Shown here piece after piece: positions 1 to 64,000 of a stretch of DNA of 64,000 bases (position 1 is its first letter; every line of letters begins with the position of its first letter). This DNA is from Thermoproteota archaeon. GTDB lineage: Archaea; Thermoproteota; Thermoprotei_A; Sulfolobales; NBVN01. The stretch spans positions 100,950 through 164,949 of the forward strand of contig JAUQPH010000002.1 in assembly GCA_030550455.1 (NCBI GenBank), written 5' to 3'. The position numbers and the translations under genes were made by a program. The notes beneath the pieces were generated by a model that was not told the DNA's origin, did not search any database, and worked only from the letters and a program-made list of their open reading frames with translations.

Positions 1-107
1 CTAGGTAGTGTGGCATCAGAACTTGAAAAACTGGGAGTAAGCTTAAAATAAAGCATACTAAAGCTTTATAAGCACAACCACTATTTTTACGTGAAGTAGG
101 GTGCGGA

Positions 108-440
108 ATGGAGGGTAGGGGAAAGTTAAGCTTAGAGTCAATATGTGGTGGATTACCTGAGGAACTGTGTTTACAGATAAGTTCTGAACAACAAATCGTT
201 AAGATAAGAGTAGAGAAAAGAAAGTTCGGTAAGGAAGTTACTGTAATAGAAGGACTAGACGGCAACGTCTACAACTTGAGAGAGGTTGCTTCAAGGTTGA
301 AGACGAGGTTAGCAGTAGGTGGAACAGTTAAAGACAACCACATAGAGCTACAGGGGAACCAGAAAACTAGGGTTAAGCAGCTTCTAATCGAAGAACTGGG
401 TATCCCTCCGGAAAACATAATAACTATAGAGTCCGAGTAA
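108..440 (+). CDS. translation initiation factor aIF1 / SUI1
   Basis: 110-aa ORF with SUI1-type core (KFGKEVTVIEGL ... GGTVKDNHIELQGNQ); size and sequence typical of archaeal aIF1. Confidence 0.85.
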   Translation: MEGRGKLSLESICGGLPEELCLQISSEQQIVKIRVEKRKFGKEVTVIEGLDGNVYNLREVASRLKTRLAVGGTVKDNHIELQGNQKTRVKQLLIEELGIPPENIITIESE

Positions 441-490
441 CCTAGGTAACTAAAGGTTAAGTTAAATAACAATATTTTAACGACTCTTCT

Positions 491-1429
491 TTACTCTTCC
501 GGTAGCTGCAGCTTTAAGCTCTTAACAAGTTCTCTATATCTATTTCTAACTGTTACTTCAGTTACCCCCACGACAGCAGCTATGTCCTTCTGAGTTCTCT
601 TTATTCCCAACATCTGGGCTGCTGCGTAAACTGCGGCGGCGGCTACTCCGGTCGGATCTTTACCTGCCGTAATACCTAGCTTCTTTGCTTCCTCTAGCAG
701 TTCTACGGCTTTCTTAGCAACTCTACCACTTAATCCAAGAGCTGAAACTATTCTCGGCACATAATCTGCTGAATCTGTTGGTGGGACTCTTATTTCCAGT
801 TCCTTAACTAGCATTCTATAGCACCTAGAGATCTCACGTTTATCAGCCTTAGTTACACCTGAGATCTCATCGAGTAACCTAGGTATCTTATGGATTCTGC
901 AGGCTATGTAGAGAGACGCAGCTGCTACGGCCTCTACTGACCTACCCCTTATAATGCCTCTCTCAATGGCCTTTCTGTATATCGACACTGCTTCTTCCTT
1001 TATAGACTTTGGTAGTCCTAGCTGGTCAGCTATTCTCTCGAGTTCGACAGCCGCCTGCGTAATATTTCTATCTATAGAGCTCTGTATTCTTGTCCTAAGC
1101 TGCCACTTCCTCCACCTCATTGCCTCAAGCCTTTTCTTCATCTCAAGCTTCTTTCCTGTAGCATCCTTATCCCTCCAGTCGATTACAGATGTAAGACCAC
1201 CATCGTGTATCATAGGTGACAGGGGAGACCCAGCTCTAGACCTCTTACTCTCCTCGTCAGAGGTAAAGGCTCTCCACTCCGGTCCTTGATCAACAACTCT
1301 TTCCTCTATTACTTCACCAGTTTCAGAACACACGTACTGTCCTCGAGACTCGTCGAACACTATCTTATCTGGTGGACACCTCTCTTCTATTACCTCATGC
1401 TCTGAATTCTCAGAAACCATAAGACCCAC
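491..1429 (-). CDS. tfb: transcription initiation factor TFB (TFIIB homologue)
   Basis: 312 aa; N-terminal Zn-ribbon-like region ([23 protein letters not shown]), two cyclin-fold repeats, C-terminal HTH ([13 protein letters not shown]). Confidence 0.95.
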
Positions 1430-1483
1430 CGAAAAGTTTATTTTTACTCACCTTAAACCGCTAATACTCAATTCGAATCGTAG

Positions 1484-1491
1484 CTTATAAG
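1484..1491 (+). promoter_or_regulatory. TATA-like box CTTATAAG about 30 nt upstream of tRNA-Thr(UGU)
   Basis: Palindromic AT-rich octamer centred about 31 nt upstream of the tRNA 5' end. The same octamer precedes tRNA-Thr(CGU) and the orphan tRNA half. Confidence 0.45.
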
Positions 1492-1518
1492 CTTTTTGCT
1501 TAACTTAAAATATTTGGA

Positions 1519-1592
1519 GCCGCCGTAGCTCAGCCCGGTGGAGCGCCGGCCTTGTAAGCCGGTGGTCGCGGGTTCAAATCCCGCCGGCGGCT
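1519..1592 (+). tRNA. tRNA-Thr (anticodon UGU)
   Basis: Hand-folded cloverleaf: acceptor GCCGCCG/CGGCGGC, D arm GCTC..GAGC, anticodon arm CCGGC-CTTGTAA-GCCGG, T arm GCGGG-TTCAAAT-CCCGC, discriminator T; CCA not encoded. Confidence 0.9.
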
Positions 1593-1704
1593 TCAGCTCC
1601 CAGAGGGAGGGTTACTTATAAATACAGTACTTCATCGTGCTCCTTCTTATGAAACACGTTTATGTAGAGTAGCTTTTTCAAATTAGCTGAAAAGTAGCTA
1701 GTTC

Positions 1705-3774
1705 TCAGTCTATTACTTGGGGTTGACTTCGCTCTTCGGTTCTCTCAGGCTTCTTTCTTAGCTCTCTATACTCCCTAATTATCTCCTCGAGGTCGTTTAG
1801 GGACAGACCTCTCTTTCTTAGCTCTCTACTTCTTCTAATCTCATCGGTTTTCTTTCTAATCTCGGCCATTTTGATATTGACTTCCGAGCTTACTATAGCT
1901 ACTCTATCCAGAGTACCGTAGTCTGCCTCTTTGATGGCTGGTATAGCCAATTCGTCGACTATTTTAGATAGGGTATCGTCTGGGAAGTTGTTGGGCAGTA
2001 TTAACCCGATCCCCAACTTCTCTACTAGTGGAGCAACTTTTTCTAAGCTACTTAAGGTAAGACTTTCGACGAATATAACTTCACCTTGCTTTAAATTCTC
2101 TAGGCTCTCCAGCTGCTCTACCGTCGACACCTTCCTCACTACGATTAACTTGCCTTCAGCAACCCCTGGTAGAACACTTGCCAGCTTAAGGTATCGTTCT
2201 TTCACACCCTCGTACTCGGCTCTTAGGTTGTCTAAGTCTCTTACTACATTGACTAACCTTTGAGTCAGCTCGTAAACTTTGCGGTCCTTTAAGATGCTTT
2301 TAGATATATTCACTAACTCCGTTTCCATCATCGCTCTTAGTCTGGAGAGCTCTGCTTCGAGGTTCCTTAACTTGTTTAAAAGCTGCTGTCTTTCTGTCTC
2401 AAGAGATTCTATAGTCTTCTCTAGTTCCCTAATTCTCTTCTTCATAAATTCGTTCGATTCAGCTAAAGCTCTAGCCTCATGAACTACCTCTAGGACTCTT
2501 TCGGAGGGTTCCTCACTACTTAGAGCCTCAGCTATTATTTCCTCTATTATAGTTGCTATTGGAACTCCATCAACGATCTTCACCAGGTACCTATCCAAGT
2601 TAATCGACGCTCTATCCAACCCCATCTCCGCCAGCTTACCTTCGAGCTCCTTCATCTTTCCCTCTATTGACCTGTAGGCCTCTACGGCAGCAGCGAGAGA
2701 GTCTCTCATATGAGTGTCCTTAACTTCGATACCATAAAGCTCTGCGTATTCTCTAGAAATAGACTCTTTTTCATAAGCAGCTAGATCACGTTCAGGTGTA
2801 TACACTCTAGCTCCCAAAGACGCTGCTACCCGCCTCACGAATTCCGGAGGCTGATGCTTATCTGTAGCAACTATCACAACCTTCCCTAGGTTCCGCAATA
2901 TCGAGATCACGTCTTCTTTATCTAATCCTCGGGCGGAGTTTAGCGTTACTACACGCCCATTGAGGTCGAGCACTGCGAGACCTACCTCAATGCCTGGATC
3001 GAGGCCAACTATTAAGTGTCTCTGTTCTTGTTCTTGAGATAGGATCAAGTGCTTTATGGACGTGATGTTTACTACCGGCTTTACTCGCACTACTACGTCT
3101 CTTCCTACAGTATTTCGTACAAGTCCGTAAAGCTTTTCCCTATCGCAGTATGCCGTTATTACAGCTGACTCTATCCCACCGCGACTTCTCCTCAAAGTAA
3201 TGTCGTACTCTATCGAATTAGACTTAAGTACCTCCTCTATTTTCTTAACTACTTGAGCTACTGATGCTCGCAGGTTGCGCTTAAACCTATTCGCACTTGA
3301 GCCACCGGCTCTACCCGACCTCCCCCGGTAAACGTGTATTTTCACTTTCTTACTAAATACCTCAACCTCTTTGCCGAATCCTTTACTAGCTAAAAAAGCT
3401 ATTACCGCAGCCGAGAGTTTTGAATCCAGCTTTCCATGAGGTAACTCCAGGCCAGCTTCTTTAGCCAACATGCGTAAGTCCTTTAAGCTCTTTTCATCTA
3501 CGTTGACCTGCACAACTTTAACTCCCGGAGGCAGTAGCTTCACGAAGTTGGAGACGTTTCTAATTGAGCCACCGAGCTCTAGGACGTTGTCTACGGCGAG
3601 AACCTCGGGTTTAAGTTCCCAAAGCATTCTCAGTAGTCGGCTTGCTGTAACTTCATCCACTTTTACCAGAGTCCTACCGCGCAGTACCGCTATCGAGTAG
3701 ATAAACTCGCTTAGCTTACTTCCGGATTTAGCTACGTCTACACCAAGGTATGTGGGTACGTTATATTCCATCAA
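1705..3774 (-). CDS. DUF460/COG2433-type protein (predicted RNase H-fold nuclease domain plus long coiled coil)
   Basis: 689 aa; central block LIVGLDPGIEVGLAVLDLNGRVV...VIVATDKHQPPEFVRRVAASLGARVYTPERDL resembles the archaeal DUF460 family. The C-terminal half is heptad-rich (E/K/L). It overlaps the rio2 3' end by 14 nt. Confidence 0.55.
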   Translation of the reverse strand: MMEYNVPTYLGVDVAKSGSKLSEFIYSIAVLRGRTLVKVDEVTASRLLRMLWELKPEVLAVDNVLELGGSIRNVSNFVKLLPPGVKVVQVNVDEKSLKDLRMLAKEAGLELPHGKLDSKLSAAVIAFLASKGFGKEVEVFSKKVKIHVYRGRSGRAGGSSANRFKRNLRASVAQVVKKIEEVLKSNSIEYDITLRRSRGGIESAVITAYCDREKLYGLVRNTVGRDVVVRVKPVVNITSIKHLILSQEQEQRHLIVGLDPGIEVGLAVLDLNGRVVTLNSARGLDKEDVISILRNLGKVVIVATDKHQPPEFVRRVAASLGARVYTPERDLAAYEKESISREYAELYGIEVKDTHMRDSLAAAVEAYRSIEGKMKELEGKLAEMGLDRASINLDRYLVKIVDGVPIATIIEEIIAEALSSEEPSERVLEVVHEARALAESNEFMKKRIRELEKTIESLETERQQLLNKLRNLEAELSRLRAMMETELVNISKSILKDRKVYELTQRLVNVVRDLDNLRAEYEGVKERYLKLASVLPGVAEGKLIVVRKVSTVEQLESLENLKQGEVIFVESLTLSSLEKVAPLVEKLGIGLILPNNFPDDTLSKIVDELAIPAIKEADYGTLDRVAIVSSEVNIKMAEIRKKTDEIRRSRELRKRGLSLNDLEEIIREYRELRKKPERTEERSQPQVID

Positions 3775-4702
3775 CTAGCCCCTTAACGTATCCAACCGTT
3801 TTCTCTAAGTCCAAGGAAACTCCATATCTGCGCTTAAAAAATTTAAGCAAATTGCTTACGTCTCTCGTTAAGTACTCCTCAGCCAAAGGGTCTTCTCTGC
3901 TGACATATTGAGGCCAGTCTATTATGTAAGGTATTTCACTGGAGTCTCTTACTGATACAACTATGTTGTACTCACTTAAATCTGCGTGAACTATACCGGC
4001 ATTTAAGTACGCTGACCTCATGGTTGTAAGTATGAGGTTTAGTATGCTCTTAGGGTCTCTAGCATTTCTATACCTATAAAGATCTTCTCCATCAATGTAC
4101 TCCATGACCACGGCGTGCTTACTCCACCCCCACACCTTCGGAATCAAGTTAGTATGTTTCGATAGGAGTAAAAGAGCTCTATACTCTCTTTCAGCAGCTA
4201 GCTTAGAAGCCTCTAACCAGGATGGTTGATCTGTGAGATACCCCCTGTACCTTACTACCTTCTTAAAGCTTACCCTACCTATCTTATAGAACTTCACAAC
4301 GGCTATCTCATTAGTGGAGGTCTTAGCTAAGTATAGCACGCTCTCCTTACCCGTACCTATCGAAGGACCTACATGTGTTACTACACCTTTTTCAACTAAT
4401 TCTAGCAGAGCAAGACAGTCTAAACCGAGAAACGTTAGTCGGTAAGCTGCTCTCGTCGAATGACTCTCAACTAACTTCTTCGTTCTTAGAGTAGAGATTT
4501 CTCTAGCGAAAGTTTTCTCAGGTATTCGAACCTTTTTGAACACTAGTTCTTCAGGTACGTACTCAAAAACATCCAAATACTCGTCTAGGATAGAGAGTAT
4601 AGATAAGCCCACCTTACTAATATCCTTGCATGTTCTCGCAAGTTTTAAATGCATTTCGCTGATTCCATTACGCATTAGAGGAGTGATCAGTTTTATGCTC
4701 AT
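3761..4702 (-). CDS. rio2: RIO-type serine/threonine kinase, Rio2-like (N-terminal winged helix plus RIO domain)
   Basis: 313 aa; wHTH-like N-terminus, kinase core (AVVKFYKIGRVSFKK ... IVHADLSEYNIVV ... IIDWPQ). Confidence 0.8.
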   Translation of the reverse strand: MSIKLITPLMRNGISEMHLKLARTCKDISKVGLSILSILDEYLDVFEYVPEELVFKKVRIPEKTFAREISTLRTKKLVESHSTRAAYRLTFLGLDCLALLELVEKGVVTHVGPSIGTGKESVLYLAKTSTNEIAVVKFYKIGRVSFKKVVRYRGYLTDQPSWLEASKLAAEREYRALLLLSKHTNLIPKVWGWSKHAVVMEYIDGEDLYRYRNARDPKSILNLILTTMRSAYLNAGIVHADLSEYNIVVSVRDSSEIPYIIDWPQYVSREDPLAEEYLTRDVSNLLKFFKRRYGVSLDLEKTVGYVKGLVDGI

Positions 4703-4836
4703 TCAGACGTGCTACATATACTGCTATCCAAAAGTTAGGTCAGATAAGACACCACCCTGCTTAACTCGCTAGTTCAGGTTTAAGATGCAAATTAAGACCG
4801 CAGTCGAAAGACTATATAGGAACTCCCCATATCGCT

Positions 4837-5031
4837 GTGGTGAAGTATCTGAGTAACAAAAAAACAGTTGAATTAGACTTAGTTGAAGAGTACTTCTACT
4901 TGGGTGAAAAAAGATATAGGTTTAGAGTAAAAGGCACTAACATAATAGTAAACGTTAGAGCTGATAGCGTAGACGAAGGCATCGAGAAAGCCATAGAGGT
5001 ACTCAAAAAGATCGGTTACTTTAGCAACTAG
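4837..5031 (+). CDS. small hypothetical protein (64 aa)
   Basis: Isolated GTG-initiated ORF in an intergenic gap with balanced composition; no recognisable motif. Confidence 0.3.
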   Translation: MVKYLSNKKTVELDLVEEYFYLGEKRYRFRVKGTNIIVNVRADSVDEGIEKAIEVLKKIGYFSN

Positions 5032-5155
5032 CACCATCACATTAAAACTAACTAGTAGTGACACCCGATTATCTTTCGACACTTTCGCAAGCAACTTAGA
5101 ACTCTGCCCTCAGGAAAGGAAAGTCTCTCTACTACTCTATGCCGAGATTCCCGCT

Positions 5156-6574
5156 GTGGTTTTTAGTCTTGAGTTTCTCCTAATGGTGGGTGTGGATATG
5201 TTTAAAACTGCCCCGCCTAGGTATATAGCAAACCGCGAGTCTCTAGTAAGAACAGAGCTCCACGCTGACGTTCTAGAGGTACTGGAAGCAGGACTAAAAG
5301 CAGCTGACCCGGAGTCTTCCGTTCGTAGTGCTCTCTCACGGGAGGGAGATATAGTGTGTGTCCTGAGTGAGTGCTTTAGTGTTACCGGCAAAGTTCATGT
5401 GATCGGGTTTGGTAAAGCTGGTTTACGTATGTCTCTGGGATGTGAGAGTGTGTTAGGGGATTTAATAGCTGGCGGGGTTGTCATAGTTCCCTCTATAGGG
5501 GGTTCTCCTAGACTACCCAAAAAGATCGAGGTTGTTGAGGGAGAACACCCGATACCGGGTGAGAAAACTCTTCAAGCAAGCCGTAGATTGATTAAGTATG
5601 TTGAAGAGAATTTGCATGCAGAAGACGTAGTGATAGTCCTAATTTCCGGCGGTGGGTCAGCTTTGTTCGAAATTCCGCATCCACCATTAACTTTAGACGA
5701 CATAGCTATTACCACTAACGCCCTAATGAAGGCCGGTGCTGACATAGTCGAACTTAACACAGTCCGCAAACACTTAAGCATGGTTAAAGGCGGAAGACTC
5801 CTGAATTTTGTCAGAAAAGCGAGCAGAATAATCTCTCTCATAATTTCTGATGTAGTTGGAGACCCAATAGAGTTCATCGCATCAGGTCCCACTGAAGCGG
5901 ATACCACTACCTACAGAGATACTTACGAAGTCCTGTTGAGGAGGGGGGTGTGGGACACTCTACCGAACAATGTGAGAGACCTAGTGTTAAGCGGATTATC
6001 TGGCAAAATTCCTGAGACGGTGAAACCTGGAGACCCGCTACTCGGCAAGGTTAGAAACATAGTGGTTGCCAGCAACATGATATCTCTTAGAGACATGGAA
6101 AAGAAAGCTATAGAACTAGGCTATAAAGCAACGATACTGACTTCCATGATGGTTGGTGAAGCCAGAGAAGTTGGTAGATTCCTTGGTAGTATAGCACGCC
6201 ATATCACCAAGTACAAACAACCTGGTGAAAAGCTGATGCTACTCTTAGGTGGTGAAACTACAGTAACGGTTCGAGGCCACGGTCGCGGCGGTAGAAACCA
6301 AGAGCTTTGTGTGGGGTTCTCATTATCTGCTCGAGGACTAAGAAATGCCGTACTCGCATCCATAGGTTCTGATGGAATAGATGGTAACAGTCCGGCTGCC
6401 GGAGGAGTATGTGACGGTCTGTTAGTAGATGAAGCGCTAAACGCAGGTCTAGATCCTCACAAATATCTAAGCAATAACGACACGTACACGTTATTGAGCA
6501 AGCTGGGAAGAGCCATAATCACCGGTCCCACCGGTACAAACGTGAATGACTTAGTAGTTCTAGCAGTTTGGTAG
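5156..6574 (+). CDS. glycerate 2-kinase / hydroxypyruvate reductase family (DUF4147 + MOFRL domains)
   Basis: Motifs GFGKAG, ISGGGSALFE, LLLGGETTVTVRGHGRGGRNQE, GSDGIDGNSPAAG, TGPTGTNVND. The true start is probably the ATG at 5198 (MFKTAPP...). Confidence 0.75.
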   Translation: MVFSLEFLLMVGVDMFKTAPPRYIANRESLVRTELHADVLEVLEAGLKAADPESSVRSALSREGDIVCVLSECFSVTGKVHVIGFGKAGLRMSLGCESVLGDLIAGGVVIVPSIGGSPRLPKKIEVVEGEHPIPGEKTLQASRRLIKYVEENLHAEDVVIVLISGGGSALFEIPHPPLTLDDIAITTNALMKAGADIVELNTVRKHLSMVKGGRLLNFVRKASRIISLIISDVVGDPIEFIASGPTEADTTTYRDTYEVLLRRGVWDTLPNNVRDLVLSGLSGKIPETVKPGDPLLGKVRNIVVASNMISLRDMEKKAIELGYKATILTSMMVGEAREVGRFLGSIARHITKYKQPGEKLMLLLGGETTVTVRGHGRGGRNQELCVGFSLSARGLRNAVLASIGSDGIDGNSPAAGGVCDGLLVDEALNAGLDPHKYLSNNDTYTLLSKLGRAIITGPTGTNVNDLVVLAVW

Positions 6575-6584
6575 GGAGTCCATA

Positions 6585-8000
6585 TTGGTTATTGCGGACG
6601 CAGTATTTTTAGTTGTTGTAGCCCCTCTAGCACTGATTCTCTCGCTGCACTCTACATACTTACTATTGTCCGGTAAAGCGGAGAGAAAGCCGGCCTCCGA
6701 CTACAGTGCGGGGGAAAGTATTAGTATTGTAATACCTATAAAGAGCGAACCAATCGATTTAGTCTATGAGAGCGTAAGTTACCTAAGCAAGTTGATAGAA
6801 AAACTCAAGAGTAGTACAAATACGAATACGTGTATAGAGATATACATAGTATCAGACGATGAAGAAGAGTATGTTAAGACCTTAAGGAATAAGTTAGAGT
6901 CTCTAAACTCGCCAGTTCCAGTGAGAGTTGTTAGACGAAGTGGTCAGGGAGGAAGAGTTGGGGCTTTAAACTTCGCCCTCAAAGAAGTCGTGAAGAACGA
7001 AAATCTCTTAGTCTTAGACATAGACGCTAAACCAAGCGAGAAGTTTCTTGAGGAGTTGGTAAGTTGCGTTCAGTTGTACGACGCATGTGTAGGACACTGG
7101 GAAGGGTATTGGGTAAAAGAGACCAGAATAGCTAGGGCACTAGCTTTTACGACAGAGCTAGTAGCTACAGCTCTCTATAGAGGTAGGCAAAAACTTGGGT
7201 TACTCATCTTTCCTTTAGGTTCCGGAACTCTTTTCAGAGTGAAGTCTCTTAAGGCTGTTGGAGGCTGGGAGGATGGGACAGTCCAAGACGACGTAATTAT
7301 AGGCATGAAACTCCATGGTTCTGGTTTCAGGGTTGGATACTCAGACAAAGCTATCTTGCGCGTTTTAGTTCCATCATCCTATAGGGCCTTTAGAATACAG
7401 CAGCTTAAGTGGGCTTACGGCTCAGTAGAGAGTTTAAGGTATAGCTTTAAGTACCTAAAAGGGGACATCAGCATCCTTAAGTCGATCGAAGCTAGACTGT
7501 ATACTCTTCAATATGTTCCAGGACTTTCAGTGATGGCAACATCAATAGTAATACCCAGCATAGCCATAGCAGTAAACTCGGACTTAAGTTATTACTCGCT
7601 GCTTGCTGTTAGTGCTATTTCATCTTTCTACGTCGGAGCAGTACTTAAGACTTTCAGTAAACCTGACATGGGAGCTATGAGAATTCTTAGGCTATTAGGT
7701 ACGTCGTCGGCAATTGGTTTAACTGTAGCACCGGTGGTTATGAAAGGACTTATCTTGGGTATCCTCGGAAAACGACCGAGAGCTCCCGTAACTCCTAAGG
7801 GGTCCGAAGACCGTGAAAGATATAGAGAATACTTAGAGGAGTACGTAACTACCATAGCTTCCTTCCTCCTCGGGGTTGTAGCACTAATTAAAGGTCACTA
7901 CCTTGCGTCCGGAATAGGCTTCCTTCCCACTATAGCATTAGTCTATACTCTAATGAGAGCTACTAGACCACTCCATACTTTTGCTTCAGTCCAGCTCTAA
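6585..8000 (+). CDS. membrane-bound family-2 glycosyltransferase
   Basis: 471 aa; N-terminal TM segment, GT-A core (ISIVIPIKSEP ... LVLDIDAKP ... QDD ... QQLKWAYG resembling the Q(R/Q)xRW motif), several C-terminal TM helices. Confidence 0.7.
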   Translation: MVIADAVFLVVVAPLALILSLHSTYLLLSGKAERKPASDYSAGESISIVIPIKSEPIDLVYESVSYLSKLIEKLKSSTNTNTCIEIYIVSDDEEEYVKTLRNKLESLNSPVPVRVVRRSGQGGRVGALNFALKEVVKNENLLVLDIDAKPSEKFLEELVSCVQLYDACVGHWEGYWVKETRIARALAFTTELVATALYRGRQKLGLLIFPLGSGTLFRVKSLKAVGGWEDGTVQDDVIIGMKLHGSGFRVGYSDKAILRVLVPSSYRAFRIQQLKWAYGSVESLRYSFKYLKGDISILKSIEARLYTLQYVPGLSVMATSIVIPSIAIAVNSDLSYYSLLAVSAISSFYVGAVLKTFSKPDMGAMRILRLLGTSSAIGLTVAPVVMKGLILGILGKRPRAPVTPKGSEDRERYREYLEEYVTTIASFLLGVVALIKGHYLASGIGFLPTIALVYTLMRATRPLHTFASVQL

Positions 8001-8211
8001 CTATAGATGCTCCATTTTTAAGAAGCTTTAAGTTACAAACTCCTTTAGTTTACCACTGGGTCAACAAGTACTTAGTGCATAGCTTCTCTATTTAGGCTAA
8101 TTCTCAACTGCTATTGCCGTGCTTAAGTAATAAGCTATCTAACATGCTGTGACAGACGCTATGACCTGCATAAACTATAAGCTAACTGTCACCTCCTTAA
8201 AGCCCCGCGCA

Positions 8212-8518
8212 TTCTTTCTGGTCTTGTGTTGGTTTGTAGTGATTGATGCTACCCTCGGCAAATGCGTCAGAGGCACCTATAAGTGTCTCTCTATAGAATA
8301 AAGCATAGAATCTTCTCGATAGAGTGTAGAAGCTCGTAGGGAAGCTGAAAGTGAGGTCCTCCCAGAGGGCGACCACGAACTCTAAAACATATAAGATGTG
8401 GAGTACCCCGGAGCCACTCTGATGCTTCCAAGCTCAATGAAGCCTCAAGCGAAATGTGAAGGAGAGATGTGGGTCAATAACATCACTCAGTGCAAGCCAG
8501 CATTAAAGCTGAACCCTG
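8212..8518 (-). repeat. dispersed intergenic element family, copy F (diverged, inverted relative to copy A)
   Basis: The reverse complement aligns block by block to copies A and B: GGGTTCAGCT..TGCTGGCTTG, TTATTGACCC, CATCTCTCCTTCACATTTCGCTTGAGG, CCACATCTT, and the end ..CAAACCAACACAAGACCAGAAAGAA. Confidence 0.55.
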
Positions 8519-8520
8519 AG

Positions 8521-8562
8521 TAGAGATTTAGAGCATCATGGTAGAGATTTAGAGCATCATGT
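8521..8562. repeat. 21-bp tandem duplication (2 units, 20/21 identical) spanning the epimerase stop codon
   Basis: TAGAGATTTAGAGCATCATGG / TAGAGATTTAGAGCATCATGT read directly; the second unit contains the stop (TCA on the + strand, 8557-8559) of the minus-strand ORF. Confidence 0.9.
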
Positions 8563-9498
8563 GCTGAGGGCCGCTCTCAACCTCTCAATGGTGGTCCTTA
8601 ACCCTACGTGTAAAGGTATTGAAGGTTTGAAACCGAGCTCCCTTCTTGCTCTGGTTATGTCTGCTACTGAGTGCACTATATCTTCAGGACGAGTTTCCTC
8701 GTGAACCAGTCCAACATTATCCAGCCCAAGGATCCTTAGTACTTCGTTAGCTAAGTCCAATATTCTCGTAGCTTCACCACTACCTATATTAAACACCCCT
8801 GAAGTCCTAGACTTTAAAGCGCAAACAATAGCTTGTACGACATCTGAAACGTATATGAAATCCCTCGTCTGCTCGCCAGTACCGTATATTACTAGCGGCT
8901 CACCCCTTAGTGCTCTCCTAATAAACTCTATTATCACTCCGGAATAACTCGTACTTTGCCTAGGACCGTAGACATTGAAGATCCTCAAGATCACCGGTCT
9001 AAAGCCGTATATCTTGGAGTAGGACATTAAGTAGAGTTCTCCGGAAGCCTTAGAAGCTCCATACGGGGACTTAGGGCGCAGGGGGTGGTCTTCAGGTATA
9101 GGGATCTTCACAGGGTCACCGTAAACGGCAGAGCTAGAAGCGTATATGAAGGAATCAACTTTCCTAGAGGCTCTAGCTAGGTTGAGAGTCCCAACTACGT
9201 TGACCTCAGCATAGAGGTTGGGTTCTCTAAGTGATTCCTCCACGTCAGTTAGGGCAGCTAAGTGGACAACAGCATCCATACCCGAAACAGCCTTCTCAAC
9301 AGCCTCATAGTCTCTAATATCTCGAACAACCAACTCAACACTACTTAAGATATCACGAATATTTTGGAGACTACCTCGAGAAAGATTATCCAAAACCCTC
9401 ACTTCATAACCTCTAAACACAAGCTCTCTCACGAGGTGACTTCCTATAAACCCAGCACCCCCCGTTACTAAGACTCTCAAACTATCCATCCGCATCAA
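8557..9498 (-). CDS. NAD-dependent epimerase/dehydratase (UDP-sugar 4-epimerase-like, SDR family)
   Basis: 313 aa; Rossmann motif VTGGAGFIGSHL and catalytic YGASK. Confidence 0.85.
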   Translation of the reverse strand: MMRMDSLRVLVTGGAGFIGSHLVRELVFRGYEVRVLDNLSRGSLQNIRDILSSVELVVRDIRDYEAVEKAVSGMDAVVHLAALTDVEESLREPNLYAEVNVVGTLNLARASRKVDSFIYASSSAVYGDPVKIPIPEDHPLRPKSPYGASKASGELYLMSYSKIYGFRPVILRIFNVYGPRQSTSYSGVIIEFIRRALRGEPLVIYGTGEQTRDFIYVSDVVQAIVCALKSRTSGVFNIGSGEATRILDLANEVLRILGLDNVGLVHEETRPEDIVHSVADITRARRELGFKPSIPLHVGLRTTIERLRAALST

Positions 9499-9612
9499 CC
9501 CATGCGTACATAAATTCCATGATAAAAAGCGTAGTGAGACTGTATCTCCTGTAAAAGTTTTTAAGCTGTTTTAGCTACTATAGATACTTGGAATCAATAG
9601 AGGTACTAGGTA

Positions 9613-9850
9613 GTGTCCGAGAAGCTCTATAGAACTAGTGAGGTTGCTGAGTTACTGAACATTAGTGTTTCTACTGTTAAAAAGTGGATAAAGCAGGGTA
9701 GACTGCACGCTCTCAGAGTTGGAAAGCTGTGGATGATCCCGTAGAGCGAAGTCAGGAGGATCCTGAGTGGTGTTGAGAGAAGAGAGATTAGAGCCGCTAT
9801 ATACGCTAGAGTTTCATCACGTAAGCAGAAAACAGATGGTAACTTAGAGC
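9613..9850 (+). pseudogene. tnpA: truncated serine recombinase (IS607-type TnpA / resolvase with N-terminal MerR-like HTH)
   Basis: Translation VSEKLYRTSEVAELLNISVSTVKKWIKQGRLHALRVGKLWMIP*SEVRRILSGVERREIRAAIYARVSSRKQKTDGNLER. It shows the HTH plus the resolvase N-terminal IYARVSS box with the catalytic Ser. There is an in-frame TAG at 9742-9744, and homology ends after LER (about 80 of about 200 expected codons). Confidence 0.7.
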
Positions 9851-10111
9851 GGGGTTCAGCTCTGATGTGGGTTTTTATTGGTTGACTTCACTGCCTCATC
9901 TCTTTCCCCCGCATTCCGCTCGGGTTTTCATCGGGCTTGGGGGCGTTCAGGGTGACCCCTAGCACCCCACATCTTGCTGTGTCTCGGGGAGAGCCCTTGC
10001 CGAGGGCTCTCGATCCCTCATCGAGGTACCTTCACGCATATTAGTGTATAAGGTGTTTATAAATGTTTCTATCATTATCAACCAATACGAACAGATATGA
10101 AAAACGAAACA
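9851..10111 (+). repeat. dispersed intergenic element family, copy A
   Basis: GGGGTTCAGCTC..TATTGGTTGACTTCACTGCCTCATCTC..GCATTCCGCTCGGG..hairpin GAGAGCCC/GGGCTCTC..GATCCCTCATCGAG..TCAACCAATACGAACAGATATGAAAAACGAAACA; long exact blocks are shared with copy C. Confidence 0.8.
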
Positions 10112-10153
10112 GCTTTACAAGGCTTATTGGCTGATAGCTCTCATGGGAACTGG

Positions 10154-10227
10154 AGCCGCCGGCGGGATTTGAACCCGCGACCACCGGCTTACGAGGCCGG
10201 CGCTCTACCGCGCTGAGCTACGGCGGC
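10154..10227 (-). tRNA. tRNA-Thr (anticodon CGU); CCA encoded (extends to 10151)
   Basis: The reverse complement folds as acceptor GCCGCCG/CGGCGGC, anticodon arm CCGGC-CTCGTAA-GCCGG, T arm GCGGG-TTCAAAT-CCCGC. It is nearly identical to tRNA-Thr(UGU) apart from the D loop and anticodon. Confidence 0.9.
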
Positions 10228-10251
10228 TCCATAGGTGTTGTAGTGGATGTT

Positions 10252-10259
10252 CTTATAAG
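10252..10259 (-). promoter_or_regulatory. TATA-like box CTTATAAG about 28 nt upstream of tRNA-Thr(CGU)
   Basis: Same palindromic octamer as at 1484 and 18879, at the spacing expected for an archaeal TATA box. Confidence 0.45.
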
Positions 10260-10325
10260 TTTCGTATATCTGCTTTTACTAAAAAGATAAAGTTTTTGAG
10301 CCCCACACAAAGAACATATTAGCTT

Positions 10326-10958
10326 GTGGGGTTGGTTAGTTATTGGTGGCGAGGTATAGAGCAAGGCAGTATAGTGAGTATAATCGAGAAGTTGTGGGGT
10401 CTGCGAGAGAGTTTGGTGGAGTTTAAAGAGGTAGGACCAGGGTCTCCTCATGGTCTTTACATATACGATAAAGAGAAGGACGTGTGGGTCCTATTTTCGT
10501 CTAAGGATAGCGACGTGTTTCTACCTAAGGTGGATGGTTACTATATCATATACTTCGATAACTCGCGCTGTTCGGCTTGCAGGAAGTACGATCTCCACTG
10601 GTTTCCATACATTAGGCAGAACTCTCAAAAGCTTCCAGACCATTACTTCATTATAGTGTTGTGTGACTGGTTCGCTAGAGAGTGTAAGTCCCCGGTAGCT
10701 AGTAACACCTTTACCTACTACGCTGTTCACGCATCACCTACTACAGTCCTTTTATATGTTAAGAACGGTAAAGAGGTATACAGAGAAACATACGACGGCT
10801 ACCTCAAAATAGATGAGCTCGAGAAAGTAGTCGGCGGCTTTAAGTCCCGAGTTGAGGCGTACGAGAAAGGAATGAAAGTCAGCAAGCCTATAGAGGAAGG
10901 ACAGGACATTATTAAGCTACTTAAGCAGCTTCTCTCTGGTGTTCGAGAAGATGTTTAA
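10326..10958 (+). CDS. hypothetical protein with CxxC motif (possible thioredoxin-like fold)
   Basis: 210-aa ORF with FDNSRCSACRKY (CSAC). The N-terminal 30-40 codons overlap the tRNA promoter region, so the true start is probably downstream. It overlaps the sufS start by 20 nt. Confidence 0.4.
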   Translation: MGLVSYWWRGIEQGSIVSIIEKLWGLRESLVEFKEVGPGSPHGLYIYDKEKDVWVLFSSKDSDVFLPKVDGYYIIYFDNSRCSACRKYDLHWFPYIRQNSQKLPDHYFIIVLCDWFARECKSPVASNTFTYYAVHASPTTVLLYVKNGKEVYRETYDGYLKIDELEKVVGGFKSRVEAYEKGMKVSKPIEEGQDIIKLLKQLLSGVREDV

Positions 10959-12231
10959 CCCATATGAAATTAGAAAAGATTTTCCTATACTGAATAGAAC
11001 GATTAGAGGCAGGAGACTGATCTACTTAGACAACGCAGCAACTTCTCAGAAGCCTAAGCAGGTAGTGGCAGCCATAGCTAAATACTATCTATGGCATAAC
11101 GCAAATGTGCACAGAGGTTTACACACACTCTCTCAAGAAGCAAGCCAGATGTATGAAGAGGCTCACGAATACGTAGCTAAGTTCATTAACGCTAGAAGCT
11201 GGGAAGAAGTGGTGTTTACATACAACGTAACAGAAGCCATAAACCTAGTTGCTTTCACTTGGGGTTTAGCGAACGTTAATCCTGGAGACGAGATAGTCGT
11301 TACGGTCATGGAACACCACTCAAACATGCTTCCCTGGAGAAAGCTAGCTAAGATTAGAGGCGCTAAGGTAGTGTACGTCGATATAACAAATGGTGGTGAG
11401 CTTGCATACGAGGAGTTTGAGAGAGTGATTAGCAAGAGGACTAAGATTGTGGCAACAACATTGATGAGTAACGTTCTTGGAACAATTACAGTAAACGTAG
11501 TAAAGAGTGTAGCTAAGCTGGCTCACGAATACGGTGCTATCGTTGTAGCAGATGGAGCGCAGTACGTACCACACGCACCTACAGATGTTCGCGACCTAGA
11601 GATAGACTTCCTAGGCTTTAGCGGTCACAAGATGTTGGGTCCTATGGGCATAGGAGTTTTGTGGGGCAAAAAGGAGATACTCGAGGAGCTTGAACCCTTT
11701 AAATCAGGGGGAGACACTATCAAGGACGTAACACTCGACGAGGTAGTCTGGCACGACCTTCCTTGGAGGTTTGAGGCTGGAACTCCGAATGTCGGTGGTG
11801 CTGTTGGGTTGAGAGCCGCCATCGAGTACCTAATGAGATTGGGGATGGACTCGGTTAGAGAGCATGAGAAAGAATTAGTAAGATACACTTTTAAGAGGTT
11901 TAACGAGGAACTCGGAGACGCAGTTGAAGTATACGGTCCTAAAGACCCTGAAGTCAGAGGAGGTGTTATATCGTTTAATGTAAAAGGACTGAGTCATCAC
12001 TCGGTCGGCATGGCTTTAGATATGTTTGGGATAGCTGTTAGAACAGGTAAACACTGCGCTCACCCCTTACACTATAGGCTAGGACTCACAGGGACTGTTA
12101 GAGCGAGCTACTACGTTTATAACGTGAAAGAAGAAGTTGATGAGCTTGTAGAGAGTCTTAAGACTATAATTGCCCTAAAGGATAAGCTTCAGTCAGGAGA
12201 AGTAGATGAAAGAGTGTGTACAGGAACCTAG
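10939..12231 (+). CDS. sufS: cysteine desulfurase, SufS/CsdA-type class V aminotransferase
   Basis: 430 aa; PLP-lysine motif FSGHKMLGPMGIGVLWG, catalytic-loop RTGKHCAHPL. Confidence 0.9.
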   Translation: MFEKMFNPYEIRKDFPILNRTIRGRRLIYLDNAATSQKPKQVVAAIAKYYLWHNANVHRGLHTLSQEASQMYEEAHEYVAKFINARSWEEVVFTYNVTEAINLVAFTWGLANVNPGDEIVVTVMEHHSNMLPWRKLAKIRGAKVVYVDITNGGELAYEEFERVISKRTKIVATTLMSNVLGTITVNVVKSVAKLAHEYGAIVVADGAQYVPHAPTDVRDLEIDFLGFSGHKMLGPMGIGVLWGKKEILEELEPFKSGGDTIKDVTLDEVVWHDLPWRFEAGTPNVGGAVGLRAAIEYLMRLGMDSVREHEKELVRYTFKRFNEELGDAVEVYGPKDPEVRGGVISFNVKGLSHHSVGMALDMFGIAVRTGKHCAHPLHYRLGLTGTVRASYYVYNVKEEVDELVESLKTIIALKDKLQSGEVDERVCTGT

Positions 12232-12847
12232 TACCCGCGCAGACATTCAGTCACGAGAAGAGATAATTAAAAAGATAGTGAAAGAGCTGTTGGAGGTTTT
12301 AGGAGAAGACCCTAGTCGAGAAGGACTCAGAGAAACACCTAACAGAGTTTCGCGAATGTGGGTTGAAGAGTTAGCGATGGGTTATTTTGTAGACCCGCTA
12401 ACATACGTTAAGACTTTCGAGGTAGAGGAATATGAGGGTCACGAAGGCTTTGTTGCTGTAACGAACATACCAACTAGGTCTATATGTGAACACCACTTAC
12501 TTCCCTTCTTCGGCTACACCCACGTAGTCTACATACCCTCGGGTAAAGTCCTTGGGTTTAGCAAGTTCGCTAGAGTAATTAAGGTCCTCTCTAGTAAGCT
12601 TCAGATACAGGAAAGACTGACGGAGCAAGTAGCAGACTTCCTTAACGAGGTCCTGAATCCAAGAGGCCTTATAGTGCTCCAAGAAGCTCTTCACACATGT
12701 GCTCTGATTAGAGGTGTTGAAGAGTCTATGACTATGACTACGATGGCTTTGAGGGGAGTGTTTAGAGAGCAGAGGGAGCTAACTAACCTAGCTCTTCAAG
12801 TAATAAATATGAGTAAGTTACAGCTCCCCAAGTTTGAAGGATTCTAG
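12206..12847 (+). CDS. folE: GTP cyclohydrolase I (FolE type)
   Basis: 213 aa; LRETPNRV, SICEHHLLPFFG, LQIQERLTEQ motifs; overlaps the sufS end by 26 nt. Confidence 0.85.
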   Translation: MKECVQEPSTRADIQSREEIIKKIVKELLEVLGEDPSREGLRETPNRVSRMWVEELAMGYFVDPLTYVKTFEVEEYEGHEGFVAVTNIPTRSICEHHLLPFFGYTHVVYIPSGKVLGFSKFARVIKVLSSKLQIQERLTEQVADFLNEVLNPRGLIVLQEALHTCALIRGVEESMTMTTMALRGVFREQRELTNLALQVINMSKLQLPKFEGF

Positions 12848-12938
12848 AGAAATCACTCTATATTTAAAACAGGTTCTTGAGTGCGTAGGTAAAGCGAAAG
12901 CTTTTTAGACGGAAGTCTCCCACGTATTAGGGATAGTA

Positions 12939-14390
12939 GTGAGGGGTCAGATAGAGTTCTTCTTCTCTCCTAGAACGGTGGTGGTAGTAGGGGCCTCGCG
13001 AAAGCCGGGTAAAGTAGGTTATGAGTTGCTTAGAAATCTGCGAGAGATGTTTCGTGGAGTTCTCTATGCTGTGAACCCTGAGGCTAGAGAAATATTGGGG
13101 GTGCCGTGCTACCCTAACCTAGCTAGCATTCCAGAAGATATCGATGTGGCTGTAGTGTCAGTACCAGCTGAAAAAGTCTTAGAAGTAGCTGAGGAGGCGG
13201 GAAAGAAGGGTGTCAAAGGTCTGATAGTCATATCTGGAGGCTTCAAGGAGGTTGGTGCTGAAGGTCTTGAAAGGGAGAAGAAGCTTATTGAGATAGTTAA
13301 AAAGTACGGAATGCGGCTTATTGGCCCGAACTGCGTTGGTGTATATGTCCCTAAGACGGGCATGAACACTCTATTTCTCTCCAAGGAGAGGCAGGGATAT
13401 CCCACACACGGGTTTATAGCTTTCGCTTCACAATCTGGCGCTTTCGGTTCTGCCGTATTAGATTGGGCAGCAATGAGGGGGATAGGAATAAGTAAGTTCG
13501 TAAGTTACGGCAATAAAGCCGACGTGGATGAAGTCGACGTTCTCCTCTACCTCAAGAACGACGAGGATACACGCGTAATTACCCTCTATATAGAAGGCAT
13601 AGAAAATGGGGCTGAATTCTTCAAGGTTCTCGGAGAGGTTACTAAGTACAAGCCTGTTGTCGTACTTAAATCAGGGAGGACTGAGGCGGGAGCAAGAGCG
13701 GCTTCATCTCATACGGGATCTTTAGCGGGCTCAGATTCTATATATGACGCGGTTTTCAAGCAATCTGGGGCAATTAGAGCATACAGTATGGAGGAACTCT
13801 TTGATCTAGCGATGGGATTAGCTATGCAGCCACCGGCAGCAGGTGAGAGAGTCGTTGTTCTAACAGTTGGTGGTGGATCTGGTGTTATGGCAACAGACGC
13901 TTTATCAGAACTAGGTCTGAAAGTTCCTAAGCTCTCTGACAGCACTGTCAGCAAGTTGAGAAAAATTCTGCTTCCGTTCGCATCACCGTATAATCCAGTC
14001 GATGTAACAGGATCTGCTGTAGATGAGCACTTAGTTGAAGCAATAGACATACTGCTGACTTCTGAAGACCAGATCGACGCAGTAATGTGGCTTCCGTACT
14101 ATATGGTCCCAGGTATAACCCCAGAGCTCAATAAAAAGTTCCTGGAGAGAGTCAAGAAGGTATTTAGAGAAACTAACCGCGTAGTTCCCATAGTTGGGGT
14201 AGCCACCGGGGGTTCCTATACGGCGATTTATGCGAAGGAAGCGGAGTCTATGGGCATACCCATGTATGTGTCTCCGGAGAGGGCTGCTAAAGTAATTAAG
14301 GCATTAGTAGACTACGGTAGGTGGTTAAAGAGAACTGGGTACTTCGATTACCACATCGAGAAGTTCCGCCGTACGTTCTTGACGCACTAG
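12939..14390 (+). CDS. ADP-forming acetyl-CoA synthetase alpha subunit / CoA-binding succinyl-CoA-ligase-like protein
   Basis: 483 aa; CoA-binding N-terminus (VVVVGASRKPGKVG), GPNCVG, SQSGAFG, phosphohistidine loop AASSHTGSLAG. Confidence 0.8.
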   Translation: MRGQIEFFFSPRTVVVVGASRKPGKVGYELLRNLREMFRGVLYAVNPEAREILGVPCYPNLASIPEDIDVAVVSVPAEKVLEVAEEAGKKGVKGLIVISGGFKEVGAEGLEREKKLIEIVKKYGMRLIGPNCVGVYVPKTGMNTLFLSKERQGYPTHGFIAFASQSGAFGSAVLDWAAMRGIGISKFVSYGNKADVDEVDVLLYLKNDEDTRVITLYIEGIENGAEFFKVLGEVTKYKPVVVLKSGRTEAGARAASSHTGSLAGSDSIYDAVFKQSGAIRAYSMEELFDLAMGLAMQPPAAGERVVVLTVGGGSGVMATDALSELGLKVPKLSDSTVSKLRKILLPFASPYNPVDVTGSAVDEHLVEAIDILLTSEDQIDAVMWLPYYMVPGITPELNKKFLERVKKVFRETNRVVPIVGVATGGSYTAIYAKEAESMGIPMYVSPERAAKVIKALVDYGRWLKRTGYFDYHIEKFRRTFLTH

Positions 14391-14442
14391 TTTCTACATT
14401 GATAAGGCGAAGCCAAGGTAAAGTCAATCCACTATCTTTACC

Positions 14443-16863
14443 CTATTTGAAGTCGAACAAGGTTTTCCCGGCTTTAGATATAGCCTCTAGCTGTTTTTCA
14501 CTAACGCCGAAGTATTCTAAAATCCGCATGGCAGCAGGTACTATCTGGTGCTTTACATAATAATCGATGTCTATATCGCTAACCTTAGCCATGAAGTACG
14601 GGGTAGCTCTCGAAGATATTGGTGTCTGACCCTTTGTTATAACATACCCTATCTTATCGCCTTTCTCTACTTTAAAACCGAGGCTCATCATTTTCTTGGC
14701 CGCAGTTACGTGAGGAGCGCTGACCTCGTATTCATCTAGAGATTTAGTCAGCGTTTTCCAAATTACTAGCTTCTCGAGGGGTATTTTCTGCTGCTTCAAC
14801 TCTAGTACTACACTTCTCACGTAATCAACAGCTTTTTTAGTGTCACCGGTCTCTAGGATGATTCTAGCTACGTTCTCCTGGACTTCCTTTGCTATTTCTG
14901 ACCAATCACCTCTCACCGCCTCAAACCCGACTATATCGATTCTTCCGTCATCTAGTATCCCTACATACCTCTTCTTGGCTTCGGTGAAGAAGACTCTTTT
15001 ATACACTTTATCTACCTTTATCTCCAGCTCTAGCAACCTCATGACTTCTTCTATAAACTTACTAACTTCAGGTCTATTTGAGATAAATAGAGAATCTGTA
15101 TCTCCATATATAACCTCGAGGCCTAAGTTTTCTGCTAGACTTATTGCCTTTTTTATTGTATCTCGCCCGATTGCCGTCACGGCCTCGGCGCCCGGCTTAA
15201 AGTACCATCGAGCACCTACCCAACCCATATAGCCGTAGGACGCGTTAGCCAGGATTTTCAAAGCTCTTTGCCTCTCGTCATAAATCATGTACTCAGGAGA
15301 ACCAGGAGGATATTTTTTCATCTCCTCTCTCGCGATTTTTCTCAACTTGAGGAGAGTTTCGAGAACGCTCTTGTAGAAGCCCGGAGGTTCCCTCCTAAAG
15401 CAGTAGTTCGTACCTGGAACCTTGTAGTGGTTCTCGCACTCGCCCTCAACATACGTGTCTGGGCCTATATTGTATTTAACCATGATGCTCGGGTACATCG
15501 AAGTAAAGTCTAGAACTGCTATGTTACTATGGACTCCCTTCTTAGGCTCCAGAACAACAGCTCCCTTGTAAGGTTCATACTCTCTCTCTAGCCTATTGGG
15601 TATTAGTTCACCCATCTTCACTGCCGACCTCATTAAGTACCACTCGAGTCGGTAACCTACAGAGGCAGCACCAACTTGGTCGAGAGGTAGACCTGTAAGC
15701 GAGGACAGTTGCATCGCGAATGGTATGAACTTTTCGGAGAGCCTTAATGTTGCTATGACGTCGTCTCTAGCGTAGTTGAGTAATAGGCTTCTCTTGCTTT
15801 TATCGTCCCAGTAGGCATGTATTTCGTGCCCAGGAATAAGAGTTCTCTCGCTCTTCTTCATAACCCCTAAGTAATCAGCTACATTATCTAGAGACTTAAT
15901 TTTGATTTCGGGGATCTCTTCAGCGAAGTTATAGATATCGACATGAAGCCTCCCGGGAATCGAGTAGTGTCCATGAACCGAAGGTCTAGGAATGCCGCCG
16001 CGAACTCTCCCTATATCTAGAGCTAGACCCAATTTACTGGCTCTTTCAACAAGATACGGTAGGTCAAACCTGTTAGAGTTATAACCAACGATGATGTCTG
16101 GGTCATAAGCGAGAACGTAGTTAATGAACTCCTTAATTAAGTCCCTATCTTGGGGCGGCGATCCCTCGGAAGCTGTGAGTAGCTTAAGATCCCCATCAGA
16201 AGTAGCTAGTGAGATCACGATCACCGGGTCGCGCAGTGGGTCTACAGCACCGCGAGGGTTGTAGACTTCTATGTCTAAAGCTAAAACCCTGAGTTTTGGA
16301 GGGACAGTCTTATCTAGAGGTCTTATCTTACCCGTAAGTTCGTATATAGAGTTAACTCTGTATCCACCAACTCCCTCTAAAGGCTCGACCTCAGCTTCAT
16401 ACCACTGGCATGGCGGTACGTCATTGTCTAGTATGTACCTCATACTAAACCTTATATCGGCCTCGACTACGTCGACGACATCTTTAAGCTTCTTAACTAG
16501 CTCTCTATAGTCCCTAACAGCTTCAGGCTTAACAGTAGTTATCTTAATTACTTTAACAGGCTTCCCATAGTACTTCTTGTAACCCACATCTGCGGAAATG
16601 ATGGGTGAATCTCCTCTAGACAAGACCTTGATCTTGTTCAAGACTCCGTACTCGTCGACTCCCTCGTTGAGGATGACGTAGAAGTAAGGTCTGAAGTTCT
16701 TATCTATAACGAGAGTCCGCCTACCATCATCAGATACTCCCCATAGGAGAATAGCAGGGACACCACCGTGGATCTCGTAACTCACATCGAGTAAGTAAAA
16801 TCTTAACTTCACTTCCAGCTCCAAGAAGCTCTGGACTAGGCAATTAATAAACATACAAAACAC
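14443..16863 (-). CDS. polB: family B DNA polymerase
   Basis: 806 aa; exonuclease motifs (LALDIEV, YNSNRFDLPYL), polymerase motifs DFTSMYPSI, KILANASYGY, YGDTDS; no intein. The exact start is uncertain. Confidence 0.95.
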   Translation of the reverse strand: MFCMFINCLVQSFLELEVKLRFYLLDVSYEIHGGVPAILLWGVSDDGRRTLVIDKNFRPYFYVILNEGVDEYGVLNKIKVLSRGDSPIISADVGYKKYYGKPVKVIKITTVKPEAVRDYRELVKKLKDVVDVVEADIRFSMRYILDNDVPPCQWYEAEVEPLEGVGGYRVNSIYELTGKIRPLDKTVPPKLRVLALDIEVYNPRGAVDPLRDPVIVISLATSDGDLKLLTASEGSPPQDRDLIKEFINYVLAYDPDIIVGYNSNRFDLPYLVERASKLGLALDIGRVRGGIPRPSVHGHYSIPGRLHVDIYNFAEEIPEIKIKSLDNVADYLGVMKKSERTLIPGHEIHAYWDDKSKRSLLLNYARDDVIATLRLSEKFIPFAMQLSSLTGLPLDQVGAASVGYRLEWYLMRSAVKMGELIPNRLEREYEPYKGAVVLEPKKGVHSNIAVLDFTSMYPSIMVKYNIGPDTYVEGECENHYKVPGTNYCFRREPPGFYKSVLETLLKLRKIAREEMKKYPPGSPEYMIYDERQRALKILANASYGYMGWVGARWYFKPGAEAVTAIGRDTIKKAISLAENLGLEVIYGDTDSLFISNRPEVSKFIEEVMRLLELEIKVDKVYKRVFFTEAKKRYVGILDDGRIDIVGFEAVRGDWSEIAKEVQENVARIILETGDTKKAVDYVRSVVLELKQQKIPLEKLVIWKTLTKSLDEYEVSAPHVTAAKKMMSLGFKVEKGDKIGYVITKGQTPISSRATPYFMAKVSDIDIDYYVKHQIVPAAMRILEYFGVSEKQLEAISKAGKTLFDFK

Positions 16864-17174
16864 ACGGTTTTAGAAAGAGGTTTTCACAACTTCTCTTATG
16901 TAACTGAGTAACTGATAGCAGTAGCAAACGAAGTTTCGAGCTAGGGGGACTACGAAGCTGGTTGTTTTAGTTGTAGAGATTTGTGAGTTCAAGTTAGTTG
17001 ATCGTCATTTAGGTGGAGGCTTCGGACATCGCAGTAGTTTCGATTGGCAGAGAAAACGGTGATTTAGACTGCTTGGGTAAATACAAATCTAGTACGAAAA
17101 TTCTGCTCTACTAGCCTACTATATAAATCAACCTACAGCAACTCAGACTTAATACTTTGTACTCAATCATGAAA

Positions 17175-17183
17175 CTATTTAAG
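17175..17183 (+). promoter_or_regulatory. TATA-like box CTATTTAAG about 30 nt upstream of tRNA-Met
   Basis: AT-rich box at archaeal TATA spacing from the tRNA 5' end. Confidence 0.4.
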
Positions 17184-17208
17184 TTTTCTCTGAACCACAC
17201 TTATGGAG

Positions 17209-17298
<90 letters not shown>

Positions 17299-17409
17299 CT
17301 CGGGATGATTAGTGACTCCAATAATGAATAGATGATGCGACTCCATCCCTGTATGACCGCCCTTAAACAGGTTAAAAATGTAACTACTCCTACCTATGTG
17401 GTGTAGGTA

Positions 17410-18507
17410 GTGAACGGAGGTAGTGAAATAGCGTCGTACCTAATAGTGTTGCTCTTTTTAGTGTCATTACTGATGAACTTCACTGATATACCGCAGAGGA
17501 TTCAGTTGCATAGGTTCTCCTCGTTTGTAAGGAGGAAGCTATATACTCTTGAGGAAATGGAGGTTGACGCTAGAAGAAAAGCGATCGCATACATGAGTAG
17601 TACCGGAATTAAGGAACCTTCAAAGGTTCTCGAAGGGTTTATGGATAACTTCTTCCTCATAAGGCCTGTAGATATGGAGCCCACAGATATAATAAAAAGG
17701 TTTAAGCACCTCATTAGAGTGCGAGAAAGTTCTGTTCGAGACTACGTGAGGAGGGTTTTAAGTGGTGCGGAGAGGAGTGTACAATACTCTGTTGAGACTG
17801 TCTTAGAGATAGTGAGTGTGATGAGACTACTAAACAAACTGATTAGGCACTATCTTGAGCTTGGACTCAAGTACAACAACTGGATCTTAGTAATGCAACT
17901 AGCTATCCAGATGCCTGAGCTTGTAGAAATAGCTAAAGCCTATAGGAACTCCTTAGACGCTTTTACTTCCGGTATACCGATAGGCGATAGTGTAGGTCCT
18001 CTAGTTGCTAAGATGTTAGTGAACTGGAAGGAACCGATTCGTGAGATATCGGAAGGAACAGACCTATACGAAACCGAAGTCGAAGGCAGAAAAGTGTACG
18101 TCATCAAGGCTTCAGGACCGGGCTCTAATGTCGGTTGGCCAGGTGAAGCCCTAGAAAAACTTGTCGAAGAGTTAGGTGGCGCTATCGACAGAATAATCAC
18201 TGTAGATGCCGCCTTAAAGCTGGAGAGCGAGGAATCAGGTGAAGTAGCTTTCGGCACAGGTGCCGCTATCGGCGACATAGGGCCGGAAAAAATAGCCATG
18301 GAGAGAATAGCCAGCAAGTACTCTATACCCCTCGATGCTGTAGTAGTTAAAATGAGTGAAGTGGAAGCGCTGAGTCCCCTCACTAAGAAAATATACGAAG
18401 GTGTTGTTAGGTCTTATGAAGTAGTTAGGAAAATCATCATTGAGAAAGTTAGAGACGGGGGAGTAGCCGTCGTCGTAGGAGTAGGAAACACTGTAGGTGT
18501 TAAGTGA
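17410..18507 (+). CDS. conserved archaeal membrane-anchored protein (DUF1512-like)
   Basis: 365 aa; single N-terminal TM helix followed by a soluble domain. The family assignment is from memory of archaeal DUF1512 proteins and is not verifiable here. Confidence 0.45.
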   Translation: MNGGSEIASYLIVLLFLVSLLMNFTDIPQRIQLHRFSSFVRRKLYTLEEMEVDARRKAIAYMSSTGIKEPSKVLEGFMDNFFLIRPVDMEPTDIIKRFKHLIRVRESSVRDYVRRVLSGAERSVQYSVETVLEIVSVMRLLNKLIRHYLELGLKYNNWILVMQLAIQMPELVEIAKAYRNSLDAFTSGIPIGDSVGPLVAKMLVNWKEPIREISEGTDLYETEVEGRKVYVIKASGPGSNVGWPGEALEKLVEELGGAIDRIITVDAALKLESEESGEVAFGTGAAIGDIGPEKIAMERIASKYSIPLDAVVVKMSEVEALSPLTKKIYEGVVRSYEVVRKIIIEKVRDGGVAVVVGVGNTVGVK

Positions 18508-18791
18508 TGCTGTTACAGCTCGACGCATTAATGACAGCACTACTAATAGCTCTATTTCTGCTTCTACTAACAACCCTACTCCCATGGCTGATTTCAGTAA
18601 CTAGCTCTAAGTCTAAAGTAGTTAAAGAAGAGTTAGTCGAGCTCGTAGGCTGCCCTAAGTGCGGCTATGAATCTTCAAGAAAGTACGAAAAGGGGGATTA
18701 CGTAGGTAAGGTAGTTGGTACTTGTCCAAAAGACAGTAATTCCCTGATAGTCAAGGCAATATACGTTGAGAAACACACCTACGCGCAATAA
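18504..18791 (+). CDS. small membrane protein with C-terminal zinc-ribbon-like motif
   Basis: 95 aa; N-terminal TM helix, then CPKCGY...GTCPKD; ATGA start/stop overlap with the upstream gene. Confidence 0.45.
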   Translation: MMLLQLDALMTALLIALFLLLLTTLLPWLISVTSSKSKVVKEELVELVGCPKCGYESSRKYEKGDYVGKVVGTCPKDSNSLIVKAIYVEKHTYAQ

Positions 18792-18795
18792 GTTA

Positions 18796-18834
18796 TGGTA
18801 GCCGGGCGGGGATTCGAACCCCGGTCACGGGGGA
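18796..18834 (-). tRNA. orphan tRNA 3' half (positions about 38-76 including CCA); candidate split-tRNA half or att-site remnant
   Basis: Minus strand reads T-CCCCC-GTGAC-CGGGG-TTCGAAT-CCCCG-CCCGGCT-A-CCA: anticodon-stem 3' strand, variable loop, perfect T arm, acceptor 3' strand. No matching 5' acceptor strand (AGCCGGG) or D arm lies upstream. Confidence 0.6.
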
Positions 18835-18878
18835 TCTCCCGCTCGGCCGCCAACCCCCTAATAGACCGTGCTAACTCG

Positions 18879-18886
18879 CTTATAAG
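18879..18886 (-). promoter_or_regulatory. TATA-like box CTTATAAG upstream of the orphan tRNA half
   Basis: Same octamer as upstream of both tRNA-Thr genes. It lies about 48 nt upstream of the exon start, leaving a GC-rich leader of about 20-25 nt (GGGGGTTGGCGGCCGAGCGGGAGA). Confidence 0.4.
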
Positions 18887-19022
18887 TTTTGATATTGAAG
18901 CGTTTTCCACATCTATACATGCGCTAGCCATGACTGTAGGTCCGAAACCTGTGAAGTGGGAGAAGAGTTGAACTAAGCCAACACATTAAGCAACCAAGAG
19001 AAGAAAGAGAGGAAGTTAGCCC

Positions 19023-20837
19023 CTACATCTTTACGACTTTAGTTAGTCTTCTGGGTTTATCTACGTTTATTCCTCTTCGCTTTGCTAAGTGGTAAGCTAG
19101 GAGTTGTAACGCTACTGCTATAGCTATCGGCATAAAATGCCTTTTCATACTGGGTACTCTTATCTCAGTAAGCTTAGACCTCTCGCTCTTAGTAGTATGG
19201 GATAAGAGTACTGCTGGACTTCCGTACTCTAGTACTTCTTCGACTACGACCAGCATGTCTTCAGCGGCCACCGGCTCTAGAGGCTCTATAAACACGACGA
19301 ACACGTTTTCGTCTAGAATCGCTATAGGTCCATGCCTTAATTCACCACCTTCAATACCCTCCGCGTGTACATACGCTGCTTCCTTTATCTTCAGAGCTCC
19401 CTCTAAGGCTAGCGGGTAAGCTATACCTCTCGATACGACATATCCACTGCTACACTTTGTGAGACGTTTTGAGGCTTCTTCTGCTTCTACTGATACTTTG
19501 TTTAAGTTTTCAATTAGAACAGTATGTACACTTTCGAATTCGTGCCAGATCTCAGATAACGTGTTGGAGATAGGTGTGTTAACTATAGTTGCGACGGACT
19601 TAGCTAAAGTGTAAAGTAGCACTAGCGTCGATGTAAAGGTTTTAGTTGCCGGGACAGCTAGTTCTGGACCGGCAGCTATTGGTAAGTATATGTTTGAAAA
19701 CCTTGTCAGCCTCGAGTTTATGTTGTTAGTAACTCCTATTACTGTAGCACCTCTGAGTCTAGCCTCGTAAGCAGACCTAACGACTTCTGAGGTTTCACCA
19801 GACTGACTTATAGCTATTACTGAGTCACCGACACTTACACCATCGAGGTAGTACAGCAAGAACTCAGACGCGCTAACTACGGTTGGTACTATACCAGCTA
19901 GCTCCGAGAGGTAGTAAGAGAACACCATGCCGGCATGAAGGCTTGTCCCGTTAGCTGTTACGAAGACTCTATTGCTCCTACGTATCATTTTAGAGGCAAG
20001 CTCTAAGTACTTAGCTTGAAGCGCCGAAGCCGTTCTTAAAATACTGTAAGGTATCTCGTATATCTCACGGAGCATATGGTGAGGAAACCCACTCGTTTCT
20101 ACTAAGGATTCATCGAGGTGATAATTTAGGAATTGCCTTGAAAGAGTCCTCCCGTTCAGGTCAGCAAAAACTATGTTACCTTCACTCGTTACGACGACCA
20201 TCTCACCCCCACTAATTTCAGAGTACTCGGTAACCATGCCGTGAAGACTAGAGAGAGTGGAAGCTATCGCTAAGAGGTCTCTACTAAGCCCCACATAGAT
20301 TGGTTGATGTGATGTGTAAGCGATAGCTGAACCGTCTTTAAAGAAGGCGATAGCTGTCACAAACCCCTTAAGTTTAGCGATGGCTTCTGTAAACGCCCTC
20401 GTGTGACTAAATCCTTTTTTCGCAAAGTCCTCTATGAGGTGCGGTAAGAGCTCGAAGTCGGATTTTGAAGTAAGTTTATGTCCTTTCTCTACTAATTCCG
20501 TATACAGCTCTTCGTAGTTTCTTACAGCTCCATCGCCTACTACGACTACAGTCTTTTCACAGTCTGCATGCGGATGAGCATTCCTCGCGTCAGCTTTTCC
20601 ATGCGTGGAGTACCTCGTGTGGCCGAGAACGCTAATCGCTGACCTGTCTCCAAGAGAATACTTGGTATAGAGTTCGCCAATTGGGCATGAATCCTTGACT
20701 ATCTTCACCTCGCCTCCTTCGAGCCACGCTAAACCACTACAGTCTCTGCCCCGAAACTCCATCCTCGTCAGAGCAAGTCTAGCTAAGGGAATTACGTTAA
20801 GGCCTCCAGTAGACCTGATAAAGACCAACCCGCCCAC
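19023..20837 (-). CDS. glmS: glutamine--fructose-6-phosphate aminotransferase-like protein (GlmS family) with a degenerate glutaminase active site
   Basis: 604 aa; GATase-2-like N domain (RMEFRGRDCSG, HTRYSTHG, NAHPH) and two SIS domains (ISQSGETSEV, ALEGALKIKEAAYVHAEGIEGGELRHGP, C-terminal VDKPRRLTKVVKM). The N-terminus is MGGLVFI where MCGI is expected. Confidence 0.85.
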   Translation of the reverse strand: MGGLVFIRSTGGLNVIPLARLALTRMEFRGRDCSGLAWLEGGEVKIVKDSCPIGELYTKYSLGDRSAISVLGHTRYSTHGKADARNAHPHADCEKTVVVVGDGAVRNYEELYTELVEKGHKLTSKSDFELLPHLIEDFAKKGFSHTRAFTEAIAKLKGFVTAIAFFKDGSAIAYTSHQPIYVGLSRDLLAIASTLSSLHGMVTEYSEISGGEMVVVTSEGNIVFADLNGRTLSRQFLNYHLDESLVETSGFPHHMLREIYEIPYSILRTASALQAKYLELASKMIRRSNRVFVTANGTSLHAGMVFSYYLSELAGIVPTVVSASEFLLYYLDGVSVGDSVIAISQSGETSEVVRSAYEARLRGATVIGVTNNINSRLTRFSNIYLPIAAGPELAVPATKTFTSTLVLLYTLAKSVATIVNTPISNTLSEIWHEFESVHTVLIENLNKVSVEAEEASKRLTKCSSGYVVSRGIAYPLALEGALKIKEAAYVHAEGIEGGELRHGPIAILDENVFVVFIEPLEPVAAEDMLVVVEEVLEYGSPAVLLSHTTKSERSKLTEIRVPSMKRHFMPIAIAVALQLLAYHLAKRRGINVDKPRRLTKVVKM

Positions 20838-20945
20838 TTCAGGAACCGTAACACACTTGAGTATCGCTAAAATATGCGTGACGTAGTGTAGTGACGATCA
20901 GCAACTTAAGTTCTAATTAAGCTCTAACAACTTGGATGAGCGAAT

Positions 20946-22178
20946 TTGCCACCGCAGACAGTAACCGTGGGAATAGTCGGTAAAACTAATGTAGGTAAAA
21001 CAACCTTCTTCTCAGCTGCCACGCTACTTGACGCGAAAATCGAGAATAGACCTTTTGTAACTATAGACCCAAATATAGGTATAGCTTACGTCAGGAAAAA
21101 ATGTGCTCACGTAGAATTAGGTCTCCAATACTGCAATCCTAAAAACTCCATCTGCCTTGGAGGCTATAGGTTCGTGCCCGTGAAGGTGTACGACGTCGCA
21201 GGTCTCATAAAGGGGGCACATAGAGGGAGGGGGTTGGGGAACAAGTTCATGGACGATCTAAGGCAGGCAGACGTTCTTCTCCACATAGTAGACATGTCTG
21301 GTGAAACAGATGAAGAGGGTAATCCAGTAAGGCCGGGCTACTACGACCCCCTCGACGAGATTGAGTCCATAGAGTTCGAGATAAATGAGTGGTTTTATGG
21401 AGTGATAGCACGTGATTGGGATAGGTTCTCGAGAGGATTAGACACGCTATCTTGGGATGAAGTCGTTTCTAGAATAGCAAAAAGAGTTTCTGGTCTATCT
21501 ATAAAGAGGGAACATGTAGTCGATGCTCTACGTGAGACCAAACTTGAGAACACCAAGCCCGGATCATGGAAAGAGGAAGACCTTAGGCTATTCTCTAGAA
21601 AGCTAAGGGAGTTAGCTAAGCCCCTTATAGTGGTGGCAAATAAGATGGATATTCCAGAAGCCGAAGACAACTACAGAAGAGTTATTAATAGCTTAAAAGA
21701 TAGAAAGGTAGTTGTACCAACAAGCTCACTGTTTGAACTAGCTCTAAGAAAAGCTGCTAAGTCTGGTTTAATAAGATACTTACCTGGCGACTCGTACTTT
21801 GAGGTAGTAGATGAATCGAAGTTAACTACGAAGCAGAAATTAGTGCTAGACAGAATAAGGGAGTTCATGAGAAAATACGGGGGAACCGGCGTCCAGAGAG
21901 CTCTGGATACAGCAGTTTTCGATGTGCTCAGAATGATCGTAGTGTACCCAGTCGAAAACGTCTCTAAGTTAAGTGATAAAGATGGAAACGTTCTTCCAGA
22001 TGCCTATCTTGTCAGACAAGGAACGACAGCAATGGAATTAGCAGAAATGGTGCATACAGAGTTAGCTAAAGGATTCATAGCTGCCTACATAGTGAATAAG
22101 AACAAGAGAACTGGTGCAGAATATAAACTATCCGACGGAGACGTGGTCAAGATAGTATCAGCCACAGCTCGCGGATAA
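20946..22178 (+). CDS. P-loop GTPase of the OBG/YchF-like class with a C-terminal TGS-like domain
   Basis: 410 aa; G1 GIVGKTNVGKTT, G3 DVAGL, G4 ANKMD, C-terminal LSDGDVVKIV. Confidence 0.7.
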   Translation: MPPQTVTVGIVGKTNVGKTTFFSAATLLDAKIENRPFVTIDPNIGIAYVRKKCAHVELGLQYCNPKNSICLGGYRFVPVKVYDVAGLIKGAHRGRGLGNKFMDDLRQADVLLHIVDMSGETDEEGNPVRPGYYDPLDEIESIEFEINEWFYGVIARDWDRFSRGLDTLSWDEVVSRIAKRVSGLSIKREHVVDALRETKLENTKPGSWKEEDLRLFSRKLRELAKPLIVVANKMDIPEAEDNYRRVINSLKDRKVVVPTSSLFELALRKAAKSGLIRYLPGDSYFEVVDESKLTTKQKLVLDRIREFMRKYGGTGVQRALDTAVFDVLRMIVVYPVENVSKLSDKDGNVLPDAYLVRQGTTAMELAEMVHTELAKGFIAAYIVNKNKRTGAEYKLSDGDVVKIVSATARG

Positions 22179-22254
22179 AACTAACTCTCCTTCTCACACT
22201 CTAACTTAACTCACATAGATGTTAGTGTCTTCATGAGTTCGCGAGCATTGATCA

Positions 22255-22500
22255 GGGGTTAAGCTCCTGTGCTGGCTTGTATTGGTTGATTTCAACGCCT
22301 CGCTCCCGTTTCCCAGCATCTTACTCAGAACCTCATCGGTCTCGGAGCACCCCAGACTCCACACCTTGAGTGTCTTAGTGAGAGCCTTTGCGGGGCTCTT
22401 GATCCCTCATTGAGACCACTTCCGCATATGAAGCGCTAAAGACACTCACAAAAGTCCCCACCCACATCAACCGACATGAATAGATATGAAATCCGAAACA
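22255..22500 (+). repeat. dispersed intergenic element family, copy B
   Basis: GGGGTTAAGCTC..TGCTGGCTTGTATTGGTTGAT..CCGTTTCCCAGC..CACACCTTGAGT..hairpin AGAGCC/GGCTCT..GATCCCTCATTGAG..ATCAACCGACATGAATAGATATGAAATCCGAAACA. Confidence 0.7.
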
Positions 22501-22598
22501 GTCACGTTGTACACCTCGAACTCCTAGCTTACCATAGACACTACTGACCGTACATTGGGCTGTCTTCTTCTTGATCTCACTAGGAAACGTCTATAAGC

Positions 22599-22788
22599 CT
22601 TGTTTCTATCTATTTCTGTGACGAGCCCGGTGGCGATGGGGGCTATGTCCCGAGGTTCTCAGGGCTTAAACTAGGTGGGAGCTCCGTGCGGTTGGGCTCG
22701 GCGGTCACCCATCAACCGACGTGGATACCTAAATCCACGTGGGTGAGGTGGAAGTCCATAGATGTAACCACCAACGAAAACGAAACGA
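22599..22788 (+). repeat. dispersed intergenic element family, copy E (short variant with inverted GTTTC/GAAAC termini)
   Basis: Starts CTTGTTTCTATCTATTTC (inverted form of the family right end). It contains CACCCATCAACCGACGTGGA, matching copy B CACCCACATCAACCGACATGAA, and ends ..CCACCAACGAAAACGAAACGA. Confidence 0.45.
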
Positions 22789-23031
22789 TCGAGATGAACA
22801 TCTAGAGAAAAACGGTTCAAACACTGAGGATAGAACCAAAATGCTCATCGCAAACAGCAAGAGAAGTGGAGAACTTATTTAGATAGGCGTTAGCGTAGCT
22901 TACCACTTTAAGGAGCAGTAACGATGAGATGTTTTGCGCGCTTACAGCGGTAAAGCAATGAATATATGGGATAGTAAATATAGAATAGTAAGTAAATAGT
23001 AAGTAATAAGTATTTCTCTAGTGGGAATTCA

Positions 23032-24324
23032 TCAGGGCTGGAAGGAGGAGAGTACATCTAGCATTACTACTTTAATGTGTTTTCCGATGACTTCAGAAAA
23101 GCTGGGAGTAGTCCTTCCGTTATCGCCATCTACGAGTTCCTTGACGTAGAGACCTCCGTCTACTTTTATTAATGCCTCTAGGAGGTACTTAGACACCAAG
23201 TTGACTCTCACCTCATATACTCTCTTGCGGCGAACAACGTCTTTCCTTCTACTTAGTACTCTAGTAGGAGTCCTCTGGTATATCACTCTATTGCTTAAGC
23301 TGAGAACTTTAAAAACATCCTCTTCGCTAAGTCCCTCCGGAACGATCGCTACTATCCTATACGTTTTCTTAGTTGGTCTAGTCTTTATCGCTCTAACGTA
23401 CTCTCTCGTTGTTTTACCATGTATTATTACATGAGTCCAAGGCTCTGAACTCAGATTTATTTCTGGAGGGTAAGTACTGGGGAGAGAGCGTCGAATAGGG
23501 TCTTTAACCTCTATAACCACGGGTCTACCGTCGCCTAGTACTCTGGCATCAGCGTCCTCGCGACCTGCCGCATGTAATACTAGGTTTTTACCGCCAAATA
23601 TTTCTAAAACACTACGGCAGGTCTCATACACAGAGAGCTTGTATTTTCTTGTCCCATCCTTTCTAAACCAGGGCATCTGAGATATGAATCTACCTGTTTT
23701 TACATACCTACCTCTTAGTAAGAGCGGAAAGGTCTTTATACTTACCTCTCTACTCTCGAGGTTCAGTACTACAAGAATGTCAGGATTGCTGAAACTCGGT
23801 GGAATCGATAACTCCTTAGATATGTACTTACCGACTAACCGCTTAACTTCTCTGCGTATGCTTTCCCAAGTATCAAGACCTAACACTCCAATTACTTCTA
23901 GCTCCCGCTTTTCGTACATCGAACCGGCTTCAACACCAACAAGAAAACTAGAGAATTCACGTTGCTCACCCCTAAGTAGCTTGAGAGCTTCCTCTCCTAG
24001 TTCTAGTATGATTTCATCTAGCTTCGTTCCACATATGTAACAAGTCCCTGTACGGTCTAATTGAAGCTTTGATTCAGCGGGCAGCGATAGCCGAATGCTC
24101 GTTGTCAAGTTCTTTAACTCATCCTCACTAAGCTGGATCTCGGTAAGAAACATTAAGAGAAGAGTTTTGATAGCTCTCCCGCGGTCAGCGTTATCTAGAC
24201 CTCTACCAAGCCTAGCAAACAATCTCCCCAGGCAACGGTCACATAAAGGATACTTTGTAAGAACCCTTAACGCTGCTTCCATGACCTTACTTAAGTTCTC
24301 CCACCTATTAGTCAGACCCTCCAC
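23032..24324 (-). CDS. pus10: tRNA pseudouridine synthase Pus10 (THUMP domain plus catalytic domain)
   Basis: 430 aa; N-terminal Zn module CDRCLGRLFARLG ... CYICG, C-terminal pseudouridine synthase domain (AAGREDADARVLG, GGLYVKELV). Confidence 0.85.
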   Translation of the reverse strand: MEGLTNRWENLSKVMEAALRVLTKYPLCDRCLGRLFARLGRGLDNADRGRAIKTLLLMFLTEIQLSEDELKNLTTSIRLSLPAESKLQLDRTGTCYICGTKLDEIILELGEEALKLLRGEQREFSSFLVGVEAGSMYEKRELEVIGVLGLDTWESIRREVKRLVGKYISKELSIPPSFSNPDILVVLNLESREVSIKTFPLLLRGRYVKTGRFISQMPWFRKDGTRKYKLSVYETCRSVLEIFGGKNLVLHAAGREDADARVLGDGRPVVIEVKDPIRRSLPSTYPPEINLSSEPWTHVIIHGKTTREYVRAIKTRPTKKTYRIVAIVPEGLSEEDVFKVLSLSNRVIYQRTPTRVLSRRKDVVRRKRVYEVRVNLVSKYLLEALIKVDGGLYVKELVDGDNGRTTPSFSEVIGKHIKVVMLDVLSSFQP

Positions 24325-25663
24325 CTAAGCGGCCCAGGTCGAGCCCCTTGACTCGAAGTTTTCCTCTCTTCAAATCCTTTAGCATTTTGTTCACTAGCTC
24401 GTAGTAATCGAGAAGTTCTTTTACTTCATTAACAGTTCTACCAGACCCTAAAGCTATTCTCCTCACTCTACTTTTGTCTATTATGCTCGGGTTATCGAGC
24501 TCTCTATACGTCATAGACTCAATTATACTAACCCACACGTCCATCTTTTTCTCACTTCCTTTAAGCATTTCATCACCTATCTTCAACATAGATAACCCGG
24601 GTACTAACTCGAGGACTTTTCTCAGGGGACCCAACTTTTTAACTGACTTAAGCTGGTAGTATATGTCCCTCATGGTCATTCTACCTAAGGTTACAGCTTT
24701 TTCAAGACGTTTCCTGATTTCATCGCTTTCCTCAATAGCTTTAAATTTCTCTAAGAGGGTTTCTAAATCTCCTAGTCCAAGTACTCTAGCAACAAACCTC
24801 TTAGGGTTGAAGAGTTCGAAGTCCTCGAGCTTCTCTCCGTCTCCTATAAACTTGATTTTAGCACCAGTAGCCACTACTGCTGAAAGTGCTCCACCTCCAC
24901 GCGCTGTACCGTCTAGTTTAGTGACTATTATAGAGCCAATAGGGGTTTGTTCGTGAAACTTTTTCGCTAGGTCAAACGCTTTCTGCCCTACTGACGCATC
25001 TATTACGAGTATGACCTCTGAAGGCTTAATTGCTTCGGCAATTTCCTTCATCTCTACGAGTAAGTCTTCTTCCTTTCCGTAACCGTGTCTGCCGGCGGTG
25101 TCGACTATAACTATATCGCATAGGTAGTCATGCAACAGTACTTTAATAGCTTTTTTCGCTATTTCTACCGGGTCTCCTTGCCTCTCGCCGTAGAATGGAA
25201 CACCCACGTAGTCTGCCAATTGCTTAAGCTGGTCGTAAGCTGCTGGCCTGTAAGTATCCGTTGTTGCCAGCCCGACTCTATATCCACGCTTCTTGTAGTA
25301 AAGAGCTAACTTACCGGCCGTAGTCGTCTTGCCACTGCCTTGAACTCCTACTAGTAATACCACCCAAGGAAAGCTTCTGGGGAAAGGCTCTGATACTGTG
25401 TCGCCACCTAGAAGCTTTACGAGCTCATCGTAGACTATCTTGATAAACCACTCCTTCCTTAAGATACCCGGTGGAGGCTCTTCTTTAAGTGCTCTTTCCC
25501 TAATCCTAGAGCTTAGCTCTGAGACTACCCTAACGTTAACGTCCGCCTTGATCATCTCCTTCTGTAGCTCCTTAATGAACGCTGCTACAGCTTCCTCATA
25601 GCTCTCAGAGGATCTCAAAAAAGACGATACGAGATCTCTAACTTTACCAAAAATACTCGACAT
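24308..25663 (-). CDS. srp54: signal recognition particle protein SRP54
   Basis: 451 aa; NG domain GVQGSGKTTTAGKLA, DTAGR, TKLDG..GGGALS; M domain with C-terminal basic region. Confidence 0.95.
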   Translation of the reverse strand: MSSIFGKVRDLVSSFLRSSESYEEAVAAFIKELQKEMIKADVNVRVVSELSSRIRERALKEEPPPGILRKEWFIKIVYDELVKLLGGDTVSEPFPRSFPWVVLLVGVQGSGKTTTAGKLALYYKKRGYRVGLATTDTYRPAAYDQLKQLADYVGVPFYGERQGDPVEIAKKAIKVLLHDYLCDIVIVDTAGRHGYGKEEDLLVEMKEIAEAIKPSEVILVIDASVGQKAFDLAKKFHEQTPIGSIIVTKLDGTARGGGALSAVVATGAKIKFIGDGEKLEDFELFNPKRFVARVLGLGDLETLLEKFKAIEESDEIRKRLEKAVTLGRMTMRDIYYQLKSVKKLGPLRKVLELVPGLSMLKIGDEMLKGSEKKMDVWVSIIESMTYRELDNPSIIDKSRVRRIALGSGRTVNEVKELLDYYELVNKMLKDLKRGKLRVKGLDLGRLGGGSD

Positions 25664-25683
25664 GACTCCTTTCCTGAATTACC

Positions 25684-26085
25684 TTAGGCCTTAAGTAAGC
25701 GCATTATTCTCCTAATCCCCATAACCTCCCAGTACTCGACTTCACTACCAGTTTGAATCCTGCTCGCAATGTCTCCCTCTTTTGGAAGCTCTACTTCAAA
25801 GGTCTCGTAGGTTTCTAAATCCATTAGCTGGACCCTATCTCCTAAAATAGCTATAACTTGAGCAGTCTTCTTAGAAACTATAGGTACTTCCACTCTTTGA
25901 TCAACAGGAGCAACCAGAGTTTTTCTAGCACCGCTAAATATACCTATAGCAACTACGTGAGCTTTAGCGCTTCCATGCTTACCCGTTTTTGCTCTAGTCA
26001 TCTCAACTATTCTACACGGCTCTCCATCTATGACTATATAGCTACCCTCCTTAAGGTCGCCAAGCTCAGCATACTCAACACTCAA
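25684..26085 (-). CDS. translation initiation factor aIF5A
   Basis: 133 aa; hypusine loop TGKHGSAKA. Confidence 0.95.
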
Positions 26086-26117
26086 CTAAATCACCTCAAC
26101 TATGTACCTCTACAAAG

Positions 26118-26126
26118 CTTTAAAAG
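26118..26126 (+). promoter_or_regulatory. TATA-like box CTTTAAAAG about 30 nt upstream of tRNA-Asp
   Basis: AT-rich box at archaeal TATA spacing. Confidence 0.4.
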
Positions 26127-26151
26127 CCTCAACAGATTTATAGTAAACGGT

Positions 26152-26226
26152 GCCGCGGTAGTATAGCCCGGCCTAGTATGCGGGCCTGTCGAGCCCGTGA
26201 CCCGGGTTCAAATCCCGGCCGCGGCG
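26152..26226 (+). tRNA. tRNA-Asp (anticodon GUC)
   Basis: Acceptor GCCGCGG/CCGCGGC, anticodon arm CGGGC-CTGTCGA-GCCCG, T arm CCGGG-TTCAAAT-CCCGG, discriminator G. Confidence 0.9.
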
Positions 26227-26254
26227 CTCGAGTTCTTCTAAGTATTCACTAGTA

Positions 26255-26480
26255 TTTCAATTGGTTGGACTTCAAGTAACTAGTAGCACCAGCCGTTTCC
26301 AGCCCTAGGTCTTGCGGGTTTTTCTGCTACTGGCTATACCTCCTGATTTACGCTTTACTATAGCTACTAACTACTCCACGTAGAAGTCGTGAACACTCTA
26401 CAAACCTAACAACACGGAACCCCATACCTAGCTCTAAAACAATCCCACAAAACATTAATAAACCTAACGCATAAAAACGG
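26255..26480 (+). repeat. dispersed intergenic element family, copy G (weak, decayed)
   Basis: Starts TCAATTGGTTGGACTTCAAG (compare TATTGGTTGACTTCAC) about 29 nt after the tRNA-Asp 3' end and shares CCGTTTCCAGCC with copy B CCGTTTCCCAGC. The right end is only vaguely recognisable (AAACCTAACGCATAAAAACGG). Confidence 0.35.
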
Positions 26481-26735
26481 TCGTCGTACCCTAGCTTTCA
26501 AGCTAGGCGTGAGTTTAGTTCCATGAGTTATGGTAGCGTCCACAGCCTCCAGCGTATAGTGGCTAATAGCACCAAAACTAGGAATGTAGATTAGAATGTA
26601 GCATGTGGGGGTGGGCTAGGTAACGATCTGAGAAACAACTAACCTTATTTTGAAATAAAATTAAATTATTTTATTTAACAATTTCTAAATAACATAATGT
26701 TTCTAATGAAATAAAATAAATGAGTTATAAAGGGT

Positions 26736-27152
26736 GTGGGTATGGGGGGATATGCTTATATTTACTCTTGGGAGAAATGGATATGGGAGATGCAGGAAGC
26801 TAAGTACATAGTCTATGGGAAGCATGTCTATGGTAGTTTGTATGAGTGTAGATACGAGCTACTAGCTGATCCAGAGTTTCTTAAGAACGTCGTCATAGAG
26901 GCTTCTAAAATAGGTAACATGACGTTACTTGATGTTAAAGTTTGGCACATAAGTCCGGGAGTTAGTGTGATAGCTGTGATTCTAGAGTCGCATATAGCCG
27001 TACACACTTGGCCTGAATATGGTTTTGCTACTGTAGATGTGTACTCCTGCGGAAAGCACTCGAAGCCTGAAGAAGCCTTTAAGTACATAGTCCAGGCTCT
27101 CAATCCGAAGCGGTTTGAGTATACAGTAGCAGATAGGTCCTACTTAGAGTAA
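26736..27152 (+). CDS. speH: S-adenosylmethionine decarboxylase proenzyme (pyruvoyl-dependent, SpeH type)
   Basis: Self-cleavage/active-site region [26 protein letters not shown]. The probable real start is the ATG at 26790 ([12 protein letters not shown]...). Confidence 0.85.
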
Positions 27153-27192
27153 ACAGTAGTAAGCGTGTAGCTATAATTTTTCATATTCATAT

Positions 27193-28236
27193 TCATAACA
27201 GTAGAGATAACAACAACGCAAGTATTCCAGTCATTATCGCTATCTTCAGGGCCGATCTCACTTTAATTGCTGTTGAAATAATGTTGCTGCATTTAATGAT
27301 CTTCAGGGCTGAAGCCACTACTATTATTACCGTGAATGTAGCTAGTGGGATGTAAATTGAGGCATTATAGAGACCTGAAAAAAGGGGCAGTATGGACAGT
27401 GCCGGAACCGTAAATAGGATTGCCGAGGCTACTAGAGCTGACTTCCTTAAACCAATCGTTCTAGGGAGAGATCTCACTCCGCGCACGGAGTCAGCATGAT
27501 AATCCTCAATTGTTTTAACTATCTCTCTCCCTAAGAGCAATGTGAAAGCTATTGTAATAGGGACTAATGCTGAGGCTAGAGCTTCGTACTTCCCTGTTTG
27601 AGCACATACTACCAGAGAACCGTATAGAATAGATGCGCCACCTTCAAAACTAACGACAACGTTTCCCACGATTCCCCACTCTTTTATTTTTGCCGAGTAG
27701 CTGTATACTAAGAGAGAGTTCAATAACACAAAAACGAATGATGCTATACCGAATACTATCGAGAGAGAGATGCCTATGAAGCCCAGGACTAGAGAAAAGT
27801 AGAAAACCTCTTTAGGACTAACTCTTCCGGAAGGTATAGGTCTATAGGGTTTGTTGACTAAGTCTACTTTGTAGTCGAAGTAGTCATTAATCACGTACCC
27901 TCCTGCTGAAACGAACGCTACAACAGCACTAGCTATTACTATCTCTAAAGCATATAGAGGTCTTTCTAACGCTCTCGAGGCAGTTAGTATGCCTAGGACG
28001 ACACATAAAACTGCTGCTATTAAGTTGTGTGGGCGGATTAGCTCTAGGTACGCTGAGAGCTTGCTCTTAAGGCTGTTAGTAGGCTTACGGTAAGTCGTAG
28101 CTCCTGGCTCACTTTTCTTAAGTAGCGCTATCGGCGAAACAGTCCCGTAAGTGTTTCGCGTTAGTCCATGTACTAACTTTGAGCTACTTAGCTGATGGAA
28201 CCTTCCGTACTCTGCGTGTTTTAGCTTGTCAACCAT
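27193..28236 (-). CDS. UbiA-family prenyltransferase (digeranylgeranylglyceryl phosphate synthase-like)
   Basis: 347 aa, polytopic membrane protein; Asp-rich motif NDYFDYKVD and a second motif region KTIEDYHAD. The N-terminal about 55 aa may not be translated. Confidence 0.7.
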   Translation of the reverse strand: MVDKLKHAEYGRFHQLSSSKLVHGLTRNTYGTVSPIALLKKSEPGATTYRKPTNSLKSKLSAYLELIRPHNLIAAVLCVVLGILTASRALERPLYALEIVIASAVVAFVSAGGYVINDYFDYKVDLVNKPYRPIPSGRVSPKEVFYFSLVLGFIGISLSIVFGIASFVFVLLNSLLVYSYSAKIKEWGIVGNVVVSFEGGASILYGSLVVCAQTGKYEALASALVPITIAFTLLLGREIVKTIEDYHADSVRGVRSLPRTIGLRKSALVASAILFTVPALSILPLFSGLYNASIYIPLATFTVIIVVASALKIIKCSNIISTAIKVRSALKIAIMTGILALLLSLLL

Positions 28237-28343
28237 CTCTAGCTACCTCGGTCTAGTAACGTCCTCATATTCAATCACATTCGAAGTTAAAACGTTTGCC
28301 AGCATTACCCTGGTTTAAGCCCTTTATGTTAGGACCGATGGTC

Positions 28344-30344
28344 TCACCTGAGGAATTTTAGCTCCCCAGTATTGCTAAGTAGCTTATAGCCTGGGTATTT
28401 AGATATCAGCTGTCTAAACTCATTAGACTTTAAGTAGTTGATTAATTGCCTTATTCCAGGTGCCTCAAGGGAGTCCACACCTACAGCAATATCGAATCTC
28501 TCGAACGCTAAAGGTACGAACTCTAGGTCGTACTTTTGAGCCACATATCTCAGTGTCAAGCCAACGTCTGCTCTGCCGGTTAGTATGCTTATTGCCACAC
28601 CACTGTGTGTTTTAGCCTCTGAGTGATATCCCTTTATCTTATTTACTAGCTCATCAAACGATAATCCAAGCTCTTTAGCTAGGTTACGTAGAGCTATGTC
28701 GAGTAATACCCTAGTGCCACTATACCTACTTCTGTTTATAAAGATAACATCATCTCTAAGTAAGTCCCGAAGATCCTTAATGTTCTTCGGATTGCCCTTA
28801 AGCGTTACAAGACCTATCTCTCTCATATACCCTACAATAAGTGCTACTCTATCTCCATAGCCAAATCTCCTGATAACTTCTTCATTATATGTCCCGGTTT
28901 CACTATCAAGAATGTGTACACCAGCAATGTCGGCCACCCCCTTTGCCACAGCATCGAGACCTGCGAGAGAACCTGCTGCTACATACTTAACCGTGAACTC
29001 GCGGCTTAATGCCTTAAGTACATCAGTGAGCAGGTAATCGTGGCTTCCTACAGCTAACACATCCGTTATCTTGCGGTTATTTAGTCTGTAAACTAAGACT
29101 TTAGTTCCGCTTTCGATGTAGGGTACCCCAGCTTTGACTCTTATAAAACCATCTGCTAGCAGCAGAGTGTTTATCGAACCCGAACGGTATCCTATCGGGA
29201 AGGCTAACATTCCTTCGGTTCCTCTTCTAATTCTAAGCACTACTGGGACTAACCTATCGACACCTAAGTAACCAGCTACTCTCTCTGCCAACACAGCTTC
29301 TTCGGAGTACGTAAAGTAGCTTCCGCGAAGCCCTAGGAGCCTTGCTACTACAGGCTTCACGAGGATGTTGAACACCATCATCATAGATAGAGGGAAACCA
29401 GGGAGTCCAAACAGCAGCTTGTTTCCAATTAGGGCAATAAAGGTAGGTTTGCCAGGTCTAACCTTCAACCCGTGGACGATTACACCCGGTTTACCGAGCT
29501 CATCTACTACTCTATACGTTATATCGCCTGCACCTGCTGAAGTACCTCCGCTAGTGATTACTACATCGCATTCGCTGATAGCCTTACGTAAAACTTCTCT
29601 TAATCGGTCTTCTCTATCCTCTACGATACCGTAAAAAACTACTTCAGCACCTAACTCTCTAAGAGCTGCCCCCATATAGTATGAGTTAGCATCATAAACC
29701 TCACCAGGCTTTAACTGCTTACCGGGTTCTACAAGCTCACTACCTATAGATACCACACCGACCTTTATCTTTCTGTAGACCTTAACCCTCGACACTCCAG
29801 TTCCAGCGAGAGTTACCAGCTCCGCCGAACCTAGTAGGGTTCCCTCGAGGGCTACTACGTCACCGGAGACTACGTCGCTTCCGCCATGAGTTACGTTCTC
29901 CCCGGGAGCTACGCTGCGATATACATAGACATAGTCTCCAACTCTTTTCGTGTGCTCAACTGGAACTACGGCATCGGCTCCTCGGGGCACCATCGCCCCA
30001 GTAGAGACTTCGACACACGTACCCGGCTCTACAGAGAATTTAGGTTGTTCACCCACACTTACCGAACCTAGGATCTTCAATTTCACCGGGTTATCTTCAT
30101 CTACACCCTCGAGGTCCGATGATCTAACGGCAAATCCATCTACTTCAGACCTATCGAAAGGTGGATAGTCGCTGACAGCAGTAATATCCTCAGCTAACAC
30201 GCGCCCCCAGGCATGGTGTAGGTCCACCTCTTCGACAGTTAGCTGCCTCGACATTAGGTATTCATCCAACTCCTTCAAAGCCTCATCTACAGTGACCAGC
30301 TTATGGAATACCTTAGCTGCCGAGGTACTATCCCTAAAAGACAT
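28344..30344 (-). CDS. moeA: molybdopterin molybdenum/tungsten transferase MoeA fused to a C-terminal periplasmic-binding-protein-like domain
   Basis: 666 aa; MoeA core (FDRSEVDGFAV, TGAMVPRGADAVV, ITSGGTSAGAGD, PGKPT, LPGFPLS) followed by about 240 aa of PBP-like domain. Confidence 0.85.
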   Translation of the reverse strand: MSFRDSTSAAKVFHKLVTVDEALKELDEYLMSRQLTVEEVDLHHAWGRVLAEDITAVSDYPPFDRSEVDGFAVRSSDLEGVDEDNPVKLKILGSVSVGEQPKFSVEPGTCVEVSTGAMVPRGADAVVPVEHTKRVGDYVYVYRSVAPGENVTHGGSDVVSGDVVALEGTLLGSAELVTLAGTGVSRVKVYRKIKVGVVSIGSELVEPGKQLKPGEVYDANSYYMGAALRELGAEVVFYGIVEDREDRLREVLRKAISECDVVITSGGTSAGAGDITYRVVDELGKPGVIVHGLKVRPGKPTFIALIGNKLLFGLPGFPLSMMMVFNILVKPVVARLLGLRGSYFTYSEEAVLAERVAGYLGVDRLVPVVLRIRRGTEGMLAFPIGYRSGSINTLLLADGFIRVKAGVPYIESGTKVLVYRLNNRKITDVLAVGSHDYLLTDVLKALSREFTVKYVAAGSLAGLDAVAKGVADIAGVHILDSETGTYNEEVIRRFGYGDRVALIVGYMREIGLVTLKGNPKNIKDLRDLLRDDVIFINRSRYSGTRVLLDIALRNLAKELGLSFDELVNKIKGYHSEAKTHSGVAISILTGRADVGLTLRYVAQKYDLEFVPLAFERFDIAVGVDSLEAPGIRQLINYLKSNEFRQLISKYPGYKLLSNTGELKFLR

Positions 30345-30630
30345 AAACTACCGTTAAATTAAGTTAGTTCACGTTCTACAGCTTTTTGAGAGCTTTCAGA
30401 CTAAACAGCATCGGGACCAAGGCAATCGAACCCTGCGTCTCTCAGCCTAAAGGTGCTGGCAGTCTCCACGTAAGGTGTCAATAACCACTGCGGACGGCTG
30501 GGTCGAAGCACCAAGTTCCGGACGACCTATAAGAACCTGCGACAGTAATCTGTGTTGCTAAGTATTTAAGCACTTCATCAGCAAGGAAACTCTTTTATAT
30601 GGCACTCTGGATGTAGTTTAGGTGAACTAA

Positions 30631-31701
30631 GTGAGAGCTGAAAACGCTGTGAGTGTGAAACTGATCTTTGCGGTTTTACTCTTTACGATGATACTGCTTG
30701 GTGTGTGCGATCAGTTTAGGCCGGCTTCCGCCGCTCCTGAGTCTTCATTAGAAGTAAGCTATGAGGACCCGGAAAATGACTCTTACGGTCCAGGTGACTA
30801 CGTCTATAACCCAGCTTATCATGAAACCTATAGAGCCGAGTACTTTGACTTAAGGAGTTTCTCAGCTAAGCTTGATGGTGACTTAATTAAGCTGACCTTA
30901 AGATTTACCAACGTGAGTAACCCACTTCAATCACCTCTGGGTTTTTCACCTCAGGTAGTGCATGTATACATAGTGGGGGCATGCGATAGCGGTCGAACTG
31001 ATACGCTAGGTCTAAACGTTAGGCTTAGAGCTATTGATGCCTGGTGTGCTTGTATAGTCATTGCCCCAAATATCGGCGACTACGTCTCTAGGGTAGTGTA
31101 TAGAGACGGAAGAACTCAAGCACTGGATAGGATTTACGCCTTAAATAACTCCATAATTGCTGAGATCCCGGCTACTCTAATAGCTGAGGCAGTTAATAAC
31201 GTAAACATTACGGCCTGGAGGTACTTTATAGCTGTATCGGCCTACGATCCATCTTCAACAGATGGACTCATAAGAATTGGGGCCGCCGGGTCGGATGCTC
31301 CTATAATACACAATAAAACAGCCGATGAGTTAAACCTGAGCTACATGCCGAGGGTCTTAGACATCCTAGCTGAATCGGTAGAGGATCAGTTGCTCATGTT
31401 AAGTACCTATTCAGCTACACATGGTGATATAGCTACTGTTGCAGCTTATCCTTACGTTAAGGGCACTCTCTTGCCCTATAAGCCTATAGTTGAGGTCATA
31501 ACTGTCACTACTACTAGGGCTGTAACGGAGACCTACGTCAGAGCCTACTACCTACCTGGAGTAACGACTACAGTAGTGGAATACGTTCAAGTACCTAAGT
31601 ACGGACTAGAGCTCTACTCTCTAGCAATAATATCCGCTATACTCGTAGTAATTCTAGCGGCAATCTTAAGCAAGGGACGGTTTCTAAGCAAGCTAGGATA
31701 G
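30631..31701 (+). CDS. secreted, C-terminally membrane-anchored protein with a glucodextranase-C-like (S-layer-associated) domain
   Basis: 356 aa; signal-like N-terminus, block YEDPENDSYGPGDYVYNPAYHETYRAEYFDLRSFS typical of that domain, Thr/Val-rich linker, C-terminal TM helix plus basic tail. Confidence 0.5.
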   Translation: MRAENAVSVKLIFAVLLFTMILLGVCDQFRPASAAPESSLEVSYEDPENDSYGPGDYVYNPAYHETYRAEYFDLRSFSAKLDGDLIKLTLRFTNVSNPLQSPLGFSPQVVHVYIVGACDSGRTDTLGLNVRLRAIDAWCACIVIAPNIGDYVSRVVYRDGRTQALDRIYALNNSIIAEIPATLIAEAVNNVNITAWRYFIAVSAYDPSSTDGLIRIGAAGSDAPIIHNKTADELNLSYMPRVLDILAESVEDQLLMLSTYSATHGDIATVAAYPYVKGTLLPYKPIVEVITVTTTRAVTETYVRAYYLPGVTTTVVEYVQVPKYGLELYSLAIISAILVVILAAILSKGRFLSKLG

Positions 31702-31802
31702 GCAAGAGATCCTCTCCAGCGAGCTTAGGAACCTCATGGTCTCAACTTTCATTATCCAACCGATTTCCCACTTAGTTAAAAGTGTATCTCGAAATTCGGG
31801 TA

Positions 31803-32078
31803 GGAGTAAGCTCTCACGTAGTTTTATATTGGTTGACTTCACTGCCTCATCTCCTTTCCCCGCATTCCGCTCGGGCTCTCGTCGGGTTTAGGGGGGTTCG
31901 AGGCGACCCCTAGCACTTCACACCTTGAGTACCTCGGGGAAAGCCGTTGTCTAGGGCATTACAGCAGCTCTCGAATCCCTCATCTAGGTACCTCCACATA
32001 TATCGCTATATACCATAGTATACCTATAGATGTTTCGACCAATACCAACCAATACAAACAGATATGAAAACCGAAACA
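31803..32078 (+). repeat. dispersed intergenic element family, copy C
   Basis: Shares the exact 27-mer TATTGGTTGACTTCACTGCCTCATCTC and GCATTCCGCTCGGG with copy A, contains GAATCCCTCATCTAGGTACC, and ends CCAACCAATACAAACAGATATGAAAACCGAAACA. Confidence 0.8.
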
Positions 32079-32243
32079 ATTGCGTGAGTCGACCGACGTC
32101 CTTAAGCCATATTGTAACTACCGACACAACTAGACACCAGTTTTAGGTGCCGAATCTTATCTTTCGGAATATTAGAAGATCGGCCTTAGAAGAATGCTGA
32201 GTTGCTTATATATCTTCGTGGACTCGTTTAGTGTTGAGGAAGT

Positions 32244-32693
32244 ATGAGTGCTTTAGATCAGAGCATGGGGAGTCCCGTAGGCAGCGAGAAGACTCTCTAT
32301 TCCCGAACTTCAGGATATTTAGAAGTAAGAGGCAAGGTCACTGAAGTAGCTAAATCTCTCATACCTAACGTAACTATATACTCTATCGACTGTGGTGACA
32401 TAAAAATAAAGTTTGATGTACAGAGCAAGCTTGTAAGGCTTAATTCTGGTGACGAAGTAGTAGTAACCATCAGTAAGAACATGCCTAACTACGAGAGGGG
32501 TGTAGACTTCGTGGCTTGGGGGTACGTTATAAGTTTAAAGCAAGGAGAATCCCTCTTCAAAATGGTCATATCGCTCTGGGGTTACATAGTAATTGTTGAA
32601 GCAACCAAGCAGGAGTTTCTCTCCGGGTTTAACTTTATGGATAAGGTATATTTTAAAATATCTTCTAAACCAAATACTTCAGCAGGTACCTAG
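32244..32693 (+). CDS. probable RNA polymerase subunit Rpo8 (RpoG)
   Basis: 149 aa; resembles crenarchaeal Rpo8 in size and in the ...ISLWGYIVIVEA...DKVYFKI... pattern. The assignment is from memory of Sulfolobus Rpo8, and the start is uncertain. Confidence 0.5.
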   Translation: MSALDQSMGSPVGSEKTLYSRTSGYLEVRGKVTEVAKSLIPNVTIYSIDCGDIKIKFDVQSKLVRLNSGDEVVVTISKNMPNYERGVDFVAWGYVISLKQGESLFKMVISLWGYIVIVEATKQEFLSGFNFMDKVYFKISSKPNTSAGT

Positions 32694-33633
32694 CTATAGC
32701 ACCCGAGAGTGCTGGAGGAACCGACTCACCGACCTGATTGTACTGCTCTTCTTTACCTCCCATGAAGACGTGGTCGTCGGGGTAGCTCATAAGTCTGGCC
32801 TGCTCTCTTACGGTAAGTAGTCGCGGTTCATACGGATGTATAAACCTAGATGAACCCATAACTGTCGGGGCTACTCTACGTGGGTCTAGTTTAACTAGGT
32901 TTGGAAAAAGACGCCCGCCATAACCTCTATACTTAACTAATGCCGCCCCAAAACCGAGCTTAGCAGCTCTCCTTAACTTTTTGGTACTTAAGGATGGAGG
33001 TGGTTCGTGGTTCGGTATGTCAGAGTCTTGGGACGGACTCGGTAGGTCTCCTATAGCGTCCCACACAGTTACTTTCTTACTAACTCTTGGGGGATCTATC
33101 CTAATATTAGATATGAAAACACGAGTTCTCTTTGACGGCACCCCGAAGTCTTCTGCTTTTAGAATGTTATAGAATATCGTTCCATACCCAGCTCTAGCGA
33201 ACTCCGCTTTTATAGCCTGCTTAAGTTCTCCCTCAATGATGCCGGGTACGTTCTCCATTACAAAAAACTTAGGTTTAACGCACTCGACAATTCTGATATA
33301 CTCTAAAACGAGAGAACCCGTAGGATCTGAGTATAGTCTATCGATAGGGTTACGTGATCGCCGAGGATTAGCCACTGTAAACGGCTCGCACGGTGGGGAA
33401 CCTATGACAACATCAACGCGAGCCCTATTGATGAGGTACACGATATCGTCACAAGATACTTCTCTTATATCTTCATTAAGAACTGTCGTTCCCGGAAAAT
33501 TAGCACTATAAGTTTTAGACACAGTTTTATCGCTGTCTATCGCTAGAAGTACCCTATAGCCTTCATCCCTAAAACCCCGCGAGAACCCACCAGCACCTGA
33601 GAATAAGTCAAGTAGAAACAGACTTACGCTCAT
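32665..33633 (-). CDS. DNA (cytosine-5) methyltransferase (Dcm family)
   Basis: 322 aa; motif I DLFSGAGGFSRGF, motif IV GSPPCEPFT, motif VI ENVPG, motif IX REQARLMSYPD, motif X GESVPP. Confidence 0.85.
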   Translation of the reverse strand: MSVSLFLLDLFSGAGGFSRGFRDEGYRVLLAIDSDKTVSKTYSANFPGTTVLNEDIREVSCDDIVYLINRARVDVVIGSPPCEPFTVANPRRSRNPIDRLYSDPTGSLVLEYIRIVECVKPKFFVMENVPGIIEGELKQAIKAEFARAGYGTIFYNILKAEDFGVPSKRTRVFISNIRIDPPRVSKKVTVWDAIGDLPSPSQDSDIPNHEPPPSLSTKKLRRAAKLGFGAALVKYRGYGGRLFPNLVKLDPRRVAPTVMGSSRFIHPYEPRLLTVREQARLMSYPDDHVFMGGKEEQYNQVGESVPPALSGAIARYLLKYLV

Positions 33634-34135
33634 CTTCTATCTCTCTACTTAGCTTATCGACTAGTCGTTTGAGAGAGTCTATGTAGGGGTTCCTATCTTC
33701 TTGAACAAGTAGCGAAGAACATTTAGGACACTTGAAGTCCGATTCGATGGCCTCGTCGAAGGACATTCTAATACCGTCGTTTAAGCACAGAAAGAACACA
33801 GTCCTCATCTCGTGGTCTAACCTTGCTTTAAGTTTCTCTAAGGTCATCCTCTTTCGGTTTAAAAGCACTTGGTTTAACCCATAAGAGTTCACAAACCAGT
33901 AGTAGACGAACCTACCATCTTCAGGAGATTGAACTCTCCTGTATACAACTAAGCCCAGATCATTAAGCTCGTAGAGCACTCTCCTCACTGTTTGCTCATC
34001 TAGGTCTGTTCTAGCTATAATGTCACTATAGCTCAGCTCTTTATCGCTGTCGAGTAGAACTTGGAATACCTTCATACCCTCACTACCTAGGTAACTCTCA
34101 ATGAACTTCAACAAACCATCAACGTGGTTGGTCAC
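33608..34135 (-). CDS. tfe: transcription factor E alpha subunit (TFE)
   Basis: 175 aa; N-terminal winged helix (DIIARTDLDEQTVRRVLYELNDLGLV) and Zn-ribbon remnant (FKCPKCSS). Confidence 0.8.
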   Translation of the reverse strand: MTNHVDGLLKFIESYLGSEGMKVFQVLLDSDKELSYSDIIARTDLDEQTVRRVLYELNDLGLVVYRRVQSPEDGRFVYYWFVNSYGLNQVLLNRKRMTLEKLKARLDHEMRTVFFLCLNDGIRMSFDEAIESDFKCPKCSSLLVQEDRNPYIDSLKRLVDKLSREIEDERKSVST

Positions 34136-34667
34136 GAACTATCACCCTTTTCTCTCGTGGGCTTGGCTCTATGTATAATTTCGCATCAGAGTAGATAAGT
34201 TTTAGCTCTTTCCCAGAGTAGAGTCTGTCCAAAAACACTGCTAAAGCAGCTACCTCAGAATGCGGCTGGTGTCCTACAGCCACGTTGTAGTCCGATATCT
34301 CGTAATACACTCTAGGAACCTTCGTGGCACCAACTATGACTAAGATATCCTTATTTAGCGACCTAATGGTATCTATCACGTCATCTATGTGTAGACCATA
34401 CATGGTCAAGTGTACGACTAATCCACCAGAATCCTTCCAACTCTTTATATAGTCTAGTGGGTTAATGCCGTCCATAACCATGAAATCCCTTCGACCCCAA
34501 ACTTCACACACTCTCTTCAATCTTTTAATAATAGCCTCGTCCTTGACGCTGGCTATAACCATCCCGGATGCCCCAAAAGCTCTAGCTACGAGTCCTACGT
34601 GTGTCGTGACTCTCATATCTCTCTTAGGTCTGTGCCCTAGTCTAAGCACTACTACTCGAGGCATCAA
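34119..34667 (-). CDS. trm56: tRNA (cytidine56-2'-O)-methyltransferase aTrm56 (SPOUT)
   Basis: 182 aa; VVVLRLGHRPKRDMRVTTHVGLVARAFGA, HLTMYG, VGATKVP, NVAVGHQPHSEVAALAVFLDRL closely match the aTrm56 family. Confidence 0.8.
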   Translation of the reverse strand: MMPRVVVLRLGHRPKRDMRVTTHVGLVARAFGASGMVIASVKDEAIIKRLKRVCEVWGRRDFMVMDGINPLDYIKSWKDSGGLVVHLTMYGLHIDDVIDTIRSLNKDILVIVGATKVPRVYYEISDYNVAVGHQPHSEVAALAVFLDRLYSGKELKLIYSDAKLYIEPSPREKRVIVRDQPR

Positions 34668-34778
34668 ATAAGATATAGATTTGTAGATATTACATAGCTT
34701 AATTTACTGATTAACCTACAGTGTATTAAGGCGCAACCAACTCTAGGTTTAACTCGATCGTGATTTATGGTGAAAACG

Positions 34779-35306
34779 TTAAGGCTTGAACCATCTTAGA
34801 ACTACGTAGCTGATTTCCCTGCTCTTTTGGTCTGGTACCGCTAGCAGCAGGGTCTTTTTGACGCTATGTGAAATCCTCCCCCAACCAACTATGTCTCCAG
34901 GGTCTAGTTGCTGGTTCTCAGAAACTACCTTTACTAAGAATGGTGCGTGCTCTAGACCAGGTCTAGTTCTATATACAGCAAAATCCGCGCCATACTTAAG
35001 TGCGGATCGAACGGTAAACCCCTGAGACCTAATGTCCTCGTATACTGCGTAAAGCTCTTCGAAGTTACTGAATGCTCGGCTAACAATTCTCTGGAGTTCT
35101 TCCTCACTGATCTCCGCGTTTCCGGAGTATACCTTTAAGATCCCCTGTCTCAACAAAAATATGGCTTCTAGTAAAGAGAGTTCCAGGGGTACTTCTATGT
35201 TTGTATCTCTAGGTTTTCTCACACCAACGGGCTTGCCGTAGAACCCGTGTGTAAATAAGCACCTAGCTTTCTCTATATCAAAGACGACTACCTTTGAGCC
35301 TATCAA
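34779..35306 (-). CDS. endA: tRNA-splicing endonuclease, catalytic subunit
   Basis: 175 aa; C-terminal catalytic domain (GADFAVYRTRPGLEHAPFLVKV ... VKKTLLLAV). Confidence 0.85.
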   Translation of the reverse strand: MIGSKVVVFDIEKARCLFTHGFYGKPVGVRKPRDTNIEVPLELSLLEAIFLLRQGILKVYSGNAEISEEELQRIVSRAFSNFEELYAVYEDIRSQGFTVRSALKYGADFAVYRTRPGLEHAPFLVKVVSENQQLDPGDIVGWGRISHSVKKTLLLAVPDQKSREISYVVLRWFKP

Positions 35307-35337
35307 GTACCCATTAACAGGTCCACACGACTTGAGC

Positions 35338-35994
35338 TCACTTAAACGATGAGAGAAACCAGATATAGGTAGCCACCCTCTTAGCTATATCAGCTGAATC
35401 CTCGAGCTTGTCTAAAGCTTCCTTAAGTATAGACGCCCCAACGAAGTCTCCCGATATCTTCAAGCACTCTAATCCTCCTTCTCTATAGAGTTCGTCAATA
35501 GAGTCCTCAATTTTCACCGCCTCTGAAAACATCTCCTTAATGACCTTATTGTTGTCTACATTTCGGATCATATCGCTCAGCAAGTCTATAAGCGACATTA
35601 TCTTCTTAGATACTTCACTAATTATCACGTAGATCTTGTCCGGTATCTTGCTGCCAAGCTTGTTGACTAGGAATATTCTGTAAGCAGCAGCTTCGAGATC
35701 CTCGGCTATTCTCATGGTTTCGTCGATAACCATCACGTAAAGTTCACGTGAGGATATGTACTCAGACACTTTGATAAAGTACTCCATCAAGCTCATAGAT
35801 GCAGTCTCGATGTCGTTCTTCAGCTTTCTGACTTTGTCGTATCTCTTTTCAACGAGTAAACTCTGAGTAAGGTCTGTTTCTCTAATCATAGTGTTTAGCT
35901 CTCTCATTTCATCAGACATCAGTCTATAGATACCCATGAGTTGCTCAACTATATTAGATTCAGCTAGACTCACTTCAGCACTTGAGTAACTCAT
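35338..35994 (-). CDS. DUF47/PhoU-like helical protein
   Basis: 218 aa, all-helical, with repeated E/D-rich helices as in the TIGR00153/DUF47 family; assignment tentative. Confidence 0.4.
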   Translation of the reverse strand: MSYSSAEVSLAESNIVEQLMGIYRLMSDEMRELNTMIRETDLTQSLLVEKRYDKVRKLKNDIETASMSLMEYFIKVSEYISSRELYVMVIDETMRIAEDLEAAAYRIFLVNKLGSKIPDKIYVIISEVSKKIMSLIDLLSDMIRNVDNNKVIKEMFSEAVKIEDSIDELYREGGLECLKISGDFVGASILKEALDKLEDSADIAKRVATYIWFLSSFK

Positions 35995-36050
35995 CTTAGT
36001 CTCCCAAGAGTGTGTTTTAAGAGATATTTAAATATATCTTACTGCTGGGC

Positions 36051-36098
36051 GACTTGAGAGCATCAAGCATCGCTCTTCTAGCGATGCTGTGTCAAGTC
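36051..36098. other. nested perfect hairpin in a divergent promoter region
   Basis: GACTTGA(36051-57) ... AGCATCGCT(36066-74) cttct AGCGATGCT(36080-88) gtg TCAAGTC(36092-98): a 9-bp inner stem and a 7-bp outer stem. Confidence 0.5.
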
Positions 36099-36172
36099 AC
36101 TCCCCAACCGATACGTAGATACTTTAGCAAGCTAAATTTGTTGTGGCGACATATCGTAGTTGAGGTGAGAGG

Positions 36173-37180
36173 TTGGAGCTCCCAGAGCGTCTTGCGAGTC
36201 TAGCAAACACTGTTAGCTCCATGACCTATAGAAGGATAGAGGAGTTAGTGTCCGGACACCCTAGAGAGCTTTATGATGCCTCTATGCACTTGATTAGAGC
36301 TGGTGGTAAGAGACTTAGACCTTTACTCGTCGTTCTCGCCTCTAAAATGTATGGACTCTCGCTAGAGATCTCGTCATGGGCAGCAGCTGCTGTTGAGATA
36401 TTCCATAATTTCACGCTAGTACATGATGACATAATGGACAGGGACGAGTTCAGAAGGGGGGTTCCAACGGTTCACAAAATCTGGGGTGAAGCTCTTGCTA
36501 TAGTAGCCGGTGACCTCCTTTTTGCGAAGTCGTATGAAGCCCTCTTGAGGTTGCTAGACTATGGCTTAAGCTACGAAAGGATTGTTTCGGCAATTAGGGA
36601 GTTAACTTGGGCAGCTGCAACTGTTGCTGAAGGGCAAGCATTAGATGTGCTCTTTACCTCTAGAGACAACGTCACCGTAAGTGAATACATAGAAATGGTT
36701 AAGAAGAAGACGGCTGGGTTATTCAGGTCTTCCGTGCTTATAGGCGCCATTATTGCTGGTGCTTCCGACGACGAGTTAGCTAAGCTAGCTGAGTTTGCTA
36801 TAGATATCGGCATAGCGTTTCAAATCAGAGACGATGAACTAGGTCTAGTAGCAGACGAAAAAACGTTAGGTAAGCCTAAGTATAGCGACCTCAGAGAGGG
36901 AAAGAAGACAGTACTCGTTCTCTATGCTCTAGAAAGAGCTAGTGAGGAACAGAGAAGGATCATACTAAATTCTCTTGGGAGGAGTAGCGCAACACGAGAT
37001 GAGCTCGAAAGGGTAGCTAAGACAATAGTTGAAATCGGTGCTCTAGATTTCAGTAACAAGCTCGCAGAGGAGTTCATAAGGAAGGGTATAGAGGCCCTAT
37101 ATTTAACGAATCCCAGAGATCATGAAGCTAGAGAAATGCTTAGAGACCTTGCTTATTACGTGACTAGGCGATCGTACTAG
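36173..37180 (+). CDS. geranylgeranyl diphosphate synthase (polyprenyl synthetase family)
   Basis: 335 aa; first Asp-rich motif LVHDDIMD, second RDDELG, KRLRP. Confidence 0.9.
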   Translation: MELPERLASLANTVSSMTYRRIEELVSGHPRELYDASMHLIRAGGKRLRPLLVVLASKMYGLSLEISSWAAAAVEIFHNFTLVHDDIMDRDEFRRGVPTVHKIWGEALAIVAGDLLFAKSYEALLRLLDYGLSYERIVSAIRELTWAAATVAEGQALDVLFTSRDNVTVSEYIEMVKKKTAGLFRSSVLIGAIIAGASDDELAKLAEFAIDIGIAFQIRDDELGLVADEKTLGKPKYSDLREGKKTVLVLYALERASEEQRRIILNSLGRSSATRDELERVAKTIVEIGALDFSNKLAEEFIRKGIEALYLTNPRDHEAREMLRDLAYYVTRRSY

Positions 37181-37190
37181 CGGTGGTTTT

Positions 37191-37640
37191 TTGTCCCTAA
37201 AGCCCGGCGAGGCATCAGCTAAGGTTTTAAAAGACTTAGACGAGATACTAAAGTACTATAGACCGATAGAATGCTATGTAGAGAACACTAAGATAGATTG
37301 TCACGAGCTAGCTCTCGAGTTGATTGAGAAACAGCGTGTCGAGGCGGATCTCATGGTGTGTAACAGAAAGAGCGACGTTTGTCTTCGTTTAGCTAGAGAC
37401 TCGAAGGTAGCTATAGTAGAGGTATCCGGCTCAGAAGTTTACCCACGGGTAGATATAGGTGATTATGTGAGATTTAACGATTTACTGGCTTACGTAATAA
37501 CAGGCAAAGGTGAAGTTAGAAGTAAGAGGTCTGCCTTAGAGGGTTATGTTGTGTTGCTATACGAGGACCCAACATCAAGACCGTTAAAGTGCTACATATT
37601 GATATCTACAGAGGGGGATGTGGTAAGTGGAAGTCGATAA
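37191..37640 (+). CDS. hypothetical protein with C-terminal lipoyl/biotinyl-like barrel signature
   Basis: 149 aa; C-terminal VDIGDYVRFNDLLAYVITGKGEVRSKRSALEGYVV resembles hybrid-barrel domains; overlaps the gltX start by 14 nt. Confidence 0.35.
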   Translation: MSLKPGEASAKVLKDLDEILKYYRPIECYVENTKIDCHELALELIEKQRVEADLMVCNRKSDVCLRLARDSKVAIVEVSGSEVYPRVDIGDYVRFNDLLAYVITGKGEVRSKRSALEGYVVLLYEDPTSRPLKCYILISTEGDVVSGSR

Positions 37641-39399
37641 GATTAGAGAGGTAGTGCTAAAGCATGCTTTAAAGAACTCTATCGACCACGGAGGTAGAGC
37701 TCTAGAAAGTGCTGTAGTCAGTAGAGTCCTCGGGGAGTTACCTGAGCTTAGGAAGTACGCTAAGCAAATAGTAGAAGTAGTTAAAGAAGTAGTTAGCTTT
37801 GTGAATTCTCTCCCTATCGAGGAGCAAATTAAGATCGTTAAAGAGAGGTTTCCCGAGCTTTTTGAGGAGACTAAGCAAGTTGAGCGCAGAGAGGAAAGAG
37901 TTCTGCCTCCACTACCTGGAGTAGATAAGCACAAGGGAGTTAAAACTCGATTCGCACCCAACCCGGACTTCTACATACATTTGGGGAACGCCAGACCCGC
38001 CTTACTTAGTTACGAATATGCTAAAGAGTATAATGGAGTCTTCATTCTCAGATTTGAGGATACTGACCCTAGGATCAAGAAACCCCTTCCGGAGGCTTAC
38101 AAGGCTATTAGGGAAGACCTAAAGTGGTTGGGAATCTCCTGGGACGAAGAGTATATTCAGTCATTGAGGATGGAGCTGTATTACGAAGTCGCTAAAGAGC
38201 TTATCGCACGGGGTGGAGCTTACGTAGACTTGTGCAGACGTGAGGAGTTTAGAAAGCTTAAGCTCGAAAGGAAGCCGTGTCCTCATAGAGCTCAAAGTTC
38301 AGAAGAGTCTCTCGAGCTATTCGATAAGATGCTGTCCGGTTACTTCGCTGAGGGTGAGGCTGTAGTGAGGGTTAAGACGGACCTCACTAGTCATGATCCA
38401 TCACTAATAGATTGGGTTGCATTTAGGGTAGTGGATACCTCGAGGCATCCACACCCACTAACTGGGGATAGATACGTTGTTTGGCCGACATACAACTTTG
38501 CCGCCGGGGTCGACGATAAGCTTATGGGAGTCACTCACATACTTAGAGGTAAGGAACACGCTATTAACACTTTGAAACAGCTTTACGTCTACAGAGCATT
38601 AGGGTGGGAGTACCCAGAGGTAATAAACTTAGGTAGGCTAAGGCTCGAGGGAATGATCCTCAGCAAGAGTAAGATAAAGGAAGTCCTTAAGAAAGGTGGT
38701 AGTGTAGGAATCGATGACCCGAGGTTTGGGACACTAAGGTCGTTAAGGCGTCGGGGGATCCTCCCAGAGGTTATTAGAGAAATAATCATGGAGGTTGGAG
38801 TTAAGGGGACTGATGCCACTATCAGCTGGGAGAATATAGCGTCTTTGAATCGGAAAAAGATAGATCCGGTATCCCCTAGAGTCATGGCTGTATTCGATCC
38901 AGTGAAAGTTGTGATAAGAGACGTACCTAAAGAACACACTTTAAGAGTTTTAAAGCTAAGCTATCATCCGTCTAACACGTCTCTAGGATCTAGAGTTATT
39001 GACCTCGGTCTAGGAGATCAGGTCGAGGTTTACATCAGCAGAGAGGATTATAGCACGTTAAGTAGAGACGGCTACTTAAGGTTACTCGAGTTCTGCAACA
39101 TCGTGGTCGAGAGAGAGTATAGGGGATACGTGGAGGCCAGATTCATTGGGTCAGGACTAGAGCAGGCTAAGAAATCGGGCTTGAAGATAGTGCAGTGGGT
39201 TCCAGTGGTCGACCATATTAAGTTGGAGCTACTCAAGCCTGAGAAACTTAAGCTTAAAGTAATTCGTGGCATAGCTGAGAAAGCCATCGTGGAATTCCCA
39301 CCTGGTAAGCTTCTTCAGCTAGTTCGCATAGGCTTCATTAAGCTGGAGAAGGTTTCAGAGAGAAGGAGGCGGGTAAGAGCCATCTACGTGCACGACTAA
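37627..39399 (+). CDS. gltX: glutamyl-tRNA synthetase (archaeal/eukaryotic type)
   Basis: 590 aa; HIGH motif PDFYIHLGNARPAL, KMSKS-like ILSKSK, anticodon-binding beta-barrels. Confidence 0.95.
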   Translation: MEVDKIREVVLKHALKNSIDHGGRALESAVVSRVLGELPELRKYAKQIVEVVKEVVSFVNSLPIEEQIKIVKERFPELFEETKQVERREERVLPPLPGVDKHKGVKTRFAPNPDFYIHLGNARPALLSYEYAKEYNGVFILRFEDTDPRIKKPLPEAYKAIREDLKWLGISWDEEYIQSLRMELYYEVAKELIARGGAYVDLCRREEFRKLKLERKPCPHRAQSSEESLELFDKMLSGYFAEGEAVVRVKTDLTSHDPSLIDWVAFRVVDTSRHPHPLTGDRYVVWPTYNFAAGVDDKLMGVTHILRGKEHAINTLKQLYVYRALGWEYPEVINLGRLRLEGMILSKSKIKEVLKKGGSVGIDDPRFGTLRSLRRRGILPEVIREIIMEVGVKGTDATISWENIASLNRKKIDPVSPRVMAVFDPVKVVIRDVPKEHTLRVLKLSYHPSNTSLGSRVIDLGLGDQVEVYISREDYSTLSRDGYLRLLEFCNIVVEREYRGYVEARFIGSGLEQAKKSGLKIVQWVPVVDHIKLELLKPEKLKLKVIRGIAEKAIVEFPPGKLLQLVRIGFIKLEKVSERRRRVRAIYVHD

Positions 39400-39503
39400 G
39401 AGTAGAGAAGACAATGAAATGGCTTTAGTATGATGTGTTTATAGTTTAATTATTTAATTATTTTATAAGGTAAATGTTCTATTAAGGTGTTAGGGGTTAC
39501 TGT

Positions 39504-40385
39504 ATGGATCTAAGATTCCTAGACTTACCCGAACTCAGGCTGAAGTACTATGTTTTTGGTTCTGGAGGTTCTCCTCGAGCTCTGATTACGGCAGCTATTC
39601 ATGGTGATGAAGTTACTGGAGTGTTTGCTGCTTACAAGCTAATTGAATACCTCAGGCAGAAAGGTAGCGGTATTGCTGGGACAGCGATTATCATACCAGT
39701 AGTTAACGTGCTAGGGTTTAATGCTAGAACGAGGTTTAACCCTGTAGACTACGTGGATATGAACAGAGTTTTTCCTGAAGGTGCGGGTTCGGCAATTACC
39801 AAAAAGATAGTTAAGTTCGTGTGGGAGCTGGCGTCTTCATCTGACTACGTACTCGACCTCCACTGCGCTGGTTTAAACTCTTACCAATACATTCTCGCCC
39901 TACACAAGGAGTTCCCAAAGGTGAGGGAGTTTGCTAATATCATCCCGTGGGATACAGTCGTAGAGTCTACGGGAACACGCGGGCAGCTGTTTGTTGAAGC
40001 AACACATAGAGGAATTCCAGCCGTAATAATTGAGACTAGAGGAGGTGACGGTTACTACGATAGAGAGTGGGGTGAAGAACTGTATAGAGTTACCCTAGGA
40101 ATGCTAGTAAACCTTGGGGTAGTTAGCGATAGTAGCGTCTCTACTTACTCAAAGACAGAAAAGACCTACTATGGTAAGTTAGTTCATGTGAAAACTCCTG
40201 TGGAGGGTTTCCCGGAGTTTATCGTAGAGCCGGGAGCGTTCGTAATGAAAGGTGATGTCCTAAGTCAGGTTAGTGGAGAGACTATTCGATCACCTGTCTC
40301 GGGTAAGGTCATTCGAGTTGAGAGAAACACATTTGTATTTAGTGATAGTAGCGTAGCTAGTATAGCACCATTTGAAGAGCAGTAA
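39504..40385 (+). CDS. succinylglutamate desuccinylase/aspartoacylase-family zinc hydrolase
   Basis: 293 aa; HGDEVTG zinc site, DLHCAG, E at IIETRGG, C-terminal hybrid-barrel motif. Confidence 0.75.
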   Translation: MDLRFLDLPELRLKYYVFGSGGSPRALITAAIHGDEVTGVFAAYKLIEYLRQKGSGIAGTAIIIPVVNVLGFNARTRFNPVDYVDMNRVFPEGAGSAITKKIVKFVWELASSSDYVLDLHCAGLNSYQYILALHKEFPKVREFANIIPWDTVVESTGTRGQLFVEATHRGIPAVIIETRGGDGYYDREWGEELYRVTLGMLVNLGVVSDSSVSTYSKTEKTYYGKLVHVKTPVEGFPEFIVEPGAFVMKGDVLSQVSGETIRSPVSGKVIRVERNTFVFSDSSVASIAPFEEQ

Positions 40386-40411
40386 TACGTAACTTGAAGT
40401 CCTAGGAAACT

Positions 40412-40810
40412 GTGATTACCCGCCCTAAGAAGACGTACAGAAACCTTGGGACGGGAAACGGTGGAAGAGGTTGGTTATCTGCCCCCAGTACCTTTTTTAA
40501 AAGTTTATCTTTAGGTGGGGGCGTAGTGTCCTGCGAGAGTCTATGGTTGTTAACTAAGAGACCTATTGAAGTCAAGGCTTTAGACATTATTCGGGCTGTT
40601 GTAGTAGCCTGTAATCCGAGTAAGACTAGAGTGGTAGAGGAGTTTTCCGGTGGAGCCCTGAAGGTTTTTGTAGAGATAGTGTCGAAGGAGCCGTGTGCTG
40701 ATTATTTATCGCCAATACTCAGGTACGTCCTAGGTGAAGACACGAGAATCGTTTCCTCAGAGTGTGGTAGTGTCCCTTTACTCTACGCCTCCACAGGTCA
40801 AGTAGGATAG
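40412..40810 (+). CDS. hypothetical small protein upstream of the ATPase
   Basis: ORF of 132 codons, but the first about 45 codons look non-protein-like and overlap an antisense ORF. A shorter product of about 85 aa is likely. The stop lies 2 nt before the ATPase start. Confidence 0.3.
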   Translation: MITRPKKTYRNLGTGNGGRGWLSAPSTFFKSLSLGGGVVSCESLWLLTKRPIEVKALDIIRAVVVACNPSKTRVVEEFSGGALKVFVEIVSKEPCADYLSPILRYVLGEDTRIVSSECGSVPLLYASTGQVG

Positions 40811-40812
40811 AA

Positions 40813-41802
40813 GTGGTTTACTCAACGTACAACAGCTCGAACGAGATTGAGGATGGTGTGCTACTGGGAAGAACCTCTACTCCTCCTAGGATACCGATTT
40901 ATGTGAAGCAGGCGGACTTCTTGAGGCACTGCTTGATAGTTGGAACCACTGGTTCAGGAAAGACGAGTCTAGCTATGAAGCTTGCTAATGAGTTAAAGCG
41001 TTACGGTGCTTCTGTTGTTCTAGACTGGTACGGTGAATATTCGCGTGTTGGAGACTACATTGTTGACGTCGGCGTGGGGGAACCTGTCGCAATACCCATC
41101 GAAGACCCTCTGGATGCGGTGTTTCTACTTGAGGAGGTATTAGACCTTAGTTCTCCTCAGGCTTATCTACTAGCTAAGCTACTGAAAAAACCGAAAGACC
41201 TCGAGAGAGTGATCGACCTAATAGAGACGTACGAGCCCGAGGCTCGATGGGAAGTTGAGACGAAGGCTTCGTTGATGAGAAAGGTATCGCTACTACTTAA
41301 ATACGGAAAGGTGTTTAAGGTAGTTCAGCCTAGCGAAGTAGATAGATTAGTGGAGTTCTCTAAGGGTAGGTTAACAGTCTTTAATTTAAGCAATCTAAAG
41401 ACCCTAGAGCTTAGGCGCTTAGTAGCTCTTGGTGTGCTAAATGCTGTTAAGTACTTAAAAGAGCGTGGAGTGTTTAAGGACAGCGTTTTCGTCGTAGTAG
41501 AGGAGGCACACAACGTTATGGCCAAAAGCAAGTTCCTGCAGAAATATCTAGCAGAGGTTAGAAAACTTGGAATAGGTTTAATAGTGGTAACCCAGTCCCC
41601 AGCTGGGTTAGACTACGAGATTATGAATAATACTAATATCAAGGTTGTTAAAGCTTTAAAGTCTGCTGACGACATATCCGCAATCTCTAAGTCGATGAAT
41701 CTCGATGCCAAAGTAGCTTCGCTAATCAACAAGCTAGGGTATAACGAAGCCGTCGTCGAGGCACCATCTCTAATTGAACCCATCCTCATAGAGCTCACAT
41801 AG
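40813..41802 (+). CDS. HerA/FtsK-like P-loop ATPase (DUF87-type)
   Basis: 329 aa; Walker A IVGTTGSGKTS, Walker B VFVVVEEAHN, VVTQSP. Confidence 0.7.
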   Translation: MVYSTYNSSNEIEDGVLLGRTSTPPRIPIYVKQADFLRHCLIVGTTGSGKTSLAMKLANELKRYGASVVLDWYGEYSRVGDYIVDVGVGEPVAIPIEDPLDAVFLLEEVLDLSSPQAYLLAKLLKKPKDLERVIDLIETYEPEARWEVETKASLMRKVSLLLKYGKVFKVVQPSEVDRLVEFSKGRLTVFNLSNLKTLELRRLVALGVLNAVKYLKERGVFKDSVFVVVEEAHNVMAKSKFLQKYLAEVRKLGIGLIVVTQSPAGLDYEIMNNTNIKVVKALKSADDISAISKSMNLDAKVASLINKLGYNEAVVEAPSLIEPILIELT

Positions 41803-41892
41803 AGTCGGGAGCAGAACCTCGAGCTACTGCTCGACTCTCATTACTTAAGGATGTAAAGTTCTCGGTTGCCGACGATTACTTCACTCCTTTAC

Positions 41893-43176
41893 CTATAGGT
41901 CTACGAGGTATCCCCTCAGGTCGTAAAAAGTTGCTGCTATTACACGAGCTATGTGCTCCGATCCTATCGTCTCGCCTGTGTTGCTGTTGAGGAGTACTAC
42001 GGGCTTGTAGTTTATAGTCCTACCCATAGTGCTCCCGCGAATGCTCTTATGCGTTACTATCACATTAGCCATAGAGTTCAAGTACTCGCGGTTTATACTG
42101 ATACCTACTTCTTCAACTATTTTACTGAGAGCTATCGATCTCGACTTCTTTACGTGCTCGGGTACCTGGTCCATGGCTGCAGACAGCGTACGAGGTCTTA
42201 TAGTATATTGGGCTATGTGCACCTTATCGAACTGTAGTTCGACTATCGCTGTAGCAGTTCTCTGGAAGGCATCTTCATCCTCTCCGGGGTGTCCCACGAT
42301 CACGTCTGTCGCTATAGTTATGCCGAGAATCTTCCTTCTGAGCTCTCGAACGATTTCCCTAAAGTCGTCGTAGGTGTACTTTCTCCTCATGATCTTTAGG
42401 ATCCTGTCATCAGCTGACTGAAGTGGTATATGCACGTACTTATAAACGCGCGGCTCATTGAGCACCTCAACGACGTCGTCAATAAGCTCAGCTATGGTAT
42501 CGGGGTTAGCCATCCCTATTCTCAGCATGTATTTGCCTGGCACTCTTTCCACGATCTCCCTAACTAAGTCCGGAAGTCTAACGTCTCCTAGGTCTAAACC
42601 ATAAGACCCGGTATCTTGAGCAGTTAGCTCTATCTCAACCGCACCGCTCTTTACGGCCTCTTCAACAGCTTTAACTATAACTCCCGGTTTATACGACCGC
42701 AACCTCCTCCTGGCTAGCTTAGTCAAGCAGAATGAGCAATCACCGATACACCCCTCAGCTATCGGAACAGCTGCGATAGCGCCATCTACGTAAGGCCTTA
42801 GGTAGGATACATCTCTCTCACCGAGTAATGCGTCTGTACCGCTTTCTATGACTTCAGCTAACTTCGTGATATTCTGAGGAGATAGGAGTATAGCTCCTGG
42901 AGCTACTCTCTTGACGGTATATGGTTGAGCAGCAGCCATACAGCCTGCTACAACGATCTTCTTAGAGTTTCCGAAGCGCTTATAGAGGTAGGAGAGTCTC
43001 CTGAGCATTCTCAACTCGGTATCTAATCTTACCGTACACGTGTTCACAACTATGACGTCGGCTTCTTCAATATGTCTACTTATTCGATAACCTTTCTCAC
43101 ACACTAGAGACATCATTAAGGCAGTATCCGCCCTGTTTAGAGCACAACCGTATGTTTCGAAGTACACTAGCACCAT
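41893..43176 (-). CDS. radical SAM methylthiotransferase, archaeal MiaB-like/CDKAL1 type (t6A37 methylthiolation)
   Basis: 427 aa; UPF0004 N domain (ETYGCALN ... NTCTV ... GCM), radical SAM CIGDCSFC, C-terminal TRAM-like domain. Confidence 0.85.
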   Translation of the reverse strand: MVLVYFETYGCALNRADTALMMSLVCEKGYRISRHIEEADVIVVNTCTVRLDTELRMLRRLSYLYKRFGNSKKIVVAGCMAAAQPYTVKRVAPGAILLSPQNITKLAEVIESGTDALLGERDVSYLRPYVDGAIAAVPIAEGCIGDCSFCLTKLARRRLRSYKPGVIVKAVEEAVKSGAVEIELTAQDTGSYGLDLGDVRLPDLVREIVERVPGKYMLRIGMANPDTIAELIDDVVEVLNEPRVYKYVHIPLQSADDRILKIMRRKYTYDDFREIVRELRRKILGITIATDVIVGHPGEDEDAFQRTATAIVELQFDKVHIAQYTIRPRTLSAAMDQVPEHVKKSRSIALSKIVEEVGISINREYLNSMANVIVTHKSIRGSTMGRTINYKPVVLLNSNTGETIGSEHIARVIAATFYDLRGYLVDL

Positions 43177-43503
43177 CAGTCTACCAAAAACCTTTAGTGA
43201 AATACACCTTTTGTATACTCGCTCTCACTAAACTCAAAGGAATTAAGTACTTCCAACGCACTCTCGGTCTCTTTACCTTTAGTATATTACAAAACTTCAA
43301 GGTTAACTATTGTTGTGTAAAACAGCTAGACCTCTACCTTTCTCTGGGTGCGGACTACTCAAGGAGTTCTGAGAGTCTCCAAGGTTGGCTCAAACGCTAG
43401 TGACAGCGGAAGCTAAATAAGATGCTGTGTGATCACTATAATGCGACGCGTGAATAATACTATAGAAAAGCCTGCGTAGCTTGTTAACTATAAACTTATA
43501 GGT

Positions 43504-44250
43504 ATGTTAGTGTTTAATAGCTTTATAACTACGTTCTTATTTGGTGGAATAATGCCTAGATTAAGCTCTGGATTTGTGATAGCTGGAGCGTATGCCGATA
43601 AATTGAGAAAAACAGCATTCGCACTACTTAGAGACGCTATGAAGGAGGGAGTTATAAAGAGTGGCGATGTAGCTTACGCAGTTGGTCAACTCAATAAGCT
43701 CCTCTACAGTATACTAGTAGAAGGCCTTAAGGTAGATAAAGGAGATGTTGTTAGAATAATGATAGACTACGAAGTTTCTCCAGGTAAATTAGAGTGGAAG
43801 CTGGATACAATCAAAGTAGAAGTATTTAGGAGGGTTCCAGAAAGCGAAGTCGAGGTAGTTCTAAAGTCTTTCCTACCTAAAGCTGAAAAAATAATGACTG
43901 GTATAGTTGAGTACTCTATAGAAAAGCTAGGTGAGACAGAGGATGGTGACGTTGTTCTCGCTATAAAGCTTGGAGATATGGAAGTCGGAGCTCTCGTTCT
44001 CACTCCTATTAACGAGGAATTCGTCTATATAAAGAAAGCAGCAGTTGTAGCACCTACGCCTATGGTTGTAGAGAAGCAGAAGGTACCATTAAATGGGAAA
44101 ACAGTTGAAGAAGCTCTAAAAAGTAACATAGGTATTTTAACAACAGCAGCTAGGCATGTCTTAGATGAGGAGGCCAGGAAACTCTATGAATTCATTAAGA
44201 AGAGAGTAATTCCTACAGCTGTTGTCGAGAGATTAAGGGAGGAAGAGTAG
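43504..44250 (+). CDS. conserved archaeal hypothetical protein (possibly DUF2258)
   Basis: 248 aa, soluble; no catalytic motif recognised. The start is probably at the internal MPRLSSG. Confidence 0.35.
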   Translation: MLVFNSFITTFLFGGIMPRLSSGFVIAGAYADKLRKTAFALLRDAMKEGVIKSGDVAYAVGQLNKLLYSILVEGLKVDKGDVVRIMIDYEVSPGKLEWKLDTIKVEVFRRVPESEVEVVLKSFLPKAEKIMTGIVEYSIEKLGETEDGDVVLAIKLGDMEVGALVLTPINEEFVYIKKAAVVAPTPMVVEKQKVPLNGKTVEEALKSNIGILTTAARHVLDEEARKLYEFIKKRVIPTAVVERLREEE

Positions 44251-45358
44251 GGTATATTTCTTCGAATCTCCTAATCGCTTTTTTAAATAATTCGTGACCT
44301 ACCGTTAAAATCCCCTCCCTGTCTAGCACTATGTCATCTCCTACAACTACAGTCTCAATTGGTGCGTCTCCCTCTAAAACCGCTCTTATGGCTGAGTGAA
44401 GAGAGCGGGGTAGAGGCCATCCGGGAGGTTCTGATAGATTGTAGACAACTATGCTACCCCTACTGCCCTCTCTGAGCGTAGAGCTCTCCCGTTGATCGAT
44501 AAGTTCTGAAGTAGTTTTTGTTCCAGATAGAAGCGCATCTACTGGGTCAGCGCTATGAGACCAGAGTATTTCTTTTACTACTTCACGTACACTATAGGAA
44601 GGTCTTACCCCGATACCTATTCCACTATCTCTCTTCCAATTCCGCAACATCCTACCGTAGTAAATAACTGGGAAGCTCGTGTCGAGCACCGGGTTTACGG
44701 CGATGATTTTAGCGTTTTCAGTATTCTTTGGAGGTTCTTTTTCTAATTCTAGTGCGTATATAGGAATATTCGCTTCCTTAGCAAGAGCTATGTGGTCTTC
44801 CTTAATCTCTCTACACACCGCAAATCCTACTTTAACTCCCTCAACTCTTCCATGCCATCTTCCAAGGAGAAGCTTTAGCTCGTTCAGCTGCTGCTGATCA
44901 TCTAGACCGCAGTTTAATGGTGGTGCTAAAGTTACGTTTACACCAACGTCCCTAGAGGCTCTGGCGACCTCGTCCAAGTAAGTGTCCACTACTAGTACTT
45001 CTGTAACACCTTTACTAACTAACTCGGCTAGAGAGAGCACCGAAATAAAGTACATGTCTGTTCTCTTGATAGTCTTAGCTAATTCCTTCATCAAAAACCA
45101 GTCTACATCATCTAAACCGTATCTCAAGGGGTACAGACTCAACACTGTAAACCCTGATGCAAAGCCCTTGGCAACAAGTCTGCCCGCACCTCCCAGTAAG
45201 AGTTCGGGATAAAGCAGTTCGTCGGGTGCTTGACCAGCTCCAAGAGACTTTATGAGGCCGTTTTCCATATATAGATAACCGGTACTTATGTAGCTTATAC
45301 CTCCATCTACGACTAAAACTGAGGCACCGTCTATGAGTACCTTGACCACGACTCCCAC
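44213..45358 (-). CDS. amidohydrolase-fold related protein; canonical HxH metal motif not evident
   Basis: 381 aa; N-terminal beta-sandwich pattern (VLIDGASVLVVDGG ... ENGLIKSLG) and C-terminal VVVGDDIVLDREG typical of amidohydrolases, but PGFxxxHxH is replaced by KGFASGFTV. Confidence 0.4.
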   Translation of the reverse strand: MGVVVKVLIDGASVLVVDGGISYISTGYLYMENGLIKSLGAGQAPDELLYPELLLGGAGRLVAKGFASGFTVLSLYPLRYGLDDVDWFLMKELAKTIKRTDMYFISVLSLAELVSKGVTEVLVVDTYLDEVARASRDVGVNVTLAPPLNCGLDDQQQLNELKLLLGRWHGRVEGVKVGFAVCREIKEDHIALAKEANIPIYALELEKEPPKNTENAKIIAVNPVLDTSFPVIYYGRMLRNWKRDSGIGIGVRPSYSVREVVKEILWSHSADPVDALLSGTKTTSELIDQRESSTLREGSRGSIVVYNLSEPPGWPLPRSLHSAIRAVLEGDAPIETVVVGDDIVLDREGILTVGHELFKKAIRRFEEIYPTLPPLISRQQL

Positions 45359-45379
45359 CTTCTCACTGCACTATTTCTT

Positions 45380-46231
45380 CTAGGTACTTCCGGAGATAAG
45401 TCGTACGGAAAGATACTTTTTGCCCCTAAGCTCCCGCAGTTTGTCCCACTCATAAAGTATTTTTACTGCCTCGTTAGCGACTCTAACTAAGTCGACTATA
45501 CCTGCTTGAGGATCAAACTCGTCAGTAACTCTATTAGCGATAGCAGCACATACAGCACCGGCTCTTGCACCATATATGTTGGATAGAGTGAACAACGTAG
45601 ATGCCTCCATTTCGAAGTTGAGGACGTTTAGCTCTCTGAGTCTGTGCTCAACCCCTTTCCATTTCTGCGGTAGGTAGCCTCTAAAGCCCGGTCTTCCCTG
45701 ACCAACGTAGAAGCTATCACTACTAGCTGTTATACCCACATGGTATCTAACACCCAGACTTTCTGCCGCCTCTACAAGAGCGAGTAAGACGTCATAGCTT
45801 GCGACAGCTGGGTACTCCGGGTCAGCATAGGATTTGCTGGTTCCATCCATCCTCACAGCTGCTGTTGAAATTATTAAATCACCCAGCCTTATGTAGTCCT
45901 GAAGAGCTCCCGTTGTACCGACTCGAATAAAGGTATCTGCTCCAACTCTAAGTAGTTCTTCTACGACTATAGCTGTAGAAGGTCCACCGATACCTGTAGA
46001 TGTAGCTGCTAAGGCAACACCTTTGTAAATGCCAGCATACGTAACGAACCCTCTATGCTCTGCTACTAGTCTGCTCTGATCCCAGAAGCTGGCGATCAGT
46101 GGGACTCTCCCCGGATCTCCCGGAAGAAGGACATACCTCGGGATATCGCCGGGTTTGAGGTGTATGTGGTACTGCAGACCCTCCGGTGTTACAGGCTCTT
46201 TAGCGGACTTAAACATCAGTAAACACCCCAC
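45380..46231 (-). CDS. nucleoside phosphorylase, PNP/UDP family 1 (uridine or purine nucleoside phosphorylase)
   Basis: 283 aa; GDPGR, STGIGGPS, RVGTTGAL, EMEAS motifs. Confidence 0.85.
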   Translation of the reverse strand: MGCLLMFKSAKEPVTPEGLQYHIHLKPGDIPRYVLLPGDPGRVPLIASFWDQSRLVAEHRGFVTYAGIYKGVALAATSTGIGGPSTAIVVEELLRVGADTFIRVGTTGALQDYIRLGDLIISTAAVRMDGTSKSYADPEYPAVASYDVLLALVEAAESLGVRYHVGITASSDSFYVGQGRPGFRGYLPQKWKGVEHRLRELNVLNFEMEASTLFTLSNIYGARAGAVCAAIANRVTDEFDPQAGIVDLVRVANEAVKILYEWDKLRELRGKKYLSVRLISGST

Positions 46232-46329
46232 ACCTACGGTATTCTTAATTACCGAGGTTTTAAAGTGGGTTAAGTTTTTCTATAGCAACACTTTCAGACC
46301 TAGAGCTACCGCACATACAAAATAATACT

Positions 46330-46542
46330 GGGGTTCGGGTTTCATACTAGTCGACGTGGTCTGATGTCAACCCCGGCTTCACAGACACCAGCCCTCCCTC
46401 ACTGAGTTCACGCCTTTGGGAAGCCCCATACCTCGGCTTTGAATGCCCTGTCTACTCGGGTCTTCATCACGTACCAGCATCGTGGACAAGCTAGATCTCG
46501 ATAAAGTACCAACCTTTATGAGCTTTCATAAAACCCAAAACA
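46330..46542 (+). repeat. dispersed intergenic element family, copy H (diverged)
   Basis: GGGGTTCGGG..TCTGATGTCAACCCCGGCTTCACAG..CCCTCCCTCA aligns with the copy A left part; ends ACCAACCTTTATGAGCTTTCATAAAACCCAAAACA (compare TCAACCAATACGAACAGATATGAAAAACGAAACA). Confidence 0.45.
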
Positions 46543-46646
46543 GCTACGCTAGGGCATGACTCAAACTCTAAAGGGGATGCGAGAGTTAAAAAACATGTGT
46601 TGTGCGAAAACTTTTCCACGTCGATGGTTTATTGCTTGGAGAGCTA

Positions 46647-47039
46647 CTAAGCGGCTTTTGCTCTTAAGTCCTGGAACACTCTAGTAAGTTCCTCAACTAG
46701 GTCTTTAGCGGCTGCGGGTTCCAGTATAGCTACGGAAGCTGCTGCTACTTGGATTCCGGCTACTTCTCCAAGTCTCTTCTTGCTGGGTACGTAGATGTAT
46801 GGAACCTTCTTTTCGTCGCAGAGATACGGTAAGTGTAGTACAACTTCTGGTGGATCGACGTCAACAGCTATTACGACGAGCTTAGCTTGTCCTCTCTCAA
46901 CAGCTTTAGTAGTTTCGTTCGTGCCTTTCTTGATCTTACCTCCAGATTCTCTAGCTTTCTTGACTGCCTCATAGGCTTTTTCTGCTACTTCCGGTGGTAC
47001 ATCAAACCTTACGTGAGACGGTCTCTTGCTCATCCTCAT
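46647..47039 (-). CDS. rpl7ae: ribosomal protein L7Ae (K-turn binding; also a C/D and H/ACA sRNP component)
   Basis: 130 aa; [43 protein letters not shown]. Confidence 0.95.
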
Positions 47040-47344
47040 CCCCCTTTCGTCGCCTCATAAAGTAGTTACACACTCTTTTAAGCTTTTGACTCGCGCACTC
47101 AAGAACCTTTAGACGCTGGTTCGACATACGAGTAGGAGAGATAATGAAGTTATGAAGAGACTTCATACACCAGCCTAGTACGGTTGTGAGAGCATTAATG
47201 TAGTTTAACTAGACGTGAGTAGCTGCACTAACTAGTGCTTAAGCGTCTTAACGTATTGACGCCTCAATTAGGCAAAGAACGGAGAATCCGCACTCCAGTA
47301 CCCTTAAGATCAGGTGACCATCTCGGTGACATTTGCTAAAATTT

Positions 47345-47385
47345 CTGTTTAATTTTAATTTTATTCTCTCTGTAGATATTGGTTG
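47345..47385 (-). repeat. possible solo terminus of the dispersed element family
   Basis: CTGTTTAATTTTAATTTTATTCTCTCTGTAGATATTGGTTG resembles the inverted family right end CTGTTTCGTTTTTCATATCTGTTCGTATTGGTTG; no recognisable core follows. Confidence 0.3.
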
Positions 47386-47626
47386 CGCATCGATAGATTT
47401 AAGCGGCATCTGCGATTCTTGCGTAAAGAGGCTGGTGACCGCTGTCTACTTATAATTAGGTGATGTTCTACTATTGCCACTACTATTAGAATTTAGAAAA
47501 TAGGATTTAGAGTGATGTAGGAAACAGTAAGACAAATCTAAGGAGTATAGTAGCTGTAGACTGCTCAGCAGTGTAAAGGACGTTAACTTAGATATAGTGC
47601 TGGTACTATAGGTATTTTGGGGTCGT

Positions 47627-48478
47627 TTGCTAAGGGACATAGCTCGGAAGGTGCTGGGGAACTCTTTAGCGCGTAGGATATGGAAGAGAGTAGAGATCAT
47701 AGGTGATATAGCTGTCCTCAGAAAGCCATTAGACCTCGACTTAGAAGTAGAGGCATATAGAAACCTCGCCATAGAGCTGATGAACAGACTTCCGTACGTT
47801 AAGTCTGTCTGGCTTGCCGTAACACCTGTAGAAGGTAGCTACAGAACTAGAGAGTTCGTACACTTAGCTGGAGAACCCAGAAGCGAGACTGTGTATAAAG
47901 AACATGGTTGCTTATTTAAGTTGGATATAACTAAGGTGTATGTATCACCTGCGCTGAATTACGAGCACGCAAGGATAGCTAAACTGGTTAGGCCAGGTGA
48001 GGAAGTTTTCAACATGTTTGCTGGAGTAGGTCTCTTTTCGATTATAATAGCTAAATACTCGAAGCCTAAGCGTGTAGTATCAGTAGATATAAACCCCGAT
48101 GCGTTTAGTTACATGGTAGAGAATGTTAGACTCAACGGCGTCTCCGGGGTTGTAGTTCCAGTATTAGGTGATGCTAGAGAAGTAGCTAGGTCTTGCACTA
48201 ACTGCTTTGATAGGATTTTAATGCCTCTACCTGAGCTCGCTTACGAATACTTCGAAGACTCGGTATTAGCATTAAAGGATGTGGGGGTCATACATGTGTA
48301 CGAGTTCATAACCGCTAAAACGAAGAATGAGGCTATTCAAGAAGCATGGAATAAGTACTTAAGAAGGTGTAAATCTATTGGTGTAAAAGCCGAGGTAATA
48401 GGGTCACGAGTAGTTAGGTCTGTCGGTCCGCGCTACTACCAGGTTGTTCTTGACCTTCAGCTCGAGAAGATTTCCTAG
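47627..48478 (+). CDS. taw2: tRNA methyltransferase of the Trm5/Taw2 (Met-10+) family
   Basis: 283 aa; SAM-binding NMFAGVGLFSI, DINP, NLP-like MPLPE. Confidence 0.8.
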   Translation: MLRDIARKVLGNSLARRIWKRVEIIGDIAVLRKPLDLDLEVEAYRNLAIELMNRLPYVKSVWLAVTPVEGSYRTREFVHLAGEPRSETVYKEHGCLFKLDITKVYVSPALNYEHARIAKLVRPGEEVFNMFAGVGLFSIIIAKYSKPKRVVSVDINPDAFSYMVENVRLNGVSGVVVPVLGDAREVARSCTNCFDRILMPLPELAYEYFEDSVLALKDVGVIHVYEFITAKTKNEAIQEAWNKYLRRCKSIGVKAEVIGSRVVRSVGPRYYQVVLDLQLEKIS

Positions 48479-49673
48479 CTTTCTTTCTAGACCTACCTGG
48501 TTCTGTCTTCTCAGAAACAGGTATGACCTTAACACCTAAGCCCATGAGCTTCATAGTGACCTCCTCTAAGAACCTTATGTATGAGCCTTTCTGACCCATT
48601 AATGGGCCGAGGTTTTCACTCTCAATTCTTATTGCGAGATAGGAGCCCATTAGGTTTACCTTAGTTCTCTTCCATATCCATGAAACTGGATGAACAGACC
48701 TTATGTAGCTGTTCAAGTCTAAGTCTAGTTCCACTCCTCTGACTCTACTACCAAGTTCTTTCTCTATAGCCGAAATTCTCTCACCACCTCTACCTACAAG
48801 ACGTCCTAGGTGTCCAGGCTTAACGATAACTAAGTACTTAGGTACGTGATCTAGCGATATCCCGTACTTCTTAGCTATCTCCTCTATCTCCACAACAGTC
48901 ACTACGTCAGCATCCGGTGAGTGCATCTTTATTACTTGCAGTGCCTTAGCTTCTGATTCCTGTAGCTTCCTAGACCTAAGTGCATACTCGAGCAAGAACC
49001 TTACCCCGGTTTTCGCACCTTCTCTAACGATATCCTCTATACCTAGGTCCACGACGTACGCGTTAGGCTCACTGAGGAGTATCTCTCTAAGCGTAGATAT
49101 GTGGTCGTGCTGTGTGCCTCTTAGCGTTTGAAAGATTGGGTCAGCCGCAATTATCAGTCGACTTCTAACTCCTAGCCTTACGATGACCTCGAGTAGTATC
49201 TCAAGTCTAACGTGTTGGGCGTCATCTATAAATATCAAGGTTTCATCGAATGTCCTACCCTTTAGGTAGTGACCATCTGTCAGCAGGAGCTTCCCGGACT
49301 TCAAGAGCTCCAATATCTTCGGTGGGTCTATAAAGCTCCCTAAGACGTCGGATAAGTACTCACTAGCAAGCTTAGTGTATTCTTCACTCGCTTCTGCTAG
49401 TGTCAGCTCTCTTCCAGTAACGACATCGATCACGGGCTTAACTACTACGAACCTCTTGAACTTGTTATTACTTATTGACTCTATTCCGTAGGCTAGAGAG
49501 AAGAGAGACTTCCCACTCCCGGTGGGCCCGAAGACACCTACTATGGAGTAAGACTCTGCCTTTAAAGCTTCCAACAGCCTTTTCTGACCATCACTTTGGG
49601 GCTTCACGCTCTCTAGTATCACTCTCAACCACCTAAGACTCGTGATTATTGTTAGCTTAAAAGCGTGTGTCAC
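48414..49673 (-). CDS. PhoH-like ATPase fused to a KH RNA-binding domain
   Basis: 419 aa; Walker A GPTGSGKS, Walker B LIFIDDAQ, KH GxxG-like LVGRGGERI; basic low-complexity tail. Confidence 0.75.
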   Translation of the reverse strand: MTHAFKLTIITSLRWLRVILESVKPQSDGQKRLLEALKAESYSIVGVFGPTGSGKSLFSLAYGIESISNNKFKRFVVVKPVIDVVTGRELTLAEASEEYTKLASEYLSDVLGSFIDPPKILELLKSGKLLLTDGHYLKGRTFDETLIFIDDAQHVRLEILLEVIVRLGVRSRLIIAADPIFQTLRGTQHDHISTLREILLSEPNAYVVDLGIEDIVREGAKTGVRFLLEYALRSRKLQESEAKALQVIKMHSPDADVVTVVEIEEIAKKYGISLDHVPKYLVIVKPGHLGRLVGRGGERISAIEKELGSRVRGVELDLDLNSYIRSVHPVSWIWKRTKVNLMGSYLAIRIESENLGPLMGQKGSYIRFLEEVTMKLMGLGVKVIPVSEKTEPGRSRKKARKSSRAEGQEQPGSSADRQT

Positions 49674-50313
49674 TAAACTATTTACTGGTCAACCTACTCC
49701 CAGTATTGGGGAATCTGTGGGTGTAGTAGACAAGAGCTTGTGGCTAAAAGAGAAGGACTATATGCGTAAAAGAATGCTTGAGGACTTAGACATAGGCTAT
49801 CTCGACCCCGATATATACCACGTACTACTCGCAATCTTTATGAGAGAGGAAGCCTTTCCGATAAGCTCGTGTAGTGGCAGGATAACTATAGTAGACGCGC
49901 CGATGCCGTGGCACCGTAAAAGCTCTGCTGTGATATTTAAGAAGCATACGGTAGTCGAAGAACATGAAGTTCTTTCAGTGCTCAGGAATTCTCCTCCTAT
50001 AAACAGACTCTGGCTAGTAGCTACCGGCCCCATATTTCACATATCTACACTAACCCTACGAGAAGCGCTGTCTATACTTAGGATAGCTCGTGAAGCAGGC
50101 ATGAAGCATAGTGGTATACTGTCTATTAGCAGAAGGGGAATACTCGTCGAACTTAAAACAGGAGTGAGAGTTACGATTCTCCTAAGGTCTAGGGACTTCG
50201 TAATTAGTGATCTCCAGGAGGCTATCAGAGCCACTAACGAGGCCCTCCTAGAGGGTAAGAGCAGGCTCGCCAAACTCTACGACCTACTCCTAAGTTCGAG
50301 CCGTAGTCAGTAG
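49642..50313 (+). CDS. taw3: tRNA wybutosine-synthesizing protein 3 homologue (Taw3/TYW3)
   Basis: 223 aa; SSCSGRI motif and TYW3-like layout. The annotated start overlaps the divergent phoH-like start, so the real start is probably downstream (e.g. MRKRMLEDL). Confidence 0.7.
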   Translation: MIIVSLKACVTKLFTGQPTPSIGESVGVVDKSLWLKEKDYMRKRMLEDLDIGYLDPDIYHVLLAIFMREEAFPISSCSGRITIVDAPMPWHRKSSAVIFKKHTVVEEHEVLSVLRNSPPINRLWLVATGPIFHISTLTLREALSILRIAREAGMKHSGILSISRRGILVELKTGVRVTILLRSRDFVISDLQEAIRATNEALLEGKSRLAKLYDLLLSSSRSQ

Positions 50314-50347
50314 GAGTAGAGCCAGCATTCTTGTATTCTGACACAAG

Positions 50348-50572
50348 CTACAGCAGTAGCTCTAGGGGCTGCTTGCAGTAAGGACACTTGTAGTGGAGTA
50401 CTCTAGCGTCACTTGAGCAGAAGTATGCCCCGTACTTAGTGGAGCAGTTACTACAGTAGTATACTGACGCTTCACCGATTACTAAGTTCCTCGAGCACAC
50501 CTTACACCTCTTTGTTGCCCACCCAGCGTGTCCACCAGCATTAGTTCCCACCAGCTTAACCAGAGGTAACAC
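50348..50572 (-). CDS. small Cys-rich zinc-ribbon protein
   Basis: 74 aa with CKVC...CSNC...C...CPYC pairs. Confidence 0.4.
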   Translation of the reverse strand: MLPLVKLVGTNAGGHAGWATKRCKVCSRNLVIGEASVYYCSNCSTKYGAYFCSSDARVLHYKCPYCKQPLELLL

Positions 50573-50614
50573 CCTTGAGGTGTCTACGCGCTGTTTTTAA
50601 GCTTTACAGAGTAC

Positions 50615-51373
50615 GTGAAGGGGAGTATGACATCAACAGCGAGGCTATTGGCGTTTGGTGACGTCCACGGCGTGCAGTATCTAGGTGTTCTGAGGGCGTC
50701 TTTAAAGAGTATACAGCCTGAGGGATTACACGCGATCTTGCTGGCTGGTGATATTATCGATAGAGGAGACGTTAGCAGCATGAGCATGGTTTTAAGGGAA
50801 ATCACTTCGAGGTTCAAGGACGTTCCTATAGTTTCAGTCTTTGGGAACGATGAATACCACGAGATAGAAGACTACTTAATCAAGAACTTTAGCTATGTAA
50901 TATGGTTAAATGACTCTGTTACCGTTTTAAAGGCAGGGGACGTCACGATAGGGATAGTAGGTAGTAGAGGGTCTCTAGACAAGCTCACATACTGGCAGAG
51001 CAAGAACATGCCACAGCTCGAGACAGTGTATAGGAGGAGAGTAGGCGTCTTGAGGAAGTTGCTCGAGGAGGTCTCTAAGGTATCTGATATAGCGATACTG
51101 CTGACACACTACGCTCCTACTTATCAGACGATTAAGGGAGAACCCGAGAAGATATACCCCTACATGGGTTGCAGGCACTTAGAGGAAGTAATACGTGAGG
51201 TAAAACCAGATATAGCGATTCACGCACACGCTCACAACGCTACTGTGACTGAAGCAGTAATAGGATTCACCAGGGTCTACAACGTGTCTCTACCGGCAAG
51301 AAAGGGTGTGACTCACATATCTATTGCTCCAAGGGTTAAACTCGTCCGAATGGATGCGGGCGCTCAGAGATGA
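50615..51373 (+). CDS. calcineurin-like metallophosphoesterase
   Basis: 252 aa; FGDVHG, GDIIDRG, GNDE, THYAP, HAHAHN. Confidence 0.8.
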   Translation: MKGSMTSTARLLAFGDVHGVQYLGVLRASLKSIQPEGLHAILLAGDIIDRGDVSSMSMVLREITSRFKDVPIVSVFGNDEYHEIEDYLIKNFSYVIWLNDSVTVLKAGDVTIGIVGSRGSLDKLTYWQSKNMPQLETVYRRRVGVLRKLLEEVSKVSDIAILLTHYAPTYQTIKGEPEKIYPYMGCRHLEEVIREVKPDIAIHAHAHNATVTEAVIGFTRVYNVSLPARKGVTHISIAPRVKLVRMDAGAQR

Positions 51374-51993
51374 GCTTCCTAACTGAGCTTAAGAAGCTTT
51401 CCGAGCCTATTGGAGGTGTCAAACCCTCGTTCGATGTTTATCATGCCTACTTAGCTCTAGTAAGCTTATACCATGAAGCTCCCATGGGTAGGCTAGCACT
51501 TTCTAAGAAACTTGCCCTAGGAGAGGCTTCAGTTAAGACCCTCATTAAGAGGATGAGAAGTAGGGGGTTTATTAATGTAGATAAAGTAGCGGGGATCTTT
51601 CTCACTCGAGAAGGTCTAGAACTAGTAGAGAACTTAAATAAAGTCCTCGATTTTCTAGGTCAACTGGATATAAGTGATGTATGTGCTAACTGCGAAGCTT
51701 ATGGGGTAGTCATAAAGAAGTTTAGAGAGGTTCTTGCTGAAAGGATCGGGTACCTAAAGTTGCGAGACCAGATAGTTCGAGAAGGAGCAGAGGGAGCCAT
51801 CATAGTGTATTGTGGGGATGTCCCAGTAATGCCAGTAAGCGGTGGCCTCGAGAGAGCAGAGGGAGTACTCAGAGACATAGCTCTTAAGTACTGTAGTGGG
51901 GGAGATGTACTAGCTATGTCGATCTGCTATAACAATCGAGGGACTTGTGCTAGGGCTCTAGTGAATGCTGTGCTGAAGATCCTCGACCCCTAG
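51370..51993 (+). CDS. hypothetical protein with N-terminal winged-helix-like region (possibly DUF4443)
   Basis: 207 aa; ATGA overlap with the upstream phosphoesterase; LGEASVKTLIKRMRSRGFI looks wHTH-like. Confidence 0.35.
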   Translation: MSFLTELKKLSEPIGGVKPSFDVYHAYLALVSLYHEAPMGRLALSKKLALGEASVKTLIKRMRSRGFINVDKVAGIFLTREGLELVENLNKVLDFLGQLDISDVCANCEAYGVVIKKFREVLAERIGYLKLRDQIVREGAEGAIIVYCGDVPVMPVSGGLERAEGVLRDIALKYCSGGDVLAMSICYNNRGTCARALVNAVLKILDP

Positions 51994-52047
51994 TTAACTG
52001 AGCAAAGAACCGAGCTACTGATAGCAGAGACTCTCTACAGATTGTCT

Positions 52048-52302
52048 TGTTTCGGTTTTCTTGGTTATTTGGGATACTTCTATGGATTTAGGGAACTAGT
52101 CATCAGAAAGTAAAGTTATACAAATAACCAGGTGTCCAGGTAGTTATGAGCTTATGAGCTGTAAGCGAAGAGCGATTCACAGGGTCTCGTCCCTCATCGA
52201 CGGCTCTAAGGATCCAGAAACCCTGGTGCCGCAGGTGGGGAGAGCGGGGACGAAGAGGTGGGGTGAACCCGTGTTAAGAAAATCCAAATCAACTGAAACA
52301 AC
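52048..52302 (-). repeat. dispersed intergenic element family, copy D (both termini inverted: TTGTTTCGGTT ... AACTGAAACAA)
   Basis: The reverse complement ends AAATAACCAAGAAAACCGAAACA and contains CCACCTCTTCGTCCCCGCTCTCC (compare TGCCTCATCTCTTTCCCCCGCATTCC). On the + strand the two ends are TTGTTTCGGTTT and its near-inverse CAACTGAAACAA. Confidence 0.6.
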
Positions 52303-52453
52303 CTAGTTAATGGGCACAGGCAACCATTTACTTCTACTCTGCGTTTAAAGGATGGTTCCGAACGTATACGCTTCACACGTAATATGCGATGGTTTACTAG
52401 CAACACCGAGGAGCTTATTATCGCCGAGACCGCTTTCGAAACAGGGGTACTAG

Positions 52454-53485
52454 GTGATTAAACTAGAGTACGGTGCTGGAGGTTTAGAGATGTTGGAATT
52501 CATCGTGAAGCACATAGCTACCAAGGTCCCTCAGCATTTGCGTAATACCCCTGGAGGTTACGGACTAGACTACTTAGACGATGGTGCGGTAATAGATGTC
52601 GGTAGTGGTAACTATTTGGCTTTCACTATAGATTCTTACACAGTTAAACCGCCGAAGTTTCCAGGTGGAGACATTGGGAAGCTTGCGGCGTCTGGAACTA
52701 TAAACGATCTCCTCATGATGGGAGCTAAGCCTCTGGCCCTCGTCGATGCCATCGTCGTAGAAGAGGGAGTTGATGAGTCTTTAGTCGAGGATGTAGTGGA
52801 GTCTTTCGTATCTACTGCGACTCAGGTCGGTGTCCACATAGTGGGTGGAGACTTTAAGGTCATGCCCAGGGGTTCTATCGATGGGATCTTAATTACGACA
52901 TCTGGTGTGGGGTTTACTAGAAATCCCATAGTGGACCGAAGGATTGAGGTCGGCGACGTAATCATAGTTTCAGGTCCCGTGGGAGATCATGGAGCCGTCA
53001 TATCTGCTGCTCAACTAGGGTTACTCGAGAAGGTCTCGGGTCTCGCGAGCGACGTGAAACCTCTCCACGACTTAATGATACCGCTCGTAGAACGTTACGG
53101 TAGCTTCATCCACGCAGCTAAGGATCCGACACGAGGTGGACTGGCCTCAGTTCTATACGAGTGGGTCAGGGGCACTCGGCTGTCGATAGTAGTCTATAGA
53201 GATTCCGTACCGGTTCGGCGGGCGACTAGGAACTTCTTAGAGCTACTAGGGGTAGACCCACTTAGCTCAGCATCGGAGGGGGTAGCAGTACTGGCGGTTT
53301 CAAAGGAGGTATATCCCGAAGTGCTGGAGTTTATTCACGAGCTAGGATACTCTGAAGCAACTATAGTTGGTGAAGTGATCGAGCCTCCAGCAGACTTTCT
53401 ATGGGGTAAAGTAATTGCTAAAACAGAAGTCGGTGGCTATACCCTAGTGGAATCCTCACCCTTACTCACACCCAGGATCTGCTGA
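52454..53485 (+). CDS. hypE: hydrogenase maturation protein HypE (AIR-synthase-related)
   Basis: 343 aa; PurM-like domains and the diagnostic C-terminal ...PRIC. Confidence 0.85.
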   Translation: MIKLEYGAGGLEMLEFIVKHIATKVPQHLRNTPGGYGLDYLDDGAVIDVGSGNYLAFTIDSYTVKPPKFPGGDIGKLAASGTINDLLMMGAKPLALVDAIVVEEGVDESLVEDVVESFVSTATQVGVHIVGGDFKVMPRGSIDGILITTSGVGFTRNPIVDRRIEVGDVIIVSGPVGDHGAVISAAQLGLLEKVSGLASDVKPLHDLMIPLVERYGSFIHAAKDPTRGGLASVLYEWVRGTRLSIVVYRDSVPVRRATRNFLELLGVDPLSSASEGVAVLAVSKEVYPEVLEFIHELGYSEATIVGEVIEPPADFLWGKVIAKTEVGGYTLVESSPLLTPRIC

Positions 53486-54081
53486 ATAGCGTTAGCGATC
53501 TCACCACTTTTTTGAATGTATGACATGAGGTAGTTTACTGCGTTAAGGTCGCCCTTTCTCGTCATTTCACGCAGGAAGTCACATATCTCCCACGGGAAAA
53601 TAACCCAAGAGTCAGTAATTTCGGCATAGAAGTCAGGAATCACTATAGACCTAGGCTTAAGGAATACCACAGCAGTTTTAACAGACCTAGCTCCTCGAAG
53701 CCTCAAGTCTGCAACAGCTGTTTCAAGAGTTCTACCGGTATCGGCTACGTCGTCAACGACTAGAACAGCTTTATCTTTGACGTCGTGAACTACGGGAACA
53801 GTTATAACGGGCTTTTCCCCCCTCTCGCCAACACCCTTATAGAATTTTACACCTATAACAGCTAGCTCGTCTATGCCTAAGAAGTCGGAGAGCATCCTAG
53901 CGACAACGTACCCTCCCCTGAGTGCTCCCACTAAGACTTGGGGTAGGTAGCTTCTACTTATCGATAGCGCTAATCGGGCTACGAGACTGTGGAGGGTCTC
54001 CCAACCGACGTAATTAAACTTCGAAGACACCTCTACCACCCAATCATCTCTACGTACGCTAGGCCATAATATTAACGACAA
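53437..54081 (-). CDS. phosphoribosyltransferase (purine/hypoxanthine-guanine PRT-like)
   Basis: 214 aa; PRPP-binding loop VLVVDDVADTGRTL. Confidence 0.8.
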   Translation of the reverse strand: MSLILWPSVRRDDWVVEVSSKFNYVGWETLHSLVARLALSISRSYLPQVLVGALRGGYVVARMLSDFLGIDELAVIGVKFYKGVGERGEKPVITVPVVHDVKDKAVLVVDDVADTGRTLETAVADLRLRGARSVKTAVVFLKPRSIVIPDFYAEITDSWVIFPWEICDFLREMTRKGDLNAVNYLMSYIQKSGEIANAIQQILGVSKGEDSTRV

Positions 54082-54111
54082 ACCGTATTCTCTAGCTAAC
54101 TGCTTTACTGG

Positions 54112-54612
54112 CTAGAGGAGGCGCGAAGTTTTTATTATGGCCAAGTCGCCCACAATAGATACCTCGAGCGAGCACCCTCTAGCTAGACCTATGAGGAAGC
54201 GCCTCAGTATCTCTCTGGGTTCCGACGATGGGATGAGGATTATGGTATTCTCTTTAAGTATCCCGATTCCGTTGCTTAAGGATATTCTCTCGATTATTTC
54301 CTCGCAGTTTATTCCTAGTTCCCTAAGAGTAGCACCTAGTTTCTCGCCGCGAGCTTCTATGACCTCGGGGGCTACTGGCTGGCTGTCTAGGAGGTCTAGT
54401 GGTATGTAGGCGAAACCGAGCTTTGAGAGAACTAACTCCGTCTTCTTTTCCCTTAAAACACCTGGTGCGAAGTAGCCAAGCCTCTCTATTTCTATCGCTT
54501 CCTCGAAGAGCTTTCTAAGATATCCAACAAGGCTCATACCTCTGGATCTAGCTATAGACTTAAGCTCTTCCGCAAGCTCGAGGTCTACTCCAAGAGTCCT
54601 CCTACTCCTCAC
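54112..54612 (-). CDS. hypothetical protein with ribbon-helix-helix-like N-terminus
   Basis: 166 aa; RRTLGVDLELAEELKSIARSRGMSLVGYLRKLFEEAIE fits an RHH pattern; weak paralogue of the upstream gene. Confidence 0.4.
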   Translation of the reverse strand: MRSRRTLGVDLELAEELKSIARSRGMSLVGYLRKLFEEAIEIERLGYFAPGVLREKKTELVLSKLGFAYIPLDLLDSQPVAPEVIEARGEKLGATLRELGINCEEIIERISLSNGIGILKENTIILIPSSEPREILRRFLIGLARGCSLEVSIVGDLAIIKTSRLL

Positions 54613-55177
54613 TTAACCCACCCACTCTTAGTACGAGAACCGAGGGCCCGGTTATTAGCTCATGCTCTTCCAGTCCGTAGCCCCTAACAAGTCCTTCCGC
54701 TATACACTTAGATAGCTCTAGAAACTCTCTCGAGTAGTTCACAAAGCTTACGACGAACTTGTAAGTGCCCTCACCTTCTCTAACTAAGTCTACTCTCGCA
54801 CTAGGTACCCAGAGCTCAAGAGAGTTTTTAACTTCAGTGAGAGTTAAAGACCTCTTTACCTTACTTAACTCAGCGTACCAAGATGTCATCTTAGTTAGCT
54901 CTAGACATATCTCGTTTAATTTCTCCGTGTTCGCAAGAGATAACATCTCCACGACGGACTTTTCGGGGAGGAACACGCCACCGAGTCTTCTTACGTCGTC
55001 GAATGCGTCTACCATAGCTAGAGACTCCAGGAGGTTCTTCTTGTATCTCATTAGCTTAAGTACTTCAGTAAGAATTCTCTCAATTAGAACAGTGTACGGT
55101 ATCCCCAGTTTTTCAGCGACCTTTATAGCATCAACAAGTAGCCTTTCGGGAAGTGCTACAAACCTCCTAGACGACAC
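54602..55177 (-). CDS. hypothetical protein with ribbon-helix-helix-like N-terminus (paralogue of 54112..54612)
   Basis: 191 aa; RRFVALPERLLVDAIKVAEKLGIPYTVLIERILTEVL; 11-nt overlap with the downstream paralogue. Confidence 0.4.
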   Translation of the reverse strand: MSSRRFVALPERLLVDAIKVAEKLGIPYTVLIERILTEVLKLMRYKKNLLESLAMVDAFDDVRRLGGVFLPEKSVVEMLSLANTEKLNEICLELTKMTSWYAELSKVKRSLTLTEVKNSLELWVPSARVDLVREGEGTYKFVVSFVNYSREFLELSKCIAEGLVRGYGLEEHELITGPSVLVLRVGGLSEE

Positions 55178-55275
55178 GCCGTCACCTAGCTATCTAGGTA
55201 AATCAGTATATAAATGTATACACAATAATACAGCAGCGAGACCGCTTTAATAGTATCTATCTTCTTGGGGAGTAG

Positions 55276-55605
55276 GTGAGAGGTATTACCCAGCTTTATG
55301 CGGAACTGATGCTTCTGGCACTAGTGTTGAGTATTGGTGCGGCTATTAGCCACGTAGCCGTTGGGATTAGTACTGCTTTAAGGAACATAAAGCCGCCCCC
55401 GAAGATTTCGGTGTATCGAGTTGGTGATACGGTACTCATAGCCAACTGGGGTGAAGACTGCTACCGAGTTCGCGTCGTATGCGTAGACAACGGAGTGTAT
55501 GATGAACTAGAAGTGTGGCCTGGCACCTATTTACACAACACGACATGTGCTGATGTAGTAATAGTTTACTACGACTATATCATAAGACCGCAGAGGATAC
55601 GCTGA
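55276..55605 (+). CDS. small protein with type IV pilin-like (class III) signal peptide
   Basis: 109 aa; MRG/ITQLYAELMLLALVLSIGAAI: a short basic n-region, a Q..x.E...L pattern close to the archaeal QxSxExxxL motif, then a hydrophobic helix. Confidence 0.4.
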   Translation: MRGITQLYAELMLLALVLSIGAAISHVAVGISTALRNIKPPPKISVYRVGDTVLIANWGEDCYRVRVVCVDNGVYDELEVWPGTYLHNTTCADVVIVYYDYIIRPQRIR

Positions 55606-55977
55606 GAACTACCAACAGTGGCTGACTCTAGTTTAATGTTTTCGACCTCCATTTCTTGAGAGCTCTTGCTCCCATAGCTAAATAGCTACTCTAGGGATGT
55701 CACCTATACTTCCGCAGTCGGTTTAGATGCCGACCTCACGTACGTTCTTACAGCCAGTATCCACAGCGTAGCATCAAAGCGTTCTACTTCTGATTTGACT
55801 AGACTGATTGCTCACTATGCGATATTATTTGGAAAACCTAAGAAAGGCATTTGTGCTGAGTAGCTACTTTGGTGGTACGTGCTTCGCTATCACAGAACTC
55901 ATCGTTTGTATTAGGAGAGCTATAGTTTTAGCAATAATTCTCGCTGGGAGACTAATCCTTTACTAGCTCTATCAACA

Positions 55978-55986
55978 GTTTTTAAG
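55978..55986 (+). promoter_or_regulatory. TATA-like box GTTTTTAAG about 26 nt upstream of tRNA-Val
   Basis: AT-rich box at archaeal TATA spacing. Confidence 0.4.
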
Positions 55987-56007
55987 CAGTAACTAAAGAA
56001 AACTGTT

Positions 56008-56101
56008 GGGCCCGTCGTCTAGCCTGGTTAGGACGCCGCCCTTACGAGCTTCCGATTCCTGCGAGAGGCGGAGGTCCGGGGTTCGAGTCCCCGCGGGCCC
56101 A
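56008..56101 (+). tRNA. tRNA-Val (anticodon UAC) with a 19-nt intron at 37/38
   Basis: Acceptor GGGCCCG/CGGGCCC, D arm GTCT..GGAC, anticodon arm CCGCC-CTTACG[agcttccgattcctgcgag]A-GGCGG (intron about 56047-56065), T arm CGGGG-TTCGAGT-CCCCG. Confidence 0.9.
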
Positions 56102-56207
56102 CCTCGAGTTACTTTAGGTTACTACTCGTAGTAGTCTCTACTAACAGCTTCTAATGGTTATGATCTATCGCTAACGAAAGTATTTATGTATTTAGTGCTC
56201 TAGGTCG

Positions 56208-58013
56208 TTGGTGAACGTATTGGTTATTCGCTTAGAGGAGTACGACCCCTTGTGGCTGGAGGTTAGGCGCTTTTTCAGCGTTAGGTCAGCTAAGTCTCCT
56301 CAAGCATCTAAAGTCAGTAGTTTCGCTATCTATTTGTCGGATGTAACAGGTGTTGACTTGCCTTGGATTTGGAGTGACGATTCAATTGAACCCCTCTTTC
56401 CCTTTGACGAGAGAGTGGGTAGCTTAGTCGTTAGTAAGGGTGGTGACGTAGCCTTCCTATGGGATATTGGGGGAAACGAAAAGTGGGTTCTCGATATCTA
56501 CTCGATGAGAAGAGGCTCTATAAGGCATGTTCATGGTGATGGCAGGAGTGTAATAACTAACTTAGGAGCTTGGGACGAGCTGGGCAAGAGTCTCTGCTTT
56601 ACATCTACAGAGAGAAACGGTGTAGACTTCGATCTCTACGTATACAACGAAGATTTTGGTGTAAGACTAGTAGCAGAGCTTGAAGGTACTAATAGCTGTA
56701 GCTCATGGATCGGAGAGGATAGGGTACTAGTAGTACACATGAACACTAACCTCGATAGCGACATCTACTTAGTTAGTACACATAGTGGAGAAGTCCGAAA
56801 TCTAACTAAGCACTATGGTGAAGCTAGAAACACTAACCCGAGAGTGATCGACGACAAGAGGTTCTTCTTCTTAACAAACGAGGGGCAAGAGTACGTCAAT
56901 ATAGCTCTCTACGACCTCGAGAAGATGGAGTGGAGATACGTGTACAAGGCAGACCATGACATCGAGGACCTAGACCTATCGCCGAGCGGAGAATCTTTAG
57001 TTTTCACAGAGAACTACGAAGGCTACTCTAGAGCCTATATAGCAAGTTCCGACTTTAGTAGAGTCGAGCTATTAAGTTCTCCCGAGGGCGTCATAGGTAC
57101 AGTCTCGTGGGGGTCTGCCGGGATATTTTACGATGTCTCCGGACCTAGATTAGGTCACGAGCTATTTGTTGTAGCTAGGAAGGAGCCCGCAAGGAGGGTA
57201 ACGAAGTCTCCAACGTTTAGTGCGAGAGTTGAAGAAGGTGTTGCTCCCCAGGCTATCCACTACGAGAGCTGGGACGGGATGAGAATTCCAGCTCTCTTGT
57301 ATAGACCCAAGGTTGGGAGACCCCCCTATCCAGCTGTTGTGGTACTACACGGTGGTCCGGAGGGTCAAGCTAGACCGAGCTTTGATCCCCTTATCCAGGT
57401 GTTAGTAAGGTTAGGATACCTAGTTCTCGCACCTAACTTCAGAGGGTCTGCTGGCTATGGTAAGACCTTCATACACCTCGACGACAGAGAGAAGAGGCTT
57501 GACTCCCTAAAGGACATCGGGGCTCTCGTAGATTGGGCTGAGAGAGAGGGTTTAGTAGTAAAGGGGCGGATAGCTGTAACTGGAGCTTCCTATGGAGGCT
57601 ACGCAACACTCATGAGTATGGTCCTCTTCCCCGATTACTGGAGCTGTGGTGTAGAGAGAGTGGGGATAGTGAACCTAGTAACTTTCATTAAGAACACCGG
57701 GCCTTGGAGGAGGAAGTATAGAGCGTATGAGTACGGAGACCCAGAGACTATGGCTGACGTAATGCTTCAGCTAAGCCCCATATCGCATATCGAGAAGATG
57801 AAGGCACCTCTAATGGTAGTACACGGAGAGAACGACCCGAGGGTGCCGATAAGTGAGGCAGAGCAACTAGTGGAAGCTATGAAGAAGCTGGGAAGGGAGG
57901 TAGAGTTCATAAGAATAGGAGACGAAGGACATGGAGTAGCTAGAGTCAGAAATAGAGTTACTGTCTTCACACGCATCGTTAGGTTCATAGTGAAGCACAC
58001 ACCAGTCGAGTAG
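56208..58013 (+). CDS. S9-family serine peptidase (prolyl oligopeptidase / acylaminoacyl-peptidase type)
   Basis: 601 aa; N-terminal beta-propeller region, C-terminal alpha/beta hydrolase with nucleophile elbow GASYGGY, HGENDPRV and a C-terminal His. Confidence 0.9.
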   Translation: MVNVLVIRLEEYDPLWLEVRRFFSVRSAKSPQASKVSSFAIYLSDVTGVDLPWIWSDDSIEPLFPFDERVGSLVVSKGGDVAFLWDIGGNEKWVLDIYSMRRGSIRHVHGDGRSVITNLGAWDELGKSLCFTSTERNGVDFDLYVYNEDFGVRLVAELEGTNSCSSWIGEDRVLVVHMNTNLDSDIYLVSTHSGEVRNLTKHYGEARNTNPRVIDDKRFFFLTNEGQEYVNIALYDLEKMEWRYVYKADHDIEDLDLSPSGESLVFTENYEGYSRAYIASSDFSRVELLSSPEGVIGTVSWGSAGIFYDVSGPRLGHELFVVARKEPARRVTKSPTFSARVEEGVAPQAIHYESWDGMRIPALLYRPKVGRPPYPAVVVLHGGPEGQARPSFDPLIQVLVRLGYLVLAPNFRGSAGYGKTFIHLDDREKRLDSLKDIGALVDWAEREGLVVKGRIAVTGASYGGYATLMSMVLFPDYWSCGVERVGIVNLVTFIKNTGPWRRKYRAYEYGDPETMADVMLQLSPISHIEKMKAPLMVVHGENDPRVPISEAEQLVEAMKKLGREVEFIRIGDEGHGVARVRNRVTVFTRIVRFIVKHTPVE

Positions 58014-58147
58014 GGATTACCACAGAGACCACTAAAGCGTTTTCAGAGCAACCTACTGTGTATACACATAGCTACAGCTGTGTGTACAAGTTTAGACAGA
58101 TCCCTTAAATACTTACTGGTCGAGAATGGTGTTGAGGGTAAAACCAC

Positions 58148-61100
58148 ATGAGTCCCAAGTCAATAGGCTCAATCTTAATACTATCAGTAATACTAGCCAG
58201 TCTACTACCACCAGTAGCTAACATAGTTACAGCGCAGATATCTCCCGGCAGGATAGTGGAGATTAAGACAGCAAAGATATACCCAGGAGAGCCAGTGGTA
58301 GTATCGATAGAAGTCTACATGGCTACTACCTACACCGTGAAGCTCTGCCCAGATCTTGCCTGTTCTGAAGTGTGGAGTTGGGTATCTAGGTACGCATCCG
58401 TTCCCGGAGTATACGATGTCATACTGACACTACCCGAATCCCTCCCCGGCGCTACTGACACTAATGGTGATGGACTAATAGACCTCTATGTAGTCCTAGA
58501 GATATGGGGCACTCTTGCCGATCATGAAGAGACAGTGGTGTACCCGAAGGTAGTCGTAACTCCACCATCAACTACCGTAGTCGTTCCGACGGCTACAAGC
58601 CCCTACTACACTCCTGTAACCGTTACCGTCAGGTTCTTGGGCTACTTACCAGGAGACACTGTGAGCAATATAAAGGTTGAAGGTCCTCTAACAGGTACTT
58701 ACCCCATTACTCCAGTAACCATAGGAACTGATGGGACTGGAAGCACCTCGATCAACTTACTTACTTTAACTGGGTCTGGTCTTCCGAGAGGTACCTACAA
58801 GGTAACTGGAATACCAGTAGCTACTGACATAACTGACGTGAAGCCAGGGTCACTAGAGGTAAGACCGCAGGTAATCGTAACTCCGTTCGAAAGTAATGGA
58901 AGATGTGATGCGGCAGTATGCGAGCTAACGGCCATCACTATAACTGGTTACGGGTTCGACCCGAACGTTAGGATACTCAAGGTAGAGTTCTTCAACATAA
59001 ACTTTACTAACGTAAAGTACACCTTCACTCCACCAACGACGTTTACGACTAACGAATTCGGCTACTTCACTAAGACCAACCTCAAGGACTGGACACCAGC
59101 TAAGAAAGGATTCAACATGACTGCGGGACTGTACATACCCATAGTCTACGAAGCCCCCATTCCCAAGACATTCACTAACACCAGCACGATAGCACTTAGA
59201 ACTAAGGGAACAGTCATAATAAGTGAGTCAGTCCTAGTTGGAGCACTAGGCACTAGAGCATCAGTAAGAGCTACGTCTTACGTAGACGCTAAGCTAGACT
59301 ACGTCCTCAAGCAGTCGAGGATGTCCTACGTCCTCACGGAGGTACTCAGAATAAACATATCCTACGGAGGAAAGCTCTACCAGCTAGCAGCTAACCTAGT
59401 AGATGGTAATGTAAAATTCGCTCTCTACAACATAACTACAGTACCCTTCGTCAAAATGTTCGATACGACCATAACTCCCACCTACAATGCGACTCTAGGT
59501 GCATACCAGGCTGACCTATCCTTTAACATAACGCCCACAGCGTATTACGAAGGTAGGCCACCGACACCAGGTGCTTATAGGTACTGGGCAACGTTCTACA
59601 GCTACCCGAACCAGATACTTCTACTACTGAGGGAGTGGAGCCTAGTAGTAACGAAGGCCAACCTATCCGTTACCTACACGAATAAGGACACTGGGACCAC
59701 GGTCAGCAGGTTCTATGAGTACCCAACCAACATGTCTGTTACAGACTACATAATCAAAATACCGACACTGAAGTTCACGGATGCCGGTATAGATTGGTCG
59801 GTCGACTGGAGCTACGATGTCGGAACTACAACCGCAACACTTAAAGTGACAGCAGCACCAGTTACCGGACCATCCTTCGAGTTCAGAAACGTCTACTACC
59901 TAGTGAGACCACTACTCATACTGCTAACATCTGGAGTTATATACCCTGGCATGACTGTCACTATGGCTGCCTATGGCTACGGTCCGGGTGCTGCCTGGGG
60001 TTACCCAGAATACAACACTCTATATGTATACTGGGAGAAGATACTGTTACTAGGTACGTTTACCCTAGGTAAGGACGGCAACTTAACGTTTAAAGTCAAG
60101 ATACCCGAGGACGCTACTTTCGGTGTACACTACATATGGGGAGTCGATAAGTGGGGCTACGAGTACACTCTAGCTATAATCGTTGGAGCTAAGGCCTACT
60201 GGTACACAGGGAAGACGGTGCCGGAAGTCTGGGCAGGCTACAACGATAAGAGAGTCGAGGTATGTCCATGCCCGGAGAGCCTCGGTGTTGCCGGGGTTAA
60301 GTACTGTGCTCAGTGTGCTGTATACACAGCTAAGTGCGACTACTTAGGTGACGTAATAAAGGTCGTAGTAGCCGGTCTATCGCCCGGTGAGACGATAAGA
60401 GTGTACTTTGGAGGGAGGCTAATGCTGACAGCAAGAGTAAACAAGAGCACTGAGGAAGTGTCCTTCGTTGTTCCCTCAGTACCTGAGGGAACCTACACAA
60501 TAACTGTTGTCGGGACTGCCTCAGGGTCGATAACAGTAACAGACTTCTTCAACACAACCAAGTTGGTAACGGCATCACCTAAGGTAGTGCCGAAGGTGTT
60601 AATACTAGACCTGAACAAAGATGTGGTGCCGGTGTTAGTTGGTTCAGGATTCGTTAGAGTGATCGGCTCAGGATTCCCAGCAGGAATAGCTATGTACGCT
60701 GTACTCTTCAACGGCACTGACGCAGCATACACTCTAAACGCTCACGTAACTAGGTGGCTTGCGGACGCTAGGGGCATACTAACATCACCATTTACTGACG
60801 TACTAGGTATCTACGTACCTGTAGTTGAACCTGGTGCTTACGCCATTAGTCTTGCGTACTCACTACCCGATGGAACCGTTAAGGTTGCGAAAGCTGGTTA
60901 CGTATTCGTAGTAAACAACATCAGCATACTATTGACGAAGGCGGAACTCGATAAAGCAACAGCCACTTTAAGCTCGAAGATAGATGCCGTGTCGACTGCG
61001 CTAAGCAGTGCTGTAGCACTACTGACCTCTAAGATCGATGCCGCAGTAACTGAGCTACGGTCTAGAATAGATGCTTCAACAGGCACTATAACCTCGAGGA

Positions 61101-61711
61101 TAGACAGTTCGACAGCCGCACTATCCTCTAAGATCGATGCCGCAGTAGCCGATATCAAGACTAAGATAGATGCTTCAACAGCAGACCTCAAGGCAGCTAT
61201 AGACAGTGTTTCTAAAGCTCTCAGTACTGCTGTAACAACGATAACCTCTAAGGTCGACGCAGTCAGCGGTAAAGTAGACACTGTCAGTAGTAAAGTAGAT
61301 ACAGTTAGCAGTAAGGTAGATGCTGTAGCAGGAACCCTAAAGACGGTATCAGATGCTTTAAGTAGCGTAGCCAAAGACGTCTCAGAAGTTAAGACCAGTG
61401 TAGACACCATTAAGACTGATGTAACAGACATCAAGGGAGTCAAAACAGACATAGCGGCTCTGAAGACCGACTTAGCTGGAGTGAAGTCCGACGTCGCAGG
61501 ACTTAAGACCGACCTCACTGCCGTCAGATCTGATGTAGCGACAGTTAGGTCAGACGTAGCTGGAGTGAAGTCCGACGTCGCAGCCATTCCCGGAAGAATA
61601 GATGGAGCAACTATGGCATCCTACATAGCTGTCGTGTTCGCACTACTAGCGTTTATAATGGCTACACTAGCGTTTATAACTATAAGAAAAGTAACTGGAG
61701 CACCCAAATAA
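58148..61711 (+). CDS. large surface (S-layer-type) glycoprotein with coiled-coil stalk and C-terminal membrane anchor
   Basis: 1187 aa; signal peptide, T/V/Y-rich beta-type domains with many N-x-S/T sequons, about 220 aa of hendecad/heptad repeats, a C-terminal TM helix (MASYIAVVFALLAFIMATLAFITI) and a basic tail. Confidence 0.75.
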   Translation: MSPKSIGSILILSVILASLLPPVANIVTAQISPGRIVEIKTAKIYPGEPVVVSIEVYMATTYTVKLCPDLACSEVWSWVSRYASVPGVYDVILTLPESLPGATDTNGDGLIDLYVVLEIWGTLADHEETVVYPKVVVTPPSTTVVVPTATSPYYTPVTVTVRFLGYLPGDTVSNIKVEGPLTGTYPITPVTIGTDGTGSTSINLLTLTGSGLPRGTYKVTGIPVATDITDVKPGSLEVRPQVIVTPFESNGRCDAAVCELTAITITGYGFDPNVRILKVEFFNINFTNVKYTFTPPTTFTTNEFGYFTKTNLKDWTPAKKGFNMTAGLYIPIVYEAPIPKTFTNTSTIALRTKGTVIISESVLVGALGTRASVRATSYVDAKLDYVLKQSRMSYVLTEVLRINISYGGKLYQLAANLVDGNVKFALYNITTVPFVKMFDTTITPTYNATLGAYQADLSFNITPTAYYEGRPPTPGAYRYWATFYSYPNQILLLLREWSLVVTKANLSVTYTNKDTGTTVSRFYEYPTNMSVTDYIIKIPTLKFTDAGIDWSVDWSYDVGTTTATLKVTAAPVTGPSFEFRNVYYLVRPLLILLTSGVIYPGMTVTMAAYGYGPGAAWGYPEYNTLYVYWEKILLLGTFTLGKDGNLTFKVKIPEDATFGVHYIWGVDKWGYEYTLAIIVGAKAYWYTGKTVPEVWAGYNDKRVEVCPCPESLGVAGVKYCAQCAVYTAKCDYLGDVIKVVVAGLSPGETIRVYFGGRLMLTARVNKSTEEVSFVVPSVPEGTYTITVVGTASGSITVTDFFNTTKLVTASPKVVPKVLILDLNKDVVPVLVGSGFVRVIGSGFPAGIAMYAVLFNGTDAAYTLNAHVTRWLADARGILTSPFTDVLGIYVPVVEPGAYAISLAYSLPDGTVKVAKAGYVFVVNNISILLTKAELDKATATLSSKIDAVSTALSSAVALLTSKIDAAVTELRSRIDASTGTITSRIDSSTAALSSKIDAAVADIKTKIDASTADLKAAIDSVSKALSTAVTTITSKVDAVSGKVDTVSSKVDTVSSKVDAVAGTLKTVSDALSSVAKDVSEVKTSVDTIKTDVTDIKGVKTDIAALKTDLAGVKSDVAGLKTDLTAVRSDVATVRSDVAGVKSDVAAIPGRIDGATMASYIAVVFALLAFIMATLAFITIRKVTGAPK
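60931..61590 (+). repeat. in-frame coiled-coil repeat region of the surface protein (99-, 84- and 21-nt DNA periodicities)
   Basis: TCTAAGATCGATGCCGCAGTA recurs at 61028 and 61127 (99 nt = 3 hendecads). TAGCTGGAGTGAAGTCCGACGTCGCAG recurs at 61473 and 61557 (84 nt = 4 heptads). Three 21-nt units (AAAGTAGA[CT]AC.GT.AG.AGT) lie at about 61269-61331. Confidence 0.85.
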
Positions 61712-61734
61712 AGAAACTCAACACAAACTAACTA

Positions 61735-61764
61735 CCTTTTTCCTTTTCTTCTTCCTTCCTTCTT
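61735..61764 (+). terminator. 30-nt polypyrimidine/T-rich tract downstream of the surface-protein gene (likely archaeal terminator)
   Basis: CCTTTTTCCTTTTCTTCTTCCTTCCTTCTT, uninterrupted C/T with several T runs, starting 24 nt after the stop. Confidence 0.4.
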
Positions 61765-61861
61765 AAAGCTTCTGAATACACCATGTTGCTAAGCTAGCTT
61801 AAGGTCGGTAACACTTTACCAGTTTGCGAGTTGAAAAAACTGCGTGTAGCACTAAGCTCTT

Positions 61862-62545
61862 TTGCTCACACACTCTTATCTCCTGGTGCCGATCACGGTC
61901 AGGGTATACACCTTTAGGAAGGTCTCGCCGCTGTCGGGAGCTGGAAGTAAAGATGTTTTTAGTTATATAGAGCCTGGAGTAGACGGAATAGTGCTCGAAG
62001 TATGCTCTACTATAGATAGAGTACCTATAGTCTGCCCGACTGGAGAATTGAGTGAGACAAGTAAAGCTAGTGCTGAACTCGCTCAAATAGCTGAAGCACT
62101 TAGGATCGAGAATGTTCTGAAGAGCTCGCAAATCGAGCTACTCTTTTGGGTTAGAGACCCGCAAGTCGTAGATACCGTTGCTCAAGCCATCGAGAACGCA
62201 GGAGCTGTTAACAGAGCCTACGTAGTGCTAGAAGACTTACTCCACGTTAGAGTGATAAGAAGCAAGTCAAGTAAAGTTAAAGCGATCCTCAAATTAGCAA
62301 ACCCGTTTCCTAACGTCTCCCTACTAGCTAAAGAGGGAGTGAACGCACTTGCGCTTCCAGCGTCTGTATTGAGACCGAGAGTCGTTAGGGAGTGTTCAAG
62401 TAAGGGGGTGGCTGTAGTTGCCTGGCTAGTGAACGACGTATCTCAAGCCGTTAGAGCTGTAAGGTATGGTGTGGAGCTGATAGTTACCTCTAGGTCGAAC
62501 TTAAAGAAGGAACTGCTGCAGTACCTAGGGGACTTAATAACATAG
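61862..62545 (+). CDS. glycerophosphodiester phosphodiesterase-family protein
   Basis: C-terminal VVAWLVNDVSQAVRAVRYGVELIVTS resembles the GDPD W-T-V-N...G-V-D-G-I-x-T-D end. The N-terminal part is poorly conserved, the start is uncertain, and an antisense ORF overlaps it. Confidence 0.45.
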   Translation: MLTHSYLLVPITVRVYTFRKVSPLSGAGSKDVFSYIEPGVDGIVLEVCSTIDRVPIVCPTGELSETSKASAELAQIAEALRIENVLKSSQIELLFWVRDPQVVDTVAQAIENAGAVNRAYVVLEDLLHVRVIRSKSSKVKAILKLANPFPNVSLLAKEGVNALALPASVLRPRVVRECSSKGVAVVAWLVNDVSQAVRAVRYGVELIVTSRSNLKKELLQYLGDLIT

Positions 62546-62678
62546 TTAGCTCCATTGTTTCGGTAGAGTCCGACTAAATGAAGGCCTCGGGTAGTCTCGC
62601 GAGGATGCTCTCACCACCATAACGCAGTTTAAGTTGAGCACGTAAAGACTCCTAAGGTTCGCAGAGCCAGACCTAGCA

Positions 62679-63377
62679 CTAAGGCTTTAGGTACTTCGAT
62701 ACTTCGTGAGAAGCCTCCTCAACATCTTTGATCGTGTCTATCGACCTCCAGTAGTATCCTCTAAACACTCTACCGACGAGCCTTCCTTCCGCAGCTAACT
62801 TTGGGAACGTGTCTCGCTCTATGTCTCCCCTAGAGGGTAGATACTCGAAGATCTCTGGCTTCATGACGTATATGCCTGCGTTAATCAAGTATTCCTCTAG
62901 AACAGGTTTCTCCCTAAATGATATCACTCTACCCGATCTATCTAGTTCGACTATACCGTACGGAGACCTCAGTGGGACGAGCGCTATAGCGGCCACGGCG
63001 TCGCGAAGGCCATTTAAGTACTCAACTAGCTCTTCTACTGGGATGTTAGTTATTATGTCTCCATTAACAGCTATAAAGGTCTCATTACCAATCAAGCTCT
63101 CGGCGTTCTTTATAGCCCCACCAGTCCCAAGAGGCTCGTCCTCGATGACATATGCTACGTGAACACCGAACTTTGAGCCAGAGCCAAGGAAGTCTATCAG
63201 CTTCTCCCTGTAGTATCCGGCGAGAATGATGAAGCTGTTAACACCACACCGTCTTAACCACTCAATTTGCCACTCGATGATAGGCTTTCCTGCGACTTCA
63301 ACTAGGGGCTTAGGTCTATCTTCAGTAAGAGGCCTTAACCTCTTACCAAGTCCTCCGGCAATAATTGCGGCCTTCAT
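62679..63377 (-). CDS. sugar-1-phosphate nucleotidylyltransferase (glucose-1-P thymidylyl/uridylyl- or mannose-1-P guanylyltransferase-like)
   Basis: 232 aa; N-terminal AAIIAGGLGKRLRPLT, EDEPLGTGGA. Confidence 0.85.
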   Translation of the reverse strand: MKAAIIAGGLGKRLRPLTEDRPKPLVEVAGKPIIEWQIEWLRRCGVNSFIILAGYYREKLIDFLGSGSKFGVHVAYVIEDEPLGTGGAIKNAESLIGNETFIAVNGDIITNIPVEELVEYLNGLRDAVAAIALVPLRSPYGIVELDRSGRVISFREKPVLEEYLINAGIYVMKPEIFEYLPSRGDIERDTFPKLAAEGRLVGRVFRGYYWRSIDTIKDVEEASHEVSKYLKP

Positions 63378-63534
63378 GTAGGTCCCAAGAAGAAGTACGT
63401 AGGTTAAAAAATCCTTATGAAACGTTAACCTGTGGCCAGTTTCTTCCGATCGGAACTTTCTAGGTTTTAAGACTGAGGTAGGAACACGGTTACTTGATTT
63501 ATTTTAGCTCTAAGCCCAATATCCTCAGGGGCTC

Positions 63535-64000
63535 GTGCGTGCTTTAAGTGCGGTGTCTCTACTAACCGCAATCTCGATATTTTCTCTAGCTATGCTCATA
63601 GGATTAACTAGTCCAATGCCTTTTGAGAGCGTTGAAGAACAGATTTCAACGCTTGTGAAGCCCGTAGCAAAGTCTGAAGACGTCGTCAGTCGATTGGTAG
63701 GGTTATTAAGCATAATACTCTACAACAACGTCGGAGTAGCAGTTAGGTGTGTTGTATTAGGTTTCACTCTAGTTTACCCACTCTACGTTCTTTACGCAAA
63801 CGGCTACATGCTGGGATCAGTTATAAGCTTCGTAGGGTACGGTTCACTAGCTCTAGTACCTCACGGTATTTTCGAACTCCCAGCCATAATTTACTCCAGC
63901 TATCTCGGAGTTAAGATAGGGTTTTTAACGCTATCATCGCTAACGCTAAGAGTGCTGGGGAAGAGAGTTACTCCCTTTCCTCTAAATCAGTATAGAGAGT
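63535..64000 (+). CDS. SpoIIM/DUF95-family membrane protein (partial, runs off the window end)
   Basis: Not in the ORF track because no stop lies inside the window. Frame opens after the TAA at 63511-63513, with a GTG at 63535. Translation contains ...ILYNNVGVAVRCVVLG...ANGYMLG...LVPHGIFELPAIIYSS, the hallmark PHGIFELPA motif. Confidence 0.65.
   Translation, partial: MRALSAVSLLTAISIFSLAMLIGLTSPMPFESVEEQISTLVKPVAKSEDVVSRLVGLLSIILYNNVGVAVRCVVLGFTLVYPLYVLYANGYMLGSVISFVGYGSLALVPHGIFELPAIIYSSYLGVKIGFLTLSSLTLRVLGKRVTPFPLNQYRE

Follow-up and report, generated by a model that had tools for sequence, protein, structure and literature searches.

Intergenic repeats in a hyperthermophilic Thermoproteota genome as probable PATE-type derivatives of a tnpB-only insertion sequence with a predicted omega-RNA-type right end

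Short gene-free sequences that resemble one another recur along a 64-kb stretch of Thermoproteota DNA (hereafter, the window), which raises the question of whether they form a single family and from what they derive. A first-pass annotation had claimed at least eight copies. The family is real but smaller than first claimed, with five copies in the 64 kb: A, B, C, F, and H stood, whereas, among the nine sequences originally listed, three to four (D, G, E, and a 41-nt solo end) were non-members. Copies A, B, C, and F were unambiguous members by blastn, nhmmer, and covariance model (CM), with full-length homology over 250–310 nt. Copy A matched C at 77% over 271 nt (blastn E = 2e-53) and B at 67%, and identity among the window copies was only 67–77%; nhmmer E-values ranged from 1e-50 to 1e-84 and CM scores from 78 to 158 bits. 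The shared strings quoted in the annotation were all located in the sequence, and six occurrences of TATTGGTTG were counted in the window, where 0.27 would be expected. As had been described, the copies carried no conserved ORF and overlapped no gene. Copy H (46330..46551, − strand) is a strongly diverged member: its left end (LE) was detected by nhmmer (E = 0.002 against the whole window and 7.5e-6 against candidate regions), and its right-end (RE) tip, …CCGAACCCC at 46330, falls at the exact spot of a weak CM match (9.9 bits; 46330–46444).

The remaining candidates were not confirmed as members. G and the solo end, which holds only one TATTGGTTG 9-mer, scored at chance (z = −0.3 and 0.2, respectively), and D (z = 3.5; nhmmer, −4.6 bits) was statistically unsupported, having in common with the family only TGTTTCGGTTTTC, an LE-like string of 13–24 nt. 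E is unrelated, its sole likeness to the family being a BRE/TATA-like promoter. E has homologues of its own elsewhere and constitutes a separate candidate for a conserved non-coding RNA.

A search with the left-box pattern led to archaeal loci in which the two repeat halves flank an ORF of 407–412 aa on the opposite strand, and thereby to a parent of ~1.5 kb in related archaeal MAGs and metagenomes. Between its LE and RE, the parent carries first a small antisense ORF and then tnpB (407–414 aa, TnpB/Cas12f-like) preceded by a TATA promoter; the tip of the RE lies 5 nt past the tnpB stop codon. The ORF was assigned to TnpB by PF07282 (2.6e-14 and 8e-17), TIGR01766, and PDB matches to TnpB/Cas12f, and scored 104.8 bits against NF040570 (cutoff, 100); the IS200/IS605 model scored slightly above the IS607 model, both scores being far under their cutoffs. 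Three motifs with the RuvC catalytic residues, as read from the sequence, were kept (TIDVNFDN, IVLENLNKL, and GDRDVVACINL). The window copies aligned to three parent blocks: the LE tip, the promoter together with ~18 initial codons, and the final ~125 nt; the E-values make an alignment artefact implausible. Contrary to the proposal that only a right-end module had been kept, the copies thus retain both ends as well as the tnpB promoter and a 5′ coding stub. The proposed origin from a TnpB element of the IS605/IS607 type holds: the copies are non-autonomous and ORF-free, and their TnpB-encoding parent was found. No tnpA was seen beside any of the ~11 full-length loci. Neither tnpB nor tnpA was found within the 64-kb window; the two JGI samples that contain the window's organism (L052 and L120) also contain an intact element (L123/L124). 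The parent insertion sequence (IS) is common in hot-spring Thermoproteota, namely Desulfurococcaceae/Sulfolobales, Ignisphaera, and relatives. Other genomes and metagenome contigs contain close relatives of A and C (82–88% identity) at loci unrelated to those in the window, so that the short form itself has spread.

The strand of tnpB is opposite to the orientation first assigned to the repeats. The predicted omega-RNA/RE boundary is the end formerly regarded as the left one (…GAGCTGAACCCC and then the flank; in reverse complement, …CAGAGCTGAACCCC and then the guide). An element end corresponding to an omega-RNA-encoding region therefore exists as had been suggested, but in inverted orientation, and the CGAAACA end is the LE. 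Nor is CGAAACA a sharp boundary, because homology runs on for 9 nt (TCGTGAAAC in tnpB sense) up to a conserved GCC. Comparison of an empty site (L073) with a filled one (L071, in which nrfD is split) showed that the two differ exactly by the IS, at …ATTGCC^ACAAG… and with no duplication, which sets the boundary between GCC and TCGTG. Of 26 independent LE junctions, 21 carried GCC; insertion occurs 3′ of (W)GCC without target duplication. The inverted repeat between the left and right boxes proved genuine, extending to 20–31 nt in full-length relatives. Its reading as a closing helix around a 200-nt core is unlikely, since the TATA box is located downstream of the LE arm, which would therefore be absent from the transcript.

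Copy A (9851..10120, − strand, equivalent to tnpB sense; 270 nt) is the best-preserved copy (nhmmer E = 5.6e-84; CM, 157.7 bits), and its RE shared 87–92% identity with those of intact tnpB elements. Beside its LE, GCC (10121..10123, −) constitutes the target motif and presumed TAM, and is part of the target rather than the element. The LE block (10075..10120, −; TTGTAAAGC TGTTTCG…) matches positions 1–48 of full-length parents; a palindrome, AAAGC-T-GTTTC, lies near the LE terminus, and the left arm of the supported inverted repeat, TATTGGTTGA, is at 10078–10087 (−). An archaeal TATA-like box from the tnpB promoter, GAAACATTTATAAAC (10056..10064, −), aligned with …AGAAAG(A/C)(T/C)TATAAAC upstream of tnpB in L013, L030, and L123, and we infer that it functions as a promoter. 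The start-codon remnant CTCGATGAGGG (10019..10021, −) aligned to the ATG/GTG of the parents' tnpB, although the reading frame was not preserved. The 5′ hairpin, GAGAGCCC-loop-GGGCTCTC (9989..10011, −), is a local hairpin already reported in the first-pass annotation. The RE module (9851..9975, −) comprises the last ~40 tnpB codons plus 5 nt and ends with …CAGAGCTGAACCCC at 9851, where inter-copy similarity also ends. It matched the TnpB C-terminus by tblastn (92% over 25 aa) and is homologous to the region that encodes omega RNA scaffolds. From the TnpB/omega-RNA architecture, the flank 3′ of the RE, GCTCTAAGTTACCATCTGTT (9831..9850, −), is the predicted guide.

The other copies are less well preserved. 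Copy C (31802..32087, −; nhmmer E = 2.2e-77; CM, 122.7 bits; RE tip ±1 nt) has GAC at the TAM position (32088–32090) and occupies the same locus in three conspecific MAGs. Copy B (22255..22509, −; nhmmer E = 1.8e-51; CM, 77.6 bits), placed also by alignments, is diverged, has no P2 hairpin, and shows GTA at the TAM position; the GCC motif has thus been lost in both B and C. Copy F (8205..8517, +; nhmmer E = 4.5e-50; CM, 87.8 bits) is likewise diverged and contains two additional internal segments, with GCC at 8202–8204. In copy H, which is also present in a JGI contig from the same species, the LE begins with TAGCGTAGCTGTTTTGG… directly after CCC. The promoter block was kept in all copies. Copy A appears young enough to be functional, as does C with less clarity; B, F, and H probably represent relics in decay.

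Structural conservation was assessed for both hairpin and RE. Across 18 copies, 87.9% of the cells of the 5′ hairpin were paired, compared with 45–54% in slid controls, and its loop was hypervariable (39% identity); between copies, the two tips and the hairpin stems were the most conserved parts, and the loop and 5′ UTR the least. The RE structure model showed 84.9% pairing against 31–48% in slid controls, a contrast inflated by the use of copy A's own fold as the tested structure, and its score was reached by 2 of 500 shuffles. G·U cells outnumbered A·C cells in the RE module (99 vs 48), which favours the tnpB-sense strand. Double-sided compensatory changes in the RE were few (12 of 687 cells), the pairs with such a change were not above shuffles, and RNAalifold alone returned a single 4-bp helix. 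Part of the RE conservation arises because this region is protein-coding in the parents. The pairing potential of the module is conserved, with the tnpB-sense strand favoured, and the structure is modelled tentatively. Rfam and sequence comparisons gave no match of the module to any described RNA.

Taken together, the repeats are very likely PATE/MITE-type non-autonomous derivatives of the ~1.5-kb tnpB-only IS with a retained omega-RNA-type right end, for which omega-RNA function is predicted. Two deletions inside the element, each at a short microhomology (TGAT and AGG), would have taken out the small antisense ORF and ~350 tnpB codons, leaving the LE tip, the tnpB BRE/TATA promoter with start codon and 5′ hairpin, and the last ~125 nt. 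Each copy may be transcribed from the retained promoter on the tnpB-sense strand into an RNA of ~170–190 nt, in which a scaffold ending in …GAGCUGAACCCC would precede a guide derived from the 3′ flank. TnpB from full-length copies elsewhere could bind this RNA and, after excision, cut the restored empty site (GCC plus flank), favouring re-copying of the element. Movement would require a transposase in trans, none being encoded beside any copy.

Two other readings of the repeats concern their identity and direction. Part of the initial list did go astray through resemblance to promoters, as E resembles the family only through its BRE/TATA-like stretch; nevertheless, the full-length homology of A, B, C, and F, more than 20 copies elsewhere, and the tnpB parent leave a negligible probability that generic promoter or terminator motifs, and not homology, account for the blocks shared by A, B, C, F, and H. 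An RNA running in the originally assigned + orientation, with its scaffold ending in …CGAAACA, would fit the conserved GAAA[AT][AC]CGAAACA of A, B, and C. We regard it as highly improbable given that tnpB on the opposite strand makes this end the LE, that homology continues beyond it, that the empty/filled pair places the boundary elsewhere, and that the excess of G·U cells points to the opposite strand.

Whether the copies still act is a separate matter. They could be inert, decaying relics of a TnpB IS, immobile and with no working guide RNA, whose blocks reflect the needs of the last active masters. The low identity between window copies, the loss of GCC in B and C, of one hairpin in B, and the insertions in F are in line with such decay, as are the lack of tnpB and tnpA in the window, the scarcity of compensatory changes, and the fixation of C at one locus across several conspecific assemblies. 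This reading is plausible but somewhat doubtful, because the RE of copy A is 87–92% identical to those of intact elements, tips and stems are distinctly more conserved than loop and 5′ UTR, every copy has the promoter block, intact elements occur in the same samples, and relatives of A and C lie at unrelated loci. The alternative of a host-domesticated family, whether co-opted as sRNA genes, to provide neighbours with promoters or terminators, or to guide a TnpB-like regulator that is nuclease-dead, gained no support and is very unlikely. The copies are indeed intergenic beside housekeeping genes and tRNAs, B, C, and F lie directly 3′ of a gene, and the promoter is kept; however, orientation relative to neighbours is inconsistent, the tnpB-sense strand opposing the upstream gene at B, C, and F, and copies at orthologous positions were not conserved between genera. 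Moreover, the guides are mere flanks, 16-mers of which matched viral contigs at chance only and without GCC or extension, and the parent TnpB keeps its three RuvC catalytic-residue motifs.

As derivatives of a tnpB IS, the window repeats are PATE-type, an already known kind of element. PATEs originated as IS605-type elements minus their core (PMC3119063; Haloquadratum) and often encode omega RNAs used in trans (PMC10055086; Geobacillus minimal elements), and 3′-end ncRNAs of archaeal tnpB are documented (PMC4615843). Shared with PATEs are the lack of a transposase gene and of target duplication, the same termini as in IS elements that carry tnpB, microhomology-mediated core deletion, a C-terminal tnpB remnant kept as the RE, and a short target motif adjoining the insertion. 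Unlike the IS605/IS1341-type PATEs of Haloquadratum and Geobacillus, the window elements reside in a hyperthermophilic Thermoproteota host, also keep the tnpB promoter and 5′ stub as a promoter-plus-RE unit, and have ends with a 10–31-nt imperfect inverted repeat with an 8-nt offset; their target motif is G/C-rich (GCC), in contrast to the AT-rich motifs reported for IS608, ISDra2, and SisTnpB1. As in TnpB omega RNA/reRNA (ISDra2, PMC8612924; sotRNAs, PMC4615843; SisTnpB1, bioRxiv 10.1101/2023.03.06.531077), the module overlaps the tnpB 3′ end and extends to the RE boundary; the sequence past that boundary is the would-be guide and the LE-flank motif the would-be TAM. It differs in lying inside a gene-less element, so that TnpB would be needed in trans, and in its tentatively modelled structure. 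IS607 (serine-recombinase TnpA plus TnpB; PMC6188088) is similar in having no strict terminal inverted repeats, no target duplication, and repeated subterminal motifs, and a CC dinucleotide (GG on the other strand) at both target and transposon tip fits a 2-bp-core exchange. No serine-recombinase gene was found beside any copy of the window family, which sets it apart from IS607. Classical MITEs, such as the Sulfolobus SM elements, are short, non-coding, and multi-copy, with transposase supplied in trans. The window repeats share all of these features but are without terminal inverted repeats or target-site duplication, and the entire repeat, more than the common tips, is a deletion derivative of its parent IS.

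Pairwise alignment of the repeats in the window showed that copy A (9851–10120, −; strands follow the sense of tnpB) was 77% identical to copy C (31802–32087, −) over 271 nt and 67% identical to copy B (22255–22509, −), and the sequence strings quoted in the first-pass annotation as common to the copies were all found in the window. With a profile of A, B, C, and F (8205–8517, +), these four copies alone were recovered within the window, and a richer profile from 17 copies added the left-end (LE) part of copy H (46330–46551, −) with an E-value of 0.002. The covariance model of the right-end (RE) module scored A at 158, C at 123, F at 88, and B at 78 bits, and placed H, at 9.9 bits, exactly where it was expected; read by eye, copy H started as CCC followed by TAGCGTAGCTGTTTTGG and ended in …CCGAACCCC at 46330. 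Among 18 short copies, identity was highest in the RE tip (78.5%), the 3′ stem of the hairpin (77%), the LE repeat (75%), and the LE tip (72%), and lowest in the loop (39%) and the 5′ UTR (55%).

The other items listed as copies, D, E, G, and a 41-nt solo end, were unsupported as members by nhmmer --max, by the unfiltered covariance model, and by alignment against shuffles, with a short LE-like string in D as the sole exception. That string, TGTTTCGGTTTTC…, was all that D had in common with the family (z of 3.5; −4.6 bits in nhmmer). Local alignment against shuffles gave chance-level similarity for G and the solo end (z of −0.3 and 0.2, respectively), and the likeness of E, which had homologues of its own, was confined to a BRE/TATA-like stretch. 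The family therefore comprises five supported members in 64 kb (A, B, C, F, and H), rather than the eight or more initially counted. The absence of ORFs was borne out, as the copies, of 222–313 nt, contained only chance ORFs of at most 59 aa and no conserved ORF; the tnpB frame was broken in the short copies, which were too short for a transposase.

When the sequence regarded as the left box was searched against one genome per species, seven archaeal loci were matched, and in five of them the left and right repeat halves lay ~1.05 kb apart. The interval contained an ORF of 407–412 aa, encoded on the strand opposite to the orientation first assigned to the repeats, which matched TnpB profiles (PF07282, TIGR01766, and NF040570, the last at 104.8 bits with a cutoff of 100). 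Its PDB matches to TnpB and Cas12f were weak but consistent, and motifs bearing the RuvC catalytic residues Asp, Glu, and Asp (TIDVNFDN, IVLENLNKL, and GDRDVVACINL) and a CxxC…CxxC zinc ribbon were visible. On these sequence features, the ORF of the parent element is a TnpB. Homologues of this protein with E-values below 1e-30 numbered 543 and came from hot-spring Thermoproteota MAGs and metagenomes.

The full parent element was ~1.5 kb long, as in loci L030 (1842–3340), L013 (1079–2579), L064 (3729–5229), and L123 (445–1942) from other assemblies and metagenomes. It was arranged in the order LE tip, antisense ORF of 47–52 aa, TATA-like box, tnpB, and RE, with an LE tip of TCGTG(A/C)AAC TGTTTCGG… and an RE ending in …CAGAGCTGAACCCC, 5 nt past the tnpB stop codon. 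An LE-pattern search of metagenomes had returned 13 matches, all of them short copies, and the parent LE tip was recognized later via a profile. Two JGI samples contained both the organism of the window and the intact copies in L123 and L124. The window is archaeal, has a G+C content of 45%, and was 99.8% identical over 14.7 kb to a JGI hot-spring metagenome contig (L052); an exact protein match assigned it to contig JAWBEB010000003.1 of MAG GCA_038821485.1, and the protein was also encoded in three other conspecific MAGs. The plasmid collection yielded no match when queried with the full IS. In locus L121 (2387–4095), an intact IS adjoined genes for an HTH protein and a Cdc6/Orc1-like protein, and this copy may be located on a plasmid or integrated element. 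In locus L006 (5159–5671), a second, distant tnpB-like reading frame (27–29% identity) was directly beside the tnpB of the family, which suggests nested or tandem TnpB elements.

The small ORF antisense to tnpB, situated between the LE and the tnpB promoter, was conserved in every full-length parent copy and deleted in all short copies. It was found on the minus strand in L013 (1127–1285), L064 (3777–3923), L065 (2281–2424), L066 (2277–2423), and L123 (494–637), and also in L050 (271–426). Its products shared the motif …YPLGKDKEKIKHLHGKEV.VLI.AEE and were 55–81% identical between elements, and they matched no entry in Pfam, NCBIfam, or PDB.

Comparison of the short copies with the parent by nhmmer revealed matches to the LE, promoter, and RE blocks in L013, L030, L064–L071, and L123, with both termini homologous to those of the tnpB IS. 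Three parent blocks were kept in the short copies: LE positions 1–48, ~107 nt comprising the promoter and the first ~18 codons, and the last ~135 nt. This alignment corrects the view that only the right-end module was kept, as the LE and the promoter with a 5′ tnpB stub were retained together with the RE. Microhomologies of TGAT and AGG were present at the two deletion junctions, the same pattern as in the repeat-mediated core deletion described as a route for palindrome-associated transposable elements (PATEs) (PMC3119063). The RE of copy A was 87–92% identical to intact REs, that of C 79–81%, and those of B and F 66–72%. Relatives of A and C with 82–88% identity were present at unrelated loci in other assemblies, and the short form itself has therefore spread. 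A tblastx comparison across genera detected no orthologous copy positions, only one nearby epimerase homologue in a different arrangement (L003). The epimerase gene was also queried for strain polymorphism of A and F, but its protein had no database entry, probably because the start codon had been called differently. The initial proposal of a non-autonomous derivative of a TnpB-encoding IS thus holds, given a tnpB-carrying parent with homologous termini, and the parent that had been sought was found as a tnpB element with no adjoining tnpA seen. Judged from sequence comparison, the repeats appear to be gene-less deletion derivatives that fit the definition of PATEs.

The element boundaries were defined from an insertion in nrfD. 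The full IS split this gene in L071/L072, its removal restored an ORF of 380 aa, and an unsplit allele was identified by database search (protein P0121; DNA, L073). The empty site in L073 read …GATGAATATTGCC^ACAAGATAGG…, and the filled site …ATTGCC-TCGTGCAAC…GAGCTGAACCCC-ACAAG…; this pair showed that the parent was inserted 3′ of GCC without target duplication. GCC was present at 21 of 26 independent LE junctions, with A/T preferred one position upstream, and no repeat between the LE and RE flanks of short copies was seen in the 26 junctions. Because the RE ends in CC (…ACCCC), as does the target motif GCC, three crossover points are indistinguishable, and the crossover is equally possible one or two bases earlier. 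The empty/filled pair and the 26 junctions therefore place CGAAACA, previously taken as the element boundary, 9 nt inside the element at its LE, the true LE boundary being at GCC. With tnpB on the opposite strand, the strand and the ends were reversed relative to the first reading, and the sharp stop in similarity among copies on the guide side was at …ACCCC, the RE.

The complementarity of the left and right boxes proved real, spanning 20–31 nt in full-length copies with an offset of 8 nt between the ends, and the inverted repeat exceeded shuffles in most elements tested. The LE arm lay upstream of the TATA box; the inverted repeat is therefore a DNA-level feature and not the closing RNA helix that had been considered, and it is presumably a transposase site. 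Short palindromes with sequences differing between the ends (GAAAC-T-GTTTC in the LE and TCAG-AG-CTGA in the RE) were also found near the tips, in addition to this subterminal inverted repeat.

The structure model tested for the RE combined three elements: a long-range pairing of GAUGUGGG with CCYAYAUC, an AGGG-loop-CCCU hairpin, and a CCCCC/GGGGG stem that has an inner helix. When applied to 22 RE sequences, RNAalifold returned a single 4-bp helix. In the model, 84.9% of cells were paired across 31 sequences, compared with 31–48% with slid partners, a control biased by the derivation of the model from the fold of copy A itself. The covariation score was equalled by only 2 of 500 shuffles, and double-sided changes were limited to 12 cells; at one pair, six cells carried G-C in place of C-G, and the parents showed coordinated codon changes there (P/G swaps). 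G·U combinations outnumbered A·C (99 and 48 cells, respectively) and the opposite strand had 77.4% of cells paired rather than 84.9%, which favors the tnpB-sense strand. The local hairpin noted at first pass was conserved (87.9% paired, compared with 45–54% for slid controls) with a hypervariable loop. Searches of Rfam (the window at the gathering score, copy A and region E at E ≤ 1) returned only tRNAs and one sub-threshold chance match; in the window only tRNAs reached the gathering score, and nothing was matched at E ≤ 1 in 9800–10150. The module spanned the 3′ end of tnpB, with its tip 5 nt after the stop codon, where the similarity between copies ended. Sequence position and modeled pairing are consistent with an omega-RNA-type module. 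A 2015 study had documented ncRNAs at the 3′ ends of archaeal tnpB genes (PMC4615843).

Several known classes share features with these elements. Like the short copies, PATEs have no transposase gene, generate no duplication, and carry termini of IS605/IS1341-type elements; trans-acting omega RNAs are frequent in them (PMC3119063; PMC10055086), an observation that the copies match. The present elements are particular in their host lineage, the retained promoter, the G/C-rich target motif, and the combination of an offset inverted repeat with a small antisense ORF in the parent. Insertion 3′ of a short LE-flank motif is shared with IS200/IS605, whereas no Y1_Tnp gene (Pfam) neighbored the ~11 full-length loci. 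The 2-bp core exchange of IS607 (PMC6188088) predicts exactly the observed combination of CC and no duplication, which is compatible with this route but not specific to it, and no neighboring gene with a Resolvase domain (serine recombinase) was found in any fetched locus. Classical MITEs, in contrast, combine terminal inverted repeats with target duplication, while the inverted repeat here is subterminal and offset and no duplication was seen. No tnpB was present within the 64-kb window and no tnpA beside the full-length copies; both proteins would have to act in trans.

In a mechanism modeled on the TnpB scheme established previously (PMC8612924; PMC10055086; PMC10278001), a short RNA, consisting of the scaffold followed by a flank-derived guide at its 3′ end, would be transcribed from the retained promoter. 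After excision, TnpB from intact copies would be guided by this RNA to cleave the empty site flanked by GCC, and the occupied site would be spared, with …CCCC replacing WGCC beside the guide. A broader reading, in which the short copies act as compact mini-genes of promoter and omega RNA, supplying additional, dispersed guides to TnpBs encoded elsewhere, and in which the parent represents an undescribed tnpB-only lineage (GCC-targeting, with offset inverted-repeat ends, a conserved antisense ORF of 47–52 aa, and no recognizable transposase), seems to us improbable. If such a parent lineage exists, its transposition might depend on neither of the established TnpA routes (Y1 or serine). In viral contigs, the left box had no match, and the four guide 16-mers (A, B, C, and F) had 5–19 matches each, none with an upstream GCC or reaching 20 nt; these matches were judged to be at chance level from a rough, uncomputed estimate of the collection size.

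These data trace how a TnpB IS of hyperthermophilic archaea was reduced to a unit lacking genes, with the parent, deletion junctions, boundaries, and target motif defined, and with the putative promoter and the predicted guide-RNA-coding end still present in the shrunken unit. The current understanding is unchanged, PATEs and trans-used omega RNAs having already been described. The thermophilic TnpB family, with hundreds of homologues and an unusual G/C-rich target motif, could interest genome-editing work. The repeats also account for MAG contig breaks in the species of the window: contigs from three assemblies of this species (L061, L062, and L063) ended ~130–250 nt upstream of rpoG, inside or beside copy C, in line with a repeat present in multiple copies, and L061 and L062 started within the copy C element.

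Region E (22557–22790, +), between copy B and pus10 (23032–24324, −), was a separate conserved non-coding element. It consisted of a BRE/TATA-like AGGAAAcgtcTATAAGC followed by ~150 nt, a stretch with 72% identity to L048 (12466–12674) and with similarity to L055 (−); the element contained no ORF and had no Rfam match. In a comparison of only three sequences, RNAalifold predicted 42 pairs, of which 11 showed compensatory changes. Region E is a candidate unannotated structured sRNA gene. Near copy A, a stand-alone HTH_17/MerR-like ORF of 43 aa (9613–9744, +; Pfam E-value of 5e-13) was located 107 nt from the RE tip, and the LE was 27 nt downstream of tRNA-Thr(CGU) (10151–10227, −) on the same strand. 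The non-member G region abutted tRNA-Asp (26152–26227, +). Two tRNA genes of 90 nt (17210–17299) and 96 nt (56008–56103), untyped by ARAGORN and with odd anticodon loops, are most likely intron-containing archaeal tRNAs. An AT-rich imperfect palindrome (26647–26698; self-match of 78–82% over 34–36 nt) was located just upstream of the S-adenosylmethionine decarboxylase gene (26736–27152).

Follow-up and report, generated by a model that had tools for sequence, protein, structure and literature searches.

Split tRNA genes, in which the halves are encoded separately, carry complementary GC-rich leaders and trailers and are processed by the splicing endonuclease at the junction, are known from Nanoarchaeum equitans, including its tRNA-Gln(UUG), and from Caldivirga maquilingensis, which has both split and tri-split tRNAs (Randau 2005; Fujishima 2009; PMC4033280). 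In these organisms both halves are known, and one 3′ half can serve two 5′ halves with different bases at position 34. The tRNA-Gln(UUG) of N. equitans is split at 32/33, not at 37/38 (PMC3218864). In known 3′ halves the spacing of BRE and TATA implies a GC-rich leader of 20-25 nt, and a promoter displaced in this way is the signature that Chan et al. used for 3′ halves and permuted genes (PMC3218864).

The closest case to the locus reported here is that of the split tRNA-Asp genes of Aeropyrum and Thermosphaera. Both cases come from Desulfurococcales-type crenarchaea, share a break at 37/38 and have a 3′ half with its own BRE/TATA that predicts a 20-25-nt GC-rich leader; moreover, in both a close relative retains an uninterrupted gene, pointing to a late split. 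They differ in that the 5′ half of the split tRNA-Asp adjoins its 3′ half and a 14-bp GC-rich stem follows the canonical splicing motif, whereas the present case concerns tRNA-Gln(CUG), has its 5′ half more than 10 kb away or absent, and is clade-wide rather than confined to a single species. The split tRNA of A. pernix was verified by RT-PCR and northern blot, whereas the present locus is known from sequence alone.

Architecture of an orphan tRNA 3′ half

We analyzed a 64-kb stretch of archaeal DNA (hereafter the window). On its minus strand, positions 18833..18796 form an exact tRNA 3′ exon, running from position 38 to A73 and followed by CCA. Read from 18890 to 18796, the whole element is AAAA-CTTATAAG-cgagttagcacggtctatta-GGGGGTTGGCGGCCGAGCGGGAGAT-CCCCCGTGACCGGGGTTCGAATCCCCGCCCGGCTA-CCA, in which the segment 18858..18796 consists of GGGGGTTGGCGGCCGAGCGGGAGAT followed by CCCCCG TGAC CGGGG TTCGAAT CCCCG CCCGGCT A CCA. 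Its parts, all on the minus strand, are as follows.

18890..18887, minus strand: A-rich BRE-like stretch, part of the putative promoter of the 3′ half as recognized by sequence
18886..18879, minus strand: palindromic TATA box CTTATAAG, part of the same putative promoter and likewise recognized by sequence
18858..18834, minus strand: 25-nt GC-rich leader GGGGGTTGGCGGCCGAGCGGGAGAT, preceding the 3′ exon
18858..18854, minus strand: G-run of the leader
18853..18849, minus strand: variable segment of the leader
18848..18840, minus strand: invariant leader segment GGCCGAGCG, the presumed long-helix strand for the trailer of a partner
18839..18836, minus strand: GGAG of the leader, the central-helix strand, complementary to C32-U35 of tRNA-Gln
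18835 and 18834, minus strand: A and T of the leader, bases 1 and 2 of a 3-nt bulge
Between 18834 and 18833, minus strand: predicted splice site
18833..18799, minus strand: tRNA-Gln(CUG) 3′ exon, positions 38-73, identical to the 3′ exons of the outgroups described below
Within this exon, minus strand, in order: C38; CCCCG (39-43); variable loop TGAC; T arm CGGGG-TTCGAAT-CCCCG; CCCGGCT (66-72); A73
18798..18796, minus strand: CCA, encoded in the genome sequence

ARAGORN and Rfam (at the gathering threshold and at E<=1) found five complete tRNAs in the window, namely two tRNA-Thr, an intron-containing tRNA-Met, a tRNA-Asp and an intron-containing gene read as tRNA-Val, and none at this locus. 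No AGCCGGG strand with a D arm was found upstream of the exon or elsewhere in the 64 kb, and no second copy of the 3′ half is present in the window. The initial annotation, which had described an orphan 3′ half whose upstream sequence could supply neither the 5′ acceptor strand nor a D arm, was thus right on both points. Its parse of the fragment needs correcting: the exon starts at C38 (18833), one base 3′ of the proposed start, so that CCCCG forms the 3′ strand of the anticodon stem and the variable loop consists of the four nucleotides TGAC. The CCA is also encoded by the intact tRNA-Gln genes of the outgroups and is absent from the five other tRNA genes of the window. On the other side of the CCA, a conserved small ORF that follows the DUF1512 gene is convergent with the orphan half and ends 4 nt away.

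We also looked at the putative promoter. The window contains three copies of the octamer CTTATAAG against 2.3 expected, which is chance level overall; all three are upstream of tRNA-type genes, including both tRNA-Thr genes, as had been noted initially. In the five intact tRNA genes the TATA-like element starts at -27 to -35 relative to the mature 5′ end, and in front of the orphan exon it starts at -53, so that a leader of about 25 nt (20-25) is predicted. Consistently with the proposal of a tRNA-type box followed by a GC-rich leader, the leader delimited here measures 25 nt, with 19 GC-rich bases preceding GGAG; the box starts 28 nt before the G-run, the gap between the two measuring 20 nt. 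In the window, as in one relative (L106), the box lies next to the end of the upstream gene, not its start, and is therefore not the promoter of that gene.

Exon identity and the position of the break

In order to find the corresponding loci in relatives, the neighboring DUF1512 protein was looked up in public assemblies and the same neighborhood was fetched. Results showed that two more distant groups, with DUF1512 proteins 58-61% identical, have an intact tRNA-Gln(CUG) gene less than 3 kb from DUF1512, labeled tRNA-Gln(ctg) by ARAGORN. One of these outgroup genes is intron-less (L101:10484-10559), and the other, located 4 nt behind a tRNA-Met gene, contains a 20-nt intron after position 37 (L035:8844-8939). 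Over the 38 nt at 18833..18796, the window matches the 3′ exon and CCA of both genes with 100% identity, and the 5′ exons of the two genes are identical to one another (AGCCGGGTCGTCTAGCGGCCAAGGATGCGGGGCTCTGG). Because of this identity, the outgroup genes fix the start of the exon, the anticodon-stem strand and the variable loop, as well as the Gln(CUG) assignment. As judged by this comparison, the fragment is the 3′ part of a tRNA-Gln(CUG) and not a chance look-alike. A1:U72 is a hallmark of archaeal tRNA-Gln, and the fragment carries the archaeal tRNA-Gln features U72 and A73.

The outgroup genes also settle what the U72 had been taken to mean. The initial annotation had suggested an initiator tRNA, which is ruled out by the identity to intact tRNA-Gln genes with a CTG anticodon; in addition, the GGAG of the leader would mispair with a C-U-C-A loop and fits C32-U33-C34-U35. 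Similarly, the GGGGG expected for the 5′ strand of the anticodon stem has to be replaced by CGGGG, which the outgroup genes show at positions 27-31.

The break falls at the canonical 37/38 site, as proposed, and this is the very place of the L035 intron. The last 6 nt of the leader (GGAGAT) are identical to the 3′ end of that 20-nt cis intron, and 7 of the last 8 nt match. The L035 intron has GGAG-AT as its last bases before C38; its GGAG is paired to C32-U33-C34-U35, and the bulges A-T-C38 on the 3′ side and G36-G37-C on the 5′ side make up a canonical bulge-helix-bulge. The window locus holds the 3′ side of this arrangement only, with GGAG complementary to C32-U35 and a bulge A-T/A|C38. As the leader ends in GGAG-AT before C38, like the L035 intron, the 3′ side of the splicing motif is, by homology, intact in the window.

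We considered whether the fragment could belong to a complete gene in another form. A cis intron in a complete gene, with the leader serving as anticodon stem and loop and GGC as anticodon, was rejected considering that position 33 would vary among T, A and G in the relatives, that no 5′ acceptor strand or D arm lies upstream, and that the central helix in cis would contain two mismatches. A permuted tRNA was rejected as well, since no sequence resembling a 5′ half follows the CCA and the conserved ORF ends 4 nt away. In one relative (L104) ARAGORN called a tRNA-Ala, which is absent from the Rfam results and is a false positive.

Conservation of the locus among relatives

Ten related sequences, with DUF1512 proteins 76-100% identical to that of the window, have the orphan half in the same position (L028, L029, L032, L103, L106, L099, L104/L105 and L034, plus the six near-identical assemblies L001-L006). 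The exon and CCA are invariant in all ten. The proximal leader GGCCGAG(G)CGGGAGA is likewise invariant, with the exception of one inserted G in L034/L104/L105, and the last leader base is either T or A, as would suit an unpaired position in a bulge. A run of 4-6 G is kept in all ten sequences. So is CTTATAAG, which precedes the G-run by 20-24 nt and has A-rich sequence beyond it; the tRNA-type promoter box proposed initially thus recurs in the relatives. The only variable part of the leader is a block of 4-5 nt between the G-run and GGCC, which takes the forms TTGGC, TAGGC, CAGC, CGGT and CGGC.

The remaining intergenic DNA is unalignable among the related sequences, and the gene on the promoter side differs by lineage, being GlmS, RpbG, GatD-GatE or AnmK. 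With an exon, proximal leader and box that stay invariant (alignment A2, mean column identity 70%) between diverged flanks and next to differing upstream genes, the comparison indicates a unit, presumably transcribed, that is under purifying selection rather than in decay. An intact tRNA-Gln lies within 3 kb of DUF1512 in both outgroups, as opposed to none in the clade loci fetched.

A proposed split tRNA-Gln(CUG) and competing explanations

The most economical explanation for the features of this conserved unit is that it encodes the 3′ half of a split, trans-spliced tRNA-Gln(CUG), a reading that we favor at somewhat better than even odds. It is preferred because a tRNA-type promoter, a GC-rich leader and the 3′ side of a splicing motif precede an exact tRNA-Gln 3′ exon. 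According to this model, an independent transcription unit would encode only positions 38-76 of tRNA-Gln(CUG). Transcription would start about 22-25 nt after CTTATAAG and give a precursor of about 63 nt, made of the 25-nt GC-rich leader and the 3′ exon with CCA. A separate gene would supply the 5′ half, positions 1-37, with the expected sequence AGCCGGGTCGTCTAGCGGCCAAGGATGCGGGGCTCTGG, or AGCCGGGTCGTCTAGCGGCCAAGGATGCGGGGCT[CT]TGG in a form that covers both CUG and UUG, and its trailer would pair with the leader. Together the two RNAs would restore the acceptor and anticodon stems and a bulge-helix-bulge in which C32-U35 pair with the GGAG of the leader, flanked by the 3-nt bulges G36-G37-N and A-U-C38. 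Both bulges would be cut by the archaeal splicing endonuclease, and an RNA ligase would then join G37 to C38; genes for the endonuclease are present in the loci L032, L099, L103 and L104. The fragment may have originated either by duplication of a virus attachment site or by a rearrangement within an intron-containing gene.

We searched for the 5′ half with the complementary trailer that the initial annotation had predicted, and for an intact gene. Neither a 5′ half nor a leader complement was found in the 64-kb window, where a scan for RNA duplexes with the leader returned only its own antisense, or in any of the related sequences over 6-10 kb on either side of the locus. Likewise, the window and the approximately 150 kb fetched from the same clade yielded neither an intact tRNA-Gln nor a 5′ half. 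One specific candidate, a 5′ half between tRNA-Met and DUF1512, as an inversion of the tRNA-Met/tRNA-Gln tandem of the outgroup would leave it, was rejected, as only a C/D-box-like element lies there. A scan of a genome-contig collection with GGGGGN7GCTCGGCCGCCAAC gave 21 chance bacterial matches; this pattern demanded GGGGG at 27-31, where the outgroups have CGGGG, and the scan did not recover the locus of the window itself, the species being absent from that collection or masked in it. A first metagenome scan, with a pattern that made the same demand of GGGGG at 27-31 instead of the outgroup CGGGG, gave 0 matches. A second one, with GGGGYTYTGR followed by 0-3 nt and CGCTCGGCCGC, gave 61 matches, all of them GC-rich bacterial chance matches and none a tRNA half. 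The second scan makes it slightly less likely that a trailer of perfect complementarity directly follows the bulge; its weight is small because an exact 11-nt leader complement was required, making the scan blind to G.U pairs and mismatches, no positive control was included and the presence of the clade in the collection is unconfirmed. Scans of viral contigs with the leader and with either exon returned nothing but one Sulfolobus-type provirus end. Unconstrained folding and co-folding were uninformative for these GC-rich RNAs, and in a local phmmer test a 12-residue match to the exon in a spurious ORF would give an E value of 150 to 26,000.

A point against the split tRNA is an alternative pairing in cis, between GGCCGAG in the leader and CCCGGCU, the 3′ strand of the acceptor stem (6 of 7 pairs). 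The locus might encode a functional small RNA that derives from part of a tRNA-Gln, stands alone and needs no 5′ half, which would account for the fact that none turned up; one possible form is a GGCCGAG-CCCGGCU stem beside the T arm and CCA, with RNase P removing the upstream G-run. Weak partial matches of tRNA-like covariance models to the orphan stretch align in this way (tRNA-like domain of tmRNA, 17.9 bits, E 0.0034 for the whole window; mascRNA-like, E 0.095), strict conservation starts exactly at GGCCGAG, and the inserted G of L034/L104 would sit at the junction of the fold, outside the helices. However, both scores are far under the gathering scores and the mascRNA model scores an ordinary tRNA-Asp higher (27.5 bits), the fold energy is ordinary (z = -1.0), and the stem, whose A.C mismatch is conserved and whose terminal pair is G.U, lacks the strength expected in a hyperthermophile. 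The fold also leaves the conservation of the G-run, of GGAG and of the 2-nt bulge unexplained, and we know of no archaeal precedent for such an RNA. We therefore consider a stand-alone RNA unlikely. Less probable still, and very unlikely in our view, is a chimera in which the tRNA-Gln intron recombined with the 5′ part of a class II tRNA gene, so that the supposed leader would be the promoter and positions ~1-19 of that gene; in its most exotic form, two tRNAs would be reciprocally split and swapped between two transcripts. The D-arm motif GGCCGAGCGG is typical of tRNA-Ser/Leu, and the leader of L099/L103, GGGGCGG-T-G-GCCG-AGCGG, does look like an acceptor strand, U8 and this motif, with the G-run sitting where a mature tRNA 5′ end would be relative to the TATA box. 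A chimera leads one to expect a tRNA gene beginning with GGGGCGGTGGCCGAGCGG. The resemblance was spotted post hoc in GC-rich sequence, though, it is degraded in the lineage of the window, which has a 3-nt insertion, and it competes with two more post-hoc likenesses of the same leader, one to tRNA-Gln positions 28-37 and one to the 5′ strand of the acceptor stem.

The remaining explanations involve viruses. Within their integrase genes, SSV5 and SSV6 carry an attP equivalent to position ~27 through the 3′ end of Sulfolobus tRNA-Gln(CUG), and a tRNA-Gln(CUG) gene forms the end of an IMG/VR provirus contig; tRNA-Gln(CUG) is thus a real fusellovirus target. Integration of the SSV type leaves an orphan 3′ tRNA copy, and the part in question is the same in the same tRNA (from ~27 to the 3′ end in the virus, from 28 or 38 to the 3′ end here). 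When the 63 nt were compared with phage records by BLAST, matches were obtained only to Sulfolobus spindle-shaped viruses; the attP of SSV5/SSV6, coming from viruses of Sulfolobus, is only 89% identical to the orphan exon over 37 nt. In addition, the G-run plus GGCC of the leader resembles positions 28-37 and the first intron bases, with 9-10 of 12 positions matching in L106 and L099 as aligned by eye. If this resemblance is homology, the fragment starts where the viral core starts, and an origin by attachment-site duplication is plausible.

The locus could accordingly be a non-functional remnant, that is, an attR-type duplicated site or a truncated pseudogene left by a fusellovirus-like integration into an intron-containing tRNA-Gln(CUG) gene, with the intact copy elsewhere, which would fit with the failure of our searches to find a 5′ half. 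We regard this as improbable. Unlike an SSV attachment site, the orphan half is adjoined by no integrase fragment or viral gene in any related sequence, only by housekeeping genes, and its exact exon and leader sequence is absent from IMG/VR and PLSDB. A neutral remnant would be expected to decay like the flanks, whereas the exon, the proximal leader and a correctly spaced and oriented BRE/TATA are invariant. Although the exon could be kept constant by gene conversion from an intact copy, the promoter could not, and the variable equivalents of 33-35 should have been reset as well. Differences from the intact gene cluster at exactly these equivalents, the bases that would form the central helix in cis, so that the equivalent of the anticodon loop is mutated and the rest is frozen; to us this looks like selection against self-splicing of the truncated molecule. 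The attachment-site alternative offered by the initial annotation gains a point from the equivalence of the fragment with the SSV5/SSV6 attP; as an account of what the locus is today, it is contradicted by the strong conservation, which includes the promoter, and by the lack of integrase and viral genes. Finally, a duplicated attachment site of tRNA-Gln, from about position 28 to CCA, could have been domesticated into a promoter-driven conserved small RNA with no 5′ half, an ordinary tRNA-Gln(CUG) being encoded elsewhere. Such an RNA might act as a tRNA-like molecule or decoy, for example against fusellovirus integration or in tRNA-Gln metabolism; we give this idea little credence, roughly one chance in eight.

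If confirmed, the split reading would provide the first split tRNA-Gln(CUG), and an example of a split tRNA gene persisting throughout a clade, here of uncultured Desulfurococcales-like archaea ("Sulfolobales archaeon" in NCBI), rather than in a single species. Three forms of one tRNA gene would then be found among relatives, intron-less (L101), intron-containing (L035) and split, which is the series needed for testing a late origin of the split from intron-containing tRNA genes. The overlap with the fusellovirus attachment core would moreover give a handle on the old proposal that integration of mobile elements drives or selects for tRNA fragmentation. In practical terms, the locus would account for a tRNA that standard annotation of the genomes of this clade would report as missing.

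As in N. equitans and C. maquilingensis, it is possible that one 3′ half is shared here by two 5′ halves. The GGAG of the leader is complementary to the anticodon loop of tRNA-Gln with CUG, or with UUG through G.U pairs, as its G can pair with either C34 or U34.

Encoded CCA ends and the fusellovirus attP core

The CCA end is encoded in the tRNA-Gln genes of this group, intact and halved alike, and the remaining five tRNAs found in the window have no encoded CCA. The encoded CCA was located as follows:

Window 18796-18798, in the orphan tRNA-Gln(CUG) 3' half
L035:8937-8939, in the intact, intron-containing tRNA-Gln of an outgroup locus
L101:10557-10559, in the intact, intron-less tRNA-Gln of a second outgroup locus

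In the Sulfolobus viruses SSV5 and SSV6, the attP core lies inside the integrase gene (int) and is the portion of Sulfolobus tRNA-Gln(CUG) that starts near position 27 and runs to the 3' end, its translation being ...QGSGPWDQGSNPCPAT.

L108:1304-2308, SSV5 int, containing the attP core
L109:1247-2311, SSV6 int, containing the attP core

Read in the frame that the SSV integrases use, the window's Gln fragment lies in an open stretch of 50 codons (minus strand, 18931..18779), and along this frame similarity to the integrase N-terminus was not seen outside the tRNA-coded part.

Gene order around the Gln 3' half

Comparison of the window lineage with the lineages of the related loci L028 and L029 revealed that a block within window 16864-23031 is inverted relative to its flanks. 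The block has the order tRNA-Met, DUF1512, small ORF, Gln 3' half, GlmS and GTPase, and is flanked by PolB on one side and by Pus10-SRP54-eIF5A on the other; no clear inverted repeat was found at its ends. In two related sequences (L034:7534-10756 and L104:11536-14758), gatD-gatE face the tRNA-Gln 3' half on its promoter side. These genes encode the amidotransferase that turns Glu-tRNA-Gln into Gln-tRNA-Gln, and the arrangement may reflect either a coincidence or a functional neighbourhood.

Candidate RNAs and corrected tRNA annotation

Two further elements of the window have counterparts in related loci:

Window 17301-17358, plus strand, conserved element of about 60 nt directly 3' of tRNA-Met (17210-17298)
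L034:5815-5880, its counterpart, also found in L099 and L103
Window about 22590-22830, plus strand, GC-rich block in the 850-nt gap from the YchF-type GTPase gene to Pus10
L106 around 18700-18900, minus strand, its homologue

In all clade sequences the first element starts 3 nt past the intron-containing elongator tRNA-Met. It contains two GATGAT(T/G)...GACTCC units and gave several weak matches to families of archaeal C/D-box sRNAs (sR46, E 0.034; sR7, sR55 and sR38). The element probably encodes a C/D-box sRNA that shares a transcript with tRNA-Met. In the outgroup L035, by contrast, a tRNA-Gln gene occupies this slot instead of a C/D-box-like element.

The GC-rich block (GAGCCCGGTGGCGATGGGGG...CTCAGGGCT...GAGGTGGAAGTCCATAGATG...CATCTAGAGAAAAACGGTTCA) is preceded by a GTCTATAAG box; its motifs are preserved in L106, and the stretches separating them differ. 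An Rfam search of the block returned zero matches, even at E 10. Because its GGAAGUCC and ACGGUUCA motifs resemble conserved regions of RNase P RNA, the block may encode a divergent form of that RNA, or else some other structured RNA that has escaped annotation.

Concerning tRNA annotation, the 'tRNA-Ala' called by ARAGORN at L104:4141-4234 was rejected, being without Rfam support. Both intron-containing tRNAs of the window were misread by ARAGORN: reading by hand gives Met(CAT) at 17210-17298, called 'cata' and interrupted by 14 nt of intron, and Val(TAC) at 56008-56101, called 'tt' and interrupted by 20 nt.
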